Positions 1 to 33,289 of a DNA stretch of 33,289 nucleotides are shown here, piece after piece. How positions within the stretch are numbered: position 1 is the stretch's first letter; each line of letters starts with the position of its first letter. Below the pieces are notes generated by a model. That model had not been told where the DNA came from. It made no database searches and was given only the letters and a program-made list of their open reading frames with translations. The stretch is from Candidatus Krumholzibacteriota bacterium (lineage in GTDB: Bacteria; Krumholzibacteriota; Krumholzibacteriia; Krumholzibacteriales; Krumholzibacteriaceae). Location of the stretch: the NCBI GenBank assembly GCA_030613345.1, contig JAUWMD010000002.1, forward strand, positions 1 through 33,289, given 5' to 3'. A program made the translations under genes and the position numbers.

Positions 1-1401
1 GAGGCAGGCATCCCCGAGGATGATCCGAGGAACCCCGGCGTGATTTCGGCCAACGTCGGCGACACCGTGGGAGATACGGCCGGAATGGGCGCCGATCTCT
101 TCGAGAGCTATGTCGGAAGCGTGGTCGCCACGATGGCGATCGGTGCGACATACGTCGCTGGCGAGATCACCGGCAGGATGACTTTTCCTCTTGTGCTGAT
201 TTCAATCGGTCTCGTAGCGTCGCTGATCGGCATACTTTCGCTGTCTGCTTTGAAGAAGGCGGGACCACAGTCCGCGCTCCGTTACAGCTTCTATATATCC
301 GTAGTGCTGTTTGTTATTGGCGCCTGGTTCGCCTCCAGAATGGTCATAGGAGTTGTCGAGCCCTTCTGGGCAGTCCTCGCCGGTATCATTGCCGGAGTAT
401 TGATCGGGGCTGAGAGTGAGTACTTTACTTCGGGCCCTCCCGTCAAGAAGGTCGCTGAAGCGAGCGAGACCGGACCGGCTACCAATATCATCACGGGAAT
501 GGCAATCGGTTATGAGAGCGTCATCCTTCCAGTGCTGACACTCGCTGGAGCGATGTACATCGCCCACACATACGGCGGTGGCCTTTACGGTATCGCGATA
601 TCGGCGGTTGGAATGCTTGGCACTATCGGCATCGTGATGTCGACAGATTCGTACGGTCCGATCGCCGACAATGCCGGCGGCATCGCCGAGATGTCGGGAG
701 CGGGACCGGAGATAAGAAAAATAACCGACAAGCTCGACTCGATCGGTAACACCACAGCGGCCGTAGGTAAGGGCTTCGCGATCGGTTCAGCTGCTCTCAC
801 GGCATTGGCTCTCTTCAGCGCGTACCAGAAGACGGTGGGAATCGAGAGCATTAACCTCATGAATGTCAAGACGGTGATCGGGCTCCTTCTCGGCTCGATG
901 ATGCCTTTCGTCATCGCATCGATGACGATGAAGGGTGTCGGCAGGGCCGCAACCAAGATGGTGATCGAGATCAGGCGGCAGTTCCGCGAGATCAAGGGCC
1001 TGATGGAAGGCACAGCCGAGCCTGACACCGACAGATGCGTGGACATCGTCACCAGGTCTGCTCTGCGGGAGATGGTCCTTCCCGGATGCATCGCCGTAGT
1101 GGCACCGCTCGTGATCGGATTCTTGCTTGGGGCAGAGGCTCTCGGAGGATTCCTTGCCGGCGCTACGGCGACCGGAGTACTTACAGGGATCTACATGTCG
1201 AACGCGGGCGGAACCTGGGACAACGCGAAGAAGTTTATCGAAGAGGGTAATCTCGGAGGCAAGGGGACGGACACGCACGCCGCGGCAGTGGTCGGCGACA
1301 CGGTCGGCGATCCCCTCAAGGATACCTCCGGCCCGAGCATGAACATCCTCATCAAGCTGATGGCCGTGGTATCGCTCGTATTTGCCCCCCTGTTCATGTA
1401 G
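1..1401 (+). CDS. hppA: Membrane-bound pyrophosphate-energised cation pump (H+/Na+-PPase), C-terminal ~466 aa; the 5' end lies upstream of the window
   Basis: Frame 1 is open from nt 1 ([37 protein letters not shown]...), so the tracked ORF 40..1401 is only an internal piece. Family signatures are [39 protein letters not shown] and [23 protein letters not shown], with many hydrophobic helices. The TAG stop at 1399-1401 is followed by a hairpin terminator. Confidence 0.95.
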
Positions 1402-1427
1402 ATTCAGGCTCGGGCACGAATAGATAA

Positions 1428-1463
1428 ACGGGTTCCCGTATTTCGGGGACCCGTATTTTCGTT
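1428..1463 (+). terminator. Rho-independent terminator after hppA
   Basis: ACGGGTTCCC (1428-1437), a 7-nt loop, then GGGGACCCGT (1445-1454). This gives a 10-bp stem with one mismatch, followed by ATTTTCGTT. Confidence 0.7.
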
Positions 1464-1473
1464 CCTTTCGGTA

Positions 1474-1502
1474 TTTACACCCTTACTCTGGTGTCATAGA
1501 CT
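1474..1502 (+). promoter_or_regulatory. Sigma70-type promoter candidate for ychF-archease-rtcB
   Basis: TTTACA (1474-1479), a 17-nt spacer, then TAGACT (1497-1502), about 40 nt upstream of the ychF start. The architecture matches the ggt promoter candidate at 6293-6321. Confidence 0.5.
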
Positions 1503-1546
1503 TCTGTCAGGTTCATTGAATATCACGAACGCGGACGGAGGTGACC

Positions 1547-2626
1547 GTGGCATTCACGATAGGAATCCTGGGCCTGCCAAACGTCGGGAAATCTACACTT
1601 CTAAATGCCCTGTCCCATGCCGGTGCAGAGGCCTCCAACTACCCGTTCTGCACGATCGAATGCAACCGGGGAGTCGTCGAGGTGCCGGACGACAGGCTCA
1701 AAAGGCTGGCCGAGCTTCTCGATCCGGAAGAAGTGATACCCTCTACGATAACCTACGTCGACATCGCCGGACTGGTCGAGGGAGCAAGCAGGGGCGAAGG
1801 ACTGGGCAACAAGTTTCTTCATCATGTCAGGGAAGCGACGATCCTCGCGCACGTCCTTCGCTGTTTCGAGGATCCAGACGTGAGCCATCTACTCGGAGAC
1901 GTCGATCCCGTCAGGGACGCCGGTGTTGTTGATACGGAACTCTTTTTATCCGATCTCGAGAGGATAGACAGCTGGATCTCGAAGGAGAAGGTAAGATCGA
2001 GGGCGCTGAAAAAGGGAGAACGGGGAGATTTCGATTTCCTCCAATCTGTAAGGGAAAAGATCGCGGCTGGTGAAAAAATCTCGAGAGATGATATCTCCGC
2101 CAGGAATCTCGAGATCTTCGACAGGCTCCAGCTGCTGACTTCAAAGCCCGTGATATACGTACTCAACTCCGGCGAGGAAGATGATACCGGTGAATGCGGT
2201 GAAGCGGTATCGCAGTTCGGGGAGGAAAGAGCTATATCGATCTCAGCCCGCCTGGAGAGAGAATTATCCGAGCTTCCTGAAGAAGATCGCGTTGAGTTCA
2301 TGAAGGAGATGGGAATCTCCGGCGAAGCGAGGGACAGGTTCGTGGGGAAGTGTCACGAACTGCTCGGAATGATCAGGTATTATACCTCGGCAAACAGGAA
2401 GCTGCAGGCCTGGTCCATTCCTGCGGGGACGGCGGCGCCGGCTGCGGCGGGCAGGATACATACAGACATGGAAAAGGGATTCATCAGGGCTAGGGTGATG
2501 GGTTATGGCGACCTCGTCGAGTACGGCACCGAGGCCGAGGTCCAGCATCACGGCCACCTCAGGACCGAAGGGCACGAATACGTGATACGCGACGGGGACG
2601 TTGTCGAGTTCATGTTCAACAGGTGA
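1547..2626 (+). CDS. ychF: Ribosome-binding ATPase YchF (Obg-like GTPase/ATPase family)
   Basis: The N-terminal P-loop is GILGLPNVGKSTLLNAL, followed by NYPFCTIE and DIAGLV(E)GAS. The C-terminal YchF/TGS-like block is IHTDMEKGFIRA...DGDVVEFMFN. The tracked GTG is at 1541, but the in-frame GTG at 1547 has better spacing to GGAGGTGA (1537-1544). Either start is possible. Confidence 0.93.
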   Translation: MAFTIGILGLPNVGKSTLLNALSHAGAEASNYPFCTIECNRGVVEVPDDRLKRLAELLDPEEVIPSTITYVDIAGLVEGASRGEGLGNKFLHHVREATILAHVLRCFEDPDVSHLLGDVDPVRDAGVVDTELFLSDLERIDSWISKEKVRSRALKKGERGDFDFLQSVREKIAAGEKISRDDISARNLEIFDRLQLLTSKPVIYVLNSGEEDDTGECGEAVSQFGEERAISISARLERELSELPEEDRVEFMKEMGISGEARDRFVGKCHELLGMIRYYTSANRKLQAWSIPAGTAAPAAAGRIHTDMEKGFIRARVMGYGDLVEYGTEAEVQHHGHLRTEGHEYVIRDGDVVEFMFNR

Positions 2627-2629
2627 GTC

Positions 2630-3067
2630 ATGACAGGCAGGGGACACGAGACACTGGAACATACCGCCGACATGGGTCTCCGCGGCTGGGGAGGAAGCCC
2701 GGCAGAGGCATTCGAGGAGACCGCGCTCGCGATGTTCGACCTGATGGTCGACAGGCACGGTGCTGCTGCCGAGACCGATCACAGGCTGTCGATCGGCGGC
2801 AGAGATCTGACCGGGCTGCTCATAGAATTTCTCAACGAGCTTCTCTCGTTCGCAGATATCGAGGATACGGCCTTCGTATCGGTGAGGATCGAAAGGCTCG
2901 AGGGTGGAGGAGAGGAGTGGGACCTCGATGCCGTGATCGGAGGCATCCCGCGCGGGAAATGCCGTAAGCGCCTCCTCTCCGAGGTCAAGGCTGCCACCTG
3001 GTACGGGGCATCGGTCGGCCGTGACAGCGACGGCCGGTGGGTGGCCGGCTGCGTCGTGGACATGTAA
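2630..3067 (+). CDS. Archease (RtcB activator/chaperone)
   Basis: The product is 145 aa, with N-terminal EHTADMGLRGWG (the archease HTAD signature) and C-terminal KAATWYGASV...VVDM. It starts 3 nt after the ychF stop and sits immediately upstream of rtcB. Confidence 0.85.
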   Translation: MTGRGHETLEHTADMGLRGWGGSPAEAFEETALAMFDLMVDRHGAAAETDHRLSIGGRDLTGLLIEFLNELLSFADIEDTAFVSVRIERLEGGGEEWDLDAVIGGIPRGKCRKRLLSEVKAATWYGASVGRDSDGRWVAGCVVDM

Positions 3068-3090
3068 TCCGGAGATGAAAGACGGCAGAG

Positions 3091-4542
3091 ATGAAGGTAG
3101 AAGTAGAGAAGATCGGCGAATTCCTCTGGGAGATCCCCCGATCGGGCAGGATGCGCGTTCCCGGGCGCATCTATGCGGACGGCGAATCGATGAGGTTCCT
3201 GCTCAAGGAGAGCGGGACGAAGCAGTGGGATGCCCTCACCCAGGTAAGGAACGTCGCATGCCTTCCCGGGATCGTAGGCGCGTCGATGGCGATGGCCGAC
3301 ATCCATCCCGGCTACGGATTCCCCATAGGAGGAGTGGGAGCGTTCGATCCGGGCGAGGGAGTGGTCTCGATCGCCGGGGTGGGCTTCGACATCAATTGCG
3401 GCGTGCGGTCGATGCTAGTCGACGTAACGAAAGAACGTATCGAGCTCAATCGCGAAAGGGTCGCCGAGGAACTGTTCAATTCCGTTCCCGCCGGTATCGG
3501 TTCGACGGGGACTCTCAGGCTCTCCGTCCGCGAGATCGACAGGGTTCTTGTCGAGGGTGCGTCCTTCGCCCTGGACAGAGGATACGGGGTGGAGGAGGAT
3601 CTGGAGTATATCGAAGAGGGAGGGACGGTCGCAGGCGCCGATCCTTCGACGGTCAGCCCGAGAGCGAAGGAGCGGCAGCGCAGGCAGGTGGGGACTCTCG
3701 GCTCGGGAAATCATTATCTGGAGGTGCAGTACGTAGAAGAGATCTTCGACGAAGAGGCCGCTTCCGCGTTCGGCCTTCTTCCCGGCGGGATCGTAGTGAG
3801 CATTCACACGGGGAGCCGTGCACTCGGCCACCAGATCGGAACGGACTACCAGAGCGTTCTGAGAAAGGCCTCAGCGAAATACGGGATACCGGTCACCGAG
3901 AGCGAGCTGATGGCGGCGCCGATAAACAGCCCGGAGGGAAAGCGGTATATCGCCGCTGTGCGGGCTGGGATCAACTGCGCCTTCGCGAACAGACAGGCGA
4001 TCTCGGGCCTGGTACGAGACGTCTTTAAAAGACTCTTTCGTCTCGACGACGGACAGATAAGGACGCTCTACGAAGTCGGTCACAACAACCTCAAGCTCGA
4101 GACTCACGATACTGCCGAAGGCAGGAGAAATCTCCTCGTCCACCGTAAGGGAGCTACAAGGGCGTTCGCCGCCGGGCGGATGGAGGTGCCGGTAAGATAC
4201 CGAAGGGTCGGACAGCCCGTGCTCGTCGGAGGGACGATGGGGACCTCTTCGTTTATCCTCGTCGGAACCGAGCGAGGTATGGCCGAGACGTTCGGAAGCG
4301 CCGTCCACGGAGCGGGGAGGATGAAATCGCGTAAAAAAGCCCTCAGGGAATACCGAGGCGAAGAGGTGATAAGAGATCTGGCCGGCTCGGGAATCCTGGT
4401 GCGTACGCGCAGTATGAAGGGCGCCGCGGAGGAAGCCCCCGGCGCCTACAAGGACGTCGACAGGGTCGTGGCGATCATGGAAGGCGCAGGGGTGAACAGG
4501 CGCGTGGCGCGCCTGCGGCCGATGATCTGCGTAAAGGGATGA
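3091..4542 (+). CDS. rtcB: RNA 3'-phosphate/2',3'-cyclic phosphate-5'-OH ligase RtcB (long, archaeal/eukaryal-type, 483 aa)
   Basis: Motifs are DIHPGYGFPIGGV, GFDINCGVR, GSGNHYLEVQ, IHTGSR, HRKGATRA and the nucleotidylated-His motif VHGAGR. Confidence 0.95.
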   Translation: MKVEVEKIGEFLWEIPRSGRMRVPGRIYADGESMRFLLKESGTKQWDALTQVRNVACLPGIVGASMAMADIHPGYGFPIGGVGAFDPGEGVVSIAGVGFDINCGVRSMLVDVTKERIELNRERVAEELFNSVPAGIGSTGTLRLSVREIDRVLVEGASFALDRGYGVEEDLEYIEEGGTVAGADPSTVSPRAKERQRRQVGTLGSGNHYLEVQYVEEIFDEEAASAFGLLPGGIVVSIHTGSRALGHQIGTDYQSVLRKASAKYGIPVTESELMAAPINSPEGKRYIAAVRAGINCAFANRQAISGLVRDVFKRLFRLDDGQIRTLYEVGHNNLKLETHDTAEGRRNLLVHRKGATRAFAAGRMEVPVRYRRVGQPVLVGGTMGTSSFILVGTERGMAETFGSAVHGAGRMKSRKKALREYRGEEVIRDLAGSGILVRTRSMKGAAEEAPGAYKDVDRVVAIMEGAGVNRRVARLRPMICVKG

Positions 4543-6177
4543 TCAGTCGTCCCCGCATCTCAACTTGAGGATCAGCATATCCTCGCTGGTGTCCTCGACA
4601 GGTTCCCACTCGGCTATGCTCTCCATCCGTACGGTGCATTTTCCCGAAGACACCCATTTGTTCTCGTGGTTGTAGCTCCATCCGAGATATTCCGACCCAC
4701 CCGCTCCCTCGGTCGTGATGAGGAACCTGTTCGATATTCCTCCGAAGGCCGCGCCCTGGTCTGCCGGCAGGTCTCTGTCGCCGGCGTTGGCGTCGACCGG
4801 TACCCAGCCGTACCCGGGAAGATAGATCTCGTTCCACCTGTGGAAGACGTCGTCGTAGCTCGCGTCGTCGCCCCTTACAACGAGGGAGCCGACGTATCTC
4901 GCCGGTACACCCGCAGCCCTGCAGAGGGCGATGAACGAGAAGGTATACTCTGAGCACGAACCGTTCCTGCGCTCGAGCACCGTCGGTGCGGTATTCCAGC
5001 CGCCGGCGAGTTTGTATTCCATGTTTGCAATGAGATACTGGTAGAGCTTTCTCGCCTTCCAGTAGAGGTTTTCCTCGTCGCCGACTACCTCATCGACTAT
5101 CCCCTGGATATAGGAGTGGGTGATATCGTACTTGATGTCGTCGGCGAGGTACTTCTCCCTGATATTCCTCGGGATCTTTTTCCCGACCCTGTCCGGCCTG
5201 ATAAAATACCTTATCGCAGATGCTTCGACGGCGGCCTTCATCGTCACCTCGACCGACTCGCCGGGTTCGAGTCCCTCGAAGGAGAACGCAGCGATCTTCT
5301 GATCCCAGCTGTCCTTCTTCATCACAGGCTCGGGCCGATAGGTCAGATCGGCGAGGATCTTCTGTCCGGGCCTGTCGGAGGGGACGGCGTAGAAGATATC
5401 GAGTTTCTCGATCCTGCCCGTGCCCGTCGCGACAGCCTCCGTAGTAAAATCGACGATCGCCTTTCTCGGATCGCTCGTCCTGAAAAGTTCATCGTCGAGA
5501 GTCACTATCCTGTACAGGGCGTCGTCCTGGTAGTCGGCGTTGAGAAGAAAGCCTTCCCTCCAGGCGAGTCCCCAGGTGAACGACCCGGGAGCGTCCAGCA
5601 CCTGCACGACCATCCCGCTGACAGGATCGATCATATATATGCAGTCCCTGACACGGTCGGAGCACCAGAGGTATCCGTTCCCGAATACGATCGAGCGCGG
5701 GTCGGTGGCGGGAGCGCGGAAAGAGACGATCGTCGTCCCGTCGGCAGGGTCGATATTGAGGATCCTGTCGGTCTTGTTGTCGCAGATCCAGAGAGCGTTT
5801 TCATCCCAGGCGATCCCTGTCGGGCTGGGAGTGGGAGATTCAAGAGTCCTTACCGTATGTCCGGTCACGGGATCGGTAGCGTAGATCGCGCCTGCTCCCG
5901 GGTCGGTGCTCCACAGGAGGGAGCCGTCCCATGCAAGCCCGGAGGGAAACCACCCCGGCGATTCGATCTCGCGCAGGACGCTTCCGGAGCCTGGGTCGAT
6001 CTCGTAGAACAGATCGGTCTTCCTGTCCGCGATCCACAGGGTGCGTCCCGTCCAGGCGACTCCCGTCGGATGCCCGAAGGGCAGCGGAGTCTTTTCCTCG
6101 ATATCTCCTGGCACAGCGAAGGCGGCTGTGCAGAATAAGGTCAGCAGAGCGGTGATGACGGGCACGGATCTTCTCAT
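4543..6177 (-). CDS. Secreted beta-propeller + transglutaminase-like (Cys-His-Asp) domain protein
   Basis: The C-terminal transglutaminase core is GSCSEYTFSFIALCRAAGVPARYV ... HRWNEIYLPGYGWVPVDA. The N-terminal half has five ~45-aa blades (LWIADRKTDLFYEIDP, LWSTDPGAGAIYATDP, LWICDNKTDRILNIDP, LWCSDRVRDCIYMIDP, LLNADYQDDALYRI). I moved the start to the ATG at 6177 (MRRSVPVITALLTLFCTAAFA, a signal peptide), which has GGAGGAAC 4 nt upstream. The tracked ORF extends to 6264. Confidence 0.85.
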   Translation of the reverse strand: MRRSVPVITALLTLFCTAAFAVPGDIEEKTPLPFGHPTGVAWTGRTLWIADRKTDLFYEIDPGSGSVLREIESPGWFPSGLAWDGSLLWSTDPGAGAIYATDPVTGHTVRTLESPTPSPTGIAWDENALWICDNKTDRILNIDPADGTTIVSFRAPATDPRSIVFGNGYLWCSDRVRDCIYMIDPVSGMVVQVLDAPGSFTWGLAWREGFLLNADYQDDALYRIVTLDDELFRTSDPRKAIVDFTTEAVATGTGRIEKLDIFYAVPSDRPGQKILADLTYRPEPVMKKDSWDQKIAAFSFEGLEPGESVEVTMKAAVEASAIRYFIRPDRVGKKIPRNIREKYLADDIKYDITHSYIQGIVDEVVGDEENLYWKARKLYQYLIANMEYKLAGGWNTAPTVLERRNGSCSEYTFSFIALCRAAGVPARYVGSLVVRGDDASYDDVFHRWNEIYLPGYGWVPVDANAGDRDLPADQGAAFGGISNRFLITTEGAGGSEYLGWSYNHENKWVSSGKCTVRMESIAEWEPVEDTSEDMLILKLRCGDD

Positions 6178-6222
6178 TACGGTTCCTCCAGTTCTAGAGA
6201 CATACGCTTGTCCGATCGATAA

Positions 6223-6252
6223 AGTGTACGTGAGATCGCCACCGTTGGTCAA
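6223..6252 (-). promoter_or_regulatory. Promoter candidate for the transglutaminase-like gene, overlapped by a palindrome
   Basis: The minus strand reads TTGACC (6252-6247), an 18-nt spacer, then TACACT (6228-6223). The -35 element lies inside the palindrome ACCGTTG-GT-CAACGGT (6241-6256). Confidence 0.35.
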
Positions 6253-6292
6253 CGGTATCGACACGACCTGTTAATACAATATCTTTTCAGTG

Positions 6293-6321
6293 TTTACAAA
6301 CGGGAACGGGACTGATAGAAT
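6293..6321 (+). promoter_or_regulatory. Sigma70-type promoter candidate for ggt
   Basis: TTTACA (6293-6298), a 17-nt spacer, then TAGAAT (6316-6321). It is followed by a direct repeat TAGTGTT-N4-TAGTGTT (6321-6338). Confidence 0.5.
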
Positions 6322-6377
6322 AGTGTTCAAGTAGTGTTATCCACAGTTACGAGGCACCAGACGCAGGATTGCTTCAG

Positions 6378-8099
6378 ATGCCCCGCAGAATGTACAAGAT
6401 CCTGTTAGTGGCGATCTCCCCTGTAATCGTCATCATCACTGTAGCGGGCGGGCTTTCGAGCGCGCTCGCGGTGGAGTGGAGCGCCCGGTCGAAGGGCGGG
6501 ATGGTCGCTTCGGCCTGCCCGGAAGCGACGGCTGCCGGTGTCCGTGTGCTGGAAGCGGGAGGAAACGCCGTCGATGCGTCGATCGCCGTAGGGTTCGTAC
6601 TTGCGGTGAGCTATCCCGCCGCCGGTAATATCGGAGGCGGCGGATTCATGCTCATACGCCTGGCTGATGGAGAGACCTCCTTGATCGATTTCAGGGAAAA
6701 GGCTCCGTCAGGGGCGCACAGGGACATGTATCTCGATCGGGATGGCGATGTCATAGAGGATCTCAGCGTCCGCGGCCATCTCGCCTCGGGAGTGCCGGGA
6801 ACGGTGGCAGGGTTCTGGAAGGCTCACCAGATGCATGGATCGACCGAATGGAGGGAACTGGTCGCTCCATCGGTCGAGCTGGCGGAGAATGGATTCCCGG
6901 TAGGACCCCATCTGGCCGCATCACTCGAGAAGCTGCACGTACATCTGGAGAAGTGGCCCGGCCTCTCGAAGTTTTTCGACAGGGAAGGCAGGCCATTCGA
7001 CGTCGGCGATATCCTCGTGCAGCACGATCTTGCCCGAACCCTCGAAGCGATAGCGGAAGAGGGCCCGGACGGCTTCTACTCGGGCAGGACCGCAGGGCTC
7101 ATTGAGGAGGAGATGAGGAGAGGGGGCGGCCTGATCACGGAGGAGGACCTCGCTTCATACGAGGCTGTCGAGCGGGAGCCGGTGAAAGGGAGCTACAGGG
7201 GATTCGATATCATATCCGCGCCTCCGCCGAGCTCCGGCGGCGTCGTACTGCTGGAAATACTGAACATTCTCGAGGGTTACGATATCGGTGGGATGAGGGA
7301 CATCGAGGAGGTTCATCTCGTCATCGAGGCCGAGAGAAGGGCATATGCCGACAGGGCTCAGTGGCTCGGCGACCCCGATTTTGCGGATATTCCTGTAGAG
7401 AGGCTGATATCAAAAGATTATGCAGGTGACTTGAGAAACAACATAAAGACACGGGCGGCACGTTCCGTCGAACTGGATGCAGGCGGCAGTCATATGACTG
7501 AGAGCGAGGAGACGACGCATTACTCGGTAGTAGACGCCGGTGGGAACGCGGTGGCGGTGACAACGACGCTCAACGGATCGTATGGATCGTATGTCGTCGT
7601 AGGGGGATCCGGCTTCCTGATGAACAACGAGATGGACGATTTCTCCGTCAAGCCAGGCGTTGCGAACATGTACGGGCTGACGGGCGGTGAGGCCAATGCG
7701 ATCGTACCGGGGAAGAGGATGCTCAGCTCCATGTCGCCGACGATCGTAGTCAGGGACGGCGAGACCTGGCTGGTGCTGGGCAGTCCCGGCGGATCGACGA
7801 TAATCACGACTGTCGCGCAGGTGATGATGAATATAATCGATTTCGGGATGGAACCTCTGGAAGCGGTAGCTGCTCCGAGGTATCATCACCAGTGGAGCCC
7901 CGATCTCGTCTACCACGAGGAAAACGCTTTCACGGCAGATGAGAGGGCAGGGCTGGAGAGGAAGGGACACGAACTGAGACGGCGCCCTCCTATCGGGGAC
8001 GTGCAGCTCATCATGAAGGACGGAACGTCCCTGGTGGGCATCTCCGATACGAGAAGGGGCGGACTCTCCCGGGGAACCGGGAAGGATGAGAGTCAATAA
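6378..8099 (+). CDS. ggt: Gamma-glutamyltranspeptidase / glutathione hydrolase proenzyme
   Basis: There is an N-terminal signal/anchor (ILLVAISPVIVIITVAGGLSSALA). GGT family blocks are GGNAVDA, GNIGGGGFMLI and the autoprocessing/catalytic Thr context ETTHYSVVDAGGNAVAVTTTLNGSYGS, plus MNNEMDDF and PGKRMLSSMSPT. The ATG at 6378 is preferred over the tracked TTG at 6369 because AGGA lies 9 nt upstream. Confidence 0.93.
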   Translation: MPRRMYKILLVAISPVIVIITVAGGLSSALAVEWSARSKGGMVASACPEATAAGVRVLEAGGNAVDASIAVGFVLAVSYPAAGNIGGGGFMLIRLADGETSLIDFREKAPSGAHRDMYLDRDGDVIEDLSVRGHLASGVPGTVAGFWKAHQMHGSTEWRELVAPSVELAENGFPVGPHLAASLEKLHVHLEKWPGLSKFFDREGRPFDVGDILVQHDLARTLEAIAEEGPDGFYSGRTAGLIEEEMRRGGGLITEEDLASYEAVEREPVKGSYRGFDIISAPPPSSGGVVLLEILNILEGYDIGGMRDIEEVHLVIEAERRAYADRAQWLGDPDFADIPVERLISKDYAGDLRNNIKTRAARSVELDAGGSHMTESEETTHYSVVDAGGNAVAVTTTLNGSYGSYVVVGGSGFLMNNEMDDFSVKPGVANMYGLTGGEANAIVPGKRMLSSMSPTIVVRDGETWLVLGSPGGSTIITTVAQVMMNIIDFGMEPLEAVAAPRYHHQWSPDLVYHEENAFTADERAGLERKGHELRRRPPIGDVQLIMKDGTSLVGISDTRRGGLSRGTGKDESQ

Positions 8100-8122
8100 A
8101 CAGGAGAGGAAGGAGACTGACG

Positions 8123-8899
8123 ATGAAGAATACGGCAATCTGGGCGCTGGCGATCTGGGTGCTGGTCATGGCGTTCGTCACGTGCATTCCCGGGCGTGCC
8201 GCAGCGCAGATCGATCCCTACGATATTCAGGACGCTTTCGGGCGCTTCCCGTTCGCAAGGGTGATCCCTCTGGACAACGGGAATGCATGGGGGATGATCT
8301 ACGTCGACGTCTACGGCAGGATCTATCTCAAACGTGCCACGAACAGGGGATGGAAGAGGGAATTTGAGATCACGAACCTCGGGGCCAAGGTGAAAAGCTA
8401 TGATATCCTGGACGTTGAGCAGGACGGGGTCCTGGAACTCGTGATTTCGACCATGGCTGGACGCATCCTGATCTACAGTCTCGACGACTATACCAATACC
8501 TGGGAAAACATCGAGGACGACTTCACGAGCATAGAGGCATTTGACATCGAGAATGTGGACCACGACCCCCAGGTGGAATTCATCGTCCTGGCAAACGGGA
8601 CACTCTATATCATAGATTCGATCGACAAGAGCAGGCAGTGGATCAGCGAGAGGAAGTTCACGGCGACCGAACTGATAGTAGCCAATGTCGATAAGGACGA
8701 GCAGAAAGAGATAATCCTCAACACGGGTATTGTCATAGACACCAAGTTCTATGTGATAGACCTCGAATGGGACAAGCCGTTCGGCGAACGGATCAGCACG
8801 TTCGACTTCAATAACGACGGCATTCCAGAGGTGATAGGCGAATTCTCCGATTATTCGCTGAGGATATTCGACGTCTACTCCCAGAGAGAGATCTGGTAG
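8123..8899 (+). CDS. Secreted hypothetical protein with FG-GAP/VCBS-like repeats
   Basis: It has a signal peptide (AIWALAIWVLVMAFVTCIPGRAAAQ). Calcium-loop-like repeats recur: DVEQDGVLELVI, NVDHDPQVEFIVL, NVDKDEQKEIIL and DFNNDGIPEVIG. Confidence 0.6.
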   Translation: MKNTAIWALAIWVLVMAFVTCIPGRAAAQIDPYDIQDAFGRFPFARVIPLDNGNAWGMIYVDVYGRIYLKRATNRGWKREFEITNLGAKVKSYDILDVEQDGVLELVISTMAGRILIYSLDDYTNTWENIEDDFTSIEAFDIENVDHDPQVEFIVLANGTLYIIDSIDKSRQWISERKFTATELIVANVDKDEQKEIILNTGIVIDTKFYVIDLEWDKPFGERISTFDFNNDGIPEVIGEFSDYSLRIFDVYSQREIW

Positions 8900-8917
8900 G
8901 TAGAATACTCTGCCAGG

Positions 8918-9586
8918 TCATCTAGGCCTGAATCCGATCGTTACGCGTACCCACATTGACGTGGGAACGCCTCTTATTTCGCCCGGAATAAACTTGTATC
9001 GGCGTGCGGCCTCGATGGCGGTCCTGTTGAGCGACTCCTGCCGCATCCCCTTGGCCAGCCTGATCTCCTCTACCTCACCCTGTACGTTGACGAAGAGAAG
9101 CAGCTCGACTCCTCCGTTGATCTCTCCGTTGATATCGTCGGGGATGGTGGGGAGTGAGATGTTTATCGGTTTCGGCTCGACCGTGGTGAGCCTCGGTCCG
9201 GGCCTTCCGTCACTTCCGCCGCTCCTGCTGCCGCTCTGTATCGGATCGATCGTCAGTGAGGGCTCGCCGAGCTCCTCGATGAACGATCTCTCGCGGTCCT
9301 CCTCCTCCGTGTCCGAGGGCTGCTCCTCGACGATGACGGCCTGGGGAAAATCGGGATAGGGGATGAGGGAGAACGGCCTGTTGATGTAAACAAAATCGGA
9401 TGTTCCTTCATCGCCGGGCGGCTTCGTCCGCAAGACCTCGAGATATTCGAGTTTGAAGAAAGCGAAGATGGCGAGGTGTACGAGGAGGGTAGCCCCGATT
9501 ATCAGAAGCCAGCCCTTCCTGGTCCTGGAGTGACTGTGAAAGGGTCTCTTTCTACGGGAAGCTTCAGTTGCGTCAGGACTGGACAT
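8918..9586 (-). CDS. TonB-family energy transducer-like protein
   Basis: The layout is an N-terminal TM helix (GWLLIIGATLLVHLAIFAFF), an acidic/Pro-rich linker, then a TonB C-terminal fold block (GGVELLLFVNVQGEVEEIRLAKG...SLNRTAIEAARRYKFIPGEIRGVPTSMWVRVTIGF). Confidence 0.75.
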   Translation of the reverse strand: MSSPDATEASRRKRPFHSHSRTRKGWLLIIGATLLVHLAIFAFFKLEYLEVLRTKPPGDEGTSDFVYINRPFSLIPYPDFPQAVIVEEQPSDTEEEDRERSFIEELGEPSLTIDPIQSGSRSGGSDGRPGPRLTTVEPKPINISLPTIPDDINGEINGGVELLLFVNVQGEVEEIRLAKGMRQESLNRTAIEAARRYKFIPGEIRGVPTSMWVRVTIGFRPR

Positions 9587-9689
9587 ATAGCCGTCTTTTC
9601 GGGAGAATCCCTTTTTCAGTTATCATTCTCACATGTATTAGTATATTATCTCGAGGGAATGCTGGCAAGAGACCAGGGCGGCTGACTTC

Positions 9690-10322
9690 ATGAGAAGGAT
9701 CGAGCGTAGAGATATCACGGTGCCAAACGTCCTGACGGTGCTCAGGATGTTGATGGCGTTAGCAGCTGCGTTTCTGCTGGTCTCCGGAAACGGCCAAAAG
9801 GCGGTCGCCGCCTCGCTTATACTCGTGGCAATGCTCCTCGATTATTTCGACGGTTGGTACGCGAGGAAGTTCCGCCAGACGACCAGCCTCGGCGCCCATC
9901 TCGACCCCTTCGCCGACAAGGTGATGATCACCGTACTCTTCATCGCGCTGGTTCTCGAGCTGCGGTCTCCATGGTTCACATTCTTCGTATGCGTAATCCT
10001 CGCGAGGGAACTGGTTATAACGATATATCGCTGGAGGGTCCACGAGAGGTCCGGAACGCTCATCCCGGCGAGTCCACTCGGGAAGATCAAGACAGTCGTA
10101 CAATGTATTGTGGGCGGCTCGCTGATCTTTTATATTTATTTATACCCGGGTATGATACCGGAAAACCACCGGATGATATTCGTCGCCATGCTGTTGACGA
10201 CGTTCATCACCGTCGATTCGGGCCTGAAGTATGTACTGCCGAGCTGCAGTGACGGAAAGAAGCGGTCTGTGATAGAACGGTTGATGCAACATGTCTTCGG
10301 AGTGGGCGCAAGGGAGGTATGA
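9690..10322 (+). CDS. CDP-alcohol phosphatidyltransferase family protein (PgsA-like)
   Basis: It carries a perfect D-x2-D-G-x2-A-R-x8-G-x3-D-x3-D motif (DYFDGWYARKFRQTTSLGAHLDPFADK) and is a multi-pass membrane protein. Confidence 0.85.
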   Translation: MRRIERRDITVPNVLTVLRMLMALAAAFLLVSGNGQKAVAASLILVAMLLDYFDGWYARKFRQTTSLGAHLDPFADKVMITVLFIALVLELRSPWFTFFVCVILARELVITIYRWRVHERSGTLIPASPLGKIKTVVQCIVGGSLIFYIYLYPGMIPENHRMIFVAMLLTTFITVDSGLKYVLPSCSDGKKRSVIERLMQHVFGVGAREV

Positions 10323-10323
10323 T

Positions 10324-10848
10324 TTGAACATCTACGATGCGATAAGGAACCGGGTCAGCACACGGGCATACCTGCCCGATCCCGTCGAAGAAGAAAAGCT
10401 GGAAAGGATACTGGAAGCGGCCAGGCTGGCGCCGTCGGGAAAGAACGGACAGCCGTGGACATTCATAGTGATCACTGATGCCGATACCCGTGAAAGGCTC
10501 GTTCCTGCCTGCAAGAACCAGAAGTTCGTGGGCGAAGCCCCCGTAGTAGTGGCGGTATGCGGCCGGGAAGAGCTCGCATACCAGAAGATGGGTGGTTACT
10601 GGAACAGCCTGCCCGTTGATATCGGGATAGCCCTCGAACATCTCATGCTTGCCGCCGAGGCCGAGGGGCTCGGGACCTGCTGGATAGGAGCATTTGCGGA
10701 AGAAGAAGTAAGGGAGATACTCGAGGTACCCGCCGAGGTCAAGATCCTGGCCCTTACTCCTGTGGGTTATCCGGCGGTAGATAAGGTATTCCGCAAGAGG
10801 AAGCCGCTCGACGAGATCGTGATGAAGGAGAAGTGGGAGAAGAGATGA
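10324..10848 (+). CDS. Nitroreductase-family flavoprotein
   Basis: Motifs are IRNRVSTRAY, LEAARLAPSGKNGQPWTFIVI and GTCWIGAF. The TTG start at 10324 has GGGAGG 7 nt upstream. The tracked ATG at 10291 would overlap the upstream gene by 32 nt, so the start is uncertain. Confidence 0.85.
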   Translation: MNIYDAIRNRVSTRAYLPDPVEEEKLERILEAARLAPSGKNGQPWTFIVITDADTRERLVPACKNQKFVGEAPVVVAVCGREELAYQKMGGYWNSLPVDIGIALEHLMLAAEAEGLGTCWIGAFAEEEVREILEVPAEVKILALTPVGYPAVDKVFRKRKPLDEIVMKEKWEKR

Positions 10849-11270
10849 TGAAGAGATGCCTGAGAACATCGCTTATCCTCCTGATGACAGGTACCTTCGT
10901 ATCCGCCACACAGGCGGCGCTTGCCAGGCCGGGAAGCCCGGAAGGTGAAGGATCCGGCGGGAGCTGCTTCACAGAAAACAGCATGCTCGACCTGTCAGGT
11001 CTGGCCGTCGACACAAGTGCTCTACTGCCGGCGACGGTCAGCCTTTCGGCAGCAGCGGCGGCCGATACGTTCGAGACCTACGAGATAGAGCTGGAGGATG
11101 AAGGCAAAAAGGGGATCAACTACAAGGCCATCATCGGGTTAACGTTAGCCGCAGCGTTTATCGGCTATGCGCTCTATATCATGCTCGTTCCCGACGAAGA
11201 GGAGGAGACACCGGATATTCCGGGCAAGGAGCCTCCAATCGCTCTGATCACGATCCCGTTCGGGGGATGA
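10845..11270 (+). CDS. Hypothetical signal-peptide protein with a C-terminal TM anchor and acidic tail
   Basis: MMKRCLRTSLILLMTGTFVSATQAALA is a signal peptide, and a late TM helix (IIGLTLAAAFIGYALYIMLV) is followed by PDEEEE. The ATG overlaps the nitroreductase stop (ATGA). I recognise no family motif. Confidence 0.5.
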   Translation: MMKRCLRTSLILLMTGTFVSATQAALARPGSPEGEGSGGSCFTENSMLDLSGLAVDTSALLPATVSLSAAAAADTFETYEIELEDEGKKGINYKAIIGLTLAAAFIGYALYIMLVPDEEEETPDIPGKEPPIALITIPFGG

Positions 11271-13260
11271 TCTTGAATGACCTCTTCCCGAACACCCTGA
11301 ATCCTGCCACCAGATCCTCGATCTCGAGCATGAACATGTACATTCCAGGTTCGAGCGAGCTCGCATCCAGCATCATGGCATCCGAAGTCGCGGTCGCGTC
11401 TGTACTCTGCTCGATCGAGCTCAATATGTAGACATGCGGCTCCGGTCTCGAATCGCGGACGCTGGCAGTGATCCAGGCCCATGTCCCGGACGGGCCGTCC
11501 CGACCAGATGACGAGGTGACACTCCAGGTCAGCCTGTATCGTGCGAGGTTCTCCTCGTTCCTCTTCAGATTGTAGATCTCGTAGGAGATGCAGAGTGAGG
11601 ATCCGGTCTCGTACGAAGGCAGCGGATCTACCAGGGCTGTGCAGGTACCATCCTCATCCTGCAGGGAGAACCTGATCCCGCTGAGCGAGAGATGGCCTCC
11701 GCTGAGATCGAGTATGGTCAACGGGCTCCTGTACACTGCCCTGCCCGGCGGTCTCCCGCCGATGATCTCCAGAGCGAAGCTGCTTTCCAGCTGAAGAGGG
11801 GGCAACTCGATGCTGAATGGAAAAACGCACCAAACGACCGAGGTCTTCTCGAAACGATGCAGTGTATCGGGATCGAAGAAGATCTTCTCCGTGAGAAAAA
11901 TTTTCCAGTCGTTGTCGAACAGGGTGAAGTCCAGTTCGTACTCCGCGTCCCGGAAGTCGAGAGTAGAGTCGGGTATCGCCAGCGCCAGGTCGACGCGCGT
12001 TTCGTCTCCCGTTCCCCTGAACTGCACGTTCTCGACACTGACAGGCATGTATCCGTACTCGATGGGGAATGTATACATCTGCTTGATGTTCTGCAGGATT
12101 CCCTCGGTTATCATCGCGTAGTCATGGAACCTGGGGTCGATCGGAATGTGATAGTTACCGCTCAGGAACTCGTCCTGGAAGAAGAGAAGGAACATCTTGT
12201 CGCCGTGGATATATGTCCACACCACGAATGACCCGTCAAGCCCCGAGCCGATGTCGAGGAGGATGGACGGCGGCAGACCGTAGCTGACGAGCGCCCTTCC
12301 GCGGGCTGTCTCGATCCCATCGAGGCCGAGTCTCTCGTTGGTCAGCAGCGACTCTGTCAGAAAGATCCTGATGTAATGCTCGAACCTGCGTTCGTTGAGG
12401 GCGGTCGCCGGAGTGGGATCGTTCATGATCCAGAACTTACGGTTGAAATCGGCGCGGTTCCTCTCGTCGAAATTCTGGTAGGCGTCTCTTTCGTCAATGG
12501 GGAGAAGGAGGGAGACGTCCTCGTACATGTACCTCGTCTCTCCGTCCATCAATGCCAGGGCTGATTCGAATTCAGCCCCGGCCGTCTCGAACCTCGTCCT
12601 GTGCAGGGCGACGCATGCGGAGAGAAGCCGGAATCTGTATGACTCGGGATAATACTCCGCGCCTGTGCGGGCGCAGCCGGCGCACACGTCGAACCGTTCC
12701 TTCAGATAATTGAGCAGCCCGAGATCGAAGAGGGTCTCCTCGTGTCTTCCGTATATGTTGTTCGCCCTGCGGTAATACTTTATCGCGTCGTCGAGGCGCC
12801 TGTCCGAGCACATGTTCTTCAGGTAGAGGTCTTTCTCGATCCGCCCCCTGTGATACCACGCCTGAAAGCATCCCGGATCGAGGTCTATAGCCCGCTCGAG
12901 CGACCTGCAGGCCGACCCTGTGAACTGTCTTGCGTAGAGGGTCAGCCCCCGTTCGACGTGATAAGAGGGATTGTCGGGATCGAGCTCGATAGCCCTGTCG
13001 ATCGCATTCATCGACCTGAGTCTCGATTCGGGAGTCCCCGCCGCGCGATAGCATACGGCAAGCATGCGGAAGAGCTCCGGGTCGTCCGCCTCTGCCCGCA
13101 GAGCCTTCTCGAGGGCCATGATCGTGTCGGCAGCGCATTCCCTCAGCTCGAAGTCGTAAGTATCGATGAAATCGTCATCCAGTGTAGGCGGATGCATTCC
13201 GCTGCACGAAACGGCGAGGAATAAGGCGATAATCGAGATTGCGAGCAGAGACCTCGGCAA
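11248..13260 (-). CDS. TPR-repeat lipoprotein with a (degenerate) GWxTD domain
   Basis: It has a lipoprotein signal (LLAISIIALFLAVSCSG) followed by TPR-like repeats. The GWxTD-family core is FWIMNDPTPATALNERRFEHYIRI ... GIETARGRALVSYGLPPS ... FVVWTY ... FLLFFQDEFLSGNYHI. The tracked GTG start is at 13293. I prefer the in-frame TTG at 13260, which has GGTGGAGG 6 nt upstream and lies downstream of the promoter at 13301-13327. Confidence 0.75.
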   Translation of the reverse strand: MPRSLLAISIIALFLAVSCSGMHPPTLDDDFIDTYDFELRECAADTIMALEKALRAEADDPELFRMLAVCYRAAGTPESRLRSMNAIDRAIELDPDNPSYHVERGLTLYARQFTGSACRSLERAIDLDPGCFQAWYHRGRIEKDLYLKNMCSDRRLDDAIKYYRRANNIYGRHEETLFDLGLLNYLKERFDVCAGCARTGAEYYPESYRFRLLSACVALHRTRFETAGAEFESALALMDGETRYMYEDVSLLLPIDERDAYQNFDERNRADFNRKFWIMNDPTPATALNERRFEHYIRIFLTESLLTNERLGLDGIETARGRALVSYGLPPSILLDIGSGLDGSFVVWTYIHGDKMFLLFFQDEFLSGNYHIPIDPRFHDYAMITEGILQNIKQMYTFPIEYGYMPVSVENVQFRGTGDETRVDLALAIPDSTLDFRDAEYELDFTLFDNDWKIFLTEKIFFDPDTLHRFEKTSVVWCVFPFSIELPPLQLESSFALEIIGGRPPGRAVYRSPLTILDLSGGHLSLSGIRFSLQDEDGTCTALVDPLPSYETGSSLCISYEIYNLKRNEENLARYRLTWSVTSSSGRDGPSGTWAWITASVRDSRPEPHVYILSSIEQSTDATATSDAMMLDASSLEPGMYMFMLEIEDLVAGFRVFGKRSFKIIPRTGS

Positions 13261-13300
13261 CGGAATACCTCCACCGGTGGGCTTCCGGGACACTTTAAAT

Positions 13301-13327
13301 ATTATATCACAATGTGTTAGAGGTCAA
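13301..13327 (-). promoter_or_regulatory. Extended -10 promoter for the GWxTD gene
   Basis: The minus strand reads TTGACC (13327-13322), a 15-nt spacer, then TGaTATAAT (13309-13301). Confidence 0.5.
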
Positions 13328-13434
13328 GCGGGCCGGGAGGGTGTCCGGTGGGCTTTCCCGGATTTCGAGGGAACGATAATTGCTTGTAATTCATCGGAAT
13401 AGTACGCTTTGAAACGCTGCAGAGGTAGAGTCAG

Positions 13435-14886
13435 ATGACCGAGATGCTGCTCGAAACACTTCCTGCCGGATTCAGGAAGCTCGAAGCCATGGTCCACAGC
13501 CTGGCGAGACTCCTGATGCAGAGGAATCTTTTCCCCGATTCTCATCCGTCTGTGAAGAACGCACTCGATGGTTTCATGGAGTCACTCGGCTCGCTCATCG
13601 ATAACAGGACTTCCGTGGTGCTGAGGGTAAGAGATGGATCGATACGACTGCTCAACTTCGAGGTCGACATCACCGACACGAATGACAACGCTGTTCATTT
13701 TCTGAGGAGAGCGCTGGACGGTCTCTCGATCGGGGAGATCGAGTTCTTTTCAGGGATCGGACCGGACGAGGCCCTGGCGTTTGTCGAGATCGCGGCCGCG
13801 AGCATCAGGCGCGATACGTCGATAGATCTGCCGGCGATATGGCGCCGTATAGAGAAGATCAGGATCAGGCATTCGATTGACGGAAACGACGATACCGCAC
13901 CGAAAGAACGTCTTCCCGTTGAGCCCGGCAGGAAAGAGGGCGAGCGCCTGGGGGTTGAGTCTCCCGAGGGAGTGAGTGCCGTGTCCCGCATGATCAGCGG
14001 AGTGCTCAGCAGGCTGGCCAAGATCAGCTCGGACGAGAGCGGCAGGGCGGGAAGGATGATCATTGAAACGGTCGAGCGTGAGGGCGGCAGCAGCACGACA
14101 TTACTTCTCCTCAAGTCGCTGAAGGAATACGACGACTATACGTTCGATCATTCGATCAATGTCGCAGTTATCTCCGCGGCGATTGCGCGGCGGATTGGAT
14201 ACAGCGAAGAGGAAACGGGGCGGATAGGTTCGGCCGCGATCATGCACGACATCGGGAAACTCTATGTCCCGCGCGAGATAATCCACAAGGAGGGCAAGCT
14301 GTCTCCCACCGAATGGCAGAAGGTCAAGCGCCATCCCGTGGACGGTGAGAGAATTCTCCGCGAAGAGGGATTGGATGTACTCGCCCGTCGTGTAGCGTAC
14401 GAGCACCACATGCGCTTCGATATGAAGGGGTATCCGATGCCGAAGCCGGGCGAGAATTGCCTCGAGGCGAGCAACATAGTGAGGATAGCGGATACGTATG
14501 ATGCACTGACGACGAAGCGGCCGTACAGGAAACAGATCAGCCCTTTCGAGGCTCTCAAGCTGATGGAGAGGGGGAGAGGAACAGAATTCCACCCGGTATA
14601 TTTCGATTTATTCCTCGGTGTGATGGGGAATGTTCCTATCGGGAGTGTCCTGGTCCTCGAGACCGGGGAGAGGGTCGTGGTCGTAGAGATCGGCGCCAAT
14701 GGGAGACTGCCCAGAGCAAGGATTATCTCCGACAGCTACGGCAACGAGATAAAGGACGGCCCCGTCATCGATCTCGGCGAAACCGATCCCGAGACGGGAG
14801 CGTCGAAATACAGGGTGGACAGCATTTCGGACAGTCCGGTCAGGAATGTCGACATAGGCAAGTATATCACGGTAAGCGGTGACTGA
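13435..14886 (+). CDS. HD-GYP domain protein (putative cyclic-di-GMP phosphodiesterase) with an unknown N-terminal domain
   Basis: HD superfamily ligands are HSINVAV, MHDIGK and KRHPVDGE, with a variant HD-GYP signature YEHHMRFDMKGYP. Roughly 230 aa at the N-terminus carry no motif I recognise. Confidence 0.8.
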   Translation: MTEMLLETLPAGFRKLEAMVHSLARLLMQRNLFPDSHPSVKNALDGFMESLGSLIDNRTSVVLRVRDGSIRLLNFEVDITDTNDNAVHFLRRALDGLSIGEIEFFSGIGPDEALAFVEIAAASIRRDTSIDLPAIWRRIEKIRIRHSIDGNDDTAPKERLPVEPGRKEGERLGVESPEGVSAVSRMISGVLSRLAKISSDESGRAGRMIIETVEREGGSSTTLLLLKSLKEYDDYTFDHSINVAVISAAIARRIGYSEEETGRIGSAAIMHDIGKLYVPREIIHKEGKLSPTEWQKVKRHPVDGERILREEGLDVLARRVAYEHHMRFDMKGYPMPKPGENCLEASNIVRIADTYDALTTKRPYRKQISPFEALKLMERGRGTEFHPVYFDLFLGVMGNVPIGSVLVLETGERVVVVEIGANGRLPRARIISDSYGNEIKDGPVIDLGETDPETGASKYRVDSISDSPVRNVDIGKYITVSGD

Positions 14887-14904
14887 ACCCGGAAGAAGAT
14901 AAAA

Positions 14905-14945
14905 GCCCAGGACGATCATCCTCACGTGCGATGATCATCCCGGGC
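14905..14945. terminator. Bidirectional hairpin between convergent genes
   Basis: GCCCAGGACGATCATC (14905-14920), a 9-nt loop, then GATGATCATCCCGGGC (14930-14945). This gives a 16-bp stem with 2 mismatches, flanked by AAAA on the left and CATCATTT on the right. Confidence 0.6.
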
Positions 14946-14969
14946 GTCATCATTTCAGCCTGCAGAGTC

Positions 14970-15365
14970 CTAGAGCGTCCCGGTCTTTCCGATCTGCTTG
15001 ATCTTTCCGAATGCGGTCCAGGTGTAGGCGACCTTGTCGGACTTGGAATATATGACGAATTCTACCGATTTGCCGTCCTTGAGTGCGGTGTTCGTCCTTG
15101 CAAGAAAATCCTCTCCGTCCGTGACCGTGATCCAGCCTCTGGGCGCGAATACGTCGACTATCGCCGCTTCGGGGTCGATGAGCCTCAGAGCATAAACATT
15201 GTTGCCGGATGCCGTTATCCGGACTCTCACCATGAACAGGCCATCATCCATCGGAGTGACGCTTTTGGTGATCCTTGGCGCCGCGGCCATTACGGAATGA
15301 CCGGCGATCGCCATGAGCAGTACGGCGACGGAAACAACTATCGCTCTCTTCCTTAGTGTGGACAT
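14970..15365 (-). CDS. Small secreted hypothetical protein (131 aa)
   Basis: It has a signal peptide (AIVVSVAVLLMAIAGHSVMAAAP), a beta-rich mature part, GGGAG 8 nt upstream of the ATG, and a strong promoter at 15449-15477. Confidence 0.6.
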   Translation of the reverse strand: MSTLRKRAIVVSVAVLLMAIAGHSVMAAAPRITKSVTPMDDGLFMVRVRITASGNNVYALRLIDPEAAIVDVFAPRGWITVTDGEDFLARTNTALKDGKSVEFVIYSKSDKVAYTWTAFGKIKQIGKTGTL

Positions 15366-15448
15366 CTTATTTACTCCCTTTTTGTTACCAGCGATGCTTG
15401 ATTTAGAGCGTGAGCGAAAACGCTCAATACCTTGCCCTGCATATGAAT

Positions 15449-15477
15449 ATTATACCATATTAAAATATCCGTGTCGA
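15449..15477 (-). promoter_or_regulatory. Extended -10 promoter for the 131-aa secreted protein gene
   Basis: The minus strand reads TCGACA (15477-15472), a 17-nt spacer, then TGgTATAAT (15457-15449). Confidence 0.55.
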
Positions 15478-15491
15478 GAGGCTAAAATCAT

Positions 15492-15519
15492 TTGAGGCGG
15501 GGGGAATCACTGGTATTAT
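15492..15519 (+). promoter_or_regulatory. Extended -10 promoter candidate for the receiver-domain gene
   Basis: TTGAGG (15492-15497), a 16-nt spacer, then TGgTATTAT (15511-15519), about 90 nt upstream of the ATG at 15613. Confidence 0.4.
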
Positions 15520-15612
15520 GGCATGTAACTTTCACGTAAGGTGCATGTGAACGGACAGGGATGCGATTCCGGGAGAAACGAAACTCTATATATTTTGGTG
15601 TAAAGGACTTAC

Positions 15613-15984
15613 ATGCCTAATAAGATTATGATCGTAGATGACGAAATGCATCTTGCACGTATACTGCAATTCACACTCGAACATGAAGGCTATGATGTTG
15701 TAACGGCTTTTGATGGCAAGGAAGCACTGGATCTCCTCGAGCGTGAGGCGCCCGACCTGGTGATCCTCGACCTGATGCTCCCCATCGTGGATGGCTACAA
15801 GATCTGCAATATAATAAAAAACGGAGACAGGTTCAGGGATACCCCCGTGATCATACTCTCCGCCAGAGACTTCGGCAGGGAAGAGCTCGACGAGCCGCTG
15901 AACGCGGATCTACTCATGGGAAAGCCCTTCAACACAGAGCATCTGCTCGGCGAAATATCGAGACTTTTGGGGATAGAAGCCTAG
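15613..15984 (+). CDS. Stand-alone response regulator receiver (CheY-like)
   Basis: It has the acidic pocket IVDDE, the phospho-acceptor context DLVILDLMLP, ILSA and GKPF, and no output domain. Confidence 0.9.
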   Translation: MPNKIMIVDDEMHLARILQFTLEHEGYDVVTAFDGKEALDLLEREAPDLVILDLMLPIVDGYKICNIIKNGDRFRDTPVIILSARDFGREELDEPLNADLLMGKPFNTEHLLGEISRLLGIEA

Positions 15985-16616
15985 ACGGGCTGCATGAACA
16001 GCGCATCATCGGTTCCGCTGCTGCCGGCTGATTCACCCTCACGGCCTGCGGAATCCACACATATACGCAGCTTTTTCTCCCCGATCATATTTTCGATGGA
16101 GGCCCTTGCTTCACCGGCTCCCGGGCCGGAGAGGGCGGTGAGACTCTTCTCGAGAGTGGCTATCTCATGCTTCTCTCTCTCACGGGTCTCGTGGACGACG
16201 ATATTCCACTTCGCTTCAAACTCGCCGAAGGGTCCTGATTCGCGGGTCTCGGGCGTTTCGGGGTATCTGTTCTCGGCCGCCTTTCTCAGGCCGGTCATTA
16301 CGATGCCGAGCGGGACGAACATCTTCGAGGTGATCATCCTGGAAAGGAACCAGAAAGACGCGATGACGACTGCAACGAATCCGGTCGTGTTGATGACGAG
16401 AATGGACTTGAGTTTCGTCACGATAGGTGCAAGCTCCGGAAACTGCGTAGCAACAGCCGTTTCGCTCGATAAGAGGGCGAAGTAGAAAGACATGCCGAAC
16501 GCGAACGCCACTGCGCTGGAACTCAATAGTACGATCAGTCCGCTTCGCATCCTGATCCCTGAAGTCATCTCGTCAGAATAGACATAACCTTTAGTCATTT
16601 CATCACTAACAGGCAT
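15981..16616 (-). CDS. Two-TM membrane protein with a HAMP-like linker and coiled coil, no output domain
   Basis: The two TM helices are LIVLLSSSAVAFAFGMSFYFALL and VINTTGFVAVVIASFWFL. A HAMP-like segment follows (FVPLGIVMTGLRKAAENRYPE...GPFGEFEAKWNIVV). The start is set at the ATG at 16616, which has GGGGAG 6 nt upstream. The tracked ORF extends to 16679. Confidence 0.55.
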   Translation of the reverse strand: MPVSDEMTKGYVYSDEMTSGIRMRSGLIVLLSSSAVAFAFGMSFYFALLSSETAVATQFPELAPIVTKLKSILVINTTGFVAVVIASFWFLSRMITSKMFVPLGIVMTGLRKAAENRYPETPETRESGPFGEFEAKWNIVVHETREREKHEIATLEKSLTALSGPGAGEARASIENMIGEKKLRICVDSAGREGESAGSSGTDDALFMQPV

Positions 16617-16720
16617 TTCAAACTCCCCGTTATACAGCGCCGGAAGAAATGGCACGATTTGCCATGATCCGAGGCTCACCGTTCCGACTGCATATTATCA
16701 ATAAATGTGCCAGAAGAGGC

Positions 16721-17491
16721 CTAACGGGGGGACAGGAAGTATTCTATCGCCGCCTGCAACTCGTCCGTGTCGATCGTCGTATCTGTGCATGGTCCTTCGG
16801 GACGGGTGTTCGGAATGCCTATTACAGGGATCTTCGGAGCTACGTCCTGAATCCCGGCGATAAGGTCCCGTTCGCACGCCACAGCTACGATGGCTCCGGG
16901 AGAGGTGTCGTTTATGATCTTTCTCGCCTCCGTCCCGCCGGGGGCCGTATGAAGCCTGACCTCTTCGTAGCCCGAACAGATCTCCCTGGCCTTCGAACGT
17001 ATGTCTGCCCGAAGGCATCGTGGAAAGAGGACGAGGACCGGCCCCGGCCCCTTGCCTGGGGCGGCCAGCTCATTCGAGACACGGATGAACGAATGGCTCA
17101 GCCTGTCCCTGGAGATTCCCACCGATGCCGCCAGCCTCGTGACGAAGGGGAGCATGATGAAAAACAGCCTGCTCCCGCGCGTGAGACAGATGTTCATGTA
17201 GCGTTTGTTCCAGATCACCGCGGCGACGAGCACCACATACCAGACAACGAGGAAGAGAGCGGCCGCGCCGAGGAGGCCGGTGATTACGAGTCCCCATAAC
17301 CAGCCGAAAGATTCGAAGCGCGGCATTACGAGGTACCAGAACAGCAGGACGATCATGATGAACAGTGCGAGAACGACGAGAGAAAGGTAGAGAAACGTAC
17401 TCCTGCTCTCCGACGTATCTTTTTCCTTCTGCCTGCCGTCCCAGTCGAGCCACTCGTCCCCGAGCACCCTTTTCTTTCCATCTTCAGCCAT
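16721..17491 (-). CDS. DUF116-family membrane protein
   Basis: Three N-terminal TM helices are followed by the DUF116-like block LVLFPRCLRA...APGGTEARKII...AIVAVACERDLIAGIQDV..IPVIGIPNTRPEGPCTDTTID. Confidence 0.6.
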   Translation of the reverse strand: MAEDGKKRVLGDEWLDWDGRQKEKDTSESRSTFLYLSLVVLALFIMIVLLFWYLVMPRFESFGWLWGLVITGLLGAAALFLVVWYVVLVAAVIWNKRYMNICLTRGSRLFFIMLPFVTRLAASVGISRDRLSHSFIRVSNELAAPGKGPGPVLVLFPRCLRADIRSKAREICSGYEEVRLHTAPGGTEARKIINDTSPGAIVAVACERDLIAGIQDVAPKIPVIGIPNTRPEGPCTDTTIDTDELQAAIEYFLSPR

Positions 17492-17568
17492 ATCAGGTTC
17501 CGCCGATGTTAATAATCTTTTCAGAATGTACCGGAATGAGGTTTAATCTTCAACAGGATTAACCCGGT

Positions 17569-18453
17569 ATGAGATATGATAAGACATACGGAGCCCTGAC
17601 ACTCGGCGTAGTCTCGATATCCTTCGCGGCGGTGTTCATCAGGCTTGCCGACGGACCGGTAGCGTCGGTCGCCGCCTTGAGGCTCGTCTTCGCCACTCTG
17701 GTTCTGTCACCGTTTGTGATCTTCTCGCGCAAAACACGCAAAACGATCATGACGCTCCGCCGTGGGGAGAAAGGACTGCTCGTCCTGGCGGGGCTCTTTC
17801 TGGCGCTGCATTTCCTCTCGTGGATAGCTTCGCTGTCGTTCACCGGCATTACGAGCAGTATTGTATTCGTGACAACGAGTCCGATCTTTATCGAGATATA
17901 CTCCGTTATGGTGCGGGGGGAGAGGACATCGGCAAGGGTATGGATCGGTATAGGCCTCGCCCTTGCGGGGAGCGTTATCCTCGGAGGGGGCAACATCGTC
18001 GCGGGAGGGGAGAGCTGGAAGGGAGACCTGCTGGCCGTGGCGGGTGCGATTGCCGTGGCCGGCTATTTTATTGTGGGGAGCCGGATGAGGCCGAAACTCA
18101 CGCTGCTCGCGTACATCTTCCCCGTTTACGGCACAGCAGCACTGTTTCTCGCGCTGTCTGCGCCTCTCCTGGGAGCGGGCCTGACTGGTCTTCCCGCGAG
18201 GACGTATTTTTATTGTTTCATGATGGCGCTGGTCTGTCAGTTGACCGGCCATTCGCTGTTGAACCGGGCGCTGCGAAGAATGAGGACGACGCTCGTAGCC
18301 ATGGCGACATTGGGAGAACCGATCGGGACGACGATGATCGCGTGGCTCATCCTGGGAGAGTCGCCGGTAACGACCGAGATCCTGGGAGGGGCCGTGATAC
18401 TGGCTGGAGTGTTCATCGTTCTGACGGGAGATTCGCTACGTGTCAGAGCGTGA
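17569..18453 (+). CDS. EamA/DMT-family transporter
   Basis: It has about 10 TM helices arranged as two EamA-like halves, with Gly/Ala-rich helices (IGIGLALAGSVILGGG; ILGGAVILAGVFIV). Confidence 0.8.
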   Translation: MRYDKTYGALTLGVVSISFAAVFIRLADGPVASVAALRLVFATLVLSPFVIFSRKTRKTIMTLRRGEKGLLVLAGLFLALHFLSWIASLSFTGITSSIVFVTTSPIFIEIYSVMVRGERTSARVWIGIGLALAGSVILGGGNIVAGGESWKGDLLAVAGAIAVAGYFIVGSRMRPKLTLLAYIFPVYGTAALFLALSAPLLGAGLTGLPARTYFYCFMMALVCQLTGHSLLNRALRRMRTTLVAMATLGEPIGTTMIAWLILGESPVTTEILGGAVILAGVFIVLTGDSLRVRA

Positions 18454-19579
18454 CGAGTATCTCCCTGACCTCGTCGGCAAGGGCCTCGTCACCCTGCCAT
18501 TTAACCAGGAACAGTTCGAAGGATTTCCTGGCCTCTTCCCGGCGACCGAGCCGCATGAGTGAATGGCCCAGATAGTAGAGGGTCCTGGGGGGGAAGTTAT
18601 CTCCGGCCCTGATCTTTTCGAGTACGGACACCGCTTCCTCGAAATTCCTCATGCGGATATGGATTATCGCTATGCCGAGATCGATTTCGGCATCGTCCGG
18701 TGTGAGGGCACGGGCCCTGTTCCACGCCTCGAGAGATTCCTCGAGGTTGTCCAACTCGTATTCCGTCCTGGCAAGCCTTGTCCACGCCTCAGCGTTCGTG
18801 TCGTCCCTGTAGAGAGCCAGGCGGCAGTACTCCCGGGCGTCCTTGAACTCGTTTATCTCGAACGATGCGATACCGAGATGCAGGAAGAGGTCGGTACCCG
18901 ACTTGCCCGCATCCTTCGCTGTAAGCAGGGTCTGCCTGGCGTCGGCGTACATGTGCCTAGCGTTCATTACCTTCCCGAGTAGCAGAAGATAATCGGGCTC
19001 GAAGCCGATCCATGACCGCGAGGAGATAAGCTGGGCGTAGGCGGCCTGGTAGTTCTGCTGCATGTAATAGGCCTCGGCGAGCACGAGGGTTGCCTTCTTG
19101 TCGAAAGGGGAATAACGCAGTGCCTCAGTCGCGTATTTCTCGGCAGTACTGTAGAGATTCTGATCGAGGGCTATGGCGCCCAGTCCTGCGTAGGGAGGGT
19201 GAAAATTCGATTTGAGGTCGATAGAATACCGGTAAGCCCTTTTTGCCTCGGCATACTTGCCCTGCATCTCCAGCGAGTGTCCAAGCCCGTACTGTAGTCT
19301 GTAATCGTCGCTTTTTATCCTGGCCGCCGCGAGGAATTGATTCTCCGCCTCTGCGTATTCCTCCCGCTCGAGCAGGGCCATGCCGAGATTGTACCTCGTA
19401 TCCGGATCTGATGGATTTATTTCGGCGGATTTTTGCCACTGGACGATGGCTTCGTCTATCTCGTTCCTCTGGGCGGCTTCTACACCGAGGTTGTAATATT
19501 TGAGGGCTGAATCTCCGCAGGATACGGTAAACGCGAGCAGAAGGCCCGCGGCGACGATCGAAAACCTTCTCATCATCAT
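18443..19579 (-). CDS. TPR-repeat lipoprotein
   Basis: It has a signal peptide and lipobox (AAGLLLAFTVSCGD) and at least 8 tandem 34-aa TPR units (Y.LG.....G.Y.EA...Y..AL...P). Confidence 0.8.
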   Translation of the reverse strand: MMMRRFSIVAAGLLLAFTVSCGDSALKYYNLGVEAAQRNEIDEAIVQWQKSAEINPSDPDTRYNLGMALLEREEYAEAENQFLAAARIKSDDYRLQYGLGHSLEMQGKYAEAKRAYRYSIDLKSNFHPPYAGLGAIALDQNLYSTAEKYATEALRYSPFDKKATLVLAEAYYMQQNYQAAYAQLISSRSWIGFEPDYLLLLGKVMNARHMYADARQTLLTAKDAGKSGTDLFLHLGIASFEINEFKDAREYCRLALYRDDTNAEAWTRLARTEYELDNLEESLEAWNRARALTPDDAEIDLGIAIIHIRMRNFEEAVSVLEKIRAGDNFPPRTLYYLGHSLMRLGRREEARKSFELFLVKWQGDEALADEVREILVTL

Positions 19580-19736
19580 TCCTTTCGGCTCATACAGGTC
19601 GGGTATGGTTCGATTATAACGCCAAACCGATTTAAACGCATCAAGAAATATGGATCGGGCCGAAAAGGGGGCCGCCAGGACCGTAACGGAAAAAAAGACA
19701 CCGGATGTCCTGATTACACAACGATTTAAAATATAG

Positions 19737-19764
19737 TTGACTTTTTATTTTTCTATAGTAAAAT
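19737..19764 (+). promoter_or_regulatory. Near-consensus sigma70-type promoter of the hdr-mvh locus
   Basis: TTGACT (19737-19742), a 16-nt spacer, then TAAAAT (19759-19764). It sits in a 262-bp AT-rich gap about 77 nt upstream of hdrC. Confidence 0.6.
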
Positions 19765-19841
19765 TCCTGTTGCGACCTTCTGTTTTTTTTGCCTCTCAAT
19801 CGGTTCAGGAGCCTTGAAAAGCCTGCGAGGTTGGTAGTTAA

Positions 19842-20420
19842 ATGCTTAAAAGAGAAGTGGTTTACGAGTCTGTACTGGATCATGATTTTCTCGACGAGAT
19901 CTATTCGCTTCCCGGCGGACAAGAGATAAAGAAGTGTATCCAGTGCGGGACATGCAGCGGTTCATGCCCGCAGGGCGCCGTTATGGACTACGCTCCGAGG
20001 AAGATATTCTCCCTCATAAGGGCCGGATTCAGGGACGAGGTGCTCGAATCGAACACTATATGGTACTGCTCGTCGTGCTATACATGCGCTGTGAGATGTC
20101 CCAAGGAGATCAAGATCACCGACGTCATGTACGCCCTCAAACGCATCGCAATCAAGGAAGGCAAGGCGAAGAAAGGGAGGAAAGCGGCGATCCTTTCGAA
20201 TAATTTCGTCAGATTGGTAAACAAGTACGGGCGGAATCACGAGACAGAGCTTATGACCCGTTACATACTGTTTGCGGAGCCGCATCACGCCTTCAATTTC
20301 ATTCCCCAGGGCTGGAAGCTTTTCTCTAACGGCCGCCTGCCCATAATGCCTCACAAGATTAAGAATATCGATCAGTTACGAAAGATCCTGAAGAAGGTCG
20401 ACGAGCTGGGGGAAATATAA
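19842..20420 (+). CDS. hdrC: Heterodisulfide reductase subunit C-like (2x[4Fe-4S]), copy 1
   Basis: Cluster motifs are CIQCGTCSGSCP and CSSCYTCAVRCP, with conserved KITDVMYALKRIA. Its stop overlaps the hdrB start (TAATG). Confidence 0.9.
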   Translation: MLKREVVYESVLDHDFLDEIYSLPGGQEIKKCIQCGTCSGSCPQGAVMDYAPRKIFSLIRAGFRDEVLESNTIWYCSSCYTCAVRCPKEIKITDVMYALKRIAIKEGKAKKGRKAAILSNNFVRLVNKYGRNHETELMTRYILFAEPHHAFNFIPQGWKLFSNGRLPIMPHKIKNIDQLRKILKKVDELGEI

Positions 20421-21319
20421 TGAAGTACACTTATTATCCCGGGTGTTCCGTGAAGGCGACCGCGAATCTTTACCAGGAATCGATCGACTCCGTTACCCCC
20501 TTGCTCGGCATAGAACTCGAGGAACTGGAAGACTGGAACTGCTGCGGAGCGACAGCCTACATGTCTGTCAGGGAGCTGATGAGCTTCGCCATCTCCGCAA
20601 GGAACCTGGCGCTGGCTGAGAAGCACCACCGCGACATCGTAACTCCGTGCAGCGCCTGCTACCTCGTCCTGAAAAAGACCAACCAGTATTTCGCCGATTA
20701 TCCCAATCTGAGAAAGAAGCTCGGCCAGGCTCTCGAAGCCGGCGGTCTGAGCTACAGCGGCAACACGCGGGTCCGGCATATACTCAACGTGATCGTCAAC
20801 GATGTCGGTATGGAAAAGATCGCCGGACTGGTTAAAAAGAAGCTCAAAGGTCTCAACGTCGCTCCTTACTACGGTTGTCAGATCGTCAGGCCTCACTACT
20901 ACGGGTGTGGAGCGGACGAGGAGAATATTGATGATCCGGACAATCCGGTCAGCATGGACAGGTTGATCGAGGCAACTGGAGCCACCTGCGTCAAGTATTC
21001 GATGAAGACGAAATGTTGCGGTTCGTCTTTGATGGGTACCGAGGAAAAGCAGGCTATGAAGCTGTGCATGGAGATCCTGGCCGACGCGGAAAGCAACGGG
21101 GCTCATTGCATCGTGACGATCTGCCCGCTGTGCCAGATGAACCTCGATGTTTACCAGTCGAAGGTAAACAGGCTGTTCGGCACGAAATTCAATATTCCTG
21201 TCATATACTTCACGCAGCTGATAGGGCTGGCGTTGGACAGACCGGCGAAGGAACTCGGGCTGGGAAGGCTCGCGGTGAAGATGACCAGGCCGATGAAACA
21301 GATACTACAGGGAGCGTGA
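20420..21319 (+). CDS. hdrB: Heterodisulfide reductase subunit B-like (two CCG domains), copy 1
   Basis: The first CCG domain is YYPGCS...NCCGA...PCSACY and the second is YYGCQ...KCCGSS...CPLCQ. Confidence 0.92.
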   Translation: MKYTYYPGCSVKATANLYQESIDSVTPLLGIELEELEDWNCCGATAYMSVRELMSFAISARNLALAEKHHRDIVTPCSACYLVLKKTNQYFADYPNLRKKLGQALEAGGLSYSGNTRVRHILNVIVNDVGMEKIAGLVKKKLKGLNVAPYYGCQIVRPHYYGCGADEENIDDPDNPVSMDRLIEATGATCVKYSMKTKCCGSSLMGTEEKQAMKLCMEILADAESNGAHCIVTICPLCQMNLDVYQSKVNRLFGTKFNIPVIYFTQLIGLALDRPAKELGLGRLAVKMTRPMKQILQGA

Positions 21320-21320
21320 T

Positions 21321-23324
21321 ATGTCTGAACGTATTGGTGTATACGTCTGCCACTGCGGTACGAACATCGCCGGCAAGGTAGACATCGACGAGGTGGTCGA
21401 GTTCGCCAAAGGGCTTGATGACGTCACGCTCGTGAGGGAATACAAGTTCATGTGTTCCGATCCCGGGCAGTCGCTCATCCAGAAAGATATCGAGGATGGC
21501 CTGATCAACAGGGTCGTCGTCGCGTCCTGCTCTCCGTTGATGCACGAGAAGACATTCAGGAACGTGTGCACCCGTGGTGGCCTGAACGAATACCTCTTTA
21601 CGATGGCCAATATCCGCGAGCAGTGCTCGTGGGTGCACGTAGATGTCGAACGGACGACGGACAAGGCGAAGGACCTGATAGAAGCGGCTGTAAGAAGGAC
21701 GAGGCTCCAGGAGCCCCTGACGAAGAGGGAAGTCCCGATCAACCCGAGGACTCTGGTCATCGGCGGCGGCATAGCCGGCATACAGGCAGCGCTCGACCTT
21801 GCCGACGCCGGCAAGAATGTCGTTCTCGTCGAGAAGGAGCCCTCGATCGGCGGCCACATGGCCAAGTTCGACAAGACCTTTCCGACGCTCGATTGCTCGG
21901 CATGTATCCTGACACCAAAAATGGTATCGGTCGGCCAGCACGAGAACATCGAGCTGATGTCCTGGTCGGAGGTCGAGGATGTCGGCGGCTATGTCGGAAA
22001 CTTCAACGTCACAGTCCGAAAGAAGGCAAGGTACGTTGACGTGGATCTGTGCAACGGATGCGGCGCCTGCTGGGAGAAGTGCCCGGGAACGCGGGTGCCC
22101 CGCAAGGGCAACGTCCATGAGAAACTCTCGCTCGGACCTGTGACTTCGATATTTATACCTTTCATGCAGGCAGTGCCGGCGATCCCGGTGATAGACGCCG
22201 AAACCTGCATCCGTTTCAAGAACGGCAAGTGCGGTATCTGCGCCGAGGTATGCGAACGCAACGCGATCAAGTACGACATGGAGGACGAGTTGGTCGAGTT
22301 CGAGGTAGGCAACATCATCCTTGCCACCGGCTTCCAGCCCTTCGATCCGGCACAGATCGGGAATTATGGCTACGGGATATTCGACAACGTCCTTACCGCC
22401 GTAGAATTCGAGATAATGAACTGCGCCTCCGGCAACACGGGCGGAAATATCCTGATGGCCGACGGGACCGAACCAAAATCGATCGGAATAGTCCATTGTG
22501 TGGGAAGCCGGGACAAGAATTACAACGAATATTGTTCGAGGGTCTGCTGCATGTACGCCCTGAAATACGCGCATCTTATAAAGGAGAAGATCGATGCGGA
22601 AGTCTACGATTTCTACATCGACATGAGATGTTTCGGCAAGGGGTACGAGGAATTCTATGACAGGCTGCTGGGGGAGGACGTTAGGTTCGTTCGCGGCAAG
22701 GTGGCTGAAGTCACCGAAGTGCATCTGGAGGAGGCTGAAAGGGGAAAACTCGTCGTCAAGGTGGAGGACACGCTGGTCGGTTCGATACGCCGGATCCCGC
22801 TCGACATGGTCGTTCTATGCACTGGTCTCGAAGCGCACGAGACCCTTCCCGCCGTGGCGAATCTCTGCAACGTCAGTATCGGCAAGGACGGTTTTGTCAT
22901 AGAGAAGCATCCCAAGCTCGGCCCCGTTGCCACGGCGACGGACGGGGTTTTTATCGCAGGCGCTTGCCAGTCGCCGAAAGACATCCCCGATACGGTCGCC
23001 CAGGCTTCAGCCGCTTCGAGCGCGGTCCTGTCGATGATCACAAGGGAAAAGATCGAGATCGAATCGGCAACGGCGGAAGTAAACGAGGACAAGTGTTCGG
23101 GCTGCAAGATATGTAACACTCTGTGTCCTTATCTGGCGATCAAGTATGATGAGGAGAAAGGGGTCTCCGTCGTCAACGAGGCTCTTTGCAAGGGTTGCGG
23201 GACATGCGTTGCGGGGTGCCCCAGCAATGCGATATCGGCAAAGCATTTCCAGAACAACCAGATCCTGGCAGAAATCGAGGGGATCCTCCGCAGCAGCAGT
23301 GGACAGGCCGGAATTTTGGCTTGA
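21321..23324 (+). CDS. hdrA: Heterodisulfide reductase subunit A-like FAD/Fe-S flavoprotein, full length, copy 1
   Basis: The N-terminal Cys cluster is VYVCHCGTNIAG..FMCSDPG..SCSPLMHE..REQCSW, and the FAD fold is GGGIAGIQAALDLA..GGHM..FDKTFPTLDCSACILTPKM. The inserted ferredoxin is CNGCGACWEKCP...CIRFKNGKCGICAEVC. The C-terminal ferredoxin is CSGCKICNTLCP...CKGCGTCVAGCP. Confidence 0.93.
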   Translation: MSERIGVYVCHCGTNIAGKVDIDEVVEFAKGLDDVTLVREYKFMCSDPGQSLIQKDIEDGLINRVVVASCSPLMHEKTFRNVCTRGGLNEYLFTMANIREQCSWVHVDVERTTDKAKDLIEAAVRRTRLQEPLTKREVPINPRTLVIGGGIAGIQAALDLADAGKNVVLVEKEPSIGGHMAKFDKTFPTLDCSACILTPKMVSVGQHENIELMSWSEVEDVGGYVGNFNVTVRKKARYVDVDLCNGCGACWEKCPGTRVPRKGNVHEKLSLGPVTSIFIPFMQAVPAIPVIDAETCIRFKNGKCGICAEVCERNAIKYDMEDELVEFEVGNIILATGFQPFDPAQIGNYGYGIFDNVLTAVEFEIMNCASGNTGGNILMADGTEPKSIGIVHCVGSRDKNYNEYCSRVCCMYALKYAHLIKEKIDAEVYDFYIDMRCFGKGYEEFYDRLLGEDVRFVRGKVAEVTEVHLEEAERGKLVVKVEDTLVGSIRRIPLDMVVLCTGLEAHETLPAVANLCNVSIGKDGFVIEKHPKLGPVATATDGVFIAGACQSPKDIPDTVAQASAASSAVLSMITREKIEIESATAEVNEDKCSGCKICNTLCPYLAIKYDEEKGVSVVNEALCKGCGTCVAGCPSNAISAKHFQNNQILAEIEGILRSSSGQAGILA

Positions 23325-23432
23325 CGTGTTAGGAGAGTTTGGTTAGCATAAGTCTCTATTTTTCACCGTTTTTCGATGGGGGGCGGAGCAGGCTTCTTCT
23401 CACGTGTAACTTGAATATTCGGCGGGAGTGGA

Positions 23433-24005
23433 ATGAATACGCACAAGCTCAAGCAAAAAGCCATCGATAAGGATTTTCTTGATGAGATTGCGCATCTGCC
23501 CGGCGGAGAGCGGATTATCGACTGCTTTCAGTGCGGTACCTGCAGCGGCTCCTGCCCGACAGCTCACGTGATGGATCACACGCCCCGCCGTCTGTTCGCG
23601 ATGGTGAAAGCGGGGTTCCGCGAGGATGTACTCAACAGCAACACATACTGGTACTGCACTTCCTGCTACATATGCACTGTCAGGTGTCCGCGCCAGATAA
23701 AGATCACCGATGTAATGTACGCGTTGAAGCGAATAGCCCTTAAGGAGAGGTACGTTCGGAGAAAGAACGCAGCGGGGGCATTTTACAGTTCCTTCGTCGA
23801 TATTGTCGAGCGGGATGGAAGGAGCTTCGAACCGGAACTGATGGTCCGCTTCATGCTGAAGACCGACCCCACGCTTCTCCTGAAAAATGCTGTGCTGGGG
23901 CTGAAGCTCATGAAACACGGCCGCCTTCCGATTCGCCGTAACAGGATCAAGGCCAGAAACGAGTTGAGAGCGATCATTCGAAAGGCAAAGAGCGAAAGCT
24001 TGTAA
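23433..24005 (+). CDS. hdrC: Heterodisulfide reductase subunit C-like, copy 2
   Basis: Cluster motifs are CFQCGTCSGSCP and CTSCYICTVRCP, with the same KITDVMYALKRIA block as copy 1. It has a TAATG overlap with hdrB2. Confidence 0.9.
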   Translation: MNTHKLKQKAIDKDFLDEIAHLPGGERIIDCFQCGTCSGSCPTAHVMDHTPRRLFAMVKAGFREDVLNSNTYWYCTSCYICTVRCPRQIKITDVMYALKRIALKERYVRRKNAAGAFYSSFVDIVERDGRSFEPELMVRFMLKTDPTLLLKNAVLGLKLMKHGRLPIRRNRIKARNELRAIIRKAKSESL

Positions 24006-24889
24006 TGGCGACGAAACAGAGCTATATCTATTATCCCGGTTGTTCGGCCGAGGCGACGGGAAAGCCGTACGAGATTTCGGCGAGAGCTGTATGCGAGCAC
24101 CTGGATATAGAGCTGAAGGAACTTGCCGACTGGAACTGCTGCGGCGCTACGGCTTATCTCTCCGTCGAGGATATTGCCTCGATGGCGGTAGCCGCGAGAA
24201 ATCTGGCCATCGCCGAATCGACCGGACTCGACCTCATTACGCCATGCAGCGCCTGCTATATCACGCTGAGCAAGGTCGACCACTATTTCGAAGATTATCC
24301 GGACATACGTACGAAGATCAACAACGCACTCTCCGCCGCGGGACTGGAATACAAAGGGGGAGTAAATGTCCGGCACCTCCTGTATGTATTTTCCGAAGAC
24401 ATCGGGATGGAACGCCTCTCCGGCATGGTCAGGGCGGATTTGTCTTTGAGGGTGGCTCCGTACTACGGCTGCCAGGTCGTAAGACCGTTCACCGAAAGGG
24501 ACAGCCCAGATGTCCCGTTCGCGATGGACGAAATCATCTCAGCCCTTGGCGGCGATGTCGTGGATTATCCTCTCAAGACAAAATGCTGCAGCGGAGCGTT
24601 GATCGGCATCGACGAAAAAACCGCTCTGGGTCTCGCGAAGCCGCTCATCGAATGCGCCGTACGCAGCGGCGCCGACTGCATAGTGACATGCTGCCCCCTG
24701 TGTCAGCTCAATCTTGACGCCTACCAGTACAAGATCAACAAGGTATACGGGACGAATTACCATATTCCAGTGTTGTTTTTCACGCAATTGATCGGGCTCG
24801 CGTTCGGTATCGACGAGGGAAGACTCGGTCTGAATATGAACATTGTGCCGTACAGGCCGGCCGCTAGAGCGAAAGGTGCTTCAGGATGA
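24005..24889 (+). CDS. hdrB: Heterodisulfide reductase subunit B-like, copy 2
   Basis: The CCG domains are YYPGCS...NCCGA...PCSACY and YYGCQ...KCCSGA...CPLCQ. It has an ATGA overlap with the next gene. Confidence 0.92.
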   Translation: MATKQSYIYYPGCSAEATGKPYEISARAVCEHLDIELKELADWNCCGATAYLSVEDIASMAVAARNLAIAESTGLDLITPCSACYITLSKVDHYFEDYPDIRTKINNALSAAGLEYKGGVNVRHLLYVFSEDIGMERLSGMVRADLSLRVAPYYGCQVVRPFTERDSPDVPFAMDEIISALGGDVVDYPLKTKCCSGALIGIDEKTALGLAKPLIECAVRSGADCIVTCCPLCQLNLDAYQYKINKVYGTNYHIPVLFFTQLIGLAFGIDEGRLGLNMNIVPYRPAARAKGASG

Positions 24890-25743
24890 CCAAGAATGGA
24901 GCGAAGGAAGAAACGCCACGGATCGGCGTGTACTTGTGTCACTGCGGGTCGAACATCGCCGGGATGGTCAATATCCCGGAGGTTGCCGAGTTCGTGAGGG
25001 AACTGGACAATGTCGCGCTTGTCAGAGACTACCGATTCATGTGTTCGGAACCCGGCCAGGAACTGATCGCCAAGGATATCAAGGAGCATGATCTCGAACG
25101 GGTCGTCGTCGCCGCCTGCAGCCCACTTATGCACGAAAAGACTTTTCGCGAAGCCGTGGAAACGGCCGATCTCAACCGTTATCTCATGCAGATGGCCAAT
25201 GTCAGGGAACATTGCTCCTGGGTGACCGCCGACAGTTCATACGCCACGGAAAAGGCGAAGGCTCTCGTGGCTGCTGCGGTCGGCAAGGCGGTATGGCTGG
25301 AGCCCCTGAAAACCAAGAAAGTCCCTATCCATCCTGATACGCTGATAGTGGGTGGAGGAATAGCCGGTATCCAGGCGGCATTGATCATTGCCGAGGCCGG
25401 CAAGAAGGTGTATCTGGTCGAACGTTCCCCCGCCCTGGGCGGCCATATGTCGCATTTCGACAAAACATTCCCGACGCTGGACTGCGCCGCATGCATACTG
25501 ACTCCGAAGATGGTGGCGGTCGGCAAACATCCGAACGTTGAACTGTTGACATGGTCCGAGGTCGAGGAAGTATCCGGATACATCGGAAATTTCACGATCA
25601 AGATCAGGAAAAAACAGCGCTTCGTCGACGAGGACCGCTGTAACGGTTGCGGAGACTGCTGGGAAGCATGCCCCAGTACGACATCACCCAGAAAGAGAAG
25701 AATCACGATCGAGGGCAGGTTGATCAATGAAAGAGTGCTGTAA
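24886..25743 (+). CDS. hdrA: HdrA-like N-terminal half (N-domain, first part of the FAD fold, first CxxCxxCxxxCP of the inserted ferredoxin); split-gene product
   Basis: It is colinear with HdrA1 aa 1 to ~258: VYLCHCGSNIAG, FMCSEPG, ACSPLMHE, REHCSW, GGGIAGIQAALIIA, GGHM..FDKTFPTLDCAACILTPKM and CNGCGDCWEACP (25639-25674). Homology ends after ..PRK, and a TAA stop lies at 25741-25743. Confidence 0.85.
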   Translation: MTKNGAKEETPRIGVYLCHCGSNIAGMVNIPEVAEFVRELDNVALVRDYRFMCSEPGQELIAKDIKEHDLERVVVAACSPLMHEKTFREAVETADLNRYLMQMANVREHCSWVTADSSYATEKAKALVAAAVGKAVWLEPLKTKKVPIHPDTLIVGGGIAGIQAALIIAEAGKKVYLVERSPALGGHMSHFDKTFPTLDCAACILTPKMVAVGKHPNVELLTWSEVEEVSGYIGNFTIKIRKKQRFVDEDRCNGCGDCWEACPSTTSPRKRRITIEGRLINERVL

Positions 25744-26233
25744 CTCCGGACGAAACATGTCGAAGATCAAGGAAGTGCGGCCCGAGAAAGTGGCGGAGAT
25801 ACTGGAGAGCTTCGAGCATCGTGTCGATTCGCTGATCATGATCCTCCAGGACATCCAGGAAGAGTACCGGTACCTGCCCGAGGATGCGCTTCGGATCGTC
25901 GCTGATGATCTGGATCTTCCGTTATCCCAGCTTTACGAGGTGGCAACGTTCTATCGCTCGTTCAGTCTGGAGCCGCGCGGAACGCACGAGGTGAAGGTCT
26001 GCCTGGGAACGGCCTGTCATCTCAGGGGAGGCCCCATGATCCTTGAAAACTTCGAAAGGGTACTGGGAGTGAAAGCCGGGCAGACGACGCCGGATCTCGA
26101 CTTCACGCTTGAAACGGTAAACTGCGTAGGAGCCTGCGCACTGGCACCGCTGGTACTCGTAGATTCCGATTACCACGGCGAGACGAGACCGAGTAAGGTC
26201 AAGGATATATTGGGCAAGTATTCACAGAAGTAG
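25727..26233 (+). CDS. nuoE: NuoE/HydC-type thioredoxin-like [2Fe-2S] protein
   Basis: The cluster motifs are VCLGTACHLRG (C-x4-C) and NCVGACALAP (C-x3-C). GAGGGCAGG lies 8 nt upstream of the ATG at 25727, and the ATG at 25757 is an alternative start. Confidence 0.88.
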   Translation: MKECCNSGRNMSKIKEVRPEKVAEILESFEHRVDSLIMILQDIQEEYRYLPEDALRIVADDLDLPLSQLYEVATFYRSFSLEPRGTHEVKVCLGTACHLRGGPMILENFERVLGVKAGQTTPDLDFTLETVNCVGACALAPLVLVDSDYHGETRPSKVKDILGKYSQK

Positions 26234-26239
26234 GACGCC

Positions 26240-28141
26240 ATGTCGGTTGAAACGAATATTCGTTTCCAGTCTCCTCCAGAGCTTTCCGCTTTTCGTGACC
26301 GGCTGAGCTCCGAGCGCAGGGATGACATTAACAGGATCACGATATGCGCTGGAACGGGATGTGTCGCCAAGGGAAGCATACGTGTGTTTGAGAAATTTAC
26401 CGAGGCGATCGAATCCCGTCAGCTCGACGCGACGGTCGAGCTGAAGATTTCAGGTTGCCACGGCTTTTGCGAGAATGGCCCCCTCGTCGTCATGAAACCG
26501 GCAGGCATCCTGTACATGGAGGTAAGAGAGCGGGACGTGGATGATATCGTCGAAAAAACAGTTACAACCGGCGAAATCATCGAAAGACTCCTGTACAAGG
26601 ATCCGGTTTCGGGCGAACGAGCACGGAACGAGGATGAGATCCCTTTCTACAAGAAACAGATGCGCGTCGTTCTACGCAATATCGGCAAGATCGATCCCAA
26701 CAACATCGATGATTACATAGCCGTCGGCGGCTATTCCTCGCTCGCCAAGGTTCTTTCCGGTCTCCAGCCTGAAGAGGTCATCTCGATGATCGAGCGATCG
26801 GGGCTGCGCGGACGAGGAGGGGGAGGATTCCCGACGGGCAGGAAATGGAGATCGTGCAGGAATGCACCGGGGGACATCCACTATGTCGTTTGCAACGGTG
26901 ATGAAGGAGATCCCGGAGCGTTCATGGACCGAAGTCTAATGGAAGGGGATCCGCACAGTATTCTGGAAGGAATGATCATCGGCGCATACGCCATCGGTGC
27001 GGAAGACGGGTTCGTTTACGTACGTATGGAGTATCCCCTCGCGATCGAGCGCCTGTTGAATGCGATACGGGATGCGGAGGTGTACGGACTTCTTGGTGGG
27101 AACATACTCGGATCCGGCTTTGATTTCAGGATCAGGATCAACAGGGGGGGCGGAGCGTTCGTGTGCGGTGAGTCTACGGCGCTGATGGCATCTCTGGAAG
27201 GGAGGGCCGGCGAACCCCGGGCGAAATACATACATACCGTCGAGAAGGGCCTCTGGGATAAACCGACGAACCTGAACAACGTCGAAACATGGGCAAATGT
27301 TCCGCCCATCATCGAGCGGGGCCCCGAATGGTTCAGTTCCCTGGGAACTGATGGCAGCAAGGGAACGAAGGTGTTCTCACTCGTTGGCAAGGTGAAGAAC
27401 ACGGGTCTCGTCGAGGTGCCCATGGGAATCACGCTTCGTGAGATCCTTTTCGATATCGGTGGGGGCGTCAAGGGCACGAAAAAATTCAAGGCTGTTCAGA
27501 CTGGCGGCCCATCCGGCGGATGCCTCGTCGTCGATGTAGAGGAGAAGGGAAAGAAGGGCGCGTTCAACTTGATCGATCTCCCGGTAGATTTCGACCGGTT
27601 GACAGAGGTCGGATCGATGATGGGATCCGGCGGGATGATCGTTATGGATGAGGATGACTGCATGGTCGATGTCGCCAAATATTTCCTCAGCTTCCTGAAA
27701 GAGGAATCGTGCGGCAAATGCGTACCGTGCAGAGAGGGAATACGACACATGCTCACGATACTCGACAGGATCACGAACGGAGAGGGAAGCGCGGAGGATC
27801 TGCAGCTGCTCGAGGAGCTTGCTGAAACGATAGCCGAAGCGTCGCTCTGCGCTCTTGGAACCCAGGCGCCAAATCCGATCCTGAGCACTTTGAACTATTT
27901 CAGATCCGAATACGAAGCGCACATATTCGAAGGGAAGTGCCCAGCGGGGGTATGCAAGCAGCTGGTGACATACTCGATATCGGCGGATAACTGTACCGGC
28001 TGCACACTCTGCGCGAAGAACTGTCCGGCCGGTTGCATCAGCGGCGAGCCGAAGGAATTGCACACCCTTGATTCGAGCACATGTATCAAGTGCGGTATCT
28101 GTTACGACGTGTGCAATTTCGACGCGGTGATCAGGAGATAA
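26240..28141 (+). CDS. nuoF: NuoF/HydB-type NAD(H)-binding FMN Fe-S flavoprotein with an N-terminal [2Fe-2S] domain and a C-terminal 2x[4Fe-4S] domain
   Basis: The N-terminal domain carries ICAGTGC...SGCHGFC. The core carries GLRGRGGGGFPTGRKW (FMN), VVCNGDEGDPGAF (NADH) and ESCGKCVPCREG...LCALG (the N3-type cluster). The C-terminus carries CTGCTLCAKNCP and CIKCGICYDVC. Confidence 0.92.
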   Translation: MSVETNIRFQSPPELSAFRDRLSSERRDDINRITICAGTGCVAKGSIRVFEKFTEAIESRQLDATVELKISGCHGFCENGPLVVMKPAGILYMEVRERDVDDIVEKTVTTGEIIERLLYKDPVSGERARNEDEIPFYKKQMRVVLRNIGKIDPNNIDDYIAVGGYSSLAKVLSGLQPEEVISMIERSGLRGRGGGGFPTGRKWRSCRNAPGDIHYVVCNGDEGDPGAFMDRSLMEGDPHSILEGMIIGAYAIGAEDGFVYVRMEYPLAIERLLNAIRDAEVYGLLGGNILGSGFDFRIRINRGGGAFVCGESTALMASLEGRAGEPRAKYIHTVEKGLWDKPTNLNNVETWANVPPIIERGPEWFSSLGTDGSKGTKVFSLVGKVKNTGLVEVPMGITLREILFDIGGGVKGTKKFKAVQTGGPSGGCLVVDVEEKGKKGAFNLIDLPVDFDRLTEVGSMMGSGGMIVMDEDDCMVDVAKYFLSFLKEESCGKCVPCREGIRHMLTILDRITNGEGSAEDLQLLEELAETIAEASLCALGTQAPNPILSTLNYFRSEYEAHIFEGKCPAGVCKQLVTYSISADNCTGCTLCAKNCPAGCISGEPKELHTLDSSTCIKCGICYDVCNFDAVIRR

Positions 28142-28149
28142 GGATTTAG

Positions 28150-29925
28150 ATGGAAGAAAAGGAAGCAAGTCAGGTTCTCGTGCATCTGGAAGTCGACGGG
28201 AAATCCGTATCCCTCGCTGAGGGTTCCACGATCCTCGATGCGGCCAAACTGCTCGGCGTACAAATCCCGACGCTGTGCTATACGCCTCTGGTCGAGCCAT
28301 ACGCCGCATGCCGCCTCTGTTCCGTCGAGGTCGAGTATCCCCGCGGCGGAGGCAAGGTCGTGACCGCCTGCAATTACCAGGTATGGGACGGTATCAAGGT
28401 GCGCACGGACACCGACAAGATACGTCGTATTCGCGGCATGATCGTAGAAATGCTCCTCGCGCGATGCCCGGATATCCAGGTACTGAAAGATCTCGCCGAA
28501 GAATACGGTATCGAGAAGGTTCGTCTCGAGAAGCAGGAAGAGGGGTGCATTCTCTGCGGCCTCTGCGTGCGGGTCTGCGCAGAGCTAGTCGGGGCGCATG
28601 CGATCTCATTTGCGGGCAGAGGCCTCGACCGCCGGGTAGCGACTCCGTACGACAAGTCGAGTGACGCCTGTATCGCGTGCGGTGCATGCGCACTGGTATG
28701 CCCGACGAAGATCATTCATGTCGAGGATCAGGAAGGTCGCGAAATCATCCATGAAGAACTCTCTCTGGGACCTTCCAAAGCGATCACCCTGCCGTTTATG
28801 CAGGCGGTGCCGAATATACCATATATCGACACGGAACATTGCATACATTTCCAGACAGGTGAGTGTGGGTACTGCGCGAAGATCTGCGACAGGGATGCGA
28901 TCGATTACGAATTGCAGGAAGAAACGATCGAGGTGGATGTGGGGAATATAATCATGGCGACGGGCTTCGAACTGTTCGACCCTTCCGTAATGGGACAATA
29001 CGGCTACGGGCGCCTGAAAAACGTGGTAACCTCGCTCGAATTCGAGCATCTGAACTGCGCCGCGGGACCAACCGGCGGACGGATCCTGATGACCGACGGC
29101 GGAGAGCCGTCGAGTGTCGGAATCATACACTGCGTCGGAAGCAGGGACGAGAATTATTACAAGTACTGTTCCCGGGTATGCTGCATGTATGCGCTGAAAT
29201 ACGCGCACCTGATAAAGGAAAAGACAGATGCGGACGTCTATAGTTTTTACATCGATATGAGATGCTTCGGAAAGGGATACGAGGAATTCTACCACAGGCT
29301 GCTCGAGGAAGGGGTCCAGTTCATCAGGGGACGGGCGGCGGAGATCACCGATTACGCGATAGATTCCGACGAAGAGGGAAAGCTGATTGTCCTCTGCGAG
29401 GATACCCTGATAGGCGCCCTTCGCCGGATACCTCTCGATATGGTGGTGTTGTGCTCCGCCATGAAATCGAATGAGGATGCCAAGGAGCTGTCGCGAATAT
29501 TCTCGTGCAGCCTGGGAAGCGATGGCTTCTTCATTGAGAAACATCCGAAACTCGCACCGGTATCCACTACTTCCGACGGAGTATTCATCGCCGGCGGCTG
29601 TCAGGGTCCGAAGGATATTCCGGATACCGTGGCTCAGGGAGCGGCGGCTGCAGCCGAAGTCCTTTCGCTGATTGACAGGAAAGAAGTCGAGGTCGAAGCG
29701 GCGATCGCTGTCGTGGACGAGGATCGATGCTCCGGATGCAAACTGTGCAACACGCTCTGTCCGTACCTCGCTGTCAAGTACGATGAGGAAAAAGGCGTTT
29801 CCGTGGTGAATGAAGCGCTCTGCAAGGGATGCGGTACCTGTGCCGCGGGATGTCCGAGTAACGCCATATCCGCGAGACACTTCGAGAACAGACAGATATT
29901 CGCCGAGATAGAAGGTCTTCTTTGA
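28150..29925 (+). CDS. hdrA: Fusion protein: NuoG/HydA-N-terminal-type [2Fe-2S] + 2x[4Fe-4S] module (aa 1-200) joined to the HdrA C-terminal half (aa ~201-591)
   Basis: The N-terminal module carries CYTPLVEPYAACRLCSVEV..TACNY, CILCGLCVRVC and CIACGACALVCP (28669-28704). From HEELSLGP (nt 28750) it is colinear with HdrA1 from HEKLSLGP (nt 22116) to the C-terminus. Shared blocks are CIHFQTGECGYCAKIC (28840-28887), IHCVGSRD, CSRVCCMYALKYAHLIKEK, DMRCFGKGYEEFY, GVFIAGGCQGPKDIPDTVAQ and CSGCKLCNTLCP...CKGCGTCAAGCP. Confidence 0.88.
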   Translation: MEEKEASQVLVHLEVDGKSVSLAEGSTILDAAKLLGVQIPTLCYTPLVEPYAACRLCSVEVEYPRGGGKVVTACNYQVWDGIKVRTDTDKIRRIRGMIVEMLLARCPDIQVLKDLAEEYGIEKVRLEKQEEGCILCGLCVRVCAELVGAHAISFAGRGLDRRVATPYDKSSDACIACGACALVCPTKIIHVEDQEGREIIHEELSLGPSKAITLPFMQAVPNIPYIDTEHCIHFQTGECGYCAKICDRDAIDYELQEETIEVDVGNIIMATGFELFDPSVMGQYGYGRLKNVVTSLEFEHLNCAAGPTGGRILMTDGGEPSSVGIIHCVGSRDENYYKYCSRVCCMYALKYAHLIKEKTDADVYSFYIDMRCFGKGYEEFYHRLLEEGVQFIRGRAAEITDYAIDSDEEGKLIVLCEDTLIGALRRIPLDMVVLCSAMKSNEDAKELSRIFSCSLGSDGFFIEKHPKLAPVSTTSDGVFIAGGCQGPKDIPDTVAQGAAAAAEVLSLIDRKEVEVEAAIAVVDEDRCSGCKLCNTLCPYLAVKYDEEKGVSVVNEALCKGCGTCAAGCPSNAISARHFENRQIFAEIEGLL

Positions 29926-29962
29926 GCTTGAAATAAGATAAACAGATGGAAGGGATGATGCG

Positions 29963-30448
29963 ATGAGTTTCGAGCCTAGGATAGTCGGATTCCTCTGCAA
30001 CTGGTGTTCTTACACGGGGGCCGATCTCGCCGGGACGGCAAGGATCAAGTACGCTCACAACATCAGGTCTATCAGAGTGATGTGCAGCGGCAGGATCGAG
30101 CCGACCTACATCATGAAGGCGCTCTATGAAGGCGCGGATGGGGTGCTTATCGCTGGTTGTCATCCTGGAGATTGCCACTATCAGGAAGGCAATTACAAGG
30201 CGCTCAGGCGGTACATGCTTCTGAAACGTATCCTGTCCGAATACGGCATCGAACCGGAGCGCCTCAGGCTCGAATGGGTGGCGGCATCGGAGGGAGAACG
30301 ATTCGCCAGGATCGTTGACGATTTCACAGAGCAGTTACGGAAACTTGGTCCGCTTGCCATAAAGGAATCGATCGCCGAAGCGATGAAGGACGACATTGAT
30401 CCTCATGAAGCTCACAACGTAGAAAGCGGTGAGGCAGATGAAGCTTAA
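29963..30448 (+). CDS. mvhD: MvhD/FlpD-type hydrogenase delta subunit ([2Fe-2S] electron-transfer protein)
   Basis: It carries IVGFLCNWCSYTGADLAG...IRVMCSGRIEP...GADGVLIAGCHPGDCHYQEGN, the canonical MvhD pattern. Confidence 0.9.
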   Translation: MSFEPRIVGFLCNWCSYTGADLAGTARIKYAHNIRSIRVMCSGRIEPTYIMKALYEGADGVLIAGCHPGDCHYQEGNYKALRRYMLLKRILSEYGIEPERLRLEWVAASEGERFARIVDDFTEQLRKLGPLAIKESIAEAMKDDIDPHEAHNVESGEADEA

Positions 30449-31391
30449 AGGCGGTATCTACTGGGGAGCTGGATGTGGCGGTTGCGATGTCGCCGTGCTC
30501 GACCTCCATGAAAAAATCCTCGATGTAGCCGAGAAGATGGACCTGCTGTTCTGGCCCATCGCACTCGATTTCAAATACGACGATGTCCGGGCCATGGAAG
30601 ACGCCGAGTTCGATATCGTCCTGTACAACGGGGCGATCAGAAATTCTGAAAACGAAGAGATGGCCAAACTCCTCAGGCGCAAGTCGAAGACCATGGTCGC
30701 CCTCGGAGCCTGTGCTCATATCGGCGGGCTGCCCAGCCTGGCCAACTATCACACGAAGCAGTCAGTGTTGGAGCGAGTCTACTTGGAGACTGAATCGAAC
30801 GAAAATCCCGACGGCACAATGCCGTTGGAGAGGTCGACTGTGGACGGAAACGAGCTTGAGCTTCCGAGATTCTACAACACTGTCAAGACGCTCGATCAGG
30901 TCGTCGACGTTGATTACTATATTCCCGGTTGCCCACCCGTTCCTGAACAGATATTTTCTGCCCTTTCCGCCGTTTTCATCGGTGAGCTTCCCCCGAAAGG
31001 GTCTGTGATCGGGGCCGGTACTAAAACCCTCTGCGACGAGTGCCCGCACGAGAAGGAAGAGAAAGAGATAAGCATTATCAAGCGGCCTCTCGAGATGATC
31101 CCCGAGCCGGGGAAATGCCTGCTCGAACAGGGTCTCATCTGTCTCGGGCCGGTCACGAGGGAGGGGTGCGGCGCCAGGTGCATCAACTCCGGTGTGCCGT
31201 GCAGGGGATGTTACGGTCCCCTTGATGACGTATACGATCAGGGAGTCAAGATGGTCAGCGCGCTCGCCTCGGTCCTGGAACCGAAGGAAGAGAAAGAGAT
31301 CGACAAGGTGCTCGATGGGATAGTCGATCCGCTCCGGACATTTCACAGGTTCAGCACTGCTGCTTCGATACTGAGGAGGAAAAAGGTATGA
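30438..31391 (+). CDS. mvhG: [NiFe]-hydrogenase small subunit, group 3 (MvhG-type)
   Basis: Motifs are GCGGCDVAVLD, GACAHIGG, YIPGCPP, CDECPH and CLGPVTREGCGARCINSGVPCRGCYGP. The ATG at 30438 is preferred, and the tracked GTG at 30429 is also possible. The gene overlaps the end of mvhD. Confidence 0.9.
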   Translation: MKLKGGIYWGAGCGGCDVAVLDLHEKILDVAEKMDLLFWPIALDFKYDDVRAMEDAEFDIVLYNGAIRNSENEEMAKLLRRKSKTMVALGACAHIGGLPSLANYHTKQSVLERVYLETESNENPDGTMPLERSTVDGNELELPRFYNTVKTLDQVVDVDYYIPGCPPVPEQIFSALSAVFIGELPPKGSVIGAGTKTLCDECPHEKEEKEISIIKRPLEMIPEPGKCLLEQGLICLGPVTREGCGARCINSGVPCRGCYGPLDDVYDQGVKMVSALASVLEPKEEKEIDKVLDGIVDPLRTFHRFSTAASILRRKKV

Positions 31392-32848
31392 AGCGCGTAG
31401 ATATAGATCCGATCACACGCCTCGAAGGCCATGGGAAGATAAGCATATTCATCAACGACGACGGATCGGTCGAGAACGCATACCTTCAGATTCCGGAGTT
31501 GAGGGGGTTCGAGAAATTCGTAGAGGGTCTCCCTGTGGAGGAGATCCCCCGGATCATGCCTAGGATATGCGGCGTTTGCCCGGCGGCCCATCACATGGCC
31601 GCGGGGAAAGCCGTTGACAACGTGTTTAGAGTGGAGATTCCGCTGGTAGCTAAAAAACTCCGGGAAATGTATTACATGGCGCATTATATCCATAGCCACG
31701 CCGCTCATTTCTACGCTCTCGCGGCTCCGGATTTCGTTCTCGGACCACAGGCCCCGAAGGCCGAAAGAAATGTTCTCGGGCTGATAAACAAGGTCGGATT
31801 GAAGCTCGGCAGGGAAGTGCTCAGGCAGAGAGGGATTTCGCAGGAAATACAGATTATGATAGGAGGCCGCGCCACGCATCCCGTATGGAACATTCCCGGC
31901 GGAGTGACGCGTGCACTCAGCGACGAGAACGCAGAGAAGGTCAAGAGTCTTGCCGCTGAACAGGTCGGCTTCGCAGAGCTGAGCCTGAAGTTGTTCAACG
32001 ATCTCGTATTGAGCAACAGCGACTATCTCGAGCTTATAATGGGCGATATATTCGAACAGGTGACCAACTACATGGGGCTGGTCGACGATGACAATAAGGT
32101 GAATTTCTACCATGGGAAGGTACGGGTTACGGATATAAACGGGGAAGAGTTGTTCAAGTACTCCGAACCGGAATACCTCGATTACATAGCCGAACATGTC
32201 GAACCTTGGTCCTACCTTAAATTCCCCTATATCAAGGACAGGGGCTGGAAAGGATTCGTCGAGGGCGAAGGGACTCCTCTCTTCCAGGCCAATCCGCTTC
32301 CGCGGCTCAATGCGGCGGACGGGATGGCGACACCGAAGGCTCAGGAAGAGTACGAGAAGATGTTCGAGACCGTCGGCGGAAAACCGTGCCACAAGCTGAT
32401 GGTGAACCACTGGGCGAGGCTCATAGAGATGCTCTATGCCGCCGAGCGGATGCAGGAGTTGATCAACGATCCGGAGATCACAGATCCGAACGTAAGGGTG
32501 ATCCCATCGACCACGCCGAGAGAGGGTGTGGGAATCGTCGAGGCCCCTCGCGGAACACTCACGCATCACTACTGGACCGACGAGAACGGGATCGTGACCA
32601 AGGCAAACCTGATCGTCGGGACGACGAATAACAACGCCTCGATAAACATGGCCGTCAAAAAGGCGGCCCAGAATCTCATCAAGCCGGGCGGCGAAGTGAC
32701 CGAAGGGCTGCTCAACATGGTCGAGATGGCGTTCCGTCTGTACGATCCGTGCTTCAGCTGCGCTACGCACAGTCTGCCCGGAAAGATGCCGCTTACAGTC
32801 GAGATACGCGATCTCGACGGCGAGATACTGAACGAGGTATCGAGGTAG
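31388..32848 (+). CDS. mvhA: [NiFe]-hydrogenase large subunit, group 3c (MvhA-type)
   Basis: It has N-terminal RLEGHGKI and RICGVCPAAH (L1). The C-terminal DPCFSCATH (L2) is followed by a 25-aa extension, which would be the protease substrate. It has an ATGA overlap with mvhG. Confidence 0.93.
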   Translation: MKRVDIDPITRLEGHGKISIFINDDGSVENAYLQIPELRGFEKFVEGLPVEEIPRIMPRICGVCPAAHHMAAGKAVDNVFRVEIPLVAKKLREMYYMAHYIHSHAAHFYALAAPDFVLGPQAPKAERNVLGLINKVGLKLGREVLRQRGISQEIQIMIGGRATHPVWNIPGGVTRALSDENAEKVKSLAAEQVGFAELSLKLFNDLVLSNSDYLELIMGDIFEQVTNYMGLVDDDNKVNFYHGKVRVTDINGEELFKYSEPEYLDYIAEHVEPWSYLKFPYIKDRGWKGFVEGEGTPLFQANPLPRLNAADGMATPKAQEEYEKMFETVGGKPCHKLMVNHWARLIEMLYAAERMQELINDPEITDPNVRVIPSTTPREGVGIVEAPRGTLTHHYWTDENGIVTKANLIVGTTNNNASINMAVKKAAQNLIKPGGEVTEGLLNMVEMAFRLYDPCFSCATHSLPGKMPLTVEIRDLDGEILNEVSR

Positions 32849-32878
32849 CGCATCGTGGAAGATTCCGGGAGTAATCCG

Positions 32879-33289
32879 ATGAAAACGGTTATCATCGGTC
32901 TGGGTAATACCGTCCTGAGCGACGACGGCGCCGGGGTGTATGTCGCGCGCATGTTATCCGGGAGGTTCGGAGACGACGTAACCGTTATCGAGACGGAAAG
33001 CGCAGGGATGAACCTGATGGAGATGCTCGGAGGCTTCGACAGGGCTGTTCTGGTCGACGCGATCCTTCTCGACGGCGAGGAGGCGGGTACGGTATTCCGG
33101 CTGCGTGCAGACGACCTGAAGATCACCCCCAGACTGTCTTCATGCCACGACATCGATTTAGTCACCGCCCTCGAGCTGGGAAGGCAGCTCGGAATGCATA
33201 TGCCCGGCGAGGTGACGATATTCGCCATACAGGGAGAAGACATGCTCACTCTCTACGAGGGCTGTACCCGGAAGGTGGAAGAGTCGCTT
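32879..33289 (+). CDS. Hydrogenase maturation endopeptidase (HycI/HybD/FrhD family), 3' partial; not present in the supplied ORF track
   Basis: My own translation from the ATG at 32879 (GGGAG 7 nt upstream) gives MKTVIIGLGNTVLSDDGAGVYVARML...AVLVDAILLDGEEAGTVFRL...SSCHDIDLVTALELGR... It is open for 137 codons to the window edge. GLGN..(L)SDDG.G and the downstream D...H are the family metal-ligand signatures. Confidence 0.85.
   Translation, partial: MKTVIIGLGNTVLSDDGAGVYVARMLSGRFGDDVTVIETESAGMNLMEMLGGFDRAVLVDAILLDGEEAGTVFRLRADDLKITPRLSSCHDIDLVTALELGRQLGMHMPGEVTIFAIQGEDMLTLYEGCTRKVEESL

Follow-up and report, generated by a model that had tools for sequence, protein, structure and literature searches.

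Gene content of the locus

The window, a 33,289-nucleotide stretch of DNA from a Candidatus Krumholzibacteriota bacterium, carries a locus of 13 genes, all on the + strand. Their order, taken from an open reading frame listing and Pfam/NCBIfam scans, agrees with the original prediction: hdrC1B1A1, hdrC2B2, hdrA2-N, a nuoE-like gene, a nuoF-like gene, an Fe-S::hdrA2-C fusion, mvhD, mvhG, mvhA and a HycI-type protease gene. The nuoE-like, nuoF-like and Fe-S parts are called bfuC, bfuB and bfuA below. Genes upstream of the locus are housekeeping genes, and the named relatives of the YchF protein all come from Krumholzibacteriota, in keeping with the bacterial host that had been claimed.

19737..19764, + strand: sigma-70-like promoter candidate TTGACT-N16-TAAAAT, 78 nt upstream of hdrC1 (consensus scan 10/12)
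19842..20420, + strand: hdrC1, HdrC-type 2x[4Fe-4S] subunit, 192 aa (Fer4_8/Fer4_17 matches)
20420..21319, + strand: hdrB1, HdrB-type subunit with two complete CCG domains, 299 aa (PF02754 CCG twice, E = 5.5e-28)
21321..23324, + strand: hdrA1, conventional full-length HdrA, 667 aa (end-to-end alignment with 5odc_A)
23325..23432, + strand: intergenic gap between the two Hdr sets, 108 nt
23433..24005, + strand: hdrC2, second HdrC, 190 aa (about 50% identity to HdrC1)
24005..24889, + strand: hdrB2, second HdrB with two complete CCG domains, 294 aa (PF02754 twice)
24886..25743, + strand: hdrA2-N, N-terminal fragment of a split HdrA, 285 aa (NF040770 HdrA2 profile)
25727..26233, + strand: bfuC (nuoE/hydC-like), [2Fe-2S] thioredoxin-like subunit, 168 aa (PF01257, E = 1e-48)
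26240..28141, + strand: bfuB (nuoF/hydB-like), FMN/NAD(H) subunit, 633 aa (Complex1_51K, NADH_4Fe-4S, 2Fe-2S_thioredx, Fer4)
28150..29925, + strand: bfuA::hdrA2-C fusion, 591 aa (PDB sequence matches, AF2, Foldseek)
29963..30448, + strand: mvhD, [2Fe-2S] adaptor subunit, 161 aa (PF02662 FlpD, 186.7 bits, E = 1.7e-55)
30429..31391, + strand: mvhG, [NiFe]-hydrogenase small subunit, 320 aa from GTG (PF01058)
31388..32848, + strand: mvhA, [NiFe]-hydrogenase large subunit, 486 aa (PF00374)
32879..33289, + strand: HycI-type hydrogenase maturation protease, first 137 aa, running off the window end (PF01750; TIGR00072, 93.8 bits)

The junctions overlap or are short, as had been described. From hdrC1 to the protease gene the gaps are, in order, -1, +1, +108, -1, -4, -17, +6, +8, +37, -20, -4 and +30 nt, leaving the 108 nt upstream of hdrC2 as the sole long junction. 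The reported TTGACT-N16-TAAAAT site is present upstream of hdrC1, and promoter-like sites are not enriched across the region (4 found versus 8.9 expected). In the related loci L018, L101 and L102, a -35 element GTTGACTTT and a -10 element TA[A/C]AAT are kept at equal spacing between diverged flanks, indicating a conserved footprint.

No terminator-like site was found on the + strand of the 108-nt gap, whose RNA fold is no better than those of shuffled sequences (z = -0.71) and which has no match in an Rfam search. A weak promoter-like site at 23321-23349 (9/12 consensus) is not kept in L100, and the gap could be the place of an internal start. One transcription unit over the locus is plausible. 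The window contains no dsrC, qmo, apr or metF (methylene-THF reductase) gene, as originally stated, and no thiol carrier gene is present either in the window or between mvhA and hycI of L021.

A conventional Hdr set and a second HdrCB pair

HdrA1 has the FAD site and all Fe-S motifs of a conventional HdrA, with no fused MvhD; its residues 3-659 align to residues 4-653 of the solved HdrA 5odc_A (718 bits), and it is 82% identical to HdrA of the Krumholzibacteriales MAG L001. The accompanying HdrC1, whose eight cysteines are arranged as two CxxCxxCxxxC motifs, is 80% identical to its L001 counterpart. The genes hdrC1B1A1 (set 1) are an additional conventional set, found among the loci compared in this Krumholzibacteriota lineage alone, that would use the same MvhAGD as the second set.

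The claim of two CCG-domain HdrB subunits holds, since both proteins have complete CCG pairs by PF02754 and by cysteine pattern (9, 41/42, 77, 80 and 153, 199/200, 235, 238 in HdrB1; likewise complete in HdrB2). In a neighbor-joining tree, HdrB1 clusters with HdrB of L001 and L018, and HdrB2 groups not with HdrB1 but with HdrB of a split-type operon in Sumerlaeota (L003). HdrC2 is 63% identical to the HdrC encoded ahead of the split HdrA in L100. Neither HdrB nor HdrC reaches its CoB-CoM equivalog cut-off (206 bits against 345 for HdrB1; 102 bits against 160 for HdrC1 with TIGR03290), which we count against the disulfide-linked explanation that we consider best.

A Bfu-type module within a split HdrA

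The second HdrA is encoded by two genes. HdrA2-N covers positions 1-257 of the NF040770 HdrA2 profile (379 bits). It contains the N-terminal domain, the initial, FAD-binding part of the TrxR domain and, from the inserted ferredoxin domain, the first Cys motif (CNGCGDCWEACP), plus a tail of ~20 aa. The C-terminal two thirds of HdrA2 are joined in frame to BfuA. Residues 1 to ~195 of the fusion form a BfuA/HydA N-terminal Fe-S domain, and residues ~200-591 correspond to the remainder of HdrA, which starts at the inserted ferredoxin domain's second Cys motif and runs through the C-terminal ferredoxin domain. PDB sequence matches agree with this division (9mqx_A residues 6-190, 135 bits; 5odc_A residues 245-649, 388 bits).

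The BfuA part retains ligands for clusters A1 [2Fe-2S] (C43, C54, C57, C74) and A2 and A4 [4Fe-4S] (C133-143, C174-184), without the His-ligated cluster A3. All Cys motifs of the fusion, including orphan motif 2 (C231, C239, C242, C246), are invariant across 43 homologues. Foldseek matches the AF2 model to HdrA (E = 1e-35) and to WorA (rmsd 1.4 A). The model folds into two lobes and has low confidence where they join, and the half-domain alone is poorly predicted; at a pTM of 0.44, lobe placement is uninformative.

The cut in hdrA2 falls in the loop that separates the two Cys motifs of the inserted ferredoxin domain, a point that the original prediction missed. Each fragment retains one orphan motif, and both half-motifs are conserved on the two polypeptides. 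Orphan motif 1 and a conserved tail are present on HdrA-N in every split-type locus examined, the tail measuring 21-27 aa in eight of nine split loci and 60 aa in L035. In solved HdrA-type enzymes, the inserted ferredoxin domain is the low-potential output port (PMC9012536; BCRII preprint). Inside the cut lie bfuC, bfuB and the BfuA-type Fe-S domain, and the proposal of a module inserted into HdrA2 holds.

This module had been taken for a NADH module. Its NuoE/NuoF-like identities stand, and a Pfam scan finds the NuoF FMN/NADH domains, but it is not a plain NADH dehydrogenase module. BfuB, which carries a Trx-like [2Fe-2S] domain at its N-terminus and a 2x[4Fe-4S] ferredoxin domain at its C-terminus, has full-length matches to 9mqx_B (WorB, 790 bits), 7t2r_B (NiFe-HydB, 765) and 8a6t_B (HydB, 752). 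Alignments to WorB, NiFe-HydB and FeFe-HydB fall in the range of 650-790 bits and include both terminal Fe-S domains, whereas respiratory Nqo1 aligns at about 370 bits with core coverage only. Ligands are present for clusters B5 (C36, C41, C73, C77), B1 (C491, C494, C497, C537), the B2/Zn site (C474, H561, C567, C572) and B3/B4 (C585 to C625), and BfuC has cysteines at 92, 97, 133 and 137. The three parts are a HydCBA/Bfu-type electron-bifurcating module, with the extra Fe-S domains that mark this family.

The hydrogenase

MvhA carries the predicted L1 (RICGVCPAAHH) and L2 (DPCFSCATH) motifs and a C-terminal extension for proteolytic maturation. It scores 389 bits against the VhuA profile and at most 169 bits against those of other groups, and its PDB matches are 5odc_F (MvhA, 398 bits), 7t2r_D (390) and 5xf9_D (328). 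With 5odc_F and the VhuA profile as best matches, the protein is placed closest to group 3c rather than outside it. MvhG, whose start is more likely the ATG at 30438 than the GTG, has 12 cysteines and matches VhuG best (228 bits). The worry that MvhD might be a mis-call is dispelled by its FlpD match (E = 1.7e-55); it scores 133 bits against the VhuD profile. In the relatives L016, L018 and L100, the protease gene is followed by hypA, hypB, hypC and hypD.

Distribution of the split-type operon

Genes 4-13 (hdrC2B2, hdrA2-N, bfuC, bfuB, bfuA::hdrA2-C, mvhDGA and the protease gene) form an operon that stands by itself and is found again in several phyla; neither this conserved operon nor the extra status of set 1 was recognized originally. 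Full-length BfuA::HdrA-C fusions occur in at least 120 clusters at the 90% identity level (56-91% identity), with further examples among 50%-identity clusters, and named homologues come from Aminicenantes, Dehalococcoidia, Deltaproteobacteria and Pseudomonadota MAGs. The fusion gene is followed by mvhD in all 15 metagenome loci with enough downstream sequence, then by mvhG and mvhA in seven of nine informative loci, and bfuC and bfuB lie 5′ of it in 12 of 13.

The metagenome contigs L021, L022 and L029 contain the whole split-type operon (hdrCB, split hdrA, bfu, mvhDGA) and no full-length hdrA. L003 runs from hdrC through the fusion up to the contig end, and L100 has the 3′ end of hdrA1 followed by genes 4-13 ordered as in the window.

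These patterns bear on the view that a conventional Hdr, an NADH-dependent Hdr and a group 3c hydrogenase are mere neighbors, acting independently and forming no common complex. The 108-nt gap with its weak promoter-like site would suit such an arrangement. We nevertheless regard it as highly improbable, given the BfuA::HdrA-C fusion, the splitting of hdrA2 around the bfu genes, the overlapping or very short junctions, the unfailing position of mvhD and the gene order kept across phyla.

One HdrA core or two complexes

An A1/A2 heteromer and two complexes on one hydrogenase are both viable, with some comparative support for each. The most likely role of set 1 is in a heterodimer, in which HdrA1 would pair with HdrA2 to form the dimer core and each HdrA would have its own HdrBC. 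Hints of such a partnership come from L018, L101 and L102, tight operons with two HdrAs, a single hdrCB and a single mvh, and from L019 (Dehalococcoidia) and L030, where a split and a full-length HdrA sit beside one MvhD. Moreover, the C-terminal ferredoxin domains of HdrA1 and HdrA2 are 79% identical, whereas the other domains reach 59-68%. Since synonymous sites are saturated, this higher identity reflects shared constraint and not recent gene conversion. In BCRII, the equivalent domain hands electrons to the MvhD-like BamF (BCRII preprint).

Somewhat less probable, and still a serious contender, is a pair of complexes with no mixed core: (MvhAGD-HdrA1B1C1)2 for conventional H2:disulfide/ferredoxin bifurcation and (MvhAGD-HdrA2[split]-BfuABC-HdrB2C2)2 with NAD(H) coupling added. 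Each HdrA type occurs with Mvh alone elsewhere (hdrCBA-mvhDGA in the Krumholzibacteriota MAGs L001 and L002; the split type in L021, L022 and L029), so separate homodimeric complexes are fully possible. The window and L100 also provide a dedicated HdrCB pair per HdrA, HdrB1 and HdrB2 belong to different clades, and both HdrAs retain all homodimer motifs and the full dimer-related Cys set, with no complementary loss of the kind that would favor an obligate heterodimer. However, L018, L101 and L102 would then yield two enzymes of overlapping function from one transcript, and a split HdrA is again accompanied by a full-length one in the unrelated operons L019 and L030. The unusual constraint on the C-terminal ferredoxin domains also counts against separate complexes, although sharing MvhD would fit it too.

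Proposed electron flow

Our preferred reading, to which we give slightly better than an even chance, is that the locus encodes one modular cytoplasmic electron-bifurcating machine with HdrA1 most likely as the second protomer of an A1/A2 core. A Mvh-Hdr-Bfu supercomplex linking H2, disulfide, NAD and ferredoxin is most likely, in which the MvhAGD [NiFe]-hydrogenase is combined with disulfide reductase units of the HdrABC type and with a NAD(H)/ferredoxin module of the HydBC/Bfu type within HdrA. The ferredoxin domain of HdrA2 would be rebuilt in trans from its two halves, and clusters A4, A2 and A1 of BfuA would wire the HdrA2 flavin, through its low-potential arm, to the FMN/Fe-S core of BfuBC. 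In the H2-oxidizing direction, MvhA would take electrons from H2 and deliver them via MvhG and MvhD to the HdrA FAD; the high-potential electron would travel through HdrC to HdrB for disulfide reduction, and the low-potential electron through Bfu to reduce NAD+ and ferredoxin. On paper, reverse flow from NADH, reduced ferredoxin and thiol to H2 is equally possible.

Alternatively, the locus may encode a [NiFe] counterpart of the HydABC confurcating hydrogenase that makes H2 in fermentation, with HdrBC in a minor, regulatory or vestigial role. NADH and reduced ferredoxin would then feed BfuBC, BfuA, HdrA2, MvhD and finally MvhAG. Consistent with this scheme, only the H-cluster domain is lost from the BfuA part, and the MvhA encoded here is nearly as close to the NiFe-Bfu large subunit 7t2r_D as to 5odc_F. 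The Bfu genes of L003, L021 and L029 are accompanied by genes for DRTGG, HATPase, a HydS-like sensory [FeFe]-hydrogenase homologue and PHP, a regulator set known from HydABC loci. Lifestyle also fits: Krumholzibacteriota and Sumerlaeota have been described as anaerobes with a fermentative or versatile metabolism, and group 3c enzymes as bidirectional (PMC8092238). On the other hand, HdrB1 and HdrB2 retain all ten CCG-domain cysteines and every complete locus has an HdrCB pair, which favors a functional disulfide site. Furthermore, entry via the low-potential arm of HdrA (~-400 mV) and exit via MvhD would need no bifurcating flavin. We consider this confurcating scheme unlikely.

The only reported enzyme joining both bifurcation modules is BCRII (class II benzoyl-CoA reductase), whose wiring differs from that of Mvh-Hdr-Bfu, and we found no description in the searchable literature of Mvh-Hdr with a Bfu module wired into a split HdrA. 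The design, an Mvh-Hdr enzyme with an unrelated NADH/ferredoxin bifurcating module built in, is widespread among uncultured anaerobes.

A co-directional Hdr-hydrogenase locus

An ORF list combined with profile scans returned the same order of 13 co-directional genes as the original prediction had given, preceded by the promoter-like site that it had named:

19737–19764, + strand: promoter-like site TTGACT-N16-TAAAAT, found by sequence match
19842 to the window end, + strand: 13 genes in the order hdrC1, hdrB1, hdrA1, hdrC2, hdrB2, hdrA2-N, nuoE-like, nuoF-like, Fe-S::hdrA2-C, mvhD, mvhG, mvhA and a HycI-type protease gene, the last of which is incomplete and runs off the window end

Successive gene junctions measure -1, +1, +108, -1, -4, -17, +6, +8, +37, -20, -4 and +30 nt. 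Promoter-like sites are not enriched in this region (4 found versus 8.9 expected). Despite this, the TTGACT-N16-TAAAAT site is, by comparison of aligned loci, a phylogenetic footprint; GTTGACTTT and TA[A/C]AAT occur at constant spacing in three related loci, while the surrounding intergenic sequence has diverged. For an internal promoter in the 108-nt gap, the best match is weak (9/12) and is not conserved in a related locus (L100). The gap contains no terminator, significant RNA fold or Rfam family.

The 19.7 kb upstream of the locus is occupied by housekeeping genes, including those for an H+-PPase, YchF, archease/RtcB, GGT, TonB and TPR proteins. Every named relative of the window's YchF is from Krumholzibacteriota, which places the bacterial host in that phylum, and no dsrC, qmo, apr or metF (methylene-THF reductase) gene is found among these upstream genes, as had been claimed. 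No GC discontinuity marks the locus as a recent horizontal insertion with a composition shift. Two features of this upstream region deserve separate mention. At 2630–4542, adjoining ychF, an archease gene is followed directly by rtcB, so that an RNA ligase and its activator are encoded side by side, an arrangement unrelated to the hydrogenase-Hdr finding. A membrane H+/Na+-pyrophosphatase gene at 40–1401, cut by the window start so that the ORF covers profile positions 198–645, would matter to how a fermenter balances its energy.

A HydBC/Bfu-type module in place of plain NuoEF

The anatomy of the “NADH module” described in the original prediction stands, and extra Fe-S domains identify it as a bifurcating module of the HydBC/Bfu type. 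The NuoF-like protein (BfuB) aligns over its whole length (residues 9–630) at 650–790 bits to solved HydABC/Bfu-type B subunits, including WorB (9mqx_B, 790 bits), NiFe-HydB (7t2r_B, 765 bits) and FeFe-HydB (8a6t_B). The match to Nqo1 covers the core only, at ~370 bits. The hallmarks of BfuB are an FMN/NAD(H) site and clusters B1–B5, with an N-terminal Trx-like [2Fe-2S] domain, a B2/Zn-site histidine and a C-terminal 2x[4Fe-4S] domain (Schut et al. 2022, PMC9304861). Every one of these defining features is present in the window's protein. Specifically, the B5 ligands C36, C41, C73 and C77 lie in the N-terminal Trx-like [2Fe-2S] domain, the B1 ligands are C491, C494, C497 and C537, and B3/B4 are formed by C585 to C625 in the C-terminal 2x[4Fe-4S] ferredoxin domain. 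The B2/Zn site (C474, H561, C567 and C572) shows the H-x5-C-x4-C pattern also seen in Acetomicrobium mobile (H525/C531/C536). The NuoE-like protein (BfuC; PF01257) carries a single [2Fe-2S] site formed by C92, C97, C133 and C137.

The fusion protein encoded next is 591 aa long, and its first ~195 residues constitute a BfuA/HydA N-terminal Fe-S domain with cluster A1 and two [4Fe-4S] motifs but without the His-ligated A3. This cluster set resembles that of WorA and the Bam/Wor/F420 clade. WorA is also the closest solved relative of the BfuA part (rmsd 1.4 Å over 179 columns; 135 bits to 9mqx). By sequence criteria, the NuoE- and NuoF-like genes together with this Fe-S domain are a HydBC/Bfu-type bifurcating module, for which coupled turnover of NAD(H) and ferredoxin with a third substrate is predicted. 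A fragment of a respiratory NuoEFG is ruled out by the additional Fe-S domains at both termini and by the B2/Zn-site His. NADH is linked to HdrABC in bacteria by the FlxABCD-HdrABC system, although an NADH module of that type is excluded by the HydBC/Bfu-type character of the NAD(H) module, and the window contains no FlxABCD-type genes.

The second HdrA is cut within its inserted ferredoxin domain

HdrA2-N corresponds to HdrA profile positions 1–257 and ends 23 residues past CNGCGDCWEACP, which is the first Cys motif in the inserted ferredoxin domain. HdrA picks up again in the fusion protein at EELSLGPSKAITLPFMQAVP, the counterpart of EKLSLGPVTSIFIPFMQAVP in HdrA1, and the second motif (CIHFQTGECGYCAKIC) comes next. 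Because HdrA2-N ends and the fusion resumes at these points, bfuC, bfuB and the BfuA domain interrupt the inserted ferredoxin domain in the loop that connects its two halves. This domain is the low-potential output port in solved HdrA-type enzymes (PMC9012536; bioRxiv 10.64898/2026.04.10.717634).

Each HdrA2 polypeptide is consequently left with one orphan Cys half-motif. All nine of the split loci that were compared have the first, in eight of them with a tail of 21–27 aa, and the second is invariant across 43 homologues. The same split and the conserved orphan motifs recur in dozens of independent contigs, which rules out a pseudogene or an assembly error. Also invariant is K350 of the fusion protein, which matches K409 of 5odc_A, a lysine that we take to sit at the flavin. 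The analogous residue in class II benzoyl-CoA reductase (BCRII) is Lys280 of BamE (bioRxiv 10.64898/2026.04.10.717634).

An AF2 model of the fusion protein alone has a pTM of 0.44, and the placement of its lobes carries no information. Confidence is high for the BfuA lobe and for the TrxR part, but not for the junction (residues 200–222) or the orphan half-domain (223–270). Low confidence in the latter is expected if the half-domain needs its partner.

The split operon is widespread among uncultured anaerobes

At least 120 full-length relatives of the fusion protein exist as 90%-identity clusters. All of them carry the N-terminal Fer2_4 domain and are 56–91% identical to the window's protein, and they stem from Aminicenantes, Dehalococcoidia, Deltaproteobacteria and other MAGs. 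At source they are named no more precisely than “heterodisulfide reductase subunit A” or “4Fe-4S binding protein”. Further 50%-identity clusters have the same BfuA::HdrA-C junction.

A metagenome scan seeded with the BfuA part yielded 80 loci, 24 of them with the fusion. In all 15 loci that extend 600 nt or more beyond the fusion, MvhD is encoded next, and MvhG plus MvhA follow in seven of the nine that extend 3.2 kb or more. BfuC and BfuB precede the fusion in 12 of 13 loci. Three metagenome contigs (L021, L022 and L029) contain the complete operon, ordered hdrC, hdrB, hdrA-N, (regulators), bfuC, bfuB, bfuA::hdrA-C, mvhD, mvhG, mvhA and hycI, and full-length hdrA is absent from all three. A Sumerlaeota locus (L003) has this order as far as the fusion, at which point the contig stops.

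Several split-type operons carry a block of regulators between hdrA-N and bfuC that encodes DRTGG, HATPase and PHP proteins and a HydS-like sensory [FeFe]-hydrogenase homologue (Fe_hyd_lg_C plus FeS). The block occupies 2542–6581 of L003 and 3408–7296 of L021, and is missing from the window and from the related locus L018. The same set of genes is known from HydABC loci. Its presence hints at insertion of a HydABC-type operon into hdrA, accompanied by loss of the H-cluster domain.

Several variants were also encountered. In some split-type operons the gap between mvhA and the protease gene holds a Cache/HAMP sensor kinase, a sigma-54 activator, a response regulator and a hybrid kinase (L021:14707–19638). 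Five loci (L044, L061, L071, L072 and L079) encode a BfuA::HdrA-C protein of ~1090–1290 aa that is further fused to another HdrA N-terminal part (for example, L079:2544–5816). There mvhD comes next, followed by mvhG in L071, L072 and L079 and by mvhA as well in L071 and L079; these last two loci additionally have hdrC and a permuted HdrA, with the C part before the N part, downstream. A Dehalococcoidia locus (L019:5504–19008) combines a split HdrA with a 1045-aa BfuB fused to a GltD/NfnB-like domain, has a molybdopterin (Fdh-like) enzyme in place of the hydrogenase, and continues with full-length hdrA and hdrCB.

Three architectures occur in the lineage of the window. The first consists of hdrCBA-mvhDGA alone and is found in two Krumholzibacteriota MAG loci (L001 and L002), whose genes are 75–83% identical to those of the window's hdrC1B1A1 set and Mvh. 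The second, represented by L018, L101 and L102, has hdrCBA1, hdrA2-N, bfuCB, bfuA::A2-C and mvhDGA with one hdrCB, and shares upstream DUF116 and TPR genes with the window. The third, with a second hdrCB, is seen in the window and in L100, which starts at the hdrA1 3′ end and continues through a 138-nt gap into hdrC2/B2-like genes. In NJ trees, HdrB1 clusters with its counterparts in L001 and L018, HdrB2 with that of the split-type operon in L003, and MvhA falls with the window's lineage as a whole. Based on these architectures and tree placements, 23433–33289 of the window is one copy of the widespread operon, to which hdrC1B1A1 is an extra conventional set. HdrA1 itself may have been derived from a duplicated split HdrA.

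The hydrogenase resembles group 3c enzymes

MvhA contains the L1 motif RICGVCPAAHH (residues 59–69) and the L2 motif DPCFSCATH (453–461), has a 25-aa tail beyond L2, and is followed directly by the HycI-family protease gene. Group 3c large subunits are characterised by these NiFe-binding motifs (L1 RxCGxCxxxH, L2 DPCxxCxxH) and by a C-terminal extension that a HycI/HyaD-type protease removes. Compared with PDB sequences, it scores 398 bits against MvhA (5odc_F), 390 bits against the NiFe-Bfu large subunit (7t2r_D), 328 bits against group 3d (5xf9_D) and no more than 138 bits against groups 3a, 3b and 1. Among NCBIfam profiles, VhuA gives 389 bits for MvhA (others ≤169) and VhuG gives 228 bits for MvhG (others ≤90), which has 12 Cys. 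The MvhD call was sound, with a strong FlpD match of 186.7 bits. Its gene is directly upstream of mvhG, with hdr genes further upstream, and the association recurs in relatives. These best matches to MvhA/VhuA and VhuG, together with mvhD and hdr synteny, support the predicted placement of MvhA in group 3c, with the near-tie with the NiFe-Bfu large subunit as a caveat.

The mvhA genes of five related loci (L018, L004, L100, L101 and L102) have an in-frame TGA at the second Cys of L1, giving RICGV[TGA]P[A/Q]AHH. Gene callers divide MvhA into pieces of 63 and 417 aa in at least four of these loci. The TGA codon is at 13397–13399 in L018, and its equivalent in the window is TGC (31577–31579). Cys is encoded at this position in the window, L001, L002, L016, L021, L022, L025, L029 and L041. 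The in-frame TGA looks like a codon for selenocysteine at an N-terminal NiFe ligand. To our knowledge, known [NiFeSe] enzymes carry selenocysteine in the C-terminal L2 motif.

Hdr subunits and the disulfide substrate

HdrB1 and HdrB2 each match PF02754 twice and thus have two complete CCG domains, and HdrC1 and HdrC2 each have two complete CxxCxxCxxxC motifs. The 667-aa HdrA1 matches the solved HdrA 5odc_A along its entire length (718 bits) and keeps all Cys motifs, with a TrxR-like FAD domain, the N-terminal and TrxR-domain clusters, the Cys197 equivalent, and both 2x[4Fe-4S] ferredoxin domains (inserted and C-terminal). The same Cys motifs are spread over HdrA2-N and BfuA::HdrA2-C in HdrA2. 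In an NJ tree, the C part of HdrA1 is sister to the same-lineage HdrA2 C part and is nested among split-type sequences.

Scores against NCBIfam equivalogs for the methanogen enzyme are below the cut-off in every case: 206 and 220 bits versus 345 for HdrB1 and HdrB2, 102 and 96 versus 160 for HdrC1 and HdrC2, and 808 versus 1100 for HdrA1. Function as a CoM-S-S-CoB reductase is therefore unsupported. The host, moreover, is bacterial, and CoM/CoB genes are absent from the window, as originally claimed. The HdrB substrate is thus predicted to be some disulfide other than CoM-S-S-CoB. No candidate thiol carrier was found among the conserved neighbours, where the mvhA-hycI and hdrA-N-bfuC intervals of L021 and L003 hold regulators only, and an exact sequence look-up of the window's HdrB2 returned no record.

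Two HdrBC sets are also characteristic of the sHdr systems of sulfur oxidisers, which have the order hdrC1B1A-hyp-hdrC2B2, a short HdrA without ferredoxin domains and genes for lipoate-binding proteins. This reading was rejected, as both HdrAs in the window are long, methanogen-type proteins with ferredoxin domains. The sHdr HdrA-like protein 6tjr_A matches only residues 256–507 of the fusion protein (the TrxR core, 137 bits), and there is no LbpA-like gene in the window.

One A1/A2 core or two complexes

HdrA1 and HdrA2 could join in an asymmetric core or could serve two alternative complexes. Each HdrA type is found alone with Mvh in other loci and so should be able to work without the other, as independent complexes would require. 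However, loci of the L018 type encode two HdrAs for one hdrCB and one mvh, and in L019 (with its Fdh-like module) and L030 a split HdrA and a full-length one go with a single MvhD.

The C-terminal ferredoxin domains of the window's HdrA1 and HdrA2 are 79% identical, compared with 59–68% for the other domains and 66% between the A2 domain and its L018 orthologue. The 3′ ends of hdrA1 (21321–23324) and the fusion gene (28150–29925) have a nucleotide identity of 70%, and 45 of 81 codons differ synonymously. These values point to shared constraint, and the saturated synonymous sites rule out recent gene conversion. Both HdrAs retain the Cys197 equivalent and the N-terminal cysteines, so nothing forces a heterodimer. 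On balance, we slightly favour an A1/A2 core over two alternative complexes.

Comparison with known systems

All six subunit types of the MvhAGD-HdrABC complex of hydrogenotrophic methanogens (5ODC and related structures) are also encoded in the window, where MvhD, MvhG, HdrB and HdrC are complete. The window differs in its bacterial host, in HdrB and HdrC proteins that fall below the CoB-CoM cut-offs outside any CoM/CoB context, and in having two HdrCB sets and a second HdrA that is split, with BfuCBA in the inserted ferredoxin domain.

The only complex described to combine an HdrA-type flavin, a HydBC/Bfu-type module and an MvhD-like adaptor is BCRII (BamBCDEFGHI), whose BfuA homologue lacks cluster A3 as does that of the window (bioRxiv 10.64898/2026.04.10.717634; PMC9304861). 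Electrons enter BCRII through its Bfu module (BamGHI), which delivers them to the C-terminal ferredoxin domain of BamE and from there to MvhD-like BamF (bioRxiv 10.64898/2026.04.10.717634). In the window, by contrast, BfuA is covalently part of the inserted ferredoxin domain, on the low-potential output arm, and the hydrogenase is on the MvhD input side. There is also no tungsten enzyme, the HdrB CCG motifs are intact, unlike those of BamD, and HdrA is split where BamE is a fused double HdrA.

NiFe-HydABCSL (NiFe-Bfu) of A. mobile likewise joins a [NiFe] hydrogenase to BfuABC, but there the hydrogenase docks straight on BfuA without Hdr or MvhD (7T2R; PMC8880783). The window places HdrA, MvhD and HdrBC between hydrogenase and Bfu, and lacks the A3 cluster that NiFe-Bfu uses. 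WorABCSL of the same organism (9MQX; PMC12318220), the closest solved relative of both BfuB and the BfuA part, has A1, A2 and A4 without A3, as in the window, and its partner docks at A4. That partner is a tungsten aldehyde oxidoreductase attached through an adaptor helix, whereas the window's is HdrA fused in frame. Finally, HdrA9-11 of ANME-1 carry an NAD(P)H-linked, bifurcation-type module at the same site in the inserted ferredoxin domain, although this consists of just one NfnB-like domain (~500 aa) and leaves HdrA a single polypeptide (PMC9012536). The window has instead a three-gene insertion of ~1000 aa that leaves HdrA as two proteins, in a bacterial, Mvh-linked setting.

Proposed electron paths

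Cofactor-binding motifs, the gene fusion and conserved synteny are the observations on which the following scheme is built. The two halves of the inserted ferredoxin domain would reassemble from two polypeptides, and BfuA clusters A4, A2 and A1 would connect the BfuBC core with the low-potential arm of the HdrA2 flavin. Electrons from H2 would pass through MvhA, MvhG and MvhD to the HdrA FAD, from which the high-potential electron would go to a disulfide at HdrB and the low-potential electron to Bfu for reduction of NAD+ and ferredoxin. By arithmetic on quoted potentials (H2 -414 mV, disulfide ~-140 mV, NAD ~-280 to -320 mV and ferredoxin ~-450 to -500 mV; PMC9304861 and related papers), this cascade would release more free energy for each H2 than the canonical reaction does, and therefore could run at lower H2. 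A serious rival is the reverse direction, in which NADH, reduced ferredoxin and a thiol would be used to form H2 in a confurcating role like that of HydABC.

Significance

A full-text literature search found no description of a split HdrA or of an Hdr-Bfu, Mvh-Bfu or HdrA-NuoF system, although an earlier mention in reviews of HdrA modules is possible. Bam-Bfu is the sole HdrA-containing type in a survey of the Bfu family (PMC9304861), and a 2026 structural preprint states that two distinct bifurcation modules in one complex were unreported before BCRII (bioRxiv 10.64898/2026.04.10.717634). A survey of Sumerlaeota genomes read mvhADG plus hdrABC2 as conventional Mvh-Hdr and does not mention a split HdrA or Bfu (PMC8092238). 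The system is accordingly regarded as a modular combination of bifurcation modules that were already known.

It is quite possible, if short of probable, that this locus represents a second natural joining, after BCRII, of two unrelated bifurcation devices in one enzyme, an HdrA-type FAD site and a HydBC/Bfu-type FMN site. The topology would be opposite, with Bfu on the low-potential output arm of HdrA and a [NiFe] hydrogenase as input, so that one bifurcation would be stacked on another to link H2, a disulfide, NAD and ferredoxin in a widespread family. In the window's lineage, it may also operate around an asymmetric A1/A2 core. The family spans uncultured anaerobes of the window's Krumholzibacteriota lineage, Sumerlaeota, Aminicenantes, Dehalococcoidia and Deltaproteobacteria, and has hitherto been filed as ordinary MvhADG-HdrABC. 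Although the anatomy is as first noted, the significance of the locus moves away from two Hdr sets plus an NADH module.

Strict anaerobes obtain their low-potential reductant mainly through flavin-based electron bifurcation. The gene fusion in this locus and its many relatives indicate that HdrA-type and HydBC-type modules have been joined in hydrogenase-linked Hdr too, through a different HdrA port from that used by BCRII. If biochemistry bears out the proposed reading, the products of bacterial “group 3c” hydrogenases in metagenome models would include NADH as well as ferredoxin, and the family would offer both a natural test case for the serial coupling of two bifurcating centres and a tractable system for studying an HdrA dimer that may be asymmetric.

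Follow-up and report, generated by a model that had tools for sequence, protein, structure and literature searches.

In sulfate reducers, a bacterial HdrABC is reportedly linked to NAD(H) in the FlxABCD-HdrABC system, in which an NAD(H) module of the FlxA type is said to act through the MvhD-like FlxD, with HdrA intact and without BfuBC. The closest precedents of the locus described here are class II benzoyl-CoA reductase (BCRII), which is wired differently, and the HdrA-NfnB insertions of ANME-1. The BCRII enzyme BamBCDEFGHI (Bam-Bfu; PMC9304861; bioRxiv 10.64898/2026.04.10.717634) is the only solved enzyme that combines Hdr and Bfu. No Hdr-linked Bfu type appears in the classification text of Schut et al. 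2022 or in one of its supplementary files (PMC9304861), and we found no description in print of an HdrA split around an NADH/ferredoxin module.

Gene organisation of the locus

The window, meaning the whole stretch of 33,289 nucleotides from Candidatus Krumholzibacteriota bacterium (GCA_030613345.1 JAUWMD010000002.1:1-33289), carries two Hdr gene sets, the second of which (hdrC2, hdrB2 and a divided hdrA2) is followed by hydrogenase genes:

19842-20420, + strand: hdrC1, adjacent canonical set
20420-21319, + strand: hdrB1, adjacent canonical set
21321-23324, + strand: hdrA1, intact, adjacent canonical set
23433-24005, + strand: hdrC2, 2x[4Fe-4S] subunit of the second Hdr set (190 aa; NCBIfam CoB_CoM_SS_C, E 2e-27)
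24005-24889, + strand: hdrB2, CCG-domain disulfide reductase subunit (294 aa; NCBIfam CoB_CoM_SS_B, E 3.5e-65; synteny)
24886-25743, + strand: hdrA2-N, N-terminal HdrA piece (285 aa; HdrA1 alignment, 5odc_A match, homologue lengths, dN/dS)
25727-26233, + strand: nuoE/hydC/bfuC-like, thioredoxin-like [2Fe-2S] subunit (168 aa; Pfam 2Fe-2S_thioredx, E 1e-48; NCBIfam HoxE/NuoE)
26240-28141, + strand: nuoF/hydB/bfuB-like (633 aa; Pfam and full-length PDB matches)
28150-28749, + strand: BfuA/NuoG-type Fe-S head, fusion residues 1-200 (Pfam Fer2_4, 11-88, and Fer4_7, 133-188; 9mqx_A)
28750-29925, + strand: hdrA2-C, fusion residues 201-591 (HdrA1 identity; 5odc_A match; invariant residues)
29963-30448, + strand: mvhD, [2Fe-2S] adaptor (161 aa; Pfam FlpD, E 2e-55)
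30429-31391, + strand: mvhG-like [NiFe]-hydrogenase small subunit (320 aa; Pfam Oxidored_q6; NCBIfam VhuG, E 8e-68)
31388-32848, + strand: mvhA-like [NiFe]-hydrogenase large subunit (486 aa; NCBIfam VhuA; PDB matches)

The canonical hdrC1, hdrB1 and hdrA1 share 80%, 74% and 82% identity, respectively, with their counterparts in a canonical hdrCBA-mvhDGA operon carried by a Krumholzibacteriales MAG (L001), and the tandem order of a canonical and a split set is also present in a relative (L027). The hdrC1B1A1 set may encode a separate enzyme or a partner protomer. Since the intact HdrA1B1C1 also lies 5' of the single mvhDGA in the window, it is ambiguous which subunits make up the complex at this locus.

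The ORFs and positions given in the original prediction were confirmed. The original prediction described reading frames free of frameshifts and internal stops and coupled through overlaps and ribosome-binding sites, and this is what we observed in both hdrA2 pieces: the stop of hdrB2 and the start of hdrA2-N share an ATGA at 24886-24889, the frames of hdrA2-N and nuoE overlap by 17 nt, and an AAGGA lies 6 nt 5' of the fusion ATG at 28150. No terminator-like sites were found between genes on the + strand from 23433 to 32848. Both CCG motifs of hdrB2 are intact in the sequence.

The two pieces of HdrA2

The first piece, hdrA2-N, comprises the cluster domain at the N-terminus, the GGGIAG-containing FAD Rossmann part of the TrxR domain and LDCAAC; Pfam detects the FAD Rossmann domain and one Fer4 motif. 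Its proposed colinearity with HdrA1 up to the TAA at 25741-25743 was borne out, as residues 10-273 align with HdrA1 residues 2-265 at 63% identity with zero gaps, and the product matches 5odc_A 2-258 (E 1e-100). Of the inserted ferredoxin domain it contains the first CxxCxxCxxxCP (C252-P263), after which 22 residues remain before the TAA.

The second piece is part of a 591-aa fusion protein (28150-29925), to which Pfam adds Fer4s at the C-terminus. Fusion residues 172-591 align with HdrA1 242-656 at 64% identity; the portion over residues 172-198 was rejected as HdrA homology, because it simply places the second CxxCxxCxxxCP of the head on the first inserted-ferredoxin motif of HdrA1. Colinear homology resumes at about residue 199-201 (IHEELSLGP), in agreement with the restart placed earlier near residue 201, and hdrA2-C matches 5odc_A 245-649 in a residue-level alignment (E 5e-115). 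C231/239/242/246 make up the inserted ferredoxin domain's second Cys motif and are followed by the rest of the TrxR/FAD domain and by the C-terminal 2x[4Fe-4S] ferredoxin domain. The break in HdrA2 falls inside the inserted ferredoxin domain, with one Cys motif on either side, and both pieces keep every cofactor ligand.

The claim that the FAD site needs two polypeptides also held, the GxGxxG being in the N-terminal half, with the equivalents of the 5ODC HdrA residues K409 (K350), E356 (E299) and C386/399/403/404 (C328/340/344/345, TrxR-domain cluster) in the C-terminal half. The two pieces would reassemble the HdrA fold, the N-piece giving the Rossmann part and the C-piece the Lys/Glu environment of the isoalloxazine and the TrxR-domain cluster. 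Under canonical 2x[4Fe-4S] ligation (3+1 / 1+3), each of the two inserted-ferredoxin clusters would draw its cysteine ligands from both polypeptides.

The head carries [2Fe-2S] ligands at C43/54/57/74 and two [4Fe-4S] motifs (C133-C143 and C174-C184). Its best sequence match is 9mqx_A, BfuA of Wor-Bfu (E 2e-38), on which the AF2 model of the head (pLDDT about 90) superposes at 1.5 A over 179 columns. When the fusion was modelled alone (pTM 0.41), the junction (203-223) and the FAD-contact segments were disordered; this pattern, together with the confident head, is what a C-piece dependent on the N-piece would be expected to show. In a natural single-chain relative (P0256), this head is found as an insertion at the corresponding position of HdrA.

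The NAD(H) module between the pieces

Profile-HMM calls assigned FAD/Fer4, 2Fe-2S_thioredx, Complex1_51K and Fer2_4 domains across the divided region. In the nuoF product, the Pfam order is Trx-like 2Fe-2S, Complex1_51K, SLBB, NADH_4Fe-4S and two Fer4, with the Trx-like [2Fe-2S] at the N-terminus, the FMN/NADH site in Complex1_51K and a 2x[4Fe-4S] domain at the C-terminus. It gives full-length matches to 9mqx_B (2e-236), 7t2r_B, 8a6t_B, 7q4v_B and 9n5u_B, its closest solved relatives being bifurcating HydB/BfuB subunits. The Bfu-type definition applied to this product and to the head is that given in the text of PMC9304861. At one MAG locus (L020), nuoF is broken into two ORFs.

The original prediction of a NuoE/NuoF NADH module was right as to the NuoE/NuoF-like genes; a plain NADH dehydrogenase does not fit the extra clusters and the HydB/BfuB relatives. 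By sequence, the pair is of the HydBC/BfuBC type, a predicted bifurcating core for NAD(H) and ferredoxin. The extra N-terminal [2Fe-2S], the C-terminal 2x[4Fe-4S] and the BfuB relatives point to a module with its own ferredoxin site and bifurcation centre.

Conservation of the split

Each half has more than 100 independent protein clusters of similar lengths in NCBI, JGI, ENA and Logan assemblies. Among the 120 best N-piece clusters, 118 are 258-303 aa long and 119 have the inserted-ferredoxin Cys motif, nearly all ending 20-29 aa after its CP; the 22-aa tail is conserved (PR+RRIxIxx+xIxE). Fusion homologues (120 clusters) measure 579-624 aa. Ligand cysteines are 99-100% conserved across homologues, including those of the N-piece, and those of the head are 100% conserved in 121 sequences.

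The order hdrC-hdrB-hdrA_N-nuoE-nuoF-head::hdrA_C-mvhDGA, with Fdh replacing MvhGA in L016, recurs across phyla in nine loci (L003, L016, L018, L020, L021, L022, L023, L026 and L027), two of them on contigs of 3.2 and 4.1 Mb, and the carrier MAGs are labelled Aminicenantes, Dehalococcoidia, Deltaproteobacteria and Sumerlaeota. The position of the nuoE-like gene is conserved, mvhD lies 3' of the fusion gene in all loci compared, and an hdrC-like gene precedes hdrB-hdrA_N in L020, L021, L022 and L026. Against a 91%-identical relative, dN/dS is 0.04-0.09, the 3' end of the N-piece included: 0.056 for hdrA2-N, 0.085 for the nuoE-like gene, 0.065 for the nuoF-like gene and 0.080 for the whole fusion gene.

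In many lineages, the split arrangement is therefore conserved and evolves under purifying selection, as expected of the functional split-and-insertion first suggested, and it occurs widely among uncultured anaerobes. A chimeric assembly, a frameshift from sequencing or an hdrA pseudogene hit by a mobile nuoEF cassette, of which the interrupted nuoF at L020 is the sole hint, is effectively refuted by the identical split in so many clusters and on contigs of 3-4 Mb, by the conserved stop position and tail motif, by the low dN/dS of the N-piece and by the uniform composition of the region.

The same data bear on whether the split HdrA2 might be a non-bifurcating Fe-S/flavin adaptor docking MvhAGD on BfuABC, in which case the enzyme would essentially be a NiFe-Bfu hydrogenase (H2 + NAD+ + Fd <-> NADH + reduced Fd) and HdrBC a side branch, accessory or regulatory. 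NiFe-HydABCSL is an Mvh-like hydrogenase serving a BfuBC core in the text of PMC9304861, and the second FAD of BamE is non-bifurcating and structural, so HdrA-like domains can lose the bifurcating function. We nevertheless regard this as improbable: conservation reaches 100% at the Lys and Glu of the FAD site, at the cysteines of the TrxR-domain cluster and at the inter-protomer Cys (C200/C203), hdrB and hdrC with intact CCG motifs always stand beside the split gene in the loci compared, and selection is equally strong on all parts.

Proposed enzyme

We propose that 23433-32848 probably encodes one Mvh-Hdr-Bfu enzyme, with a two-polypeptide HdrA and a built-in HydBC/BfuBC NAD(H) and ferredoxin module. 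The BfuBC-type pair and the BfuA head make a supercomplex with two bifurcation centres, joined at the low-potential exit of HdrA, the most likely form. Lying about 16 residues before the point where HdrA resumes, the head would be an Fe-S wire from that exit to the FMN/Fe-S centre of BfuB. In the H2-oxidising direction, electrons would pass from MvhAG through MvhD to the HdrA FAD, which would send one to HdrC2B2 for disulfide reduction and the low-potential one through the inserted ferredoxin domain, BfuA and BfuBC to NAD+ and ferredoxin, giving two bifurcations in series. Of the earlier idea that the ferredoxin branch is hard-wired to FMN/NAD(H), the NAD(H) module stands, while ferredoxin would not simply be replaced, two bifurcating modules being coupled instead.

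Our assignments of the substrates and of the direction in which electrons flow are inferences, and the junction at the low-potential (ferredoxin) exit is read from the position of the fusion. In BCRII, Bfu feeds the input side of HdrA and not the inserted ferredoxin domain; such a position is no proof of the route that electrons take. Passing low-potential electrons on to NAD+ also looks energetically wasteful, which speaks against the proposal, unless the second bifurcation is the point.

The same complex could run in reverse as in BCRII, where BamGHI is a confurcating input to the HdrA module: BfuBC would confurcate NADH and reduced ferredoxin, passing electrons through BfuA to HdrA, which would relay or bifurcate them to HdrBC and, for H2 evolution, to MvhD-MvhAG, as a fermentative or syntrophic redox valve under an H2 sensor. 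In L003 (where the gap measures 4 kb), L018, L021 and L022, hdrA_N and bfuC are separated by HydS-like, PHP, HATPase and DRTGG genes. Such HydS-like H2-sensor cassettes, present in many of the loci, are typical of HydABC operons and hint at a fermentative, H2-evolving role, and Aminicenantes and Dehalococcoidia, both among the labels of the carriers, are mostly fermenting groups. Moreover, the mvhA product is as close to the large subunit of the reversible NiFe-Bfu hydrogenase (7t2r_D, 1.2e-115) as to MvhA (5odc_F, 6.5e-118), these being its top PDB matches. This direction is possible but rather unlikely, since the head joins HdrA at the inserted ferredoxin domain, which in 5ODC is the low-potential exit, and not at the C-terminal ferredoxin/MvhD input of BCRII, the input position is already taken by MvhD and MvhAG (Fdh in L016), a thermodynamic gain over ordinary HydABC is not evident, and the locus in the window has no HydS-like sensor cassette.

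Comparison with known systems

All six subunit types of MvhAGD-HdrABC from methanogens (PDB 5ODC; Wagner et al. 2017) were found here (hdrC, hdrB, HdrA, mvhD, mvhG and mvhA), with every HdrA cofactor motif kept and a sequence colinear with 5odc_A. In contrast to that complex, HdrA consists of two polypeptides cut in the inserted ferredoxin domain, the C-piece bears a BfuA head, bfuC and bfuB are encoded between the pieces, and the host is bacterial.

With the Bfu family (BfuABC/HydABC-type; Schut et al. 2022), especially NiFe-HydABCSL (7T2R) and Wor-Bfu (9MQX), the locus shares full-length BfuB and BfuC matches, a head closest to BfuA of Wor-Bfu and an mvhA product close to the NiFe-Bfu large subunit, but here BfuA has the C-terminal two-thirds of HdrA as its 'catalytic' extension. 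The ANME-1 HdrA9-11 described by Chadwick et al. 2022 (PMC9012536) carry a pyridine-nucleotide, potentially bifurcating module in the same inserted ferredoxin domain; they are archaeal, however, and the module is a 500-aa in-frame NfnB-like insertion within one polypeptide, of the NfnB/GltD and not the NuoEF/Bfu type.

BCRII likewise unites in one complex a HydBC/Bfu-type NADH and ferredoxin module (BamGHI) and an HdrA-type bifurcating module (BamE), with an MvhD-like adaptor (BamF) and an HdrBC-like subunit (BamD). It differs in having BamI (BfuA) as a protein of its own and, in BamE, a permuted HdrA dimer that is fused and not split; in addition, Bfu feeds the HdrA input via the C-terminal ferredoxin domain and BamF, the tungsten enzyme BamBC receives the low-potential output, and there is no hydrogenase.

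Gene organization of the split hdrA locus

The second hdrA gene of the window (hdrA2) is divided into two ORFs by a NuoE-like and a NuoF-like gene, and its C-terminal part is fused to an iron-sulfur head. Every particular of this split in the original prediction, including the limits of the pieces and the restart of HdrA homology near residue 201, was borne out by the ORFs, the alignments with the intact paralogue HdrA1 and the Pfam matches. Profile domain calls recovered the expected Rossmann/Fer4, 2Fe-2S_thioredx, Complex1_51K and Fer2_4 domains. The genes of the region are the following:

Genes of the hdr-mvh region (coordinates, strand, product; domains from Pfam)
19842-20420, +, hdrC1
20420-21319, +, hdrB1
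21321-23324, +, hdrA1, intact, 667 aa
23433-24005, +, hdrC2
24005-24889, +, hdrB2
24886-25743, +, HdrA N-half (N-piece, hdrA2N), 285-aa ORF; FAD Rossmann domain and one Fer4 motif
25727-26233, +, NuoE-like, 168-aa ORF; 2Fe-2S_thioredx (E 1e-48)
26240-28141, +, NuoF-like, 633-aa ORF; Trx-like 2Fe-2S, Complex1_51K, SLBB, NADH_4Fe-4S and two Fer4
28150-29925, +, Fe-S head fused to HdrA C-half (C-piece), 591-aa ORF; Fer2_4 (11-88) and Fer4_7 (133-188), then HdrA sequence
29963-30448, +, mvhD; FlpD
30429-31391, +, mvhG-like; Oxidored_q6
31388-32848, +, mvhA-like; NiFeSe_Hases

The tight junctions and ribosome-binding sites first described were confirmed: hdrB2 and hdrA2N share an ATGA overlap, hdrA2N and the nuoE-like gene overlap by 17 nt, and a Shine-Dalgarno-like AAGGA lies upstream of the fusion-gene ATG at 28150. 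Consensus matching found no intergenic terminator-like site on the + strand from 23433 to 32848, and the promoter-like site at 23321-23349 is a consensus match only. Base composition is even along the region. The 5' part of the window holds ordinary chromosomal genes, for an H+-pyrophosphatase truncated by the window start (40-1401), RtcB (3091-4542), a gamma-glutamyltranspeptidase (6369-8099) and a TonB-C protein (8918-9586), a content consistent with a Gram-negative-type host.

Position of the cut and distribution of cofactor sites

The N-piece aligns with HdrA1 residues 2-265 at 63% identity with zero gaps, and with residues 2-258 of 5odc_A from the methanogen MvhAGD-HdrABC structure, before ending at a TAA (25741-25743). 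The fusion protein is 64% identical to HdrA1 residues 242-656. BLAST stretches this second alignment back to fusion residue 172; the stretch 172-198 belongs to the head, as its second CxxCxxCxxxCP motif, and not to HdrA, whose sequence restarts at residue ~199-201. The BLAST reach raised the possibility that the inserted ferredoxin domain is completed by C174-C184 of the head. This pairing was rejected, since residues 12-196 superpose on the 9MQX BfuA as one unit.

The N-piece carries the N-terminal [4Fe-4S] site (C18, C20, C53, C78) and the inter-protomer segment LDCAAC (C200/C203), both 99-100% conserved, together with the GxGxxG Rossmann motif (GGGIAG) and motif 1 of the inserted ferredoxin domain (C252-C262, to P263; 100% conserved). 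In methanogen HdrA, the equivalent of the LDCAAC segment gives Cys197 to the cluster of the partner protomer (PMC9012536). The C-piece carries motif 2 of the inserted domain (C231/239/242/246) and the C-terminal 2x[4Fe-4S] ferredoxin domain (C527-C568), each 100% conserved. Its invariant E299 and K350 align with the flavin-site residues E356 and K409 of 5odc_A, and the cluster cysteines of its thioredoxin-reductase-like (TrxR) domain, C328/340/344/345, correspond to C386/399/403/404 of that chain and are also invariant. In alignments of 121 fusion and 119 N-piece sequences, all of these cluster ligands, K350 and E299 are 99-100% conserved, in agreement with the claim that both pieces keep their cofactor motifs. 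The complete set of HdrA motifs is therefore present (N-terminal cluster domain, TrxR-like FAD domain, inserted and C-terminal ferredoxin domains), not on a single polypeptide of ~650 aa but on two ORFs lying 2.4 kb apart with two other genes between them.

Judged from these alignments, the cut falls in the ~35-residue connector that joins the two halves of the inserted ferredoxin domain. The FAD domain likewise appears common to two chains, as originally proposed: since the Rossmann motif is in the N-piece and the flavin Lys/Glu are, with the cluster cysteines, in the C-piece, neither piece is predicted to bind FAD alone. In 2x[4Fe-4S] ferredoxins, each cluster is bound by three Cys of one motif and the fourth Cys of the other, so that both clusters of the HdrA2 inserted domain should be ligated by both chains.

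The fusion protein was modelled alone from an alignment of 57 sequences, giving a mean pLDDT of 76.9 and a pTM of 0.41. The head (residues 10-200) reached a pLDDT of ~90, and values fell below 50 at the junction (203-223) and in segments within 464-502, which correspond to FAD and N-part contacts in intact HdrA. A Foldseek search with the model returned HdrA chains (E ~6e-34, with poor global fit) and, for the head, the BfuA of 9MQX. This pattern is as would be expected if the C-piece were not an autonomous folding unit, which the model weakly suggests.

The inserted module and its putative hydrogenase partner

Among solved structures, the NuoF-like protein comes closest to B subunits of bifurcating enzymes, with matches that begin at residue ~9 or 33 and extend to 630. 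The top match is 9mqx_B (E 2e-236), from the tungsten aldehyde oxidoreductase Wor-Bfu (9MQX), followed by NiFe-HydABCSL (7t2r_B), HydABC (8a6t_B, 7q4v_B, 7p5h_B) and NfnABC (9n5u_B, 9bov_B); true NuoF/Nqo1 chains align only with residues ~140-561. Beside Complex1_51K and NADH_4Fe-4S, Pfam places a 2Fe-2S_thioredx domain at 31-106 and two Fer4 domains at 579-629. An extra N-terminal [2Fe-2S] and a C-terminal 2x[4Fe-4S] mark bifurcating BfuB and are lacking in non-bifurcating NuoF/HoxF (PMC9304861). The thioredoxin-like [2Fe-2S] subunit expected of BfuC is encoded beside BfuB (25727-26233). Fusion residues 12-196 match the Wor-Bfu BfuA (9mqx_A) as one unit (E 2e-38), and the predicted head superposes on this chain at 1.5 A over 179 columns. 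The Cys motifs of the head predict three clusters, as in type 2 BfuA, and its sequence shows no motif for a His-ligated cluster.

From the BfuB and BfuA matches, the head is assigned to BfuA, the NuoE-like protein to BfuC and the NuoF-like protein to BfuB, the last being of the predicted bifurcating type, not a complex-I-type NuoF. The proposal of an FMN/NAD(H) module thus stands as regards its link to NAD(H), but the PDB and Pfam matches replace a plain NuoE/NuoF NADH type with the bifurcating Bfu type. In Bfu terms, the 'catalytic extension' of this putative BfuA is the C-terminal two-thirds of HdrA.

Pfam, PDB and NCBIfam matches identify mvhD, a small and a large subunit of Mvh type (group 3c) together beside the hdr genes, with the NCBIfam VhuD/G/A matches scoring below the equivalog cut-offs. 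MvhA is equally near the MvhA of 5ODC (5odc_F, 6.5e-118) and the large subunit of the NiFe-Bfu enzyme 7T2R (1.2e-115).

Several homologous loci depart from the window in this module. In a Dehalococcoidia locus (L016, 5825-8962, 1045 aa) and an Aminicenantes locus (L018, 6060-9041, 993 aa), the BfuB C-terminus is fused to GltD/NfnB-like Fer4_20 and Pyr_redox_2 domains, which probably add a second pyridine-nucleotide site; the window BfuB (633 aa) ends in 2x[4Fe-4S], unlike these. The same Dehalococcoidia locus continues (10880-18008) from the fusion gene to CobA-like, mvhD, Fer4 protein and molybdopterin formate-dehydrogenase-like genes and then an intact hdrA-hdrC-hdrB set, so that a second, intact Hdr set again adjoins the split one. 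Its electron donor is probably formate rather than H2.

Across several phyla, a cassette separates hdrA_N and bfuC, as in L018 (1250-5065), L021 (10857-14658) and L022 (10860-14674), and a 4-kb gap (1155-5206) occupies the same position in L003. The cassette holds DRTGG, HATPase, HydS-like sensory [FeFe]-hydrogenase (Fe_hyd_lg_C + FeS), PHP and HATPase genes, and is absent from the window. Regulatory cassettes of this kind (DRTGG/HATPase/HydS-like/PHP) accompany HydABC operons, which fits the capture of a hydCBA-type operon within hdrA.

Conservation and selection

A search of 5.8 billion proteins with the fusion protein yielded, among the best 120 clusters examined, only proteins of 579-624 aa, with 97-100% query coverage and 56-91% identity; Aminicenantes, Dehalococcoidia, Deltaproteobacteria and Pseudomonadota are among the source names. 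N-piece homologues of 258-303 aa make up 118 of the best 120 clusters. The motif CxxCxxCxxxCP is present in 119 of the best 120 N-piece clusters, nearly all of which stop 20-29 residues beyond it, and the tail forms a conserved motif of its own (CPSxTxPR+RRIxIxx+xIxE..), unlike the matching stretch of intact HdrA. The order hdrC-hdrB-hdrA_N-bfuC-bfuB-head::hdrA_C-mvhD-mvhG-mvhA is repeated in L003 (Sumerlaeota MAG), L018 (Aminicenantes MAG), L020 (Deltaproteobacteria MAG), L021, L022, L023 and L026, with L021 and L022 on contigs of 4.07 and 3.18 Mb. Instead of mvhGA, the Dehalococcoidia locus L016/L017 has a gene resembling those of molybdopterin formate dehydrogenases. A scan of genome contigs with the fusion protein returned mostly intact hdrA loci, and the head only in L003; it also yielded the canonical Krumholzibacteriales operon compared below.

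dN/dS against the relative L023 (91% identical in protein)
N-piece 3' end: 0.056
nuoE: 0.085
nuoF: 0.065
fusion: 0.080
mvhD: 0.044
mvhA: 0.049

The split HdrA2 is conserved, under selection and not decaying. The functional architecture originally predicted is upheld by the conserved lengths, stop, tail and gene order and by dN/dS values of 0.044-0.085, and the expected recurrence of the split order was found in several phyla. Decay of the N-terminal fragment or an assembly error had been named as the findings that would overturn it; the conserved split, the low dN/dS and the same order at many independent loci speak against both, and artefact or decay is effectively excluded.

Two loci show irregular gene calls. 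The Deltaproteobacteria bfuB (L020, 7098-8979) lies in two ORFs of different frames (7098-8402, 8422-8979) and is uncalled as a gene, which could reflect an assembly frameshift or a real disruption. In L021 (17473-19086, 4-Mb contig), the called fusion gene encodes 537 aa and lacks Fer2_4, and the tblastn head match starts from query residue 46; either a miscalled start or a truncated [2Fe-2S] domain would account for this.

In crude NJ trees, built without support values and with too few intact sequences for split events to be counted, the intact HdrA1/L001 type nests within the split-HdrA clade for N-parts and C-parts alike. This nesting could reflect repeated splitting, re-fusion or a tree artefact.

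Tandem Hdr sets in the window

A Krumholzibacteriales MAG (L001, 5825-12182) has a canonical hdrCBA-mvhDGA operon, with whose hdrC, hdrB and hdrA the window hdrC1, hdrB1 and hdrA1 share 80%, 74% and 82% identity. The window mvhDGA are 75-81% identical to those of L001, and only 51-73% to mvhDGA of split loci from other phyla. This closeness of the first set and of mvhDGA to L001 indicates that in this lineage the 6.5-kb block 23433-29925 (hdrC2-hdrB2-hdrA2N-bfuC-bfuB-head::hdrA2C) lies exactly between hdrA and mvhD of what is otherwise a canonical operon. A 78%-identical relative (L027, 4971-12623) shares both the tandem order and the EamA gene that lies upstream.

A single mvhDGA lies downstream of the two Hdr sets of the window, and Mvh might serve both. 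By analogy with the HdrA paralogues of ANME archaea, for which heterodimers have been proposed (PMC9012536), HdrA1 and the split HdrA2 might also form a heterodimer; other phyla carry the split set only, so the intact paralogue is not required.

Related variants at the same HdrA position

In a search of 50%-identity representatives, the canonical fusion mostly collapses into one cluster (P0241). Other representatives combine the same parts differently: P0257 (706 aa) joins head, HdrA-C and MvhD on one chain, P0243 and P0245 (~1090 aa) join head, HdrA-C and a second HdrA-like unit, and P0254 (736 aa) is an intact HdrA with extra Cys motifs in the inserted ferredoxin region. P0256 (660 aa; JGI 3300042731, 20.8-kb contig) is an unsplit single chain with the same head at the same HdrA position, in the order TrxR N-part, CxxCxxCxxxCP, BfuA-type head and HdrA C-part. 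It lacks the N-terminal domain of HdrA as well as the C-terminal ferredoxin domain, and its neighbours are an AOR (BamB-like) gene, a Fer4_11 gene and another HdrA-like gene. MAFFT set the first Cys motif of HdrA against the second of the head in P0256, leaving its N-part without depth. Taken by their sequences, these variants make the inserted ferredoxin domain look like a general plug-in site of HdrA.

Proposed mechanism

Flavin-based electron bifurcation is the main route of strict anaerobes to low-potential electrons, and HdrA and HydBC/Bfu are, to our knowledge, two of the four known bifurcation engines. Starting from the observed set of parts, from how it is conserved and from where the fusion lies, we propose a complex composed of MvhAGD, HdrB2C2, a two-chain HdrA2 and BfuBC. 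The BfuA head would act as an Fe-S wire from the HdrA inserted ferredoxin domain, which in the methanogen enzyme is the low-potential exit toward ferredoxin (PMC9012536), to the FMN/Fe-S centre of BfuB. In the H2-oxidising direction, the HdrA flavin would pass one electron to HdrCB and a disulfide, and the low-potential electron would go to BfuABC, there to reduce NAD+ and ferredoxin, making two bifurcations in series. We regard this model as a whole as fairly probable.

Its main rival, which we consider unlikely, is that the same complex is run or wired in the manner of the class II benzoyl-CoA reductase (BCRII). In that enzyme, BamGHI confurcates NADH with reduced ferredoxin, and the electrons enter the HdrA-like BamE by way of the C-terminal ferredoxin domain of BamE and of BamF, an MvhD-like protein (bioRxiv 10.64898/2026.04.10.717634). 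The H2-sensor cassettes, and the fermentative lifestyle generally associated with the carrier phyla, would favour such an H2-evolving role, whereas the site of the fusion does not, and MvhD-MvhAG (or Fdh) already fills the input side of HdrA. It is quite improbable that HdrA2 is a non-bifurcating adaptor making Mvh a NiFe-Bfu hydrogenase, since the residues at its flavin site are invariant and hdrCB, with both CCG motifs intact, is always present.

A widespread 'double-bifurcation' hydrogenase, in which the inter-subunit [4Fe-4S] clusters of a divided ferredoxin domain would link an HdrA-type and a Bfu-type bifurcation in series, is a more tentative extension of the proposed Mvh-Hdr-Bfu model, and a rather doubtful one. 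If true, low-pressure H2 (or formate) could reduce NAD+ and very-low-potential ferredoxin with the disulfide paying, and this would be the second enzyme type to couple two bifurcation modules, after BCRII, far commoner than BCRII and with its wiring reversed.

Comparison with known systems

The components all belong to known families, namely HdrA by its motifs, BfuA/B/C and the Mvh genes. Database names are generic ('heterodisulfide reductase subunit A', 'FAD-dependent oxidoreductase', '4Fe-4S binding protein'), and with such piecemeal annotation, 'NuoEF' included, metabolic reconstructions may score a standard Mvh-Hdr and an unrelated NADH dehydrogenase. Full-text literature searching turned up neither a BfuA::HdrA fusion nor an hdrA interrupted by nuoEF; prior cataloguing in reviews of HdrA diversity is possible. 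The Bfu classification paper (PMC9304861) and one supplementary file to it describe no such split or fusion, and a search of that file for Hdr terms gave no match.

Two bifurcation modules in one complex had been previously unreported according to the 2026 BCRII preprint (bioRxiv 10.64898/2026.04.10.717634). The split-HdrA family (Aminicenantes, Dehalococcoidia, Deltaproteobacteria and Sumerlaeota MAGs) would be a second such case, with more than 100 sequence clusters, a hydrogenase or formate dehydrogenase partner and another connection point. It also suggests that division between polypeptides is tolerated both by the bifurcating FAD domain and by a 2x[4Fe-4S] ferredoxin domain, which bears on the assembly and evolution of these complexes.

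Among the closest described systems, which also include FlxABCD-HdrABC, MvhAGD-HdrABC has an intact HdrA and no Bfu, whereas in the window HdrA is split and Bfu is present. NiFe-HydABCSL combines an Mvh-like hydrogenase with Bfu and has no Hdr, unlike the window system. ANME-1 HdrA9-11 are likewise interrupted in the inserted ferredoxin domain, but there the insertion, an NfnB-like one, is in frame (PMC9012536). BCRII (Bam-Bfu) resembles the window system, as read from its genes, in placing Hdr and Bfu in one complex. It differs in its separate BfuA, its doubled HdrA (the fused BamE) and its wiring; HdrA2 is split, not doubled, and no gene for the AOR-type BamB lies within the window.

Follow-up and report, generated by a model that had tools for sequence, protein, structure and literature searches.

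A HydBC-type gene pair placed inside a split hdrA gene beside an Mvh-type [NiFe] hydrogenase in Candidatus Krumholzibacteriota

The DNA analyzed here (the window, 33,289 nt) contains a series of hdr, NuoE/NuoF-like and mvh genes. The following features, all on the plus strand, were assigned:

19842–23324, +, upstream canonical set hdrC1, hdrB1 and intact hdrA1 (667 aa) (Pfam)
23433–24005, +, hdrC2, Fer4 dicluster (Pfam)
24005–24889, +, hdrB2, two CCG domains (Pfam)
24886–25743, +, hdrA2-N, 285 aa
25727–26233, +, bfuC, NuoE/HydC-like, 168 aa, 2Fe-2S_thioredx at 1e-48 (Pfam)
26240–28141, +, bfuB, HydB-type NuoF, 633 aa (Pfam, full-length alignments, tree and ligand table)
26330–26557, +, N-terminal Trx-like [2Fe-2S] subdomain of bfuB
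26789–27304, +, FMN/NADH site of bfuB
27668–27922, +, N3-type [4Fe-4S] site of bfuB
27974–28123, +, C-terminal 2x[4Fe-4S] domain of bfuB
28150–28737, +, BfuA-type Fe-S head, residues 1–196 of a 591-aa fusion protein
28741–29925, +, hdrA2-C, residues ~198–591 of the fusion
29963–30448, +, mvhD, FlpD (Pfam)
30429–31391, +, mvhG, Oxidored_q6 (Pfam)
31388–32848, +, mvhA, NiFeSe_Hases (Pfam)
32855–33289 and past the window end, +, HycI-like hydrogenase maturation protease (Pfam HycI, 5e-11)

The gene junctions of the operon are overlaps or gaps of 6–38 nt. The stop of hdrA2-N is overlapped by bfuC by 17 nt, bfuC ends 6 nt ahead of bfuB, and no convincing plus-strand terminator was found within the operon. 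No nuoA-N genes adjoin the pair, and no AFOR domains were detected in the locus by Pfam. The mvhDGA genes encode an Mvh-type [NiFe] hydrogenase, and the Ni-Fe motifs of MvhA are intact (RICGVCPAAH at 59 and DPCFSCATH at 453). In HdrB2, the two CCG motifs have kept all 10 of their Cys, as they do without exception in 10 loci with a split hdrA, and both non-cubane cluster sites are retained. The upstream hdrC1B1A1 set, which is missing from most other split-type loci in the locus comparison, could compete for the single MvhDGA.

A preliminary description of this DNA had assigned the two open reading frames of 168 and 633 aa to a HydB/HydC-type pair with extra Fe-S domains, and the frames, their strand, the domains and the quoted motifs were all recovered. 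The bfuC product carries one thioredoxin-like [2Fe-2S] cluster (C92, C97, C133 and C137). Within the 633-aa BfuB, Complex1_51K (residues 184–355, 1.5e-43) and NADH_4Fe-4S (residues 477–561, 5.6e-34) are flanked by a 2Fe-2S_thioredx piece at the N-terminus (31–106) and a Fer4 dicluster at the C-terminus (579–628), according to Pfam. The motifs lie at residues 35–41 (ICAGTGC), 71–77 (SGCHGFC), 585–596 (CTGCTLCAKNCP) and 615–625 (CIKCGICYDVC). The ligands of the N-terminal [2Fe-2S] cluster (C36, C41, C73 and C77), the invariant ligands of the N3-type [4Fe-4S] cluster B1 (C491, C494, C497 and C537), the His/Cys linker (B2/Zn) site (H561, C567 and C572) and the C-terminal 2x[4Fe-4S] ligands (C585/588/591/595 and C615/618/621/625), 4+4+3+8 residues, are all conserved. 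Those of the extra clusters align with 9mqx_B, 7t2r_B and 8a6t_B and are missing from NuoF, and the FMN-side residue is Asp224, where NuoF has Glu.

Previous work has defined the Bfu family by its BfuBC core and has reported three features of BfuB that non-bifurcating homologs lack, its N-terminal [2Fe-2S] cluster, its His/Cys site and its C-terminal 2x[4Fe-4S] domain (Schut et al. 2022, PMC9304861). BfuB aligned end to end with the B subunits of solved bifurcating complexes (E 1e-200 to 2e-236); the best match was that of WOR-Bfu (9mqx_B, 2e-236, full length), and 7t2r_B and 8a6t_B were also matched over the full length, whereas respiratory NuoF covered only residues 140–561 (about 1e-109). 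Against the NCBIfam NuoF model TIGR01959, BfuB scored 460.7, below the cut-off of 558.65, over residues 145–562 only; the bfuC product fell under the cut-offs for NuoE and HoxE. The preliminary description had proposed a NuoF phylogeny and a check of the residues around the FMN and the clusters, and both bore out its assignment: none of the Bfu-specific ligands has been lost, the FMN-side residue is Asp, and an IQ-TREE tree set the Bfu/HydB-type clade, BfuB included, apart from Thermus Nqo1, Mycobacterium smegmatis NuoF and a 428-aa NuoF on a 100/100 branch. BfuB fell within a group (96/92) of 27 rows containing 23 Hdr-linked BfuBs, WOR-BfuB and T. kivui HydB; the tree left HoxF and FdsB outside its scope, and FdsB chains match BfuB far more weakly and over the core only. 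The Hdr-linked BfuBs do not form a single clade, two of them (loci L022 and L023) lying near Stn-type BfuB. A respiratory NuoF/NuoE identity (~430–450 aa, without extra Fe-S domains) was rejected, BfuB having 633 aa and two extra domains.

The 591-aa fusion protein (28150–29925) comprises Fer2_4 and 2x[4Fe-4S] domains followed by HdrA, and no Fe_hyd_lg_C (PF02906) or molybdopterin domain was found in it by Pfam. The head carries ligands for one [2Fe-2S] cluster (C43, C54, C57 and C74) and for two [4Fe-4S] clusters (C133/136/139/143 and C174/177/180/184), its cluster Cys are invariant across 17 homologs, and fusion residues 12–196 align without gaps to residues 6–190 of WOR-Bfu BfuA, which gave the head its best sequence match (9mqx_A, 2.3e-39). 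The HydA segment that bears a His-ligated cluster is missing from the head in the alignment; the head is therefore Type 2 (A1, A2 and A4 only). With E-values from 1e-40 to 1e-236, the matches of the pair and of the fusion are not due to chance. A HydABC group A3 [FeFe] hydrogenase was rejected, the H-cluster domain being absent from the fusion; a Bfu-type formate dehydrogenase (Hyl/Fdh-Bfu) was likewise rejected, as the catalytic molybdopterin/tungstopterin domain is missing both in and beside BfuA.

The remainder of the fusion is part of an HdrA. As shown by alignment, hdrA2-C is 64% identical to HdrA1 residues 242–656 and matches residues 245–649 of HdrA in 5odc_A (5e-115); it contains C231, C239, C242 and C246, the conserved second half-motif for the inserted ferredoxin domain, together with the C-terminal ferredoxin domain and what remains of the TrxR-like FAD domain. 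The product of hdrA2-N, 63% identical to HdrA1 residues 2–265, comprises the N-terminal domain of HdrA, the CxxC pair and the first FAD-binding fold. Its end lies ~20 residues beyond the initial CxxCxxCxxxCP motif (C252–C262) in the inserted ferredoxin domain, and this terminal Cys motif is kept in 21/21 loci checked. The cut is clean (HdrA1 2–265 corresponds to HdrA2-N 10–273, and HdrA1 ~265–656 to fusion residues ~200–591), leaving about the N-terminal third of HdrA upstream and the C-terminal two-thirds in the fusion. The three genes bfuC-bfuB-bfuA thus stand between the HdrA halves, inside a cut in the inserted ferredoxin domain, and this two-cluster domain must assemble from two polypeptides because its half-motifs lie on separate proteins. 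HdrA2-C falls with the HdrA1 encoded in tandem with it and not with other split forms; its evolutionary history is therefore mosaic.

These findings modify the preliminary description in part. Its view that the third partner lacks an H-cluster or molybdopterin domain and has an Fe-S head fused to HdrA was upheld by Pfam, as was its placement of two bifurcation-type modules (HdrA and HydB-type) next to a [NiFe] hydrogenase. The pair indeed has no [FeFe] hydrogenase or formate dehydrogenase partner domain in the fusion, but it is not an orphan, since a BfuA head is present and fused to HdrA; and what had been called HdrA is only the C-terminal part of an HdrA split in its inserted ferredoxin domain.

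The order hdrC-hdrB-hdrA_N-bfuC-bfuB-bfuA::hdrA_C-mvhD-mvhG-mvhA-hycI recurs, whole or to the contig limit, in MAGs with labels from about a dozen phyla (Zixibacteria, Ignavibacteria, GN15, Armatimonadota, Aminicenantes, Calditrichota, Acidobacteriota, Myxococcota, Desulfobacterales, Anaerolineae, Verrucomicrobiota and Planctomycetota among the labels) and in one archaeon. The full-length BfuA::HdrA_C fusion was found in at least 120 clusters (90% identity), and HdrA_N and BfuC are covalently fused in four loci (L022, L023, L024 and L074). In L016, L019, L022 and L023, a GltD-like NADPH module replaces the C-terminal ferredoxin domain of BfuB, which makes the ferredoxin site dispensable in some lineages. 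The split-HdrA/Bfu arrangement is a conserved, widespread operon rather than a local oddity, and no published description of it was found in the literature.

By its design, the gene set appears to wire a [NiFe] hydrogenase together with two different energy-splitting machines in a single complex. Starting from what was observed (domains, ligands, the order and fusion of the genes, and their conservation), we infer complex formation, wiring, electron direction and substrates as follows. The NuoE/NuoF-like genes supply BfuC and BfuB of a complete Type-2 module of the published Bfu (HydABC) family, and this module would be an integral part of one Mvh-Hdr-Bfu supercomplex with the split HdrA and Mvh, exchanging electrons with NAD(H) and ferredoxin (probability about 0.7 for the two statements taken jointly). 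For the pair, tightly coupled three-substrate bifurcation among NAD, ferredoxin and the third partner is predicted. The preliminary description gave the FMN as the proposed bifurcation site; the current literature assigns Bfu bifurcation to the FMN and neighboring Fe-S clusters jointly and not to the FMN alone.

In the predicted scheme, MvhAG would oxidize H2 and MvhD would hand the electrons to the FAD of HdrA. The high-potential electron would pass through HdrC2 and HdrB2 to a putative disulfide, and the low-potential electron would leave by the inserted domain. In methanogen Hdr, the low-potential electron has been shown to exit by the inserted ferredoxin domain, to which the polyferredoxin VhuB is linked (PMC13518236). 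Here the BfuA wire, one [2Fe-2S] and two [4Fe-4S] clusters, is joined covalently to the C-terminal part of HdrA at the inserted-domain cut and would lie beside the two-polypeptide ferredoxin domain, carrying the electron to the BfuBC core, which would distribute it to NAD+ and ferredoxin; two bifurcation devices would then operate in series. That Bfu-type and HdrA-type modules can form one working complex is known from class II benzoyl-CoA reductase (BCRII; bioRxiv 10.64898/2026.04.10.717634). Judged from sequence topology alone, H2 to NAD+/ferredoxin is the most likely direction and role. Reduction of NAD+ by the low-potential electron of HdrA looks wasteful unless the ferredoxin output is driven to very low potential. 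A tentative extension, which we consider possible and would not press, combines a two-stage cascade with a plug-in cassette. At the HdrA FAD, H2 and the disulfide sink would yield a very low-potential electron that enters the Bfu core by wire and not as diffusible ferredoxin, and the core would bifurcate again, with NADH as one product and, as the other, a ferredoxin of lower potential than either module alone could generate; bfuC-bfuB-bfuA would be a plug-in unit spliced into Fe-S domain boundaries of unrelated redox enzymes, here HdrA and, elsewhere in the genome, a tungsten AOR-family enzyme, in which the same cassette was found (contig C193).

The same complex might run in reverse, with BfuCBA confurcating NADH and reduced ferredoxin into HdrA for disulfide reduction and/or H2 evolution by MvhAG, as a disposal of fermentative reductant. 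Bfu enzymes are reversible (PMC9304861), and BCRII offers a precedent, first confurcating at BamGH and then bifurcating at BamE (bioRxiv 10.64898/2026.04.10.717634). Many of the host lineages, Ignavibacteria and Aminicenantes among them, have been described as fermenters that re-oxidize NADH and ferredoxin through hydrogenases (PMC7509429), and an Rnf complex is encoded in the present genome (contig C143), which also favors this direction. However, Bfu is attached at the inserted ferredoxin domain, on the low-potential arm, and not at the C-terminal ferredoxin domain/MvhD input as in BCRII; an electron at about −400 mV together with a thiol-derived high-potential electron would reach the H2 couple only if the pressure of H2 were very low; and the full catalytic site in HdrB counts against it as well. 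The reverse direction is therefore regarded as unlikely.

Far less probable is a plain non-bifurcating diaphorase (HoxEFU/NuoEFG-like) that only links Mvh-Hdr to NAD(H) and leaves its ferredoxin site unused. The FMN/NADH core is common to NuoF, the best NCBIfam names are HoxE, NuoE, NuoF and HoxU (every one below its cut-off), and the GltD-like replacements in L016, L019, L022 and L023 are in keeping with such a role. Against it, the BfuB of the window keeps the N-terminal [2Fe-2S] cluster, the His/Cys site, the C-terminal 2x[4Fe-4S] domain and the FMN-side Asp, and in the tree a 100/100 branch stands between it and NuoF.

The preliminary description had left room for a partner encoded elsewhere, and the assembled genome, about 82% complete, was searched accordingly. 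Three further BfuB paralogs are each accompanied by their own adjacent BfuC and BfuA, as the window pair has its BfuA in cis. PF02906 matched only on contigs C232 and C122, in two HydS-like Fe_hyd_lg_C proteins, and a BfuA/HydA-type N-terminus on C232 runs off the contig end at 4631; no PF00384/molybdopterin-domain match was found in the locus, nor any over the cut-off in the assembly. Service to an [FeFe] hydrogenase or formate dehydrogenase elsewhere, for which the incomplete assembly, the truncated C232 gene and the two HydS-like proteins might speak, is close to refuted by the BfuC and BfuA beside every other BfuB, by the bracketing of the pair between two halves of one gene to which BfuA is fused, by the conservation of that bracket across phyla (covalent HdrA_N::BfuC fusions included) and by the lack, throughout the assembly, of a molybdopterin domain scoring above the cut-off.

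If the Mvh-Hdr-Bfu reading is true, the operon represents a second and much more widespread coupling of Bfu and HdrA module types, so far reported for only one enzyme, BCRII, in a 2026 preprint, and a natural test of how the two are gated when hard-wired together. Its wiring would differ from that of BCRII, with Bfu on the low-potential arm of HdrA and a hydrogenase attached. Such loci, carried by MAGs with the labels of many uncultured anaerobic phyla, are routinely scored in genome papers as ordinary 'group 3c MvhADG/HdrABC', and models of how H2, NADH and ferredoxin are balanced in the host organisms may be wrong because of this.

Among known systems, respiratory NuoE/NuoF resembles the window pair in its FMN/NADH fold and in having an N3-type [4Fe-4S] cluster, but NuoF has Glu at the FMN and lacks both extra domains, N-terminal [2Fe-2S] and C-terminal 2x[4Fe-4S], as well as the His/Cys linker site. 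The BfuBC core cofactor sites of the HydABC [FeFe] and HydABCSL [NiFe] enzymes (7P5H, 8A6T, 7Q4V and 7T2R) are the same as those of the window; in those enzymes, an H-cluster domain or the NiFe subunits sit directly on a BfuA bearing the His-ligated cluster, whereas the window has no H-cluster domain and its hydrogenase would be joined through MvhD and HdrA. WOR-Bfu (WorABCSL) of Acetomicrobium mobile (9MQX) has the same Type-2 cluster set (A1, A2 and A4), but its third partner, a tungsten aldehyde oxidoreductase, is attached by a polyferredoxin wire, where the window has HdrA with a hydrogenase. The MvhAGD-HdrABC and Hdr-Vhu-Fwd complexes of methanogens (5ODC, 8RVU and 7BKB) have the same HdrC, HdrB, HdrA domains, MvhD, MvhG and MvhA; their HdrA is one polypeptide of ~650 aa, while HdrA2 is divided between a 285-aa protein and fusion residues 198–591, and free ferredoxin or a polyferredoxin (VhuB or FwdF) serves as their exit partner, a role predicted in the window for the covalently attached BfuA wire to an NAD(H)/ferredoxin BfuBC core. 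Assignment to canonical group 3c MvhADG-HdrABC was rejected on the absence of a single-polypeptide HdrA, all other subunits being present.

The only characterized enzyme that joins Bfu-type and HdrA-type modules is the class II benzoyl-CoA reductase Bam[(BC)2DEFGHI]2 ('Bam-Bfu') of Geobacter metallireducens (PMC9304861; bioRxiv 10.64898/2026.04.10.717634), which consists of HydBC/Bfu-type BamGHI, HdrA-type BamE, the MvhD-like adaptor BamF and HdrBC-like BamD, besides the tungsten AOR-type BamBC, absent from the window locus. Membership in Bam-Bfu was rejected, the locus having MvhDGA and a split single HdrA, no BamB/BamC and no AFOR domains. The BfuA of Bam-Bfu is Type 2, like the head in the window (PMC9304861). 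BamE is a fused HdrA dimer, whereas the HdrA of the window is single and split, and the distal cluster of BamD is degenerate, whereas HdrB of the window keeps all 10 Cys. In BCRII, Bfu feeds the mid-potential input (from BamI to the C-terminal ferredoxin domain of BamE, then BamF and the FAD), the position that the [NiFe] hydrogenase with MvhD would occupy in the window, and the inserted ferredoxin domain leads to the tungsten subunits, at the place where the BfuA head is fused in the window.

Thirteen genes were found to run in one direction, on the + strand, from position 19842 up to the window end, and gene names were assigned by Pfam domain matches. The NuoE-like and NuoF-like genes claimed in the preliminary description are real open reading frames, and all motifs quoted there were located in the 633-aa NuoF-like protein (residues 35-41, 71-77, 585-596 and 615-625).

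Genes of the window from 19842 to its end (named by Pfam matches)
19842-20420, +, hdrC1
20420-21319, +, hdrB1
21321-23324, +, hdrA1, intact, 667 aa
23433-24005, +, hdrC2
24005-24889, +, hdrB2
24886-25743, +, HdrA N-terminal fragment (HdrA2-N), 285 aa
25727-26233, +, NuoE-like protein (BfuC)
26240-28141, +, NuoF-like protein (BfuB), 633 aa
28150-29925, +, fusion of an Fe-S head (Fer2_4 and two 4Fe-4S motifs) with an HdrA-like end (HdrA2-C), 591 aa
29963-30448, +, mvhD
30429-31391, +, mvhG
31388-32848, +, mvhA
32855-33289, +, HycI-type protease, cut by the window end

Both Ni-Fe motifs are present in MvhA. A weak sigma-70-like site (TTGACG-17-TAGCAT, window 23321-23349) was seen inside the 108-nt gap ahead of hdrC2, and sigma-70-like sites in the region are fewer than expected by chance. 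The split hdr set may perhaps have its own promoter besides one at 19737.

Based on structures, a tree, cluster ligands and an FMN-side residue, taken as four independent tests, the NuoF-like protein was assigned to the bifurcation-associated (HydB/BfuB) type, as had been claimed, rather than to respiratory NuoF. All of its best structure matches were to B subunits of bifurcating complexes with solved structures, and each alignment covered the whole protein: the top match was WOR-Bfu of Acetomicrobium mobile (9mqx_B, 2e-236), and NiFe-HydABCSL (7t2r_B), T. kivui HydB (8a6t_B), A. woodii HydB, NfnABC, Stn and T. maritima HydB were also aligned over the full length. Respiratory NuoF and FdsB covered only residues 131-569 (∼1e-80 to 1e-112). 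The 37 sequences of a maximum-likelihood tree comprised five bifurcating references taken from structures, the paralogs of the same genome and 26 sequences from related loci, with Thermus Nqo1 and M. smegmatis NuoF as outgroups. The tree separated the window BfuB and all Bfu-type sequences from NuoF on a 100/100 branch, and placed the window BfuB inside a 96/92 group that includes 23 Hdr-linked BfuBs, WOR-BfuB and T. kivui HydB. The ligands C36/C41/C73/C77, H561/C567/C572 and eight C-terminal cysteines are all present; the clusters they bind distinguish bifurcating from non-bifurcating homologs (PMC9304861). The FMN-side residue is Asp224 (in CNGDEGDPGAF), with Asp likewise in all bifurcating references and Glu in NuoF; its equivalent, BamH Asp219, was singled out in a 2026 preprint on the class II benzoyl-CoA reductase (BCRII) of Geobacter metallireducens (bioRxiv 10.64898/2026.04.10.717634). 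When NCBIfam was searched with BfuB, no family scored above its cut-off, the NuoF equivalog reaching 460.7 against 558.65 over residues 145-562 only.

The third partner had been described as an Fe-S head fused to HdrA, and this held with one refinement: the fused part is only the C-terminal HdrA, the N-terminal part being encoded separately upstream. Residues 12-196 of the fusion align without gaps to 9mqx_A 6-190 (2.3e-39), the entire part of the WOR-Bfu BfuA that bears clusters, and the alignment to HydA skips the segment with the His-ligated cluster. The head shows the Type-2 BfuA pattern of a single [2Fe-2S] cluster plus two [4Fe-4S] clusters. Residues 171-591 match HdrA from methanogens (5odc_A 245-649, 5e-115) and are 64% identical to residues 242-656 of HdrA1 from the same locus, while HdrA2-N is 63% identical to HdrA1 residues 2-265. 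HdrA2-N ends ∼20 residues past the inserted ferredoxin domain's first CxxCxxCxxxCP, and HdrA homology restarts in the fusion at "...HEELSLGP", ahead of the second Cys motif (C231, C239, C242 and C246). Relative to HdrA1, nothing was lost or duplicated at the cut. Therefore bfuC-bfuB-bfuA sits where HdrA is cut through its inserted ferredoxin domain, and this two-cluster domain, as read from the sequences, must be reassembled from two polypeptides. An alternative in which the fusion carries the complete inserted domain, the HdrA2-N motif being redundant, arose from a BLAST pairing of the first inserted-domain motif of HdrA1 with fusion C174-C184; it was rejected since the motif at C174 is part of the BfuA head, the cut is clean and the C-terminal Cys motif of HdrA_N is kept in 21/21 loci checked. 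Joining of HdrA2-N to BfuC by selenocysteine or readthrough was ruled out by their different frames, the 17-nt overlap and the presence of separate genes in most other loci.

The arrangement of Bfu in a split HdrA is not a local accident. With database sequences clustered at 90% identity, at least 120 clusters contained full-length relatives of the fusion (56-91% identical). A scan with one genome per species returned 80 loci, ∼25 of which show the order hdrC-hdrB-hdrA_N-bfuC-bfuB-bfuA::hdrA_C-mvhD-mvhG-mvhA-hycI, complete or up to a contig edge, in MAGs labeled Zixibacteria, Ignavibacteria, GN15, Armatimonadota, Aminicenantes, Calditrichota, Acidobacteriota, Myxococcota, Desulfobacterales, Anaerolineae, Verrucomicrobiota and Planctomycetota, and in one archaeon. 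Every match was a MAG, and no cultured organism was seen among the relatives found. In 17/17 diverse homologs, none of the 16 cysteines in the BfuA head and second half-motif is replaced, and HdrB of the split-type loci retains all ten cysteines of both CCG motifs. In four of these comparison loci (L022, L023, L024 and L074) HdrA_N and BfuC form a single predicted polypeptide, so that both ends of the cassette are joined to HdrA. In a delta-proteobacterial MAG (L039), BfuA::HdrA_C, its head broken, comes directly after HdrA_N, and bfuC and bfuB are absent from the interval; in L066 and L056, Bfu genes that include a stand-alone BfuA (∼216-243 aa) lie beside an unsplit HdrA. These three may represent loss and intermediate forms.

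Single in-frame stops were observed at conserved Cys positions in loci of Chloroflexota and Krumholzibacteriota: at HdrA position 195 (L027, L028, L031, L048, L053 and L068), MvhD position 66 (L031, L048 and L088) and MvhA position 64 (L033-L038 and L049). The stops probably encode selenocysteine; at those positions the genes of the window have Cys.

The evolutionary history of the locus is mosaic. Hdr-linked BfuBs fall into more than one clade of the 37-sequence tree, and an insertion after GGPSGG in the window BfuB is common to a Zixibacteria/Ignavibacteria/Armatimonadota subclade. In L016, L019, L022 and L023 a GltD/NfnB-like Fer4_20 and Pyr_redox_2 (NADPH/FAD) module takes the place of BfuB's C-terminal 2x[4Fe-4S] ferredoxin domain, giving proteins of ∼1030-1057 aa, and the L022 and L023 BfuBs lie near the Stn type. 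Rather than joining other split HdrA-C sequences, the window HdrA2-C (28741-29925) groups, at SH-aLRT 98, with the tandem HdrA1 and canonical HdrAs from Krumholzibacteriota MAGs. Recent hdrA1/hdrA2 gene conversion was rejected as the cause of this grouping, since the two genes agree at only 0.25-0.6 of third codon positions, even in regions of 93% protein identity, and the divergence is therefore old.

The assembly (314 contigs, ∼82% complete) was searched by local tblastn for a partner encoded elsewhere, a possibility raised in the preliminary description. Three more HydB-type paralogs were found (contigs C255, C232 and C193), each with its own BfuC and BfuA. On C255 (8630-14008), BfuC and BfuB precede a protein of >1029 aa in which a BfuA head is joined to GltD-like and degenerate molybdopterin-like domains; this BfuB is nearest StnB (8oh5_B, 1.6e-254), and the operon is therefore Stn/Nfn-Bfu-like. 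C232 encodes, in this order, a HydS-like Fe_hyd_lg_C protein, a NuoE, the HydB paralog and a HydA/NuoG-type N-terminus that carries the His-ligated motif and is truncated where the contig stops. Since the other BfuBs are self-equipped and no molybdopterin domain above cut-off was found in the ∼82% complete assembly, the window's pair, with its fused BfuA, appears to be served in cis. A C143 protein matching the NuoF Pfam model is RnfC, not a NuoF. The HydS-like protein of C232 (143-1576) is near-identical to one on C122 (2-487, minus strand); both have non-canonical H-cluster motifs, and histidine-kinase-like ATPase and DRTGG-type genes are their neighbors.

The closest paralog of the window BfuB (58% identity) is that of C193, where a tungsten AOR-family enzyme is split like HdrA (minus strand, 1227-6761): one ORF encodes AFOR_N::BfuC::BfuB (1068 aa from its Met; HydB-type BfuB) and the one after it a BfuA-type head::AFOR_C (665 aa). 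This second split in the same manner suggests that the bfuC-bfuB-bfuA cassette is a reusable insert. No mention of a split AOR::Bfu design was found in the WOR classification paper.

Both the Bfu family and the combination of Bfu with HdrA in Bam are already published. Hdr/Mvh-Bfu is absent from the types named in the paper on the family, which are FeFe-, NiFe-, Nfn-, Fdh-, F420-, Wor-, FdhFeFe-, Bam-, Codh-, Por-, Mbh-, Nuo- and Rub-Bfu (PMC9304861). MAG papers label such loci plain MvhADG/HdrABC. An operon with Bfu spliced into a split HdrA beside Mvh was not found in the literature open to full-text search, and an earlier description is possible.

The simplest reading of the locus is a route from H2 to NAD+ and ferredoxin via the HdrA FAD and Bfu; complex formation, wiring and the direction of electron flow are what we infer from the genes. 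Electrons from H2 would pass through MvhAGD to the FAD, from which the high-potential electron would go via HdrC2B2 to a disulfide, and the low-potential electron would reach BfuBC by way of the inserted domain and BfuA, to be handed on to NAD+ and ferredoxin. Bfu enzymes with a low-potential third substrate (aldehyde, pyruvate or CO) are known or proposed (PMC9304861). Flow in reverse, with NADH and reduced ferredoxin entering and H2 or thiols leaving, is considered unlikely.

The proposed forward route was compared with two known machines. In methanogen Hdr, the low-potential electron exits the bifurcating FAD via the inserted ferredoxin domain, where the polyferredoxin VhuB docks (PMC13518236), whereas in the window the BfuA wire is covalently joined on at this domain and the usual mid-potential input, MvhD-MvhG-MvhA, is kept. 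BCRII is the only characterised machine combining Bfu and HdrA (bioRxiv 10.64898/2026.04.10.717634). There, BamGHI delivers electrons on the input side, to the C-terminal ferredoxin domain and to BamF, which is MvhD-like, and the inserted domain leads to the tungsten subunits, whereas in the window it is BfuA that is placed at the inserted domain.

Follow-up and report, generated by a model that had tools for sequence, protein, structure and literature searches.

The two clusters at the electron exit of HdrA2 are most likely built jointly by two protein pieces encoded in the window, i.e., the whole stretch of 33,289 nucleotides that was analysed. A bfuC-bfuB-bfuA cassette very probably sits inside the loop of the HdrA inserted ferredoxin, with an inner ferredoxin domain (half-motifs M1' and M2') closed within a BfuA::HdrA2-C fusion protein and an outer domain formed by M1 of an N-terminal HdrA fragment and M2 of the fusion. 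The original prediction offered two readings, ligation in trans by two polypeptides or replacement of the native motif; conservation, nested relatives and model topology support the former. If true, the enzyme would contain a naturally occurring two-cluster ferredoxin made up of two different proteins. This would fix the cofactor wiring for a widespread predicted Hdr-Bfu-hydrogenase complex, from which residue-level predictions of clusters and cysteines follow. All of the modules are already known, and the coupling of both module types has a solved precedent. The split HdrA/Bfu operon is not described in the literature searched; the arrangement could already be listed in the HdrA-class survey of Appel et al. 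(2021) or in the tables that supplement PMC9304861 and the benzoyl-CoA reductase preprint.

Gene layout and cysteine half-motifs

The locus encodes an intact HdrA1 and a second HdrA in two pieces, the first ending at a stop codon (25741-25743) and the second following after three intervening genes. The features are as follows.

19842-21319: hdrC1/hdrB1 (Fer4_8 and CCG families)
21321..23324, + strand: hdrA1, the intact paralogue, with M1 and M2 in a single chain
23433..24889, + strand: hdrC2 and hdrB2 (Fer4_8 and CCG families)
24886..25743, + strand: hdrA2-N, the N-fragment (285 aa), 63% identical (166/262) to HdrA1 residues 4-265
25639..25674, + strand: M1, CNGCGDCWEACP, first half of the HdrA inserted ferredoxin (N-fragment C252/255/258/262)
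25687..25740, + strand: C-terminal tail of the N-fragment, P-x-x-R-x-I...I, with conserved positions
25757..26233, + strand (start at 25757 or 25727): bfuC, nuoE-like [2Fe-2S] subunit (PF01257; four Cys)
26240..28141, + strand: bfuB, nuoF-like FMN/NAD subunit (PF01512, PF10589, PF01257, Fer4 and motifs)
28150..29925, + strand: bfuA::hdrA2-C fusion (591 aa), from sequence and structure matches
28276..28371, + strand: BfuA [2Fe-2S] ligands C43, C54, C57 and C74 (cluster A1; PF13510)
28546..28578, + strand: M1', CILCGLCVRVC, first half of the BfuA ferredoxin (fusion C133/136/139/143)
28669..28704, + strand: M2', CIACGACALVCP, second half of the BfuA ferredoxin (fusion C174/177/180/184)
28840..28887, + strand: M2, CIHFQTGECGYCAKIC, second half of the HdrA inserted ferredoxin (fusion C231/239/242/246)
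29963..33289, + strand: mvhD, mvhG and mvhA ([NiFe] hydrogenase) and a maturation protease gene interrupted by the window end (PF02662, PF01058, PF00374, PF01750)

The N-fragment contains the N-terminal Fe-S domain, the first half of the FAD-binding domain, a conserved Cys200/Cys203 pair, M1 and the tail, and the HdrA part of the fusion covers HdrA1 residues 264-656 with 66% identity. The domain set of type I HdrA (N-terminal Fe-S, FAD/thioredoxin-reductase, inserted and C-terminal ferredoxins) is complete only when both genes are summed, and the two inserted-ferredoxin motifs, which type I HdrA holds in cis on one polypeptide, lie on two polypeptides at hdrA2. By alignment, the HdrA bifurcation residues E356/K409 (numbering of PMC12054007) correspond to E299/K350 of the fusion and are invariant (117 rows); HdrA-type flavin-based bifurcation by the split HdrA2 is predicted. 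The split is not the product of a frameshift or assembly error, because the same junction occurs in 120/120 of the best fusion homologues and 117 of the best 120 N-fragment homologues end 21-46 residues past the motif, i.e., the same split is present in many genomes.

Fusion residues 12-194 match WorA/BfuA 9MQX_A (E 8e-39), the closest solved sequence. The module has the composition of a Type 2 Bfu: at motif level, the FMN/NAD site and B1-B5 ligands of BfuB and the single [2Fe-2S] cluster of BfuC are present, and BfuA carries A1, A2 and A4 without A3/A5. BfuB itself shows an N-terminal [2Fe-2S] motif, B1, a Zn-type His/Cys motif and C-terminal 2x[4Fe-4S] motifs. The four [2Fe-2S] cysteines and two ferredoxin motifs of BfuA are invariant (C43, C54, C57 and C74 in 120, 119, 120 and 120 of the best 120 fusion relatives), and C106, the sole cysteine between A1 and the ferredoxin motifs, is variable (76/120); this region has a gap relative to HydA. 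Coupled reduction of NAD+ and ferredoxin by BfuABC is predicted.

The half-motifs at 25639-25674, 28669-28704 and 28840-28887 were found where the original prediction had placed them, as were the two inserted-ferredoxin motifs of HdrA1. Its count of three half-motifs for one domain was a miscount, because M1' also requires a partner; the four motifs make two domains with no motif left over. M2' lies 41 residues downstream of M1' and 46 residues before M2, all in the same chain. It had been said to keep the spacing of the native motif in HdrA1, yet the distance from CP to HExLSLGP is 15 residues in the fusion and 10 in HdrA1, and that from the last Cys to the Q of QAVP is 33 residues in 115/120 fusions compared with 23-28 in intact HdrA (45/50 sequences measurable). 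The surroundings of M2' are BfuA-type (CP-T-x-x-I in 117/120 fusions), and the HdrA-type strand is absent in 120/120; the HdrA-type strand precedes M1 in 115/117. Nor is M1 the last part of the N-fragment, as had been claimed: it is followed by 22 more residues, which are conserved. This tail (P268 in 118/120, R271 in 115/120, I/V273 in 117/120 and I/V280 in 115/120 of the best N-fragment relatives) probably forms a beta-hairpin.

Pairing of the half-motifs

The 16 motif cysteines are all fully conserved across the 120 best relatives of the protein concerned, i.e., 12 ferredoxin cysteines (M1', M2', M2) in 120/120 fusion relatives and the four of M1 in 120/120 N-fragment relatives (3 of these being pieces of intact HdrA), with a bias towards motif retention because the sets are the best matches to each query. 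A dispensable motif had been expected to degrade in orthologous loci. Among 23 loci located through the fusion and not the N-fragment, 12 have an upstream N-fragment, and all four M1 cysteines are kept in 12/12; the other 11 lack an N-fragment in the available DNA and are apparently truncated upstream. Family relatives show a second architecture, in which BfuC is fused to a short stretch of HdrA that terminates with M1 (3/4 regions; a contig end intervenes in the fourth), and in one locus (L071) a long N-fragment is fused to BfuC. Natural single-chain relatives retain all four motifs, nested. Split, N-fragment fused to BfuC, nested single chain and intact forms constitute a natural deletion series, offering ready constructs on the fate of HdrA low-potential electrons.

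The structure predictions have the nested topology. When the fusion is modelled by itself, ~182 residues align with HydA/NuoG chains at 1.7-2.0 Å (8A6T_A, Z 20.3; 7V2C_M over model residues 8-193), and M2' falls within this match. HdrA structures align only from residue 200-202 onward (model 201-591 vs 5ODC_A: Z 28.9, rmsd 5.0, 379 aligned), with pLDDT down to 50-84 in residues 201-250. For L063, a nested relative that holds the arrangement in cis (256 aa, mean pLDDT 73), the AlphaFold model reassembles the HdrA ferredoxin from the protein's two ends. Its best match is the HdrA inserted ferredoxin (5ODI_A 239-311: Z 8.3, rmsd 2.8 Å, 70 aligned, 51% identity; 8RVU_a: Z 8.7, rmsd 2.7 Å); both matches span model residues 1-256, as judged from alignments that report the first and last residue only, and the inner ferredoxin separately matches 8A6T_A (model 129-192). 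These Z values are middling, and the model comes from an alignment of 41 rows, only 7 of them nested, with rows shortened or dropped before folding (the L039 and L071 tails), and from a program that had already seen HdrA and HydA and does not model metals. By the alignment ranges, the strand equivalent to the N-fragment tail takes the place of the first strand in the BfuA ferredoxin.

The same topology could accommodate a trans domain with incomplete loading (a single cluster, a 3Fe cluster or Zn) or a mainly structural role, with Hdr and Bfu sharing a scaffold and no direct HA5/HA6 wire. The HdrA-half segments of the L063 model are lower in confidence (pLDDT 51-81), and the BfuA ferredoxin persists in nested relatives that have lost BfuBC, so that this domain is useful without a Bfu core, e.g., for docking a soluble carrier. 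Such a domain is nevertheless very improbable, as its eight cysteines are invariant with unchanged spacing and the same domain is the electron exit to polyferredoxins in methanogens, at 9.8 Å (PMC12350162, PMC13580544).

In a census of 509 proteins, 206 carry the HdrA junction. Among the 56 of these with an upstream FAD motif, the number of CxxCxxCxxxC motifs before M2 is one (46), three (9 rows, 8 distinct) or five (1), and none has 0, 2 or 4; the 150 without the FAD motif have two motifs (146) or a single HdrA-type motif (4). HdrA-free BfuA proteins carry M1' in 132/132 and M2' in 127/132, at a distance of 40-42 residues in 124/129 measurable cases, as in the fusions; fusions and standalone proteins were separated by a simple pattern that misassigned 2 standalone proteins to the 18 "fusions" and some fusions to the 132 others.

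The 16 cysteines would also all be used by a wiring with cis pairing of M2' and M2 and trans pairing of M1 and M1', which would put the trans domain on the Bfu side. Conservation alone cannot separate it from nesting, and it fits the conservation counts and the odd-number census equally; the N-fragment tail also apparently touches the BfuA ferredoxin in the nested model. The original prediction recommended multimer prediction with attention to Cys-Cys distances. A two-chain prediction (N-fragment 240-285, fusion 122-262 and four 4Fe-4S) gave a weakly positive score and no contacts that would speak against this wiring. Its score of 0.57 (best control 0.02) is graded weak: the mark was attained by 116/157 solved and 2/215 mismatched pairs, only 18 of the 157 solved pairs but both mismatches attained it with a score of 0.60 or less, and without a prior that band is oftener wrong than right. 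The runs reached contact agreement of at least 89% with partner pLDDT of at least 71, and split-gene halves may pass such a test through resemblance to solved structures. We consider this wiring very improbable, as the M1'-M2' segment is collinear with closed BfuA/HydA ferredoxins at unchanged spacing, both models are nested, and two first-half motifs would be paired with each other, as would two second-half motifs. The least probable reading is the replacement contained in the original prediction (M2' pairing with M2 within the fusion, M1 spare or binding something else, M1' orphaned), since, although local alignments place M2' on the HdrA first motif by sequence and M2' precedes M2 in the same chain, it would leave eight invariant cysteines partnerless, the spacing and context of M2' are unlike those of the HdrA first motif, the pairing was possible in cis in the fusion-alone model yet not adopted, M2' alone before M2 occurs in 0/206 junction-bearing proteins, and M2' has its M1' partner as in HdrA-free BfuA proteins.

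A quick tree of the C-terminal core, from which P0271 and P0281 are absent, intermixes split and intact forms, with at least five changes forced by starred branches; this intermixing therefore does not give the order of events. A descent of HdrA1 from the split form by re-fusion is only suggested (SH-aLRT 87-92, unstarred branch).

Proposed cofactor wiring

In the nested arrangement, the N-fragment and the fusion each carry part of the FAD-binding domain, so that the two have to assemble in any case, and M1 and M2 are thereby held at native positions. The 2x[4Fe-4S] ferredoxin fold usually follows a 3+1 ligation rule. By this rule, one cluster of the outer domain (HdrA clusters HA5/HA6, in trans) would be bound by C252, C255 and C258 of the N-fragment and C246 of the fusion, and the other by C231, C239 and C242 of the fusion and C262 of the N-fragment. 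M1' and M2' would form a BfuA/NuoG-type closed ferredoxin with clusters A2/A4 inside the fusion.

We infer that the Bfu module sits on the low-potential exit of HdrA, with the two modules wired in series. Electrons from H2 would enter through MvhAG and MvhD to the HdrA FAD, from which the high-potential electron would pass to HdrCB. The low-potential electron would run HA3 > HA5 > HA6 > A4 > A2 > A1 > B1 > BfuB FMN and be shared there between NAD+ and ferredoxin. Alternatively, the entire path may be reversed, making H2. Tentatively, and at somewhat less than even odds, the complex is a serial double bifurcator in which low-potential HdrA electrons reach Bfu through the two-chain ferredoxin and are split again (or, in reverse, H2 arises from NADH, reduced ferredoxin and thiol). 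In this proposal the wire is present only when both HdrA pieces join, the tail hairpin of the N-fragment clamps the BfuA ferredoxin, and the cassette has been excised partly or wholly several times, always leaving whole ferredoxin pairs. If true, this would be a second mode of coupling two bifurcating modules, with Bfu at the HdrA output and not the input.

Relation to known systems

The locus shares the hdrCBA-mvhDGA gene set with methanogen MvhAGD-HdrABC (PDB 5ODC/5ODI, 8RVU, 7BKB); every HdrA domain is present once both pieces are summed, and the E356/K409 equivalents are invariant. The inserted ferredoxin is the low-potential exit in the methanogen complex. Here, in contrast, HdrA consists of two polypeptides cut within that ferredoxin, the place where MvhB or FmdF docks is taken by a fused BfuA ferredoxin, and the host organism is bacterial.

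Class II benzoyl-CoA reductase, Bam[(BC)2DEFGHI]2, likewise couples HydBC/Bfu and HdrA-type modules in one complex, as far as described in the available parts of bioRxiv 10.64898/2026.04.10.717634 and PMC9304861, in which a split form of BamE does not appear and, for the latter, an Mvh/Hdr-type Bfu is not among the Bfu types listed. According to the available part of the preprint, electrons from BamGHI arrive on the input side, at BamF and the C-terminal ferredoxin, and BamBC is supplied by the inserted ferredoxin. Here MvhAG takes the input and the inserted ferredoxin is the site of the Bfu fusion, so that the order would be reversed. The tungsten subunit is also absent, with no BamBC family member among the 31 window proteins scanned.

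Type 2 BfuABC, e.g., WorABCSL (PDB 9MQX), has the same BfuA with A1, A2 and A4 only and the entry A4-A2-A1-B1. WorA ends in a Zn finger and a helix docking WorS, whereas here the chain runs on into half an HdrA. HdrL (type III HdrA; PMC12054007) similarly has an NAD(P)H module inserted into the HdrA inserted ferredoxin. However, that module is a GltD domain in cis on a single polypeptide without a Bfu core, inserted later in the ferredoxin (at or within the second motif); the insert here is BfuC, BfuB and BfuA-type. Finally, semidoxins are half-ferredoxin homodimers that bind two clusters common to two chains, as described in the available part of PMC12648291. Those are short homodimeric peptides, mostly designed, compared with a heterodimer embedded in a large enzyme here; by analogy, they make a two-chain, two-cluster ferredoxin feasible.

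Gene block and its four cysteine motifs

The window carries a single co-oriented block of hdrC1, hdrB1, hdrA1 (intact), hdrC2, hdrB2, hdrA2-N, a NuoE-like gene, a NuoF-like gene, a fusion gene, mvhD, mvhG, mvhA, and a maturation protease gene. The second HdrA is divided between an N-terminal fragment (N-fragment) and the fusion, with the following features:

24886-25743, hdrA2-N, N-terminal HdrA fragment carrying motif M1
25639-25674, M1, in the N-fragment
28150-29925, BfuA-HdrA fusion gene (591 residues)
28546-28578, M1' (CILCGLCVRVC), in the fusion
28669-28704, M2', in the BfuA part of the fusion
28840-28887, M2, in the HdrA part of the fusion

The original prediction treated M1, M2', and M2 as three half-motifs of one ferredoxin domain; all three are present, and M1' had been left out of the count. 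It also gave M2' the same distance to the resumption of HdrA homology as in the intact paralogue HdrA1, which was wrong (15 residues in the fusion vs 10 in HdrA1). The distance from the last cysteine to the QAVP glutamine is 33 in 115 of 120 fusions, compared to 23–28 in 45 of 50 intact HdrA (the other 5 were not measurable).

At the motif level, the NuoE/F-like gene pair has extra motifs typical of bifurcating BfuC/BfuB, as defined in PMC9304861. The closest solved chain to fusion residues 12–194 is WorA/BfuA of 9MQX (E 8e-39). Since the FAD domain is split across the N-fragment and the fusion, the two must assemble. The N-fragment pair C200 and C203 (25483-25494) is invariant in 120/120 relatives (best 120 of 6417 matches). 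Its methanogen counterpart binds an unidentified ligand (PMC13580544). The two residues associated with bifurcation in HdrA, a lysine and a glutamate, are likewise invariant. Elsewhere, the window encodes an H+-pyrophosphatase, a YchF GTPase, and an archease-RtcB ligase pair (40-4542), and contigs C193, C232, C255, C62, and C147 of the same genome hold three more bfuC/bfuB/bfuA-like loci and two more HdrA-like pieces.

Conservation and pairing of the motifs

Across the best 120 of 1041 matches to fusion residues 1–275, a set leaning to close relatives, no substitution affects any of the 12 cysteines in M1', M2', and M2, while those that are not ligands vary (C106, 76/120; C303, 20/120). M1 likewise keeps its four cysteines throughout the best 120 of 6417 N-fragment matches, also leaning to close relatives; three of those proteins are fragments of intact HdrA, and the remaining 117 stop 21–46 residues past M1, in a conserved tail. 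A less biased test located loci via the fusion rather than the N-fragment. Among 114 loci examined, 23 besides the window have the fusion; 12 have an upstream N-fragment, and the other 11, which appear to break off upstream, show none in the sequence at hand. Loss of the M1 cysteines in orthologues, named in the original prediction as a sign of dispensability, was not found in the paired loci: all four are kept in 12/12, which argues that M1 is not decaying.

An HdrA-type Y/F-V-D strand precedes M1 in 115/117 N-fragments and the first motif of intact HdrA in 49/50, and CP-T-x-x-I follows neither (0/117 and 0/50). M2' is the opposite, with the strand in 0/120 and the CP-T-x-x-I context in 117/120. 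Clustering at 50% gave 150 representatives, of which 132, mostly HdrA-free BfuA, lack the BfuA-HdrA junction pattern. M1' occurs in 132/132 and M2' in 127/132, and their separation is 40–42 residues in 124/129 junction-less proteins, the same as in fusions. In HdrA-free BfuA, M1' and M2' have no partner except one another.

A census of 509 collected proteins, which is not an independent sample, contains the junction in 206. Where a FAD motif lies upstream (56), one (46), three (9 rows, 8 distinct), or five (1) motifs precede M2, and an even number occurs in none of the 56. The 150 proteins without an upstream FAD motif have two motifs (146) or a single HdrA-type motif (4). These counts match what would result from retention of M1 with inserts arriving as whole ferredoxins.

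Natural variants rejoin or nest these pieces. Locus L071 joins the N-fragment, M1 included, to BfuC. Family relatives show a tandem-type HdrA divided at the corresponding point, whose ~125-residue piece with M1 at its end is joined to BfuC; this was seen in 3 of 4 regions, the fourth being cut off by the end of its contig. The single-chain order M1-[M1'-M2']-M2 occurs in proteins P0245-P0249, P0271, P0281, P0361, and P0294. P0361 encloses an entire BfuA, and P0294 holds two additional motifs that probably represent the ferredoxin of BfuB. Quick trees of both halves place the P0245 group within starred clades of split forms (96–98) and set P0271/P0281 apart as a lineage of their own; these separate placements argue that nesting arose more than once, via deletion. 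At L063 (6563-11464), a nested single-chain HdrA directly follows hdrC and hdrB with no bfuC/bfuB in the locus, and so keeps the extra ferredoxin without an adjoining Bfu core.

Other loci vary in gene content. Five more genes lie between hdrA-N and bfuC at L001 (2542-6581), with similar 3.8 kb gaps at L037, L038, L040, L056, L061, and L104. The HdrA halves are ~7 kb apart in loci having this insert, which by eye resembles a sensor/regulatory cassette. HdrA at L048, L057, L068, and L103 reads as two ORFs interrupted near residue 194/201, where the conserved pair has its second cysteine; the interruption may be a selenocysteine codon and not a genuine split. BfuB-like ORFs exceed 1000 residues at L038 (6918-9986) and L047 (6779-9949), and L044 (2175-7104) has two bfuB copies in tandem.

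Structure models and proposed wiring

Modelled by itself from a 117-row alignment, the fusion reaches a mean pLDDT of 85, with good confidence up to residue 200 and weak confidence over 201–250. HydA/NuoG chains align over ~182 residues at 1.7–2.0 Å, including both M1' and M2', and HdrA chains align only from residue 200–202. Replacement of the native M1 by M2', pairing with M2 in cis, was open to this model yet not adopted by it, and M2' alone before M2 was found in 0/206 junction-bearing census proteins. Of the two alternatives originally offered, replacement is not supported.

Trans ligation is supported by the retention of M1 and by a model of the L063 nested region (256 residues; pLDDT 73; built from 41 rows, none from an intact HdrA). 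Its best match in both searches is the HdrA inserted ferredoxin: 5ODI_A 239–311 (Z 8.3, rmsd 2.8, 70 aligned, 51% identity) and 8RVU_a (Z 8.7, rmsd 2.7) both cover model residues 1–256, and residue 239 of 5ODI_A is an arginine in the strand ahead of the first motif. The inner pair is matched separately by other ferredoxins (8A6T_A, model 129–192; 6TG9_A, 130–199). Alignments of many simple ferredoxins run from model residue 23–28 to ~195 (1DUR, 55/55). Judged by these ranges alone, the tail strand after M1 would take the place of the BfuA ferredoxin's first strand, a placement that is hypothetical for the window's own proteins. Prediction of the N-fragment and fusion pieces with four 4Fe-4S clusters, the multimer check originally proposed, gave weak support, scoring 0.57 against 0.02 for the best of three controls. 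Runs agreed at least 89%, with partner pLDDT of at least 71. The mark was reached by 116/157 solved and 2/215 mismatched pairs, only 18 of the solved pairs and both mismatches lying at or below 0.60, and split genes can pass through likeness to solved structures.

The ferredoxin fold concerned ligates its clusters in a 3+1 pattern. We consider it very probable that two dicluster domains are nested, the inner closed within the fusion and the outer ligated by two chains. The inner domain would comprise M1' and M2', and the N-fragment and fusion would ligate the outer clusters in the 3+1 pattern. In methanogens, low-potential electrons pass from FAD through the HdrA clusters HA3, HA5, and HA6 to MvhB, at 9.8 Å (PMC13580544, PMC12350162), and in Type 2 Bfu enzymes electrons enter through BfuA clusters A4-A2-A1 to BfuB cluster B1 (PMC12318220). 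Joining this exit to this entry would give the FAD-to-FMN path.

Origin of the block and comparison with known systems

In each of the 6 same-genus relatives, the best-matching locus has hdrB-hdrA-mvhD side by side, and no full-length counterpart of the 591-residue fusion is among the matches listed for 40 relatives. Over its last 60 codons, the fusion gene matches same-genus relatives at 80–82% (hdrA1, 75–78%), whereas upstream of them the fusion reaches 56–76% (hdrA1, 76–90%). This contrast, a modest signal, is consistent with acquisition of the block through recombination at the resident hdrA's 3' end. Separately, hdrA1 runs 9 residues past the end seen in same-genus relatives (23290-23324), and the fusion gene 3' end (~29740-29925) is more similar to the hdrA of those relatives than hdrA1 is, together a possible integration scar. 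In HdrA1 and close relatives, the usual EFDxGLxxRK of the ferredoxin loop gives way to a loop in which N-fragment features (CWxxCP...PRK) meet the HExLxLGP of the fusion (22050-22170). HdrA1 may derive from the split form by re-fusion; its position in trees is among N-fragments, with no strong support.

The available part of PMC11237513 lists HdrA fusions, BfuA-HdrA not among them, and we found no description of a split HdrA/Bfu operon in the literature covered. Nested ferredoxins and a ferredoxin shared between two chains are both feasible, since MvhB has ferredoxins inserted within ferredoxins, and half-ferredoxin homodimers bind two clusters (PMC12648291). In type III HdrA, a GltD domain is inserted into the same ferredoxin in cis (PMC12054007). 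Class II benzoyl-CoA reductase couples the same two module types; however, its Bfu feeds the input side and its inserted ferredoxin is the output (bioRxiv 10.64898/2026.04.10.717634).
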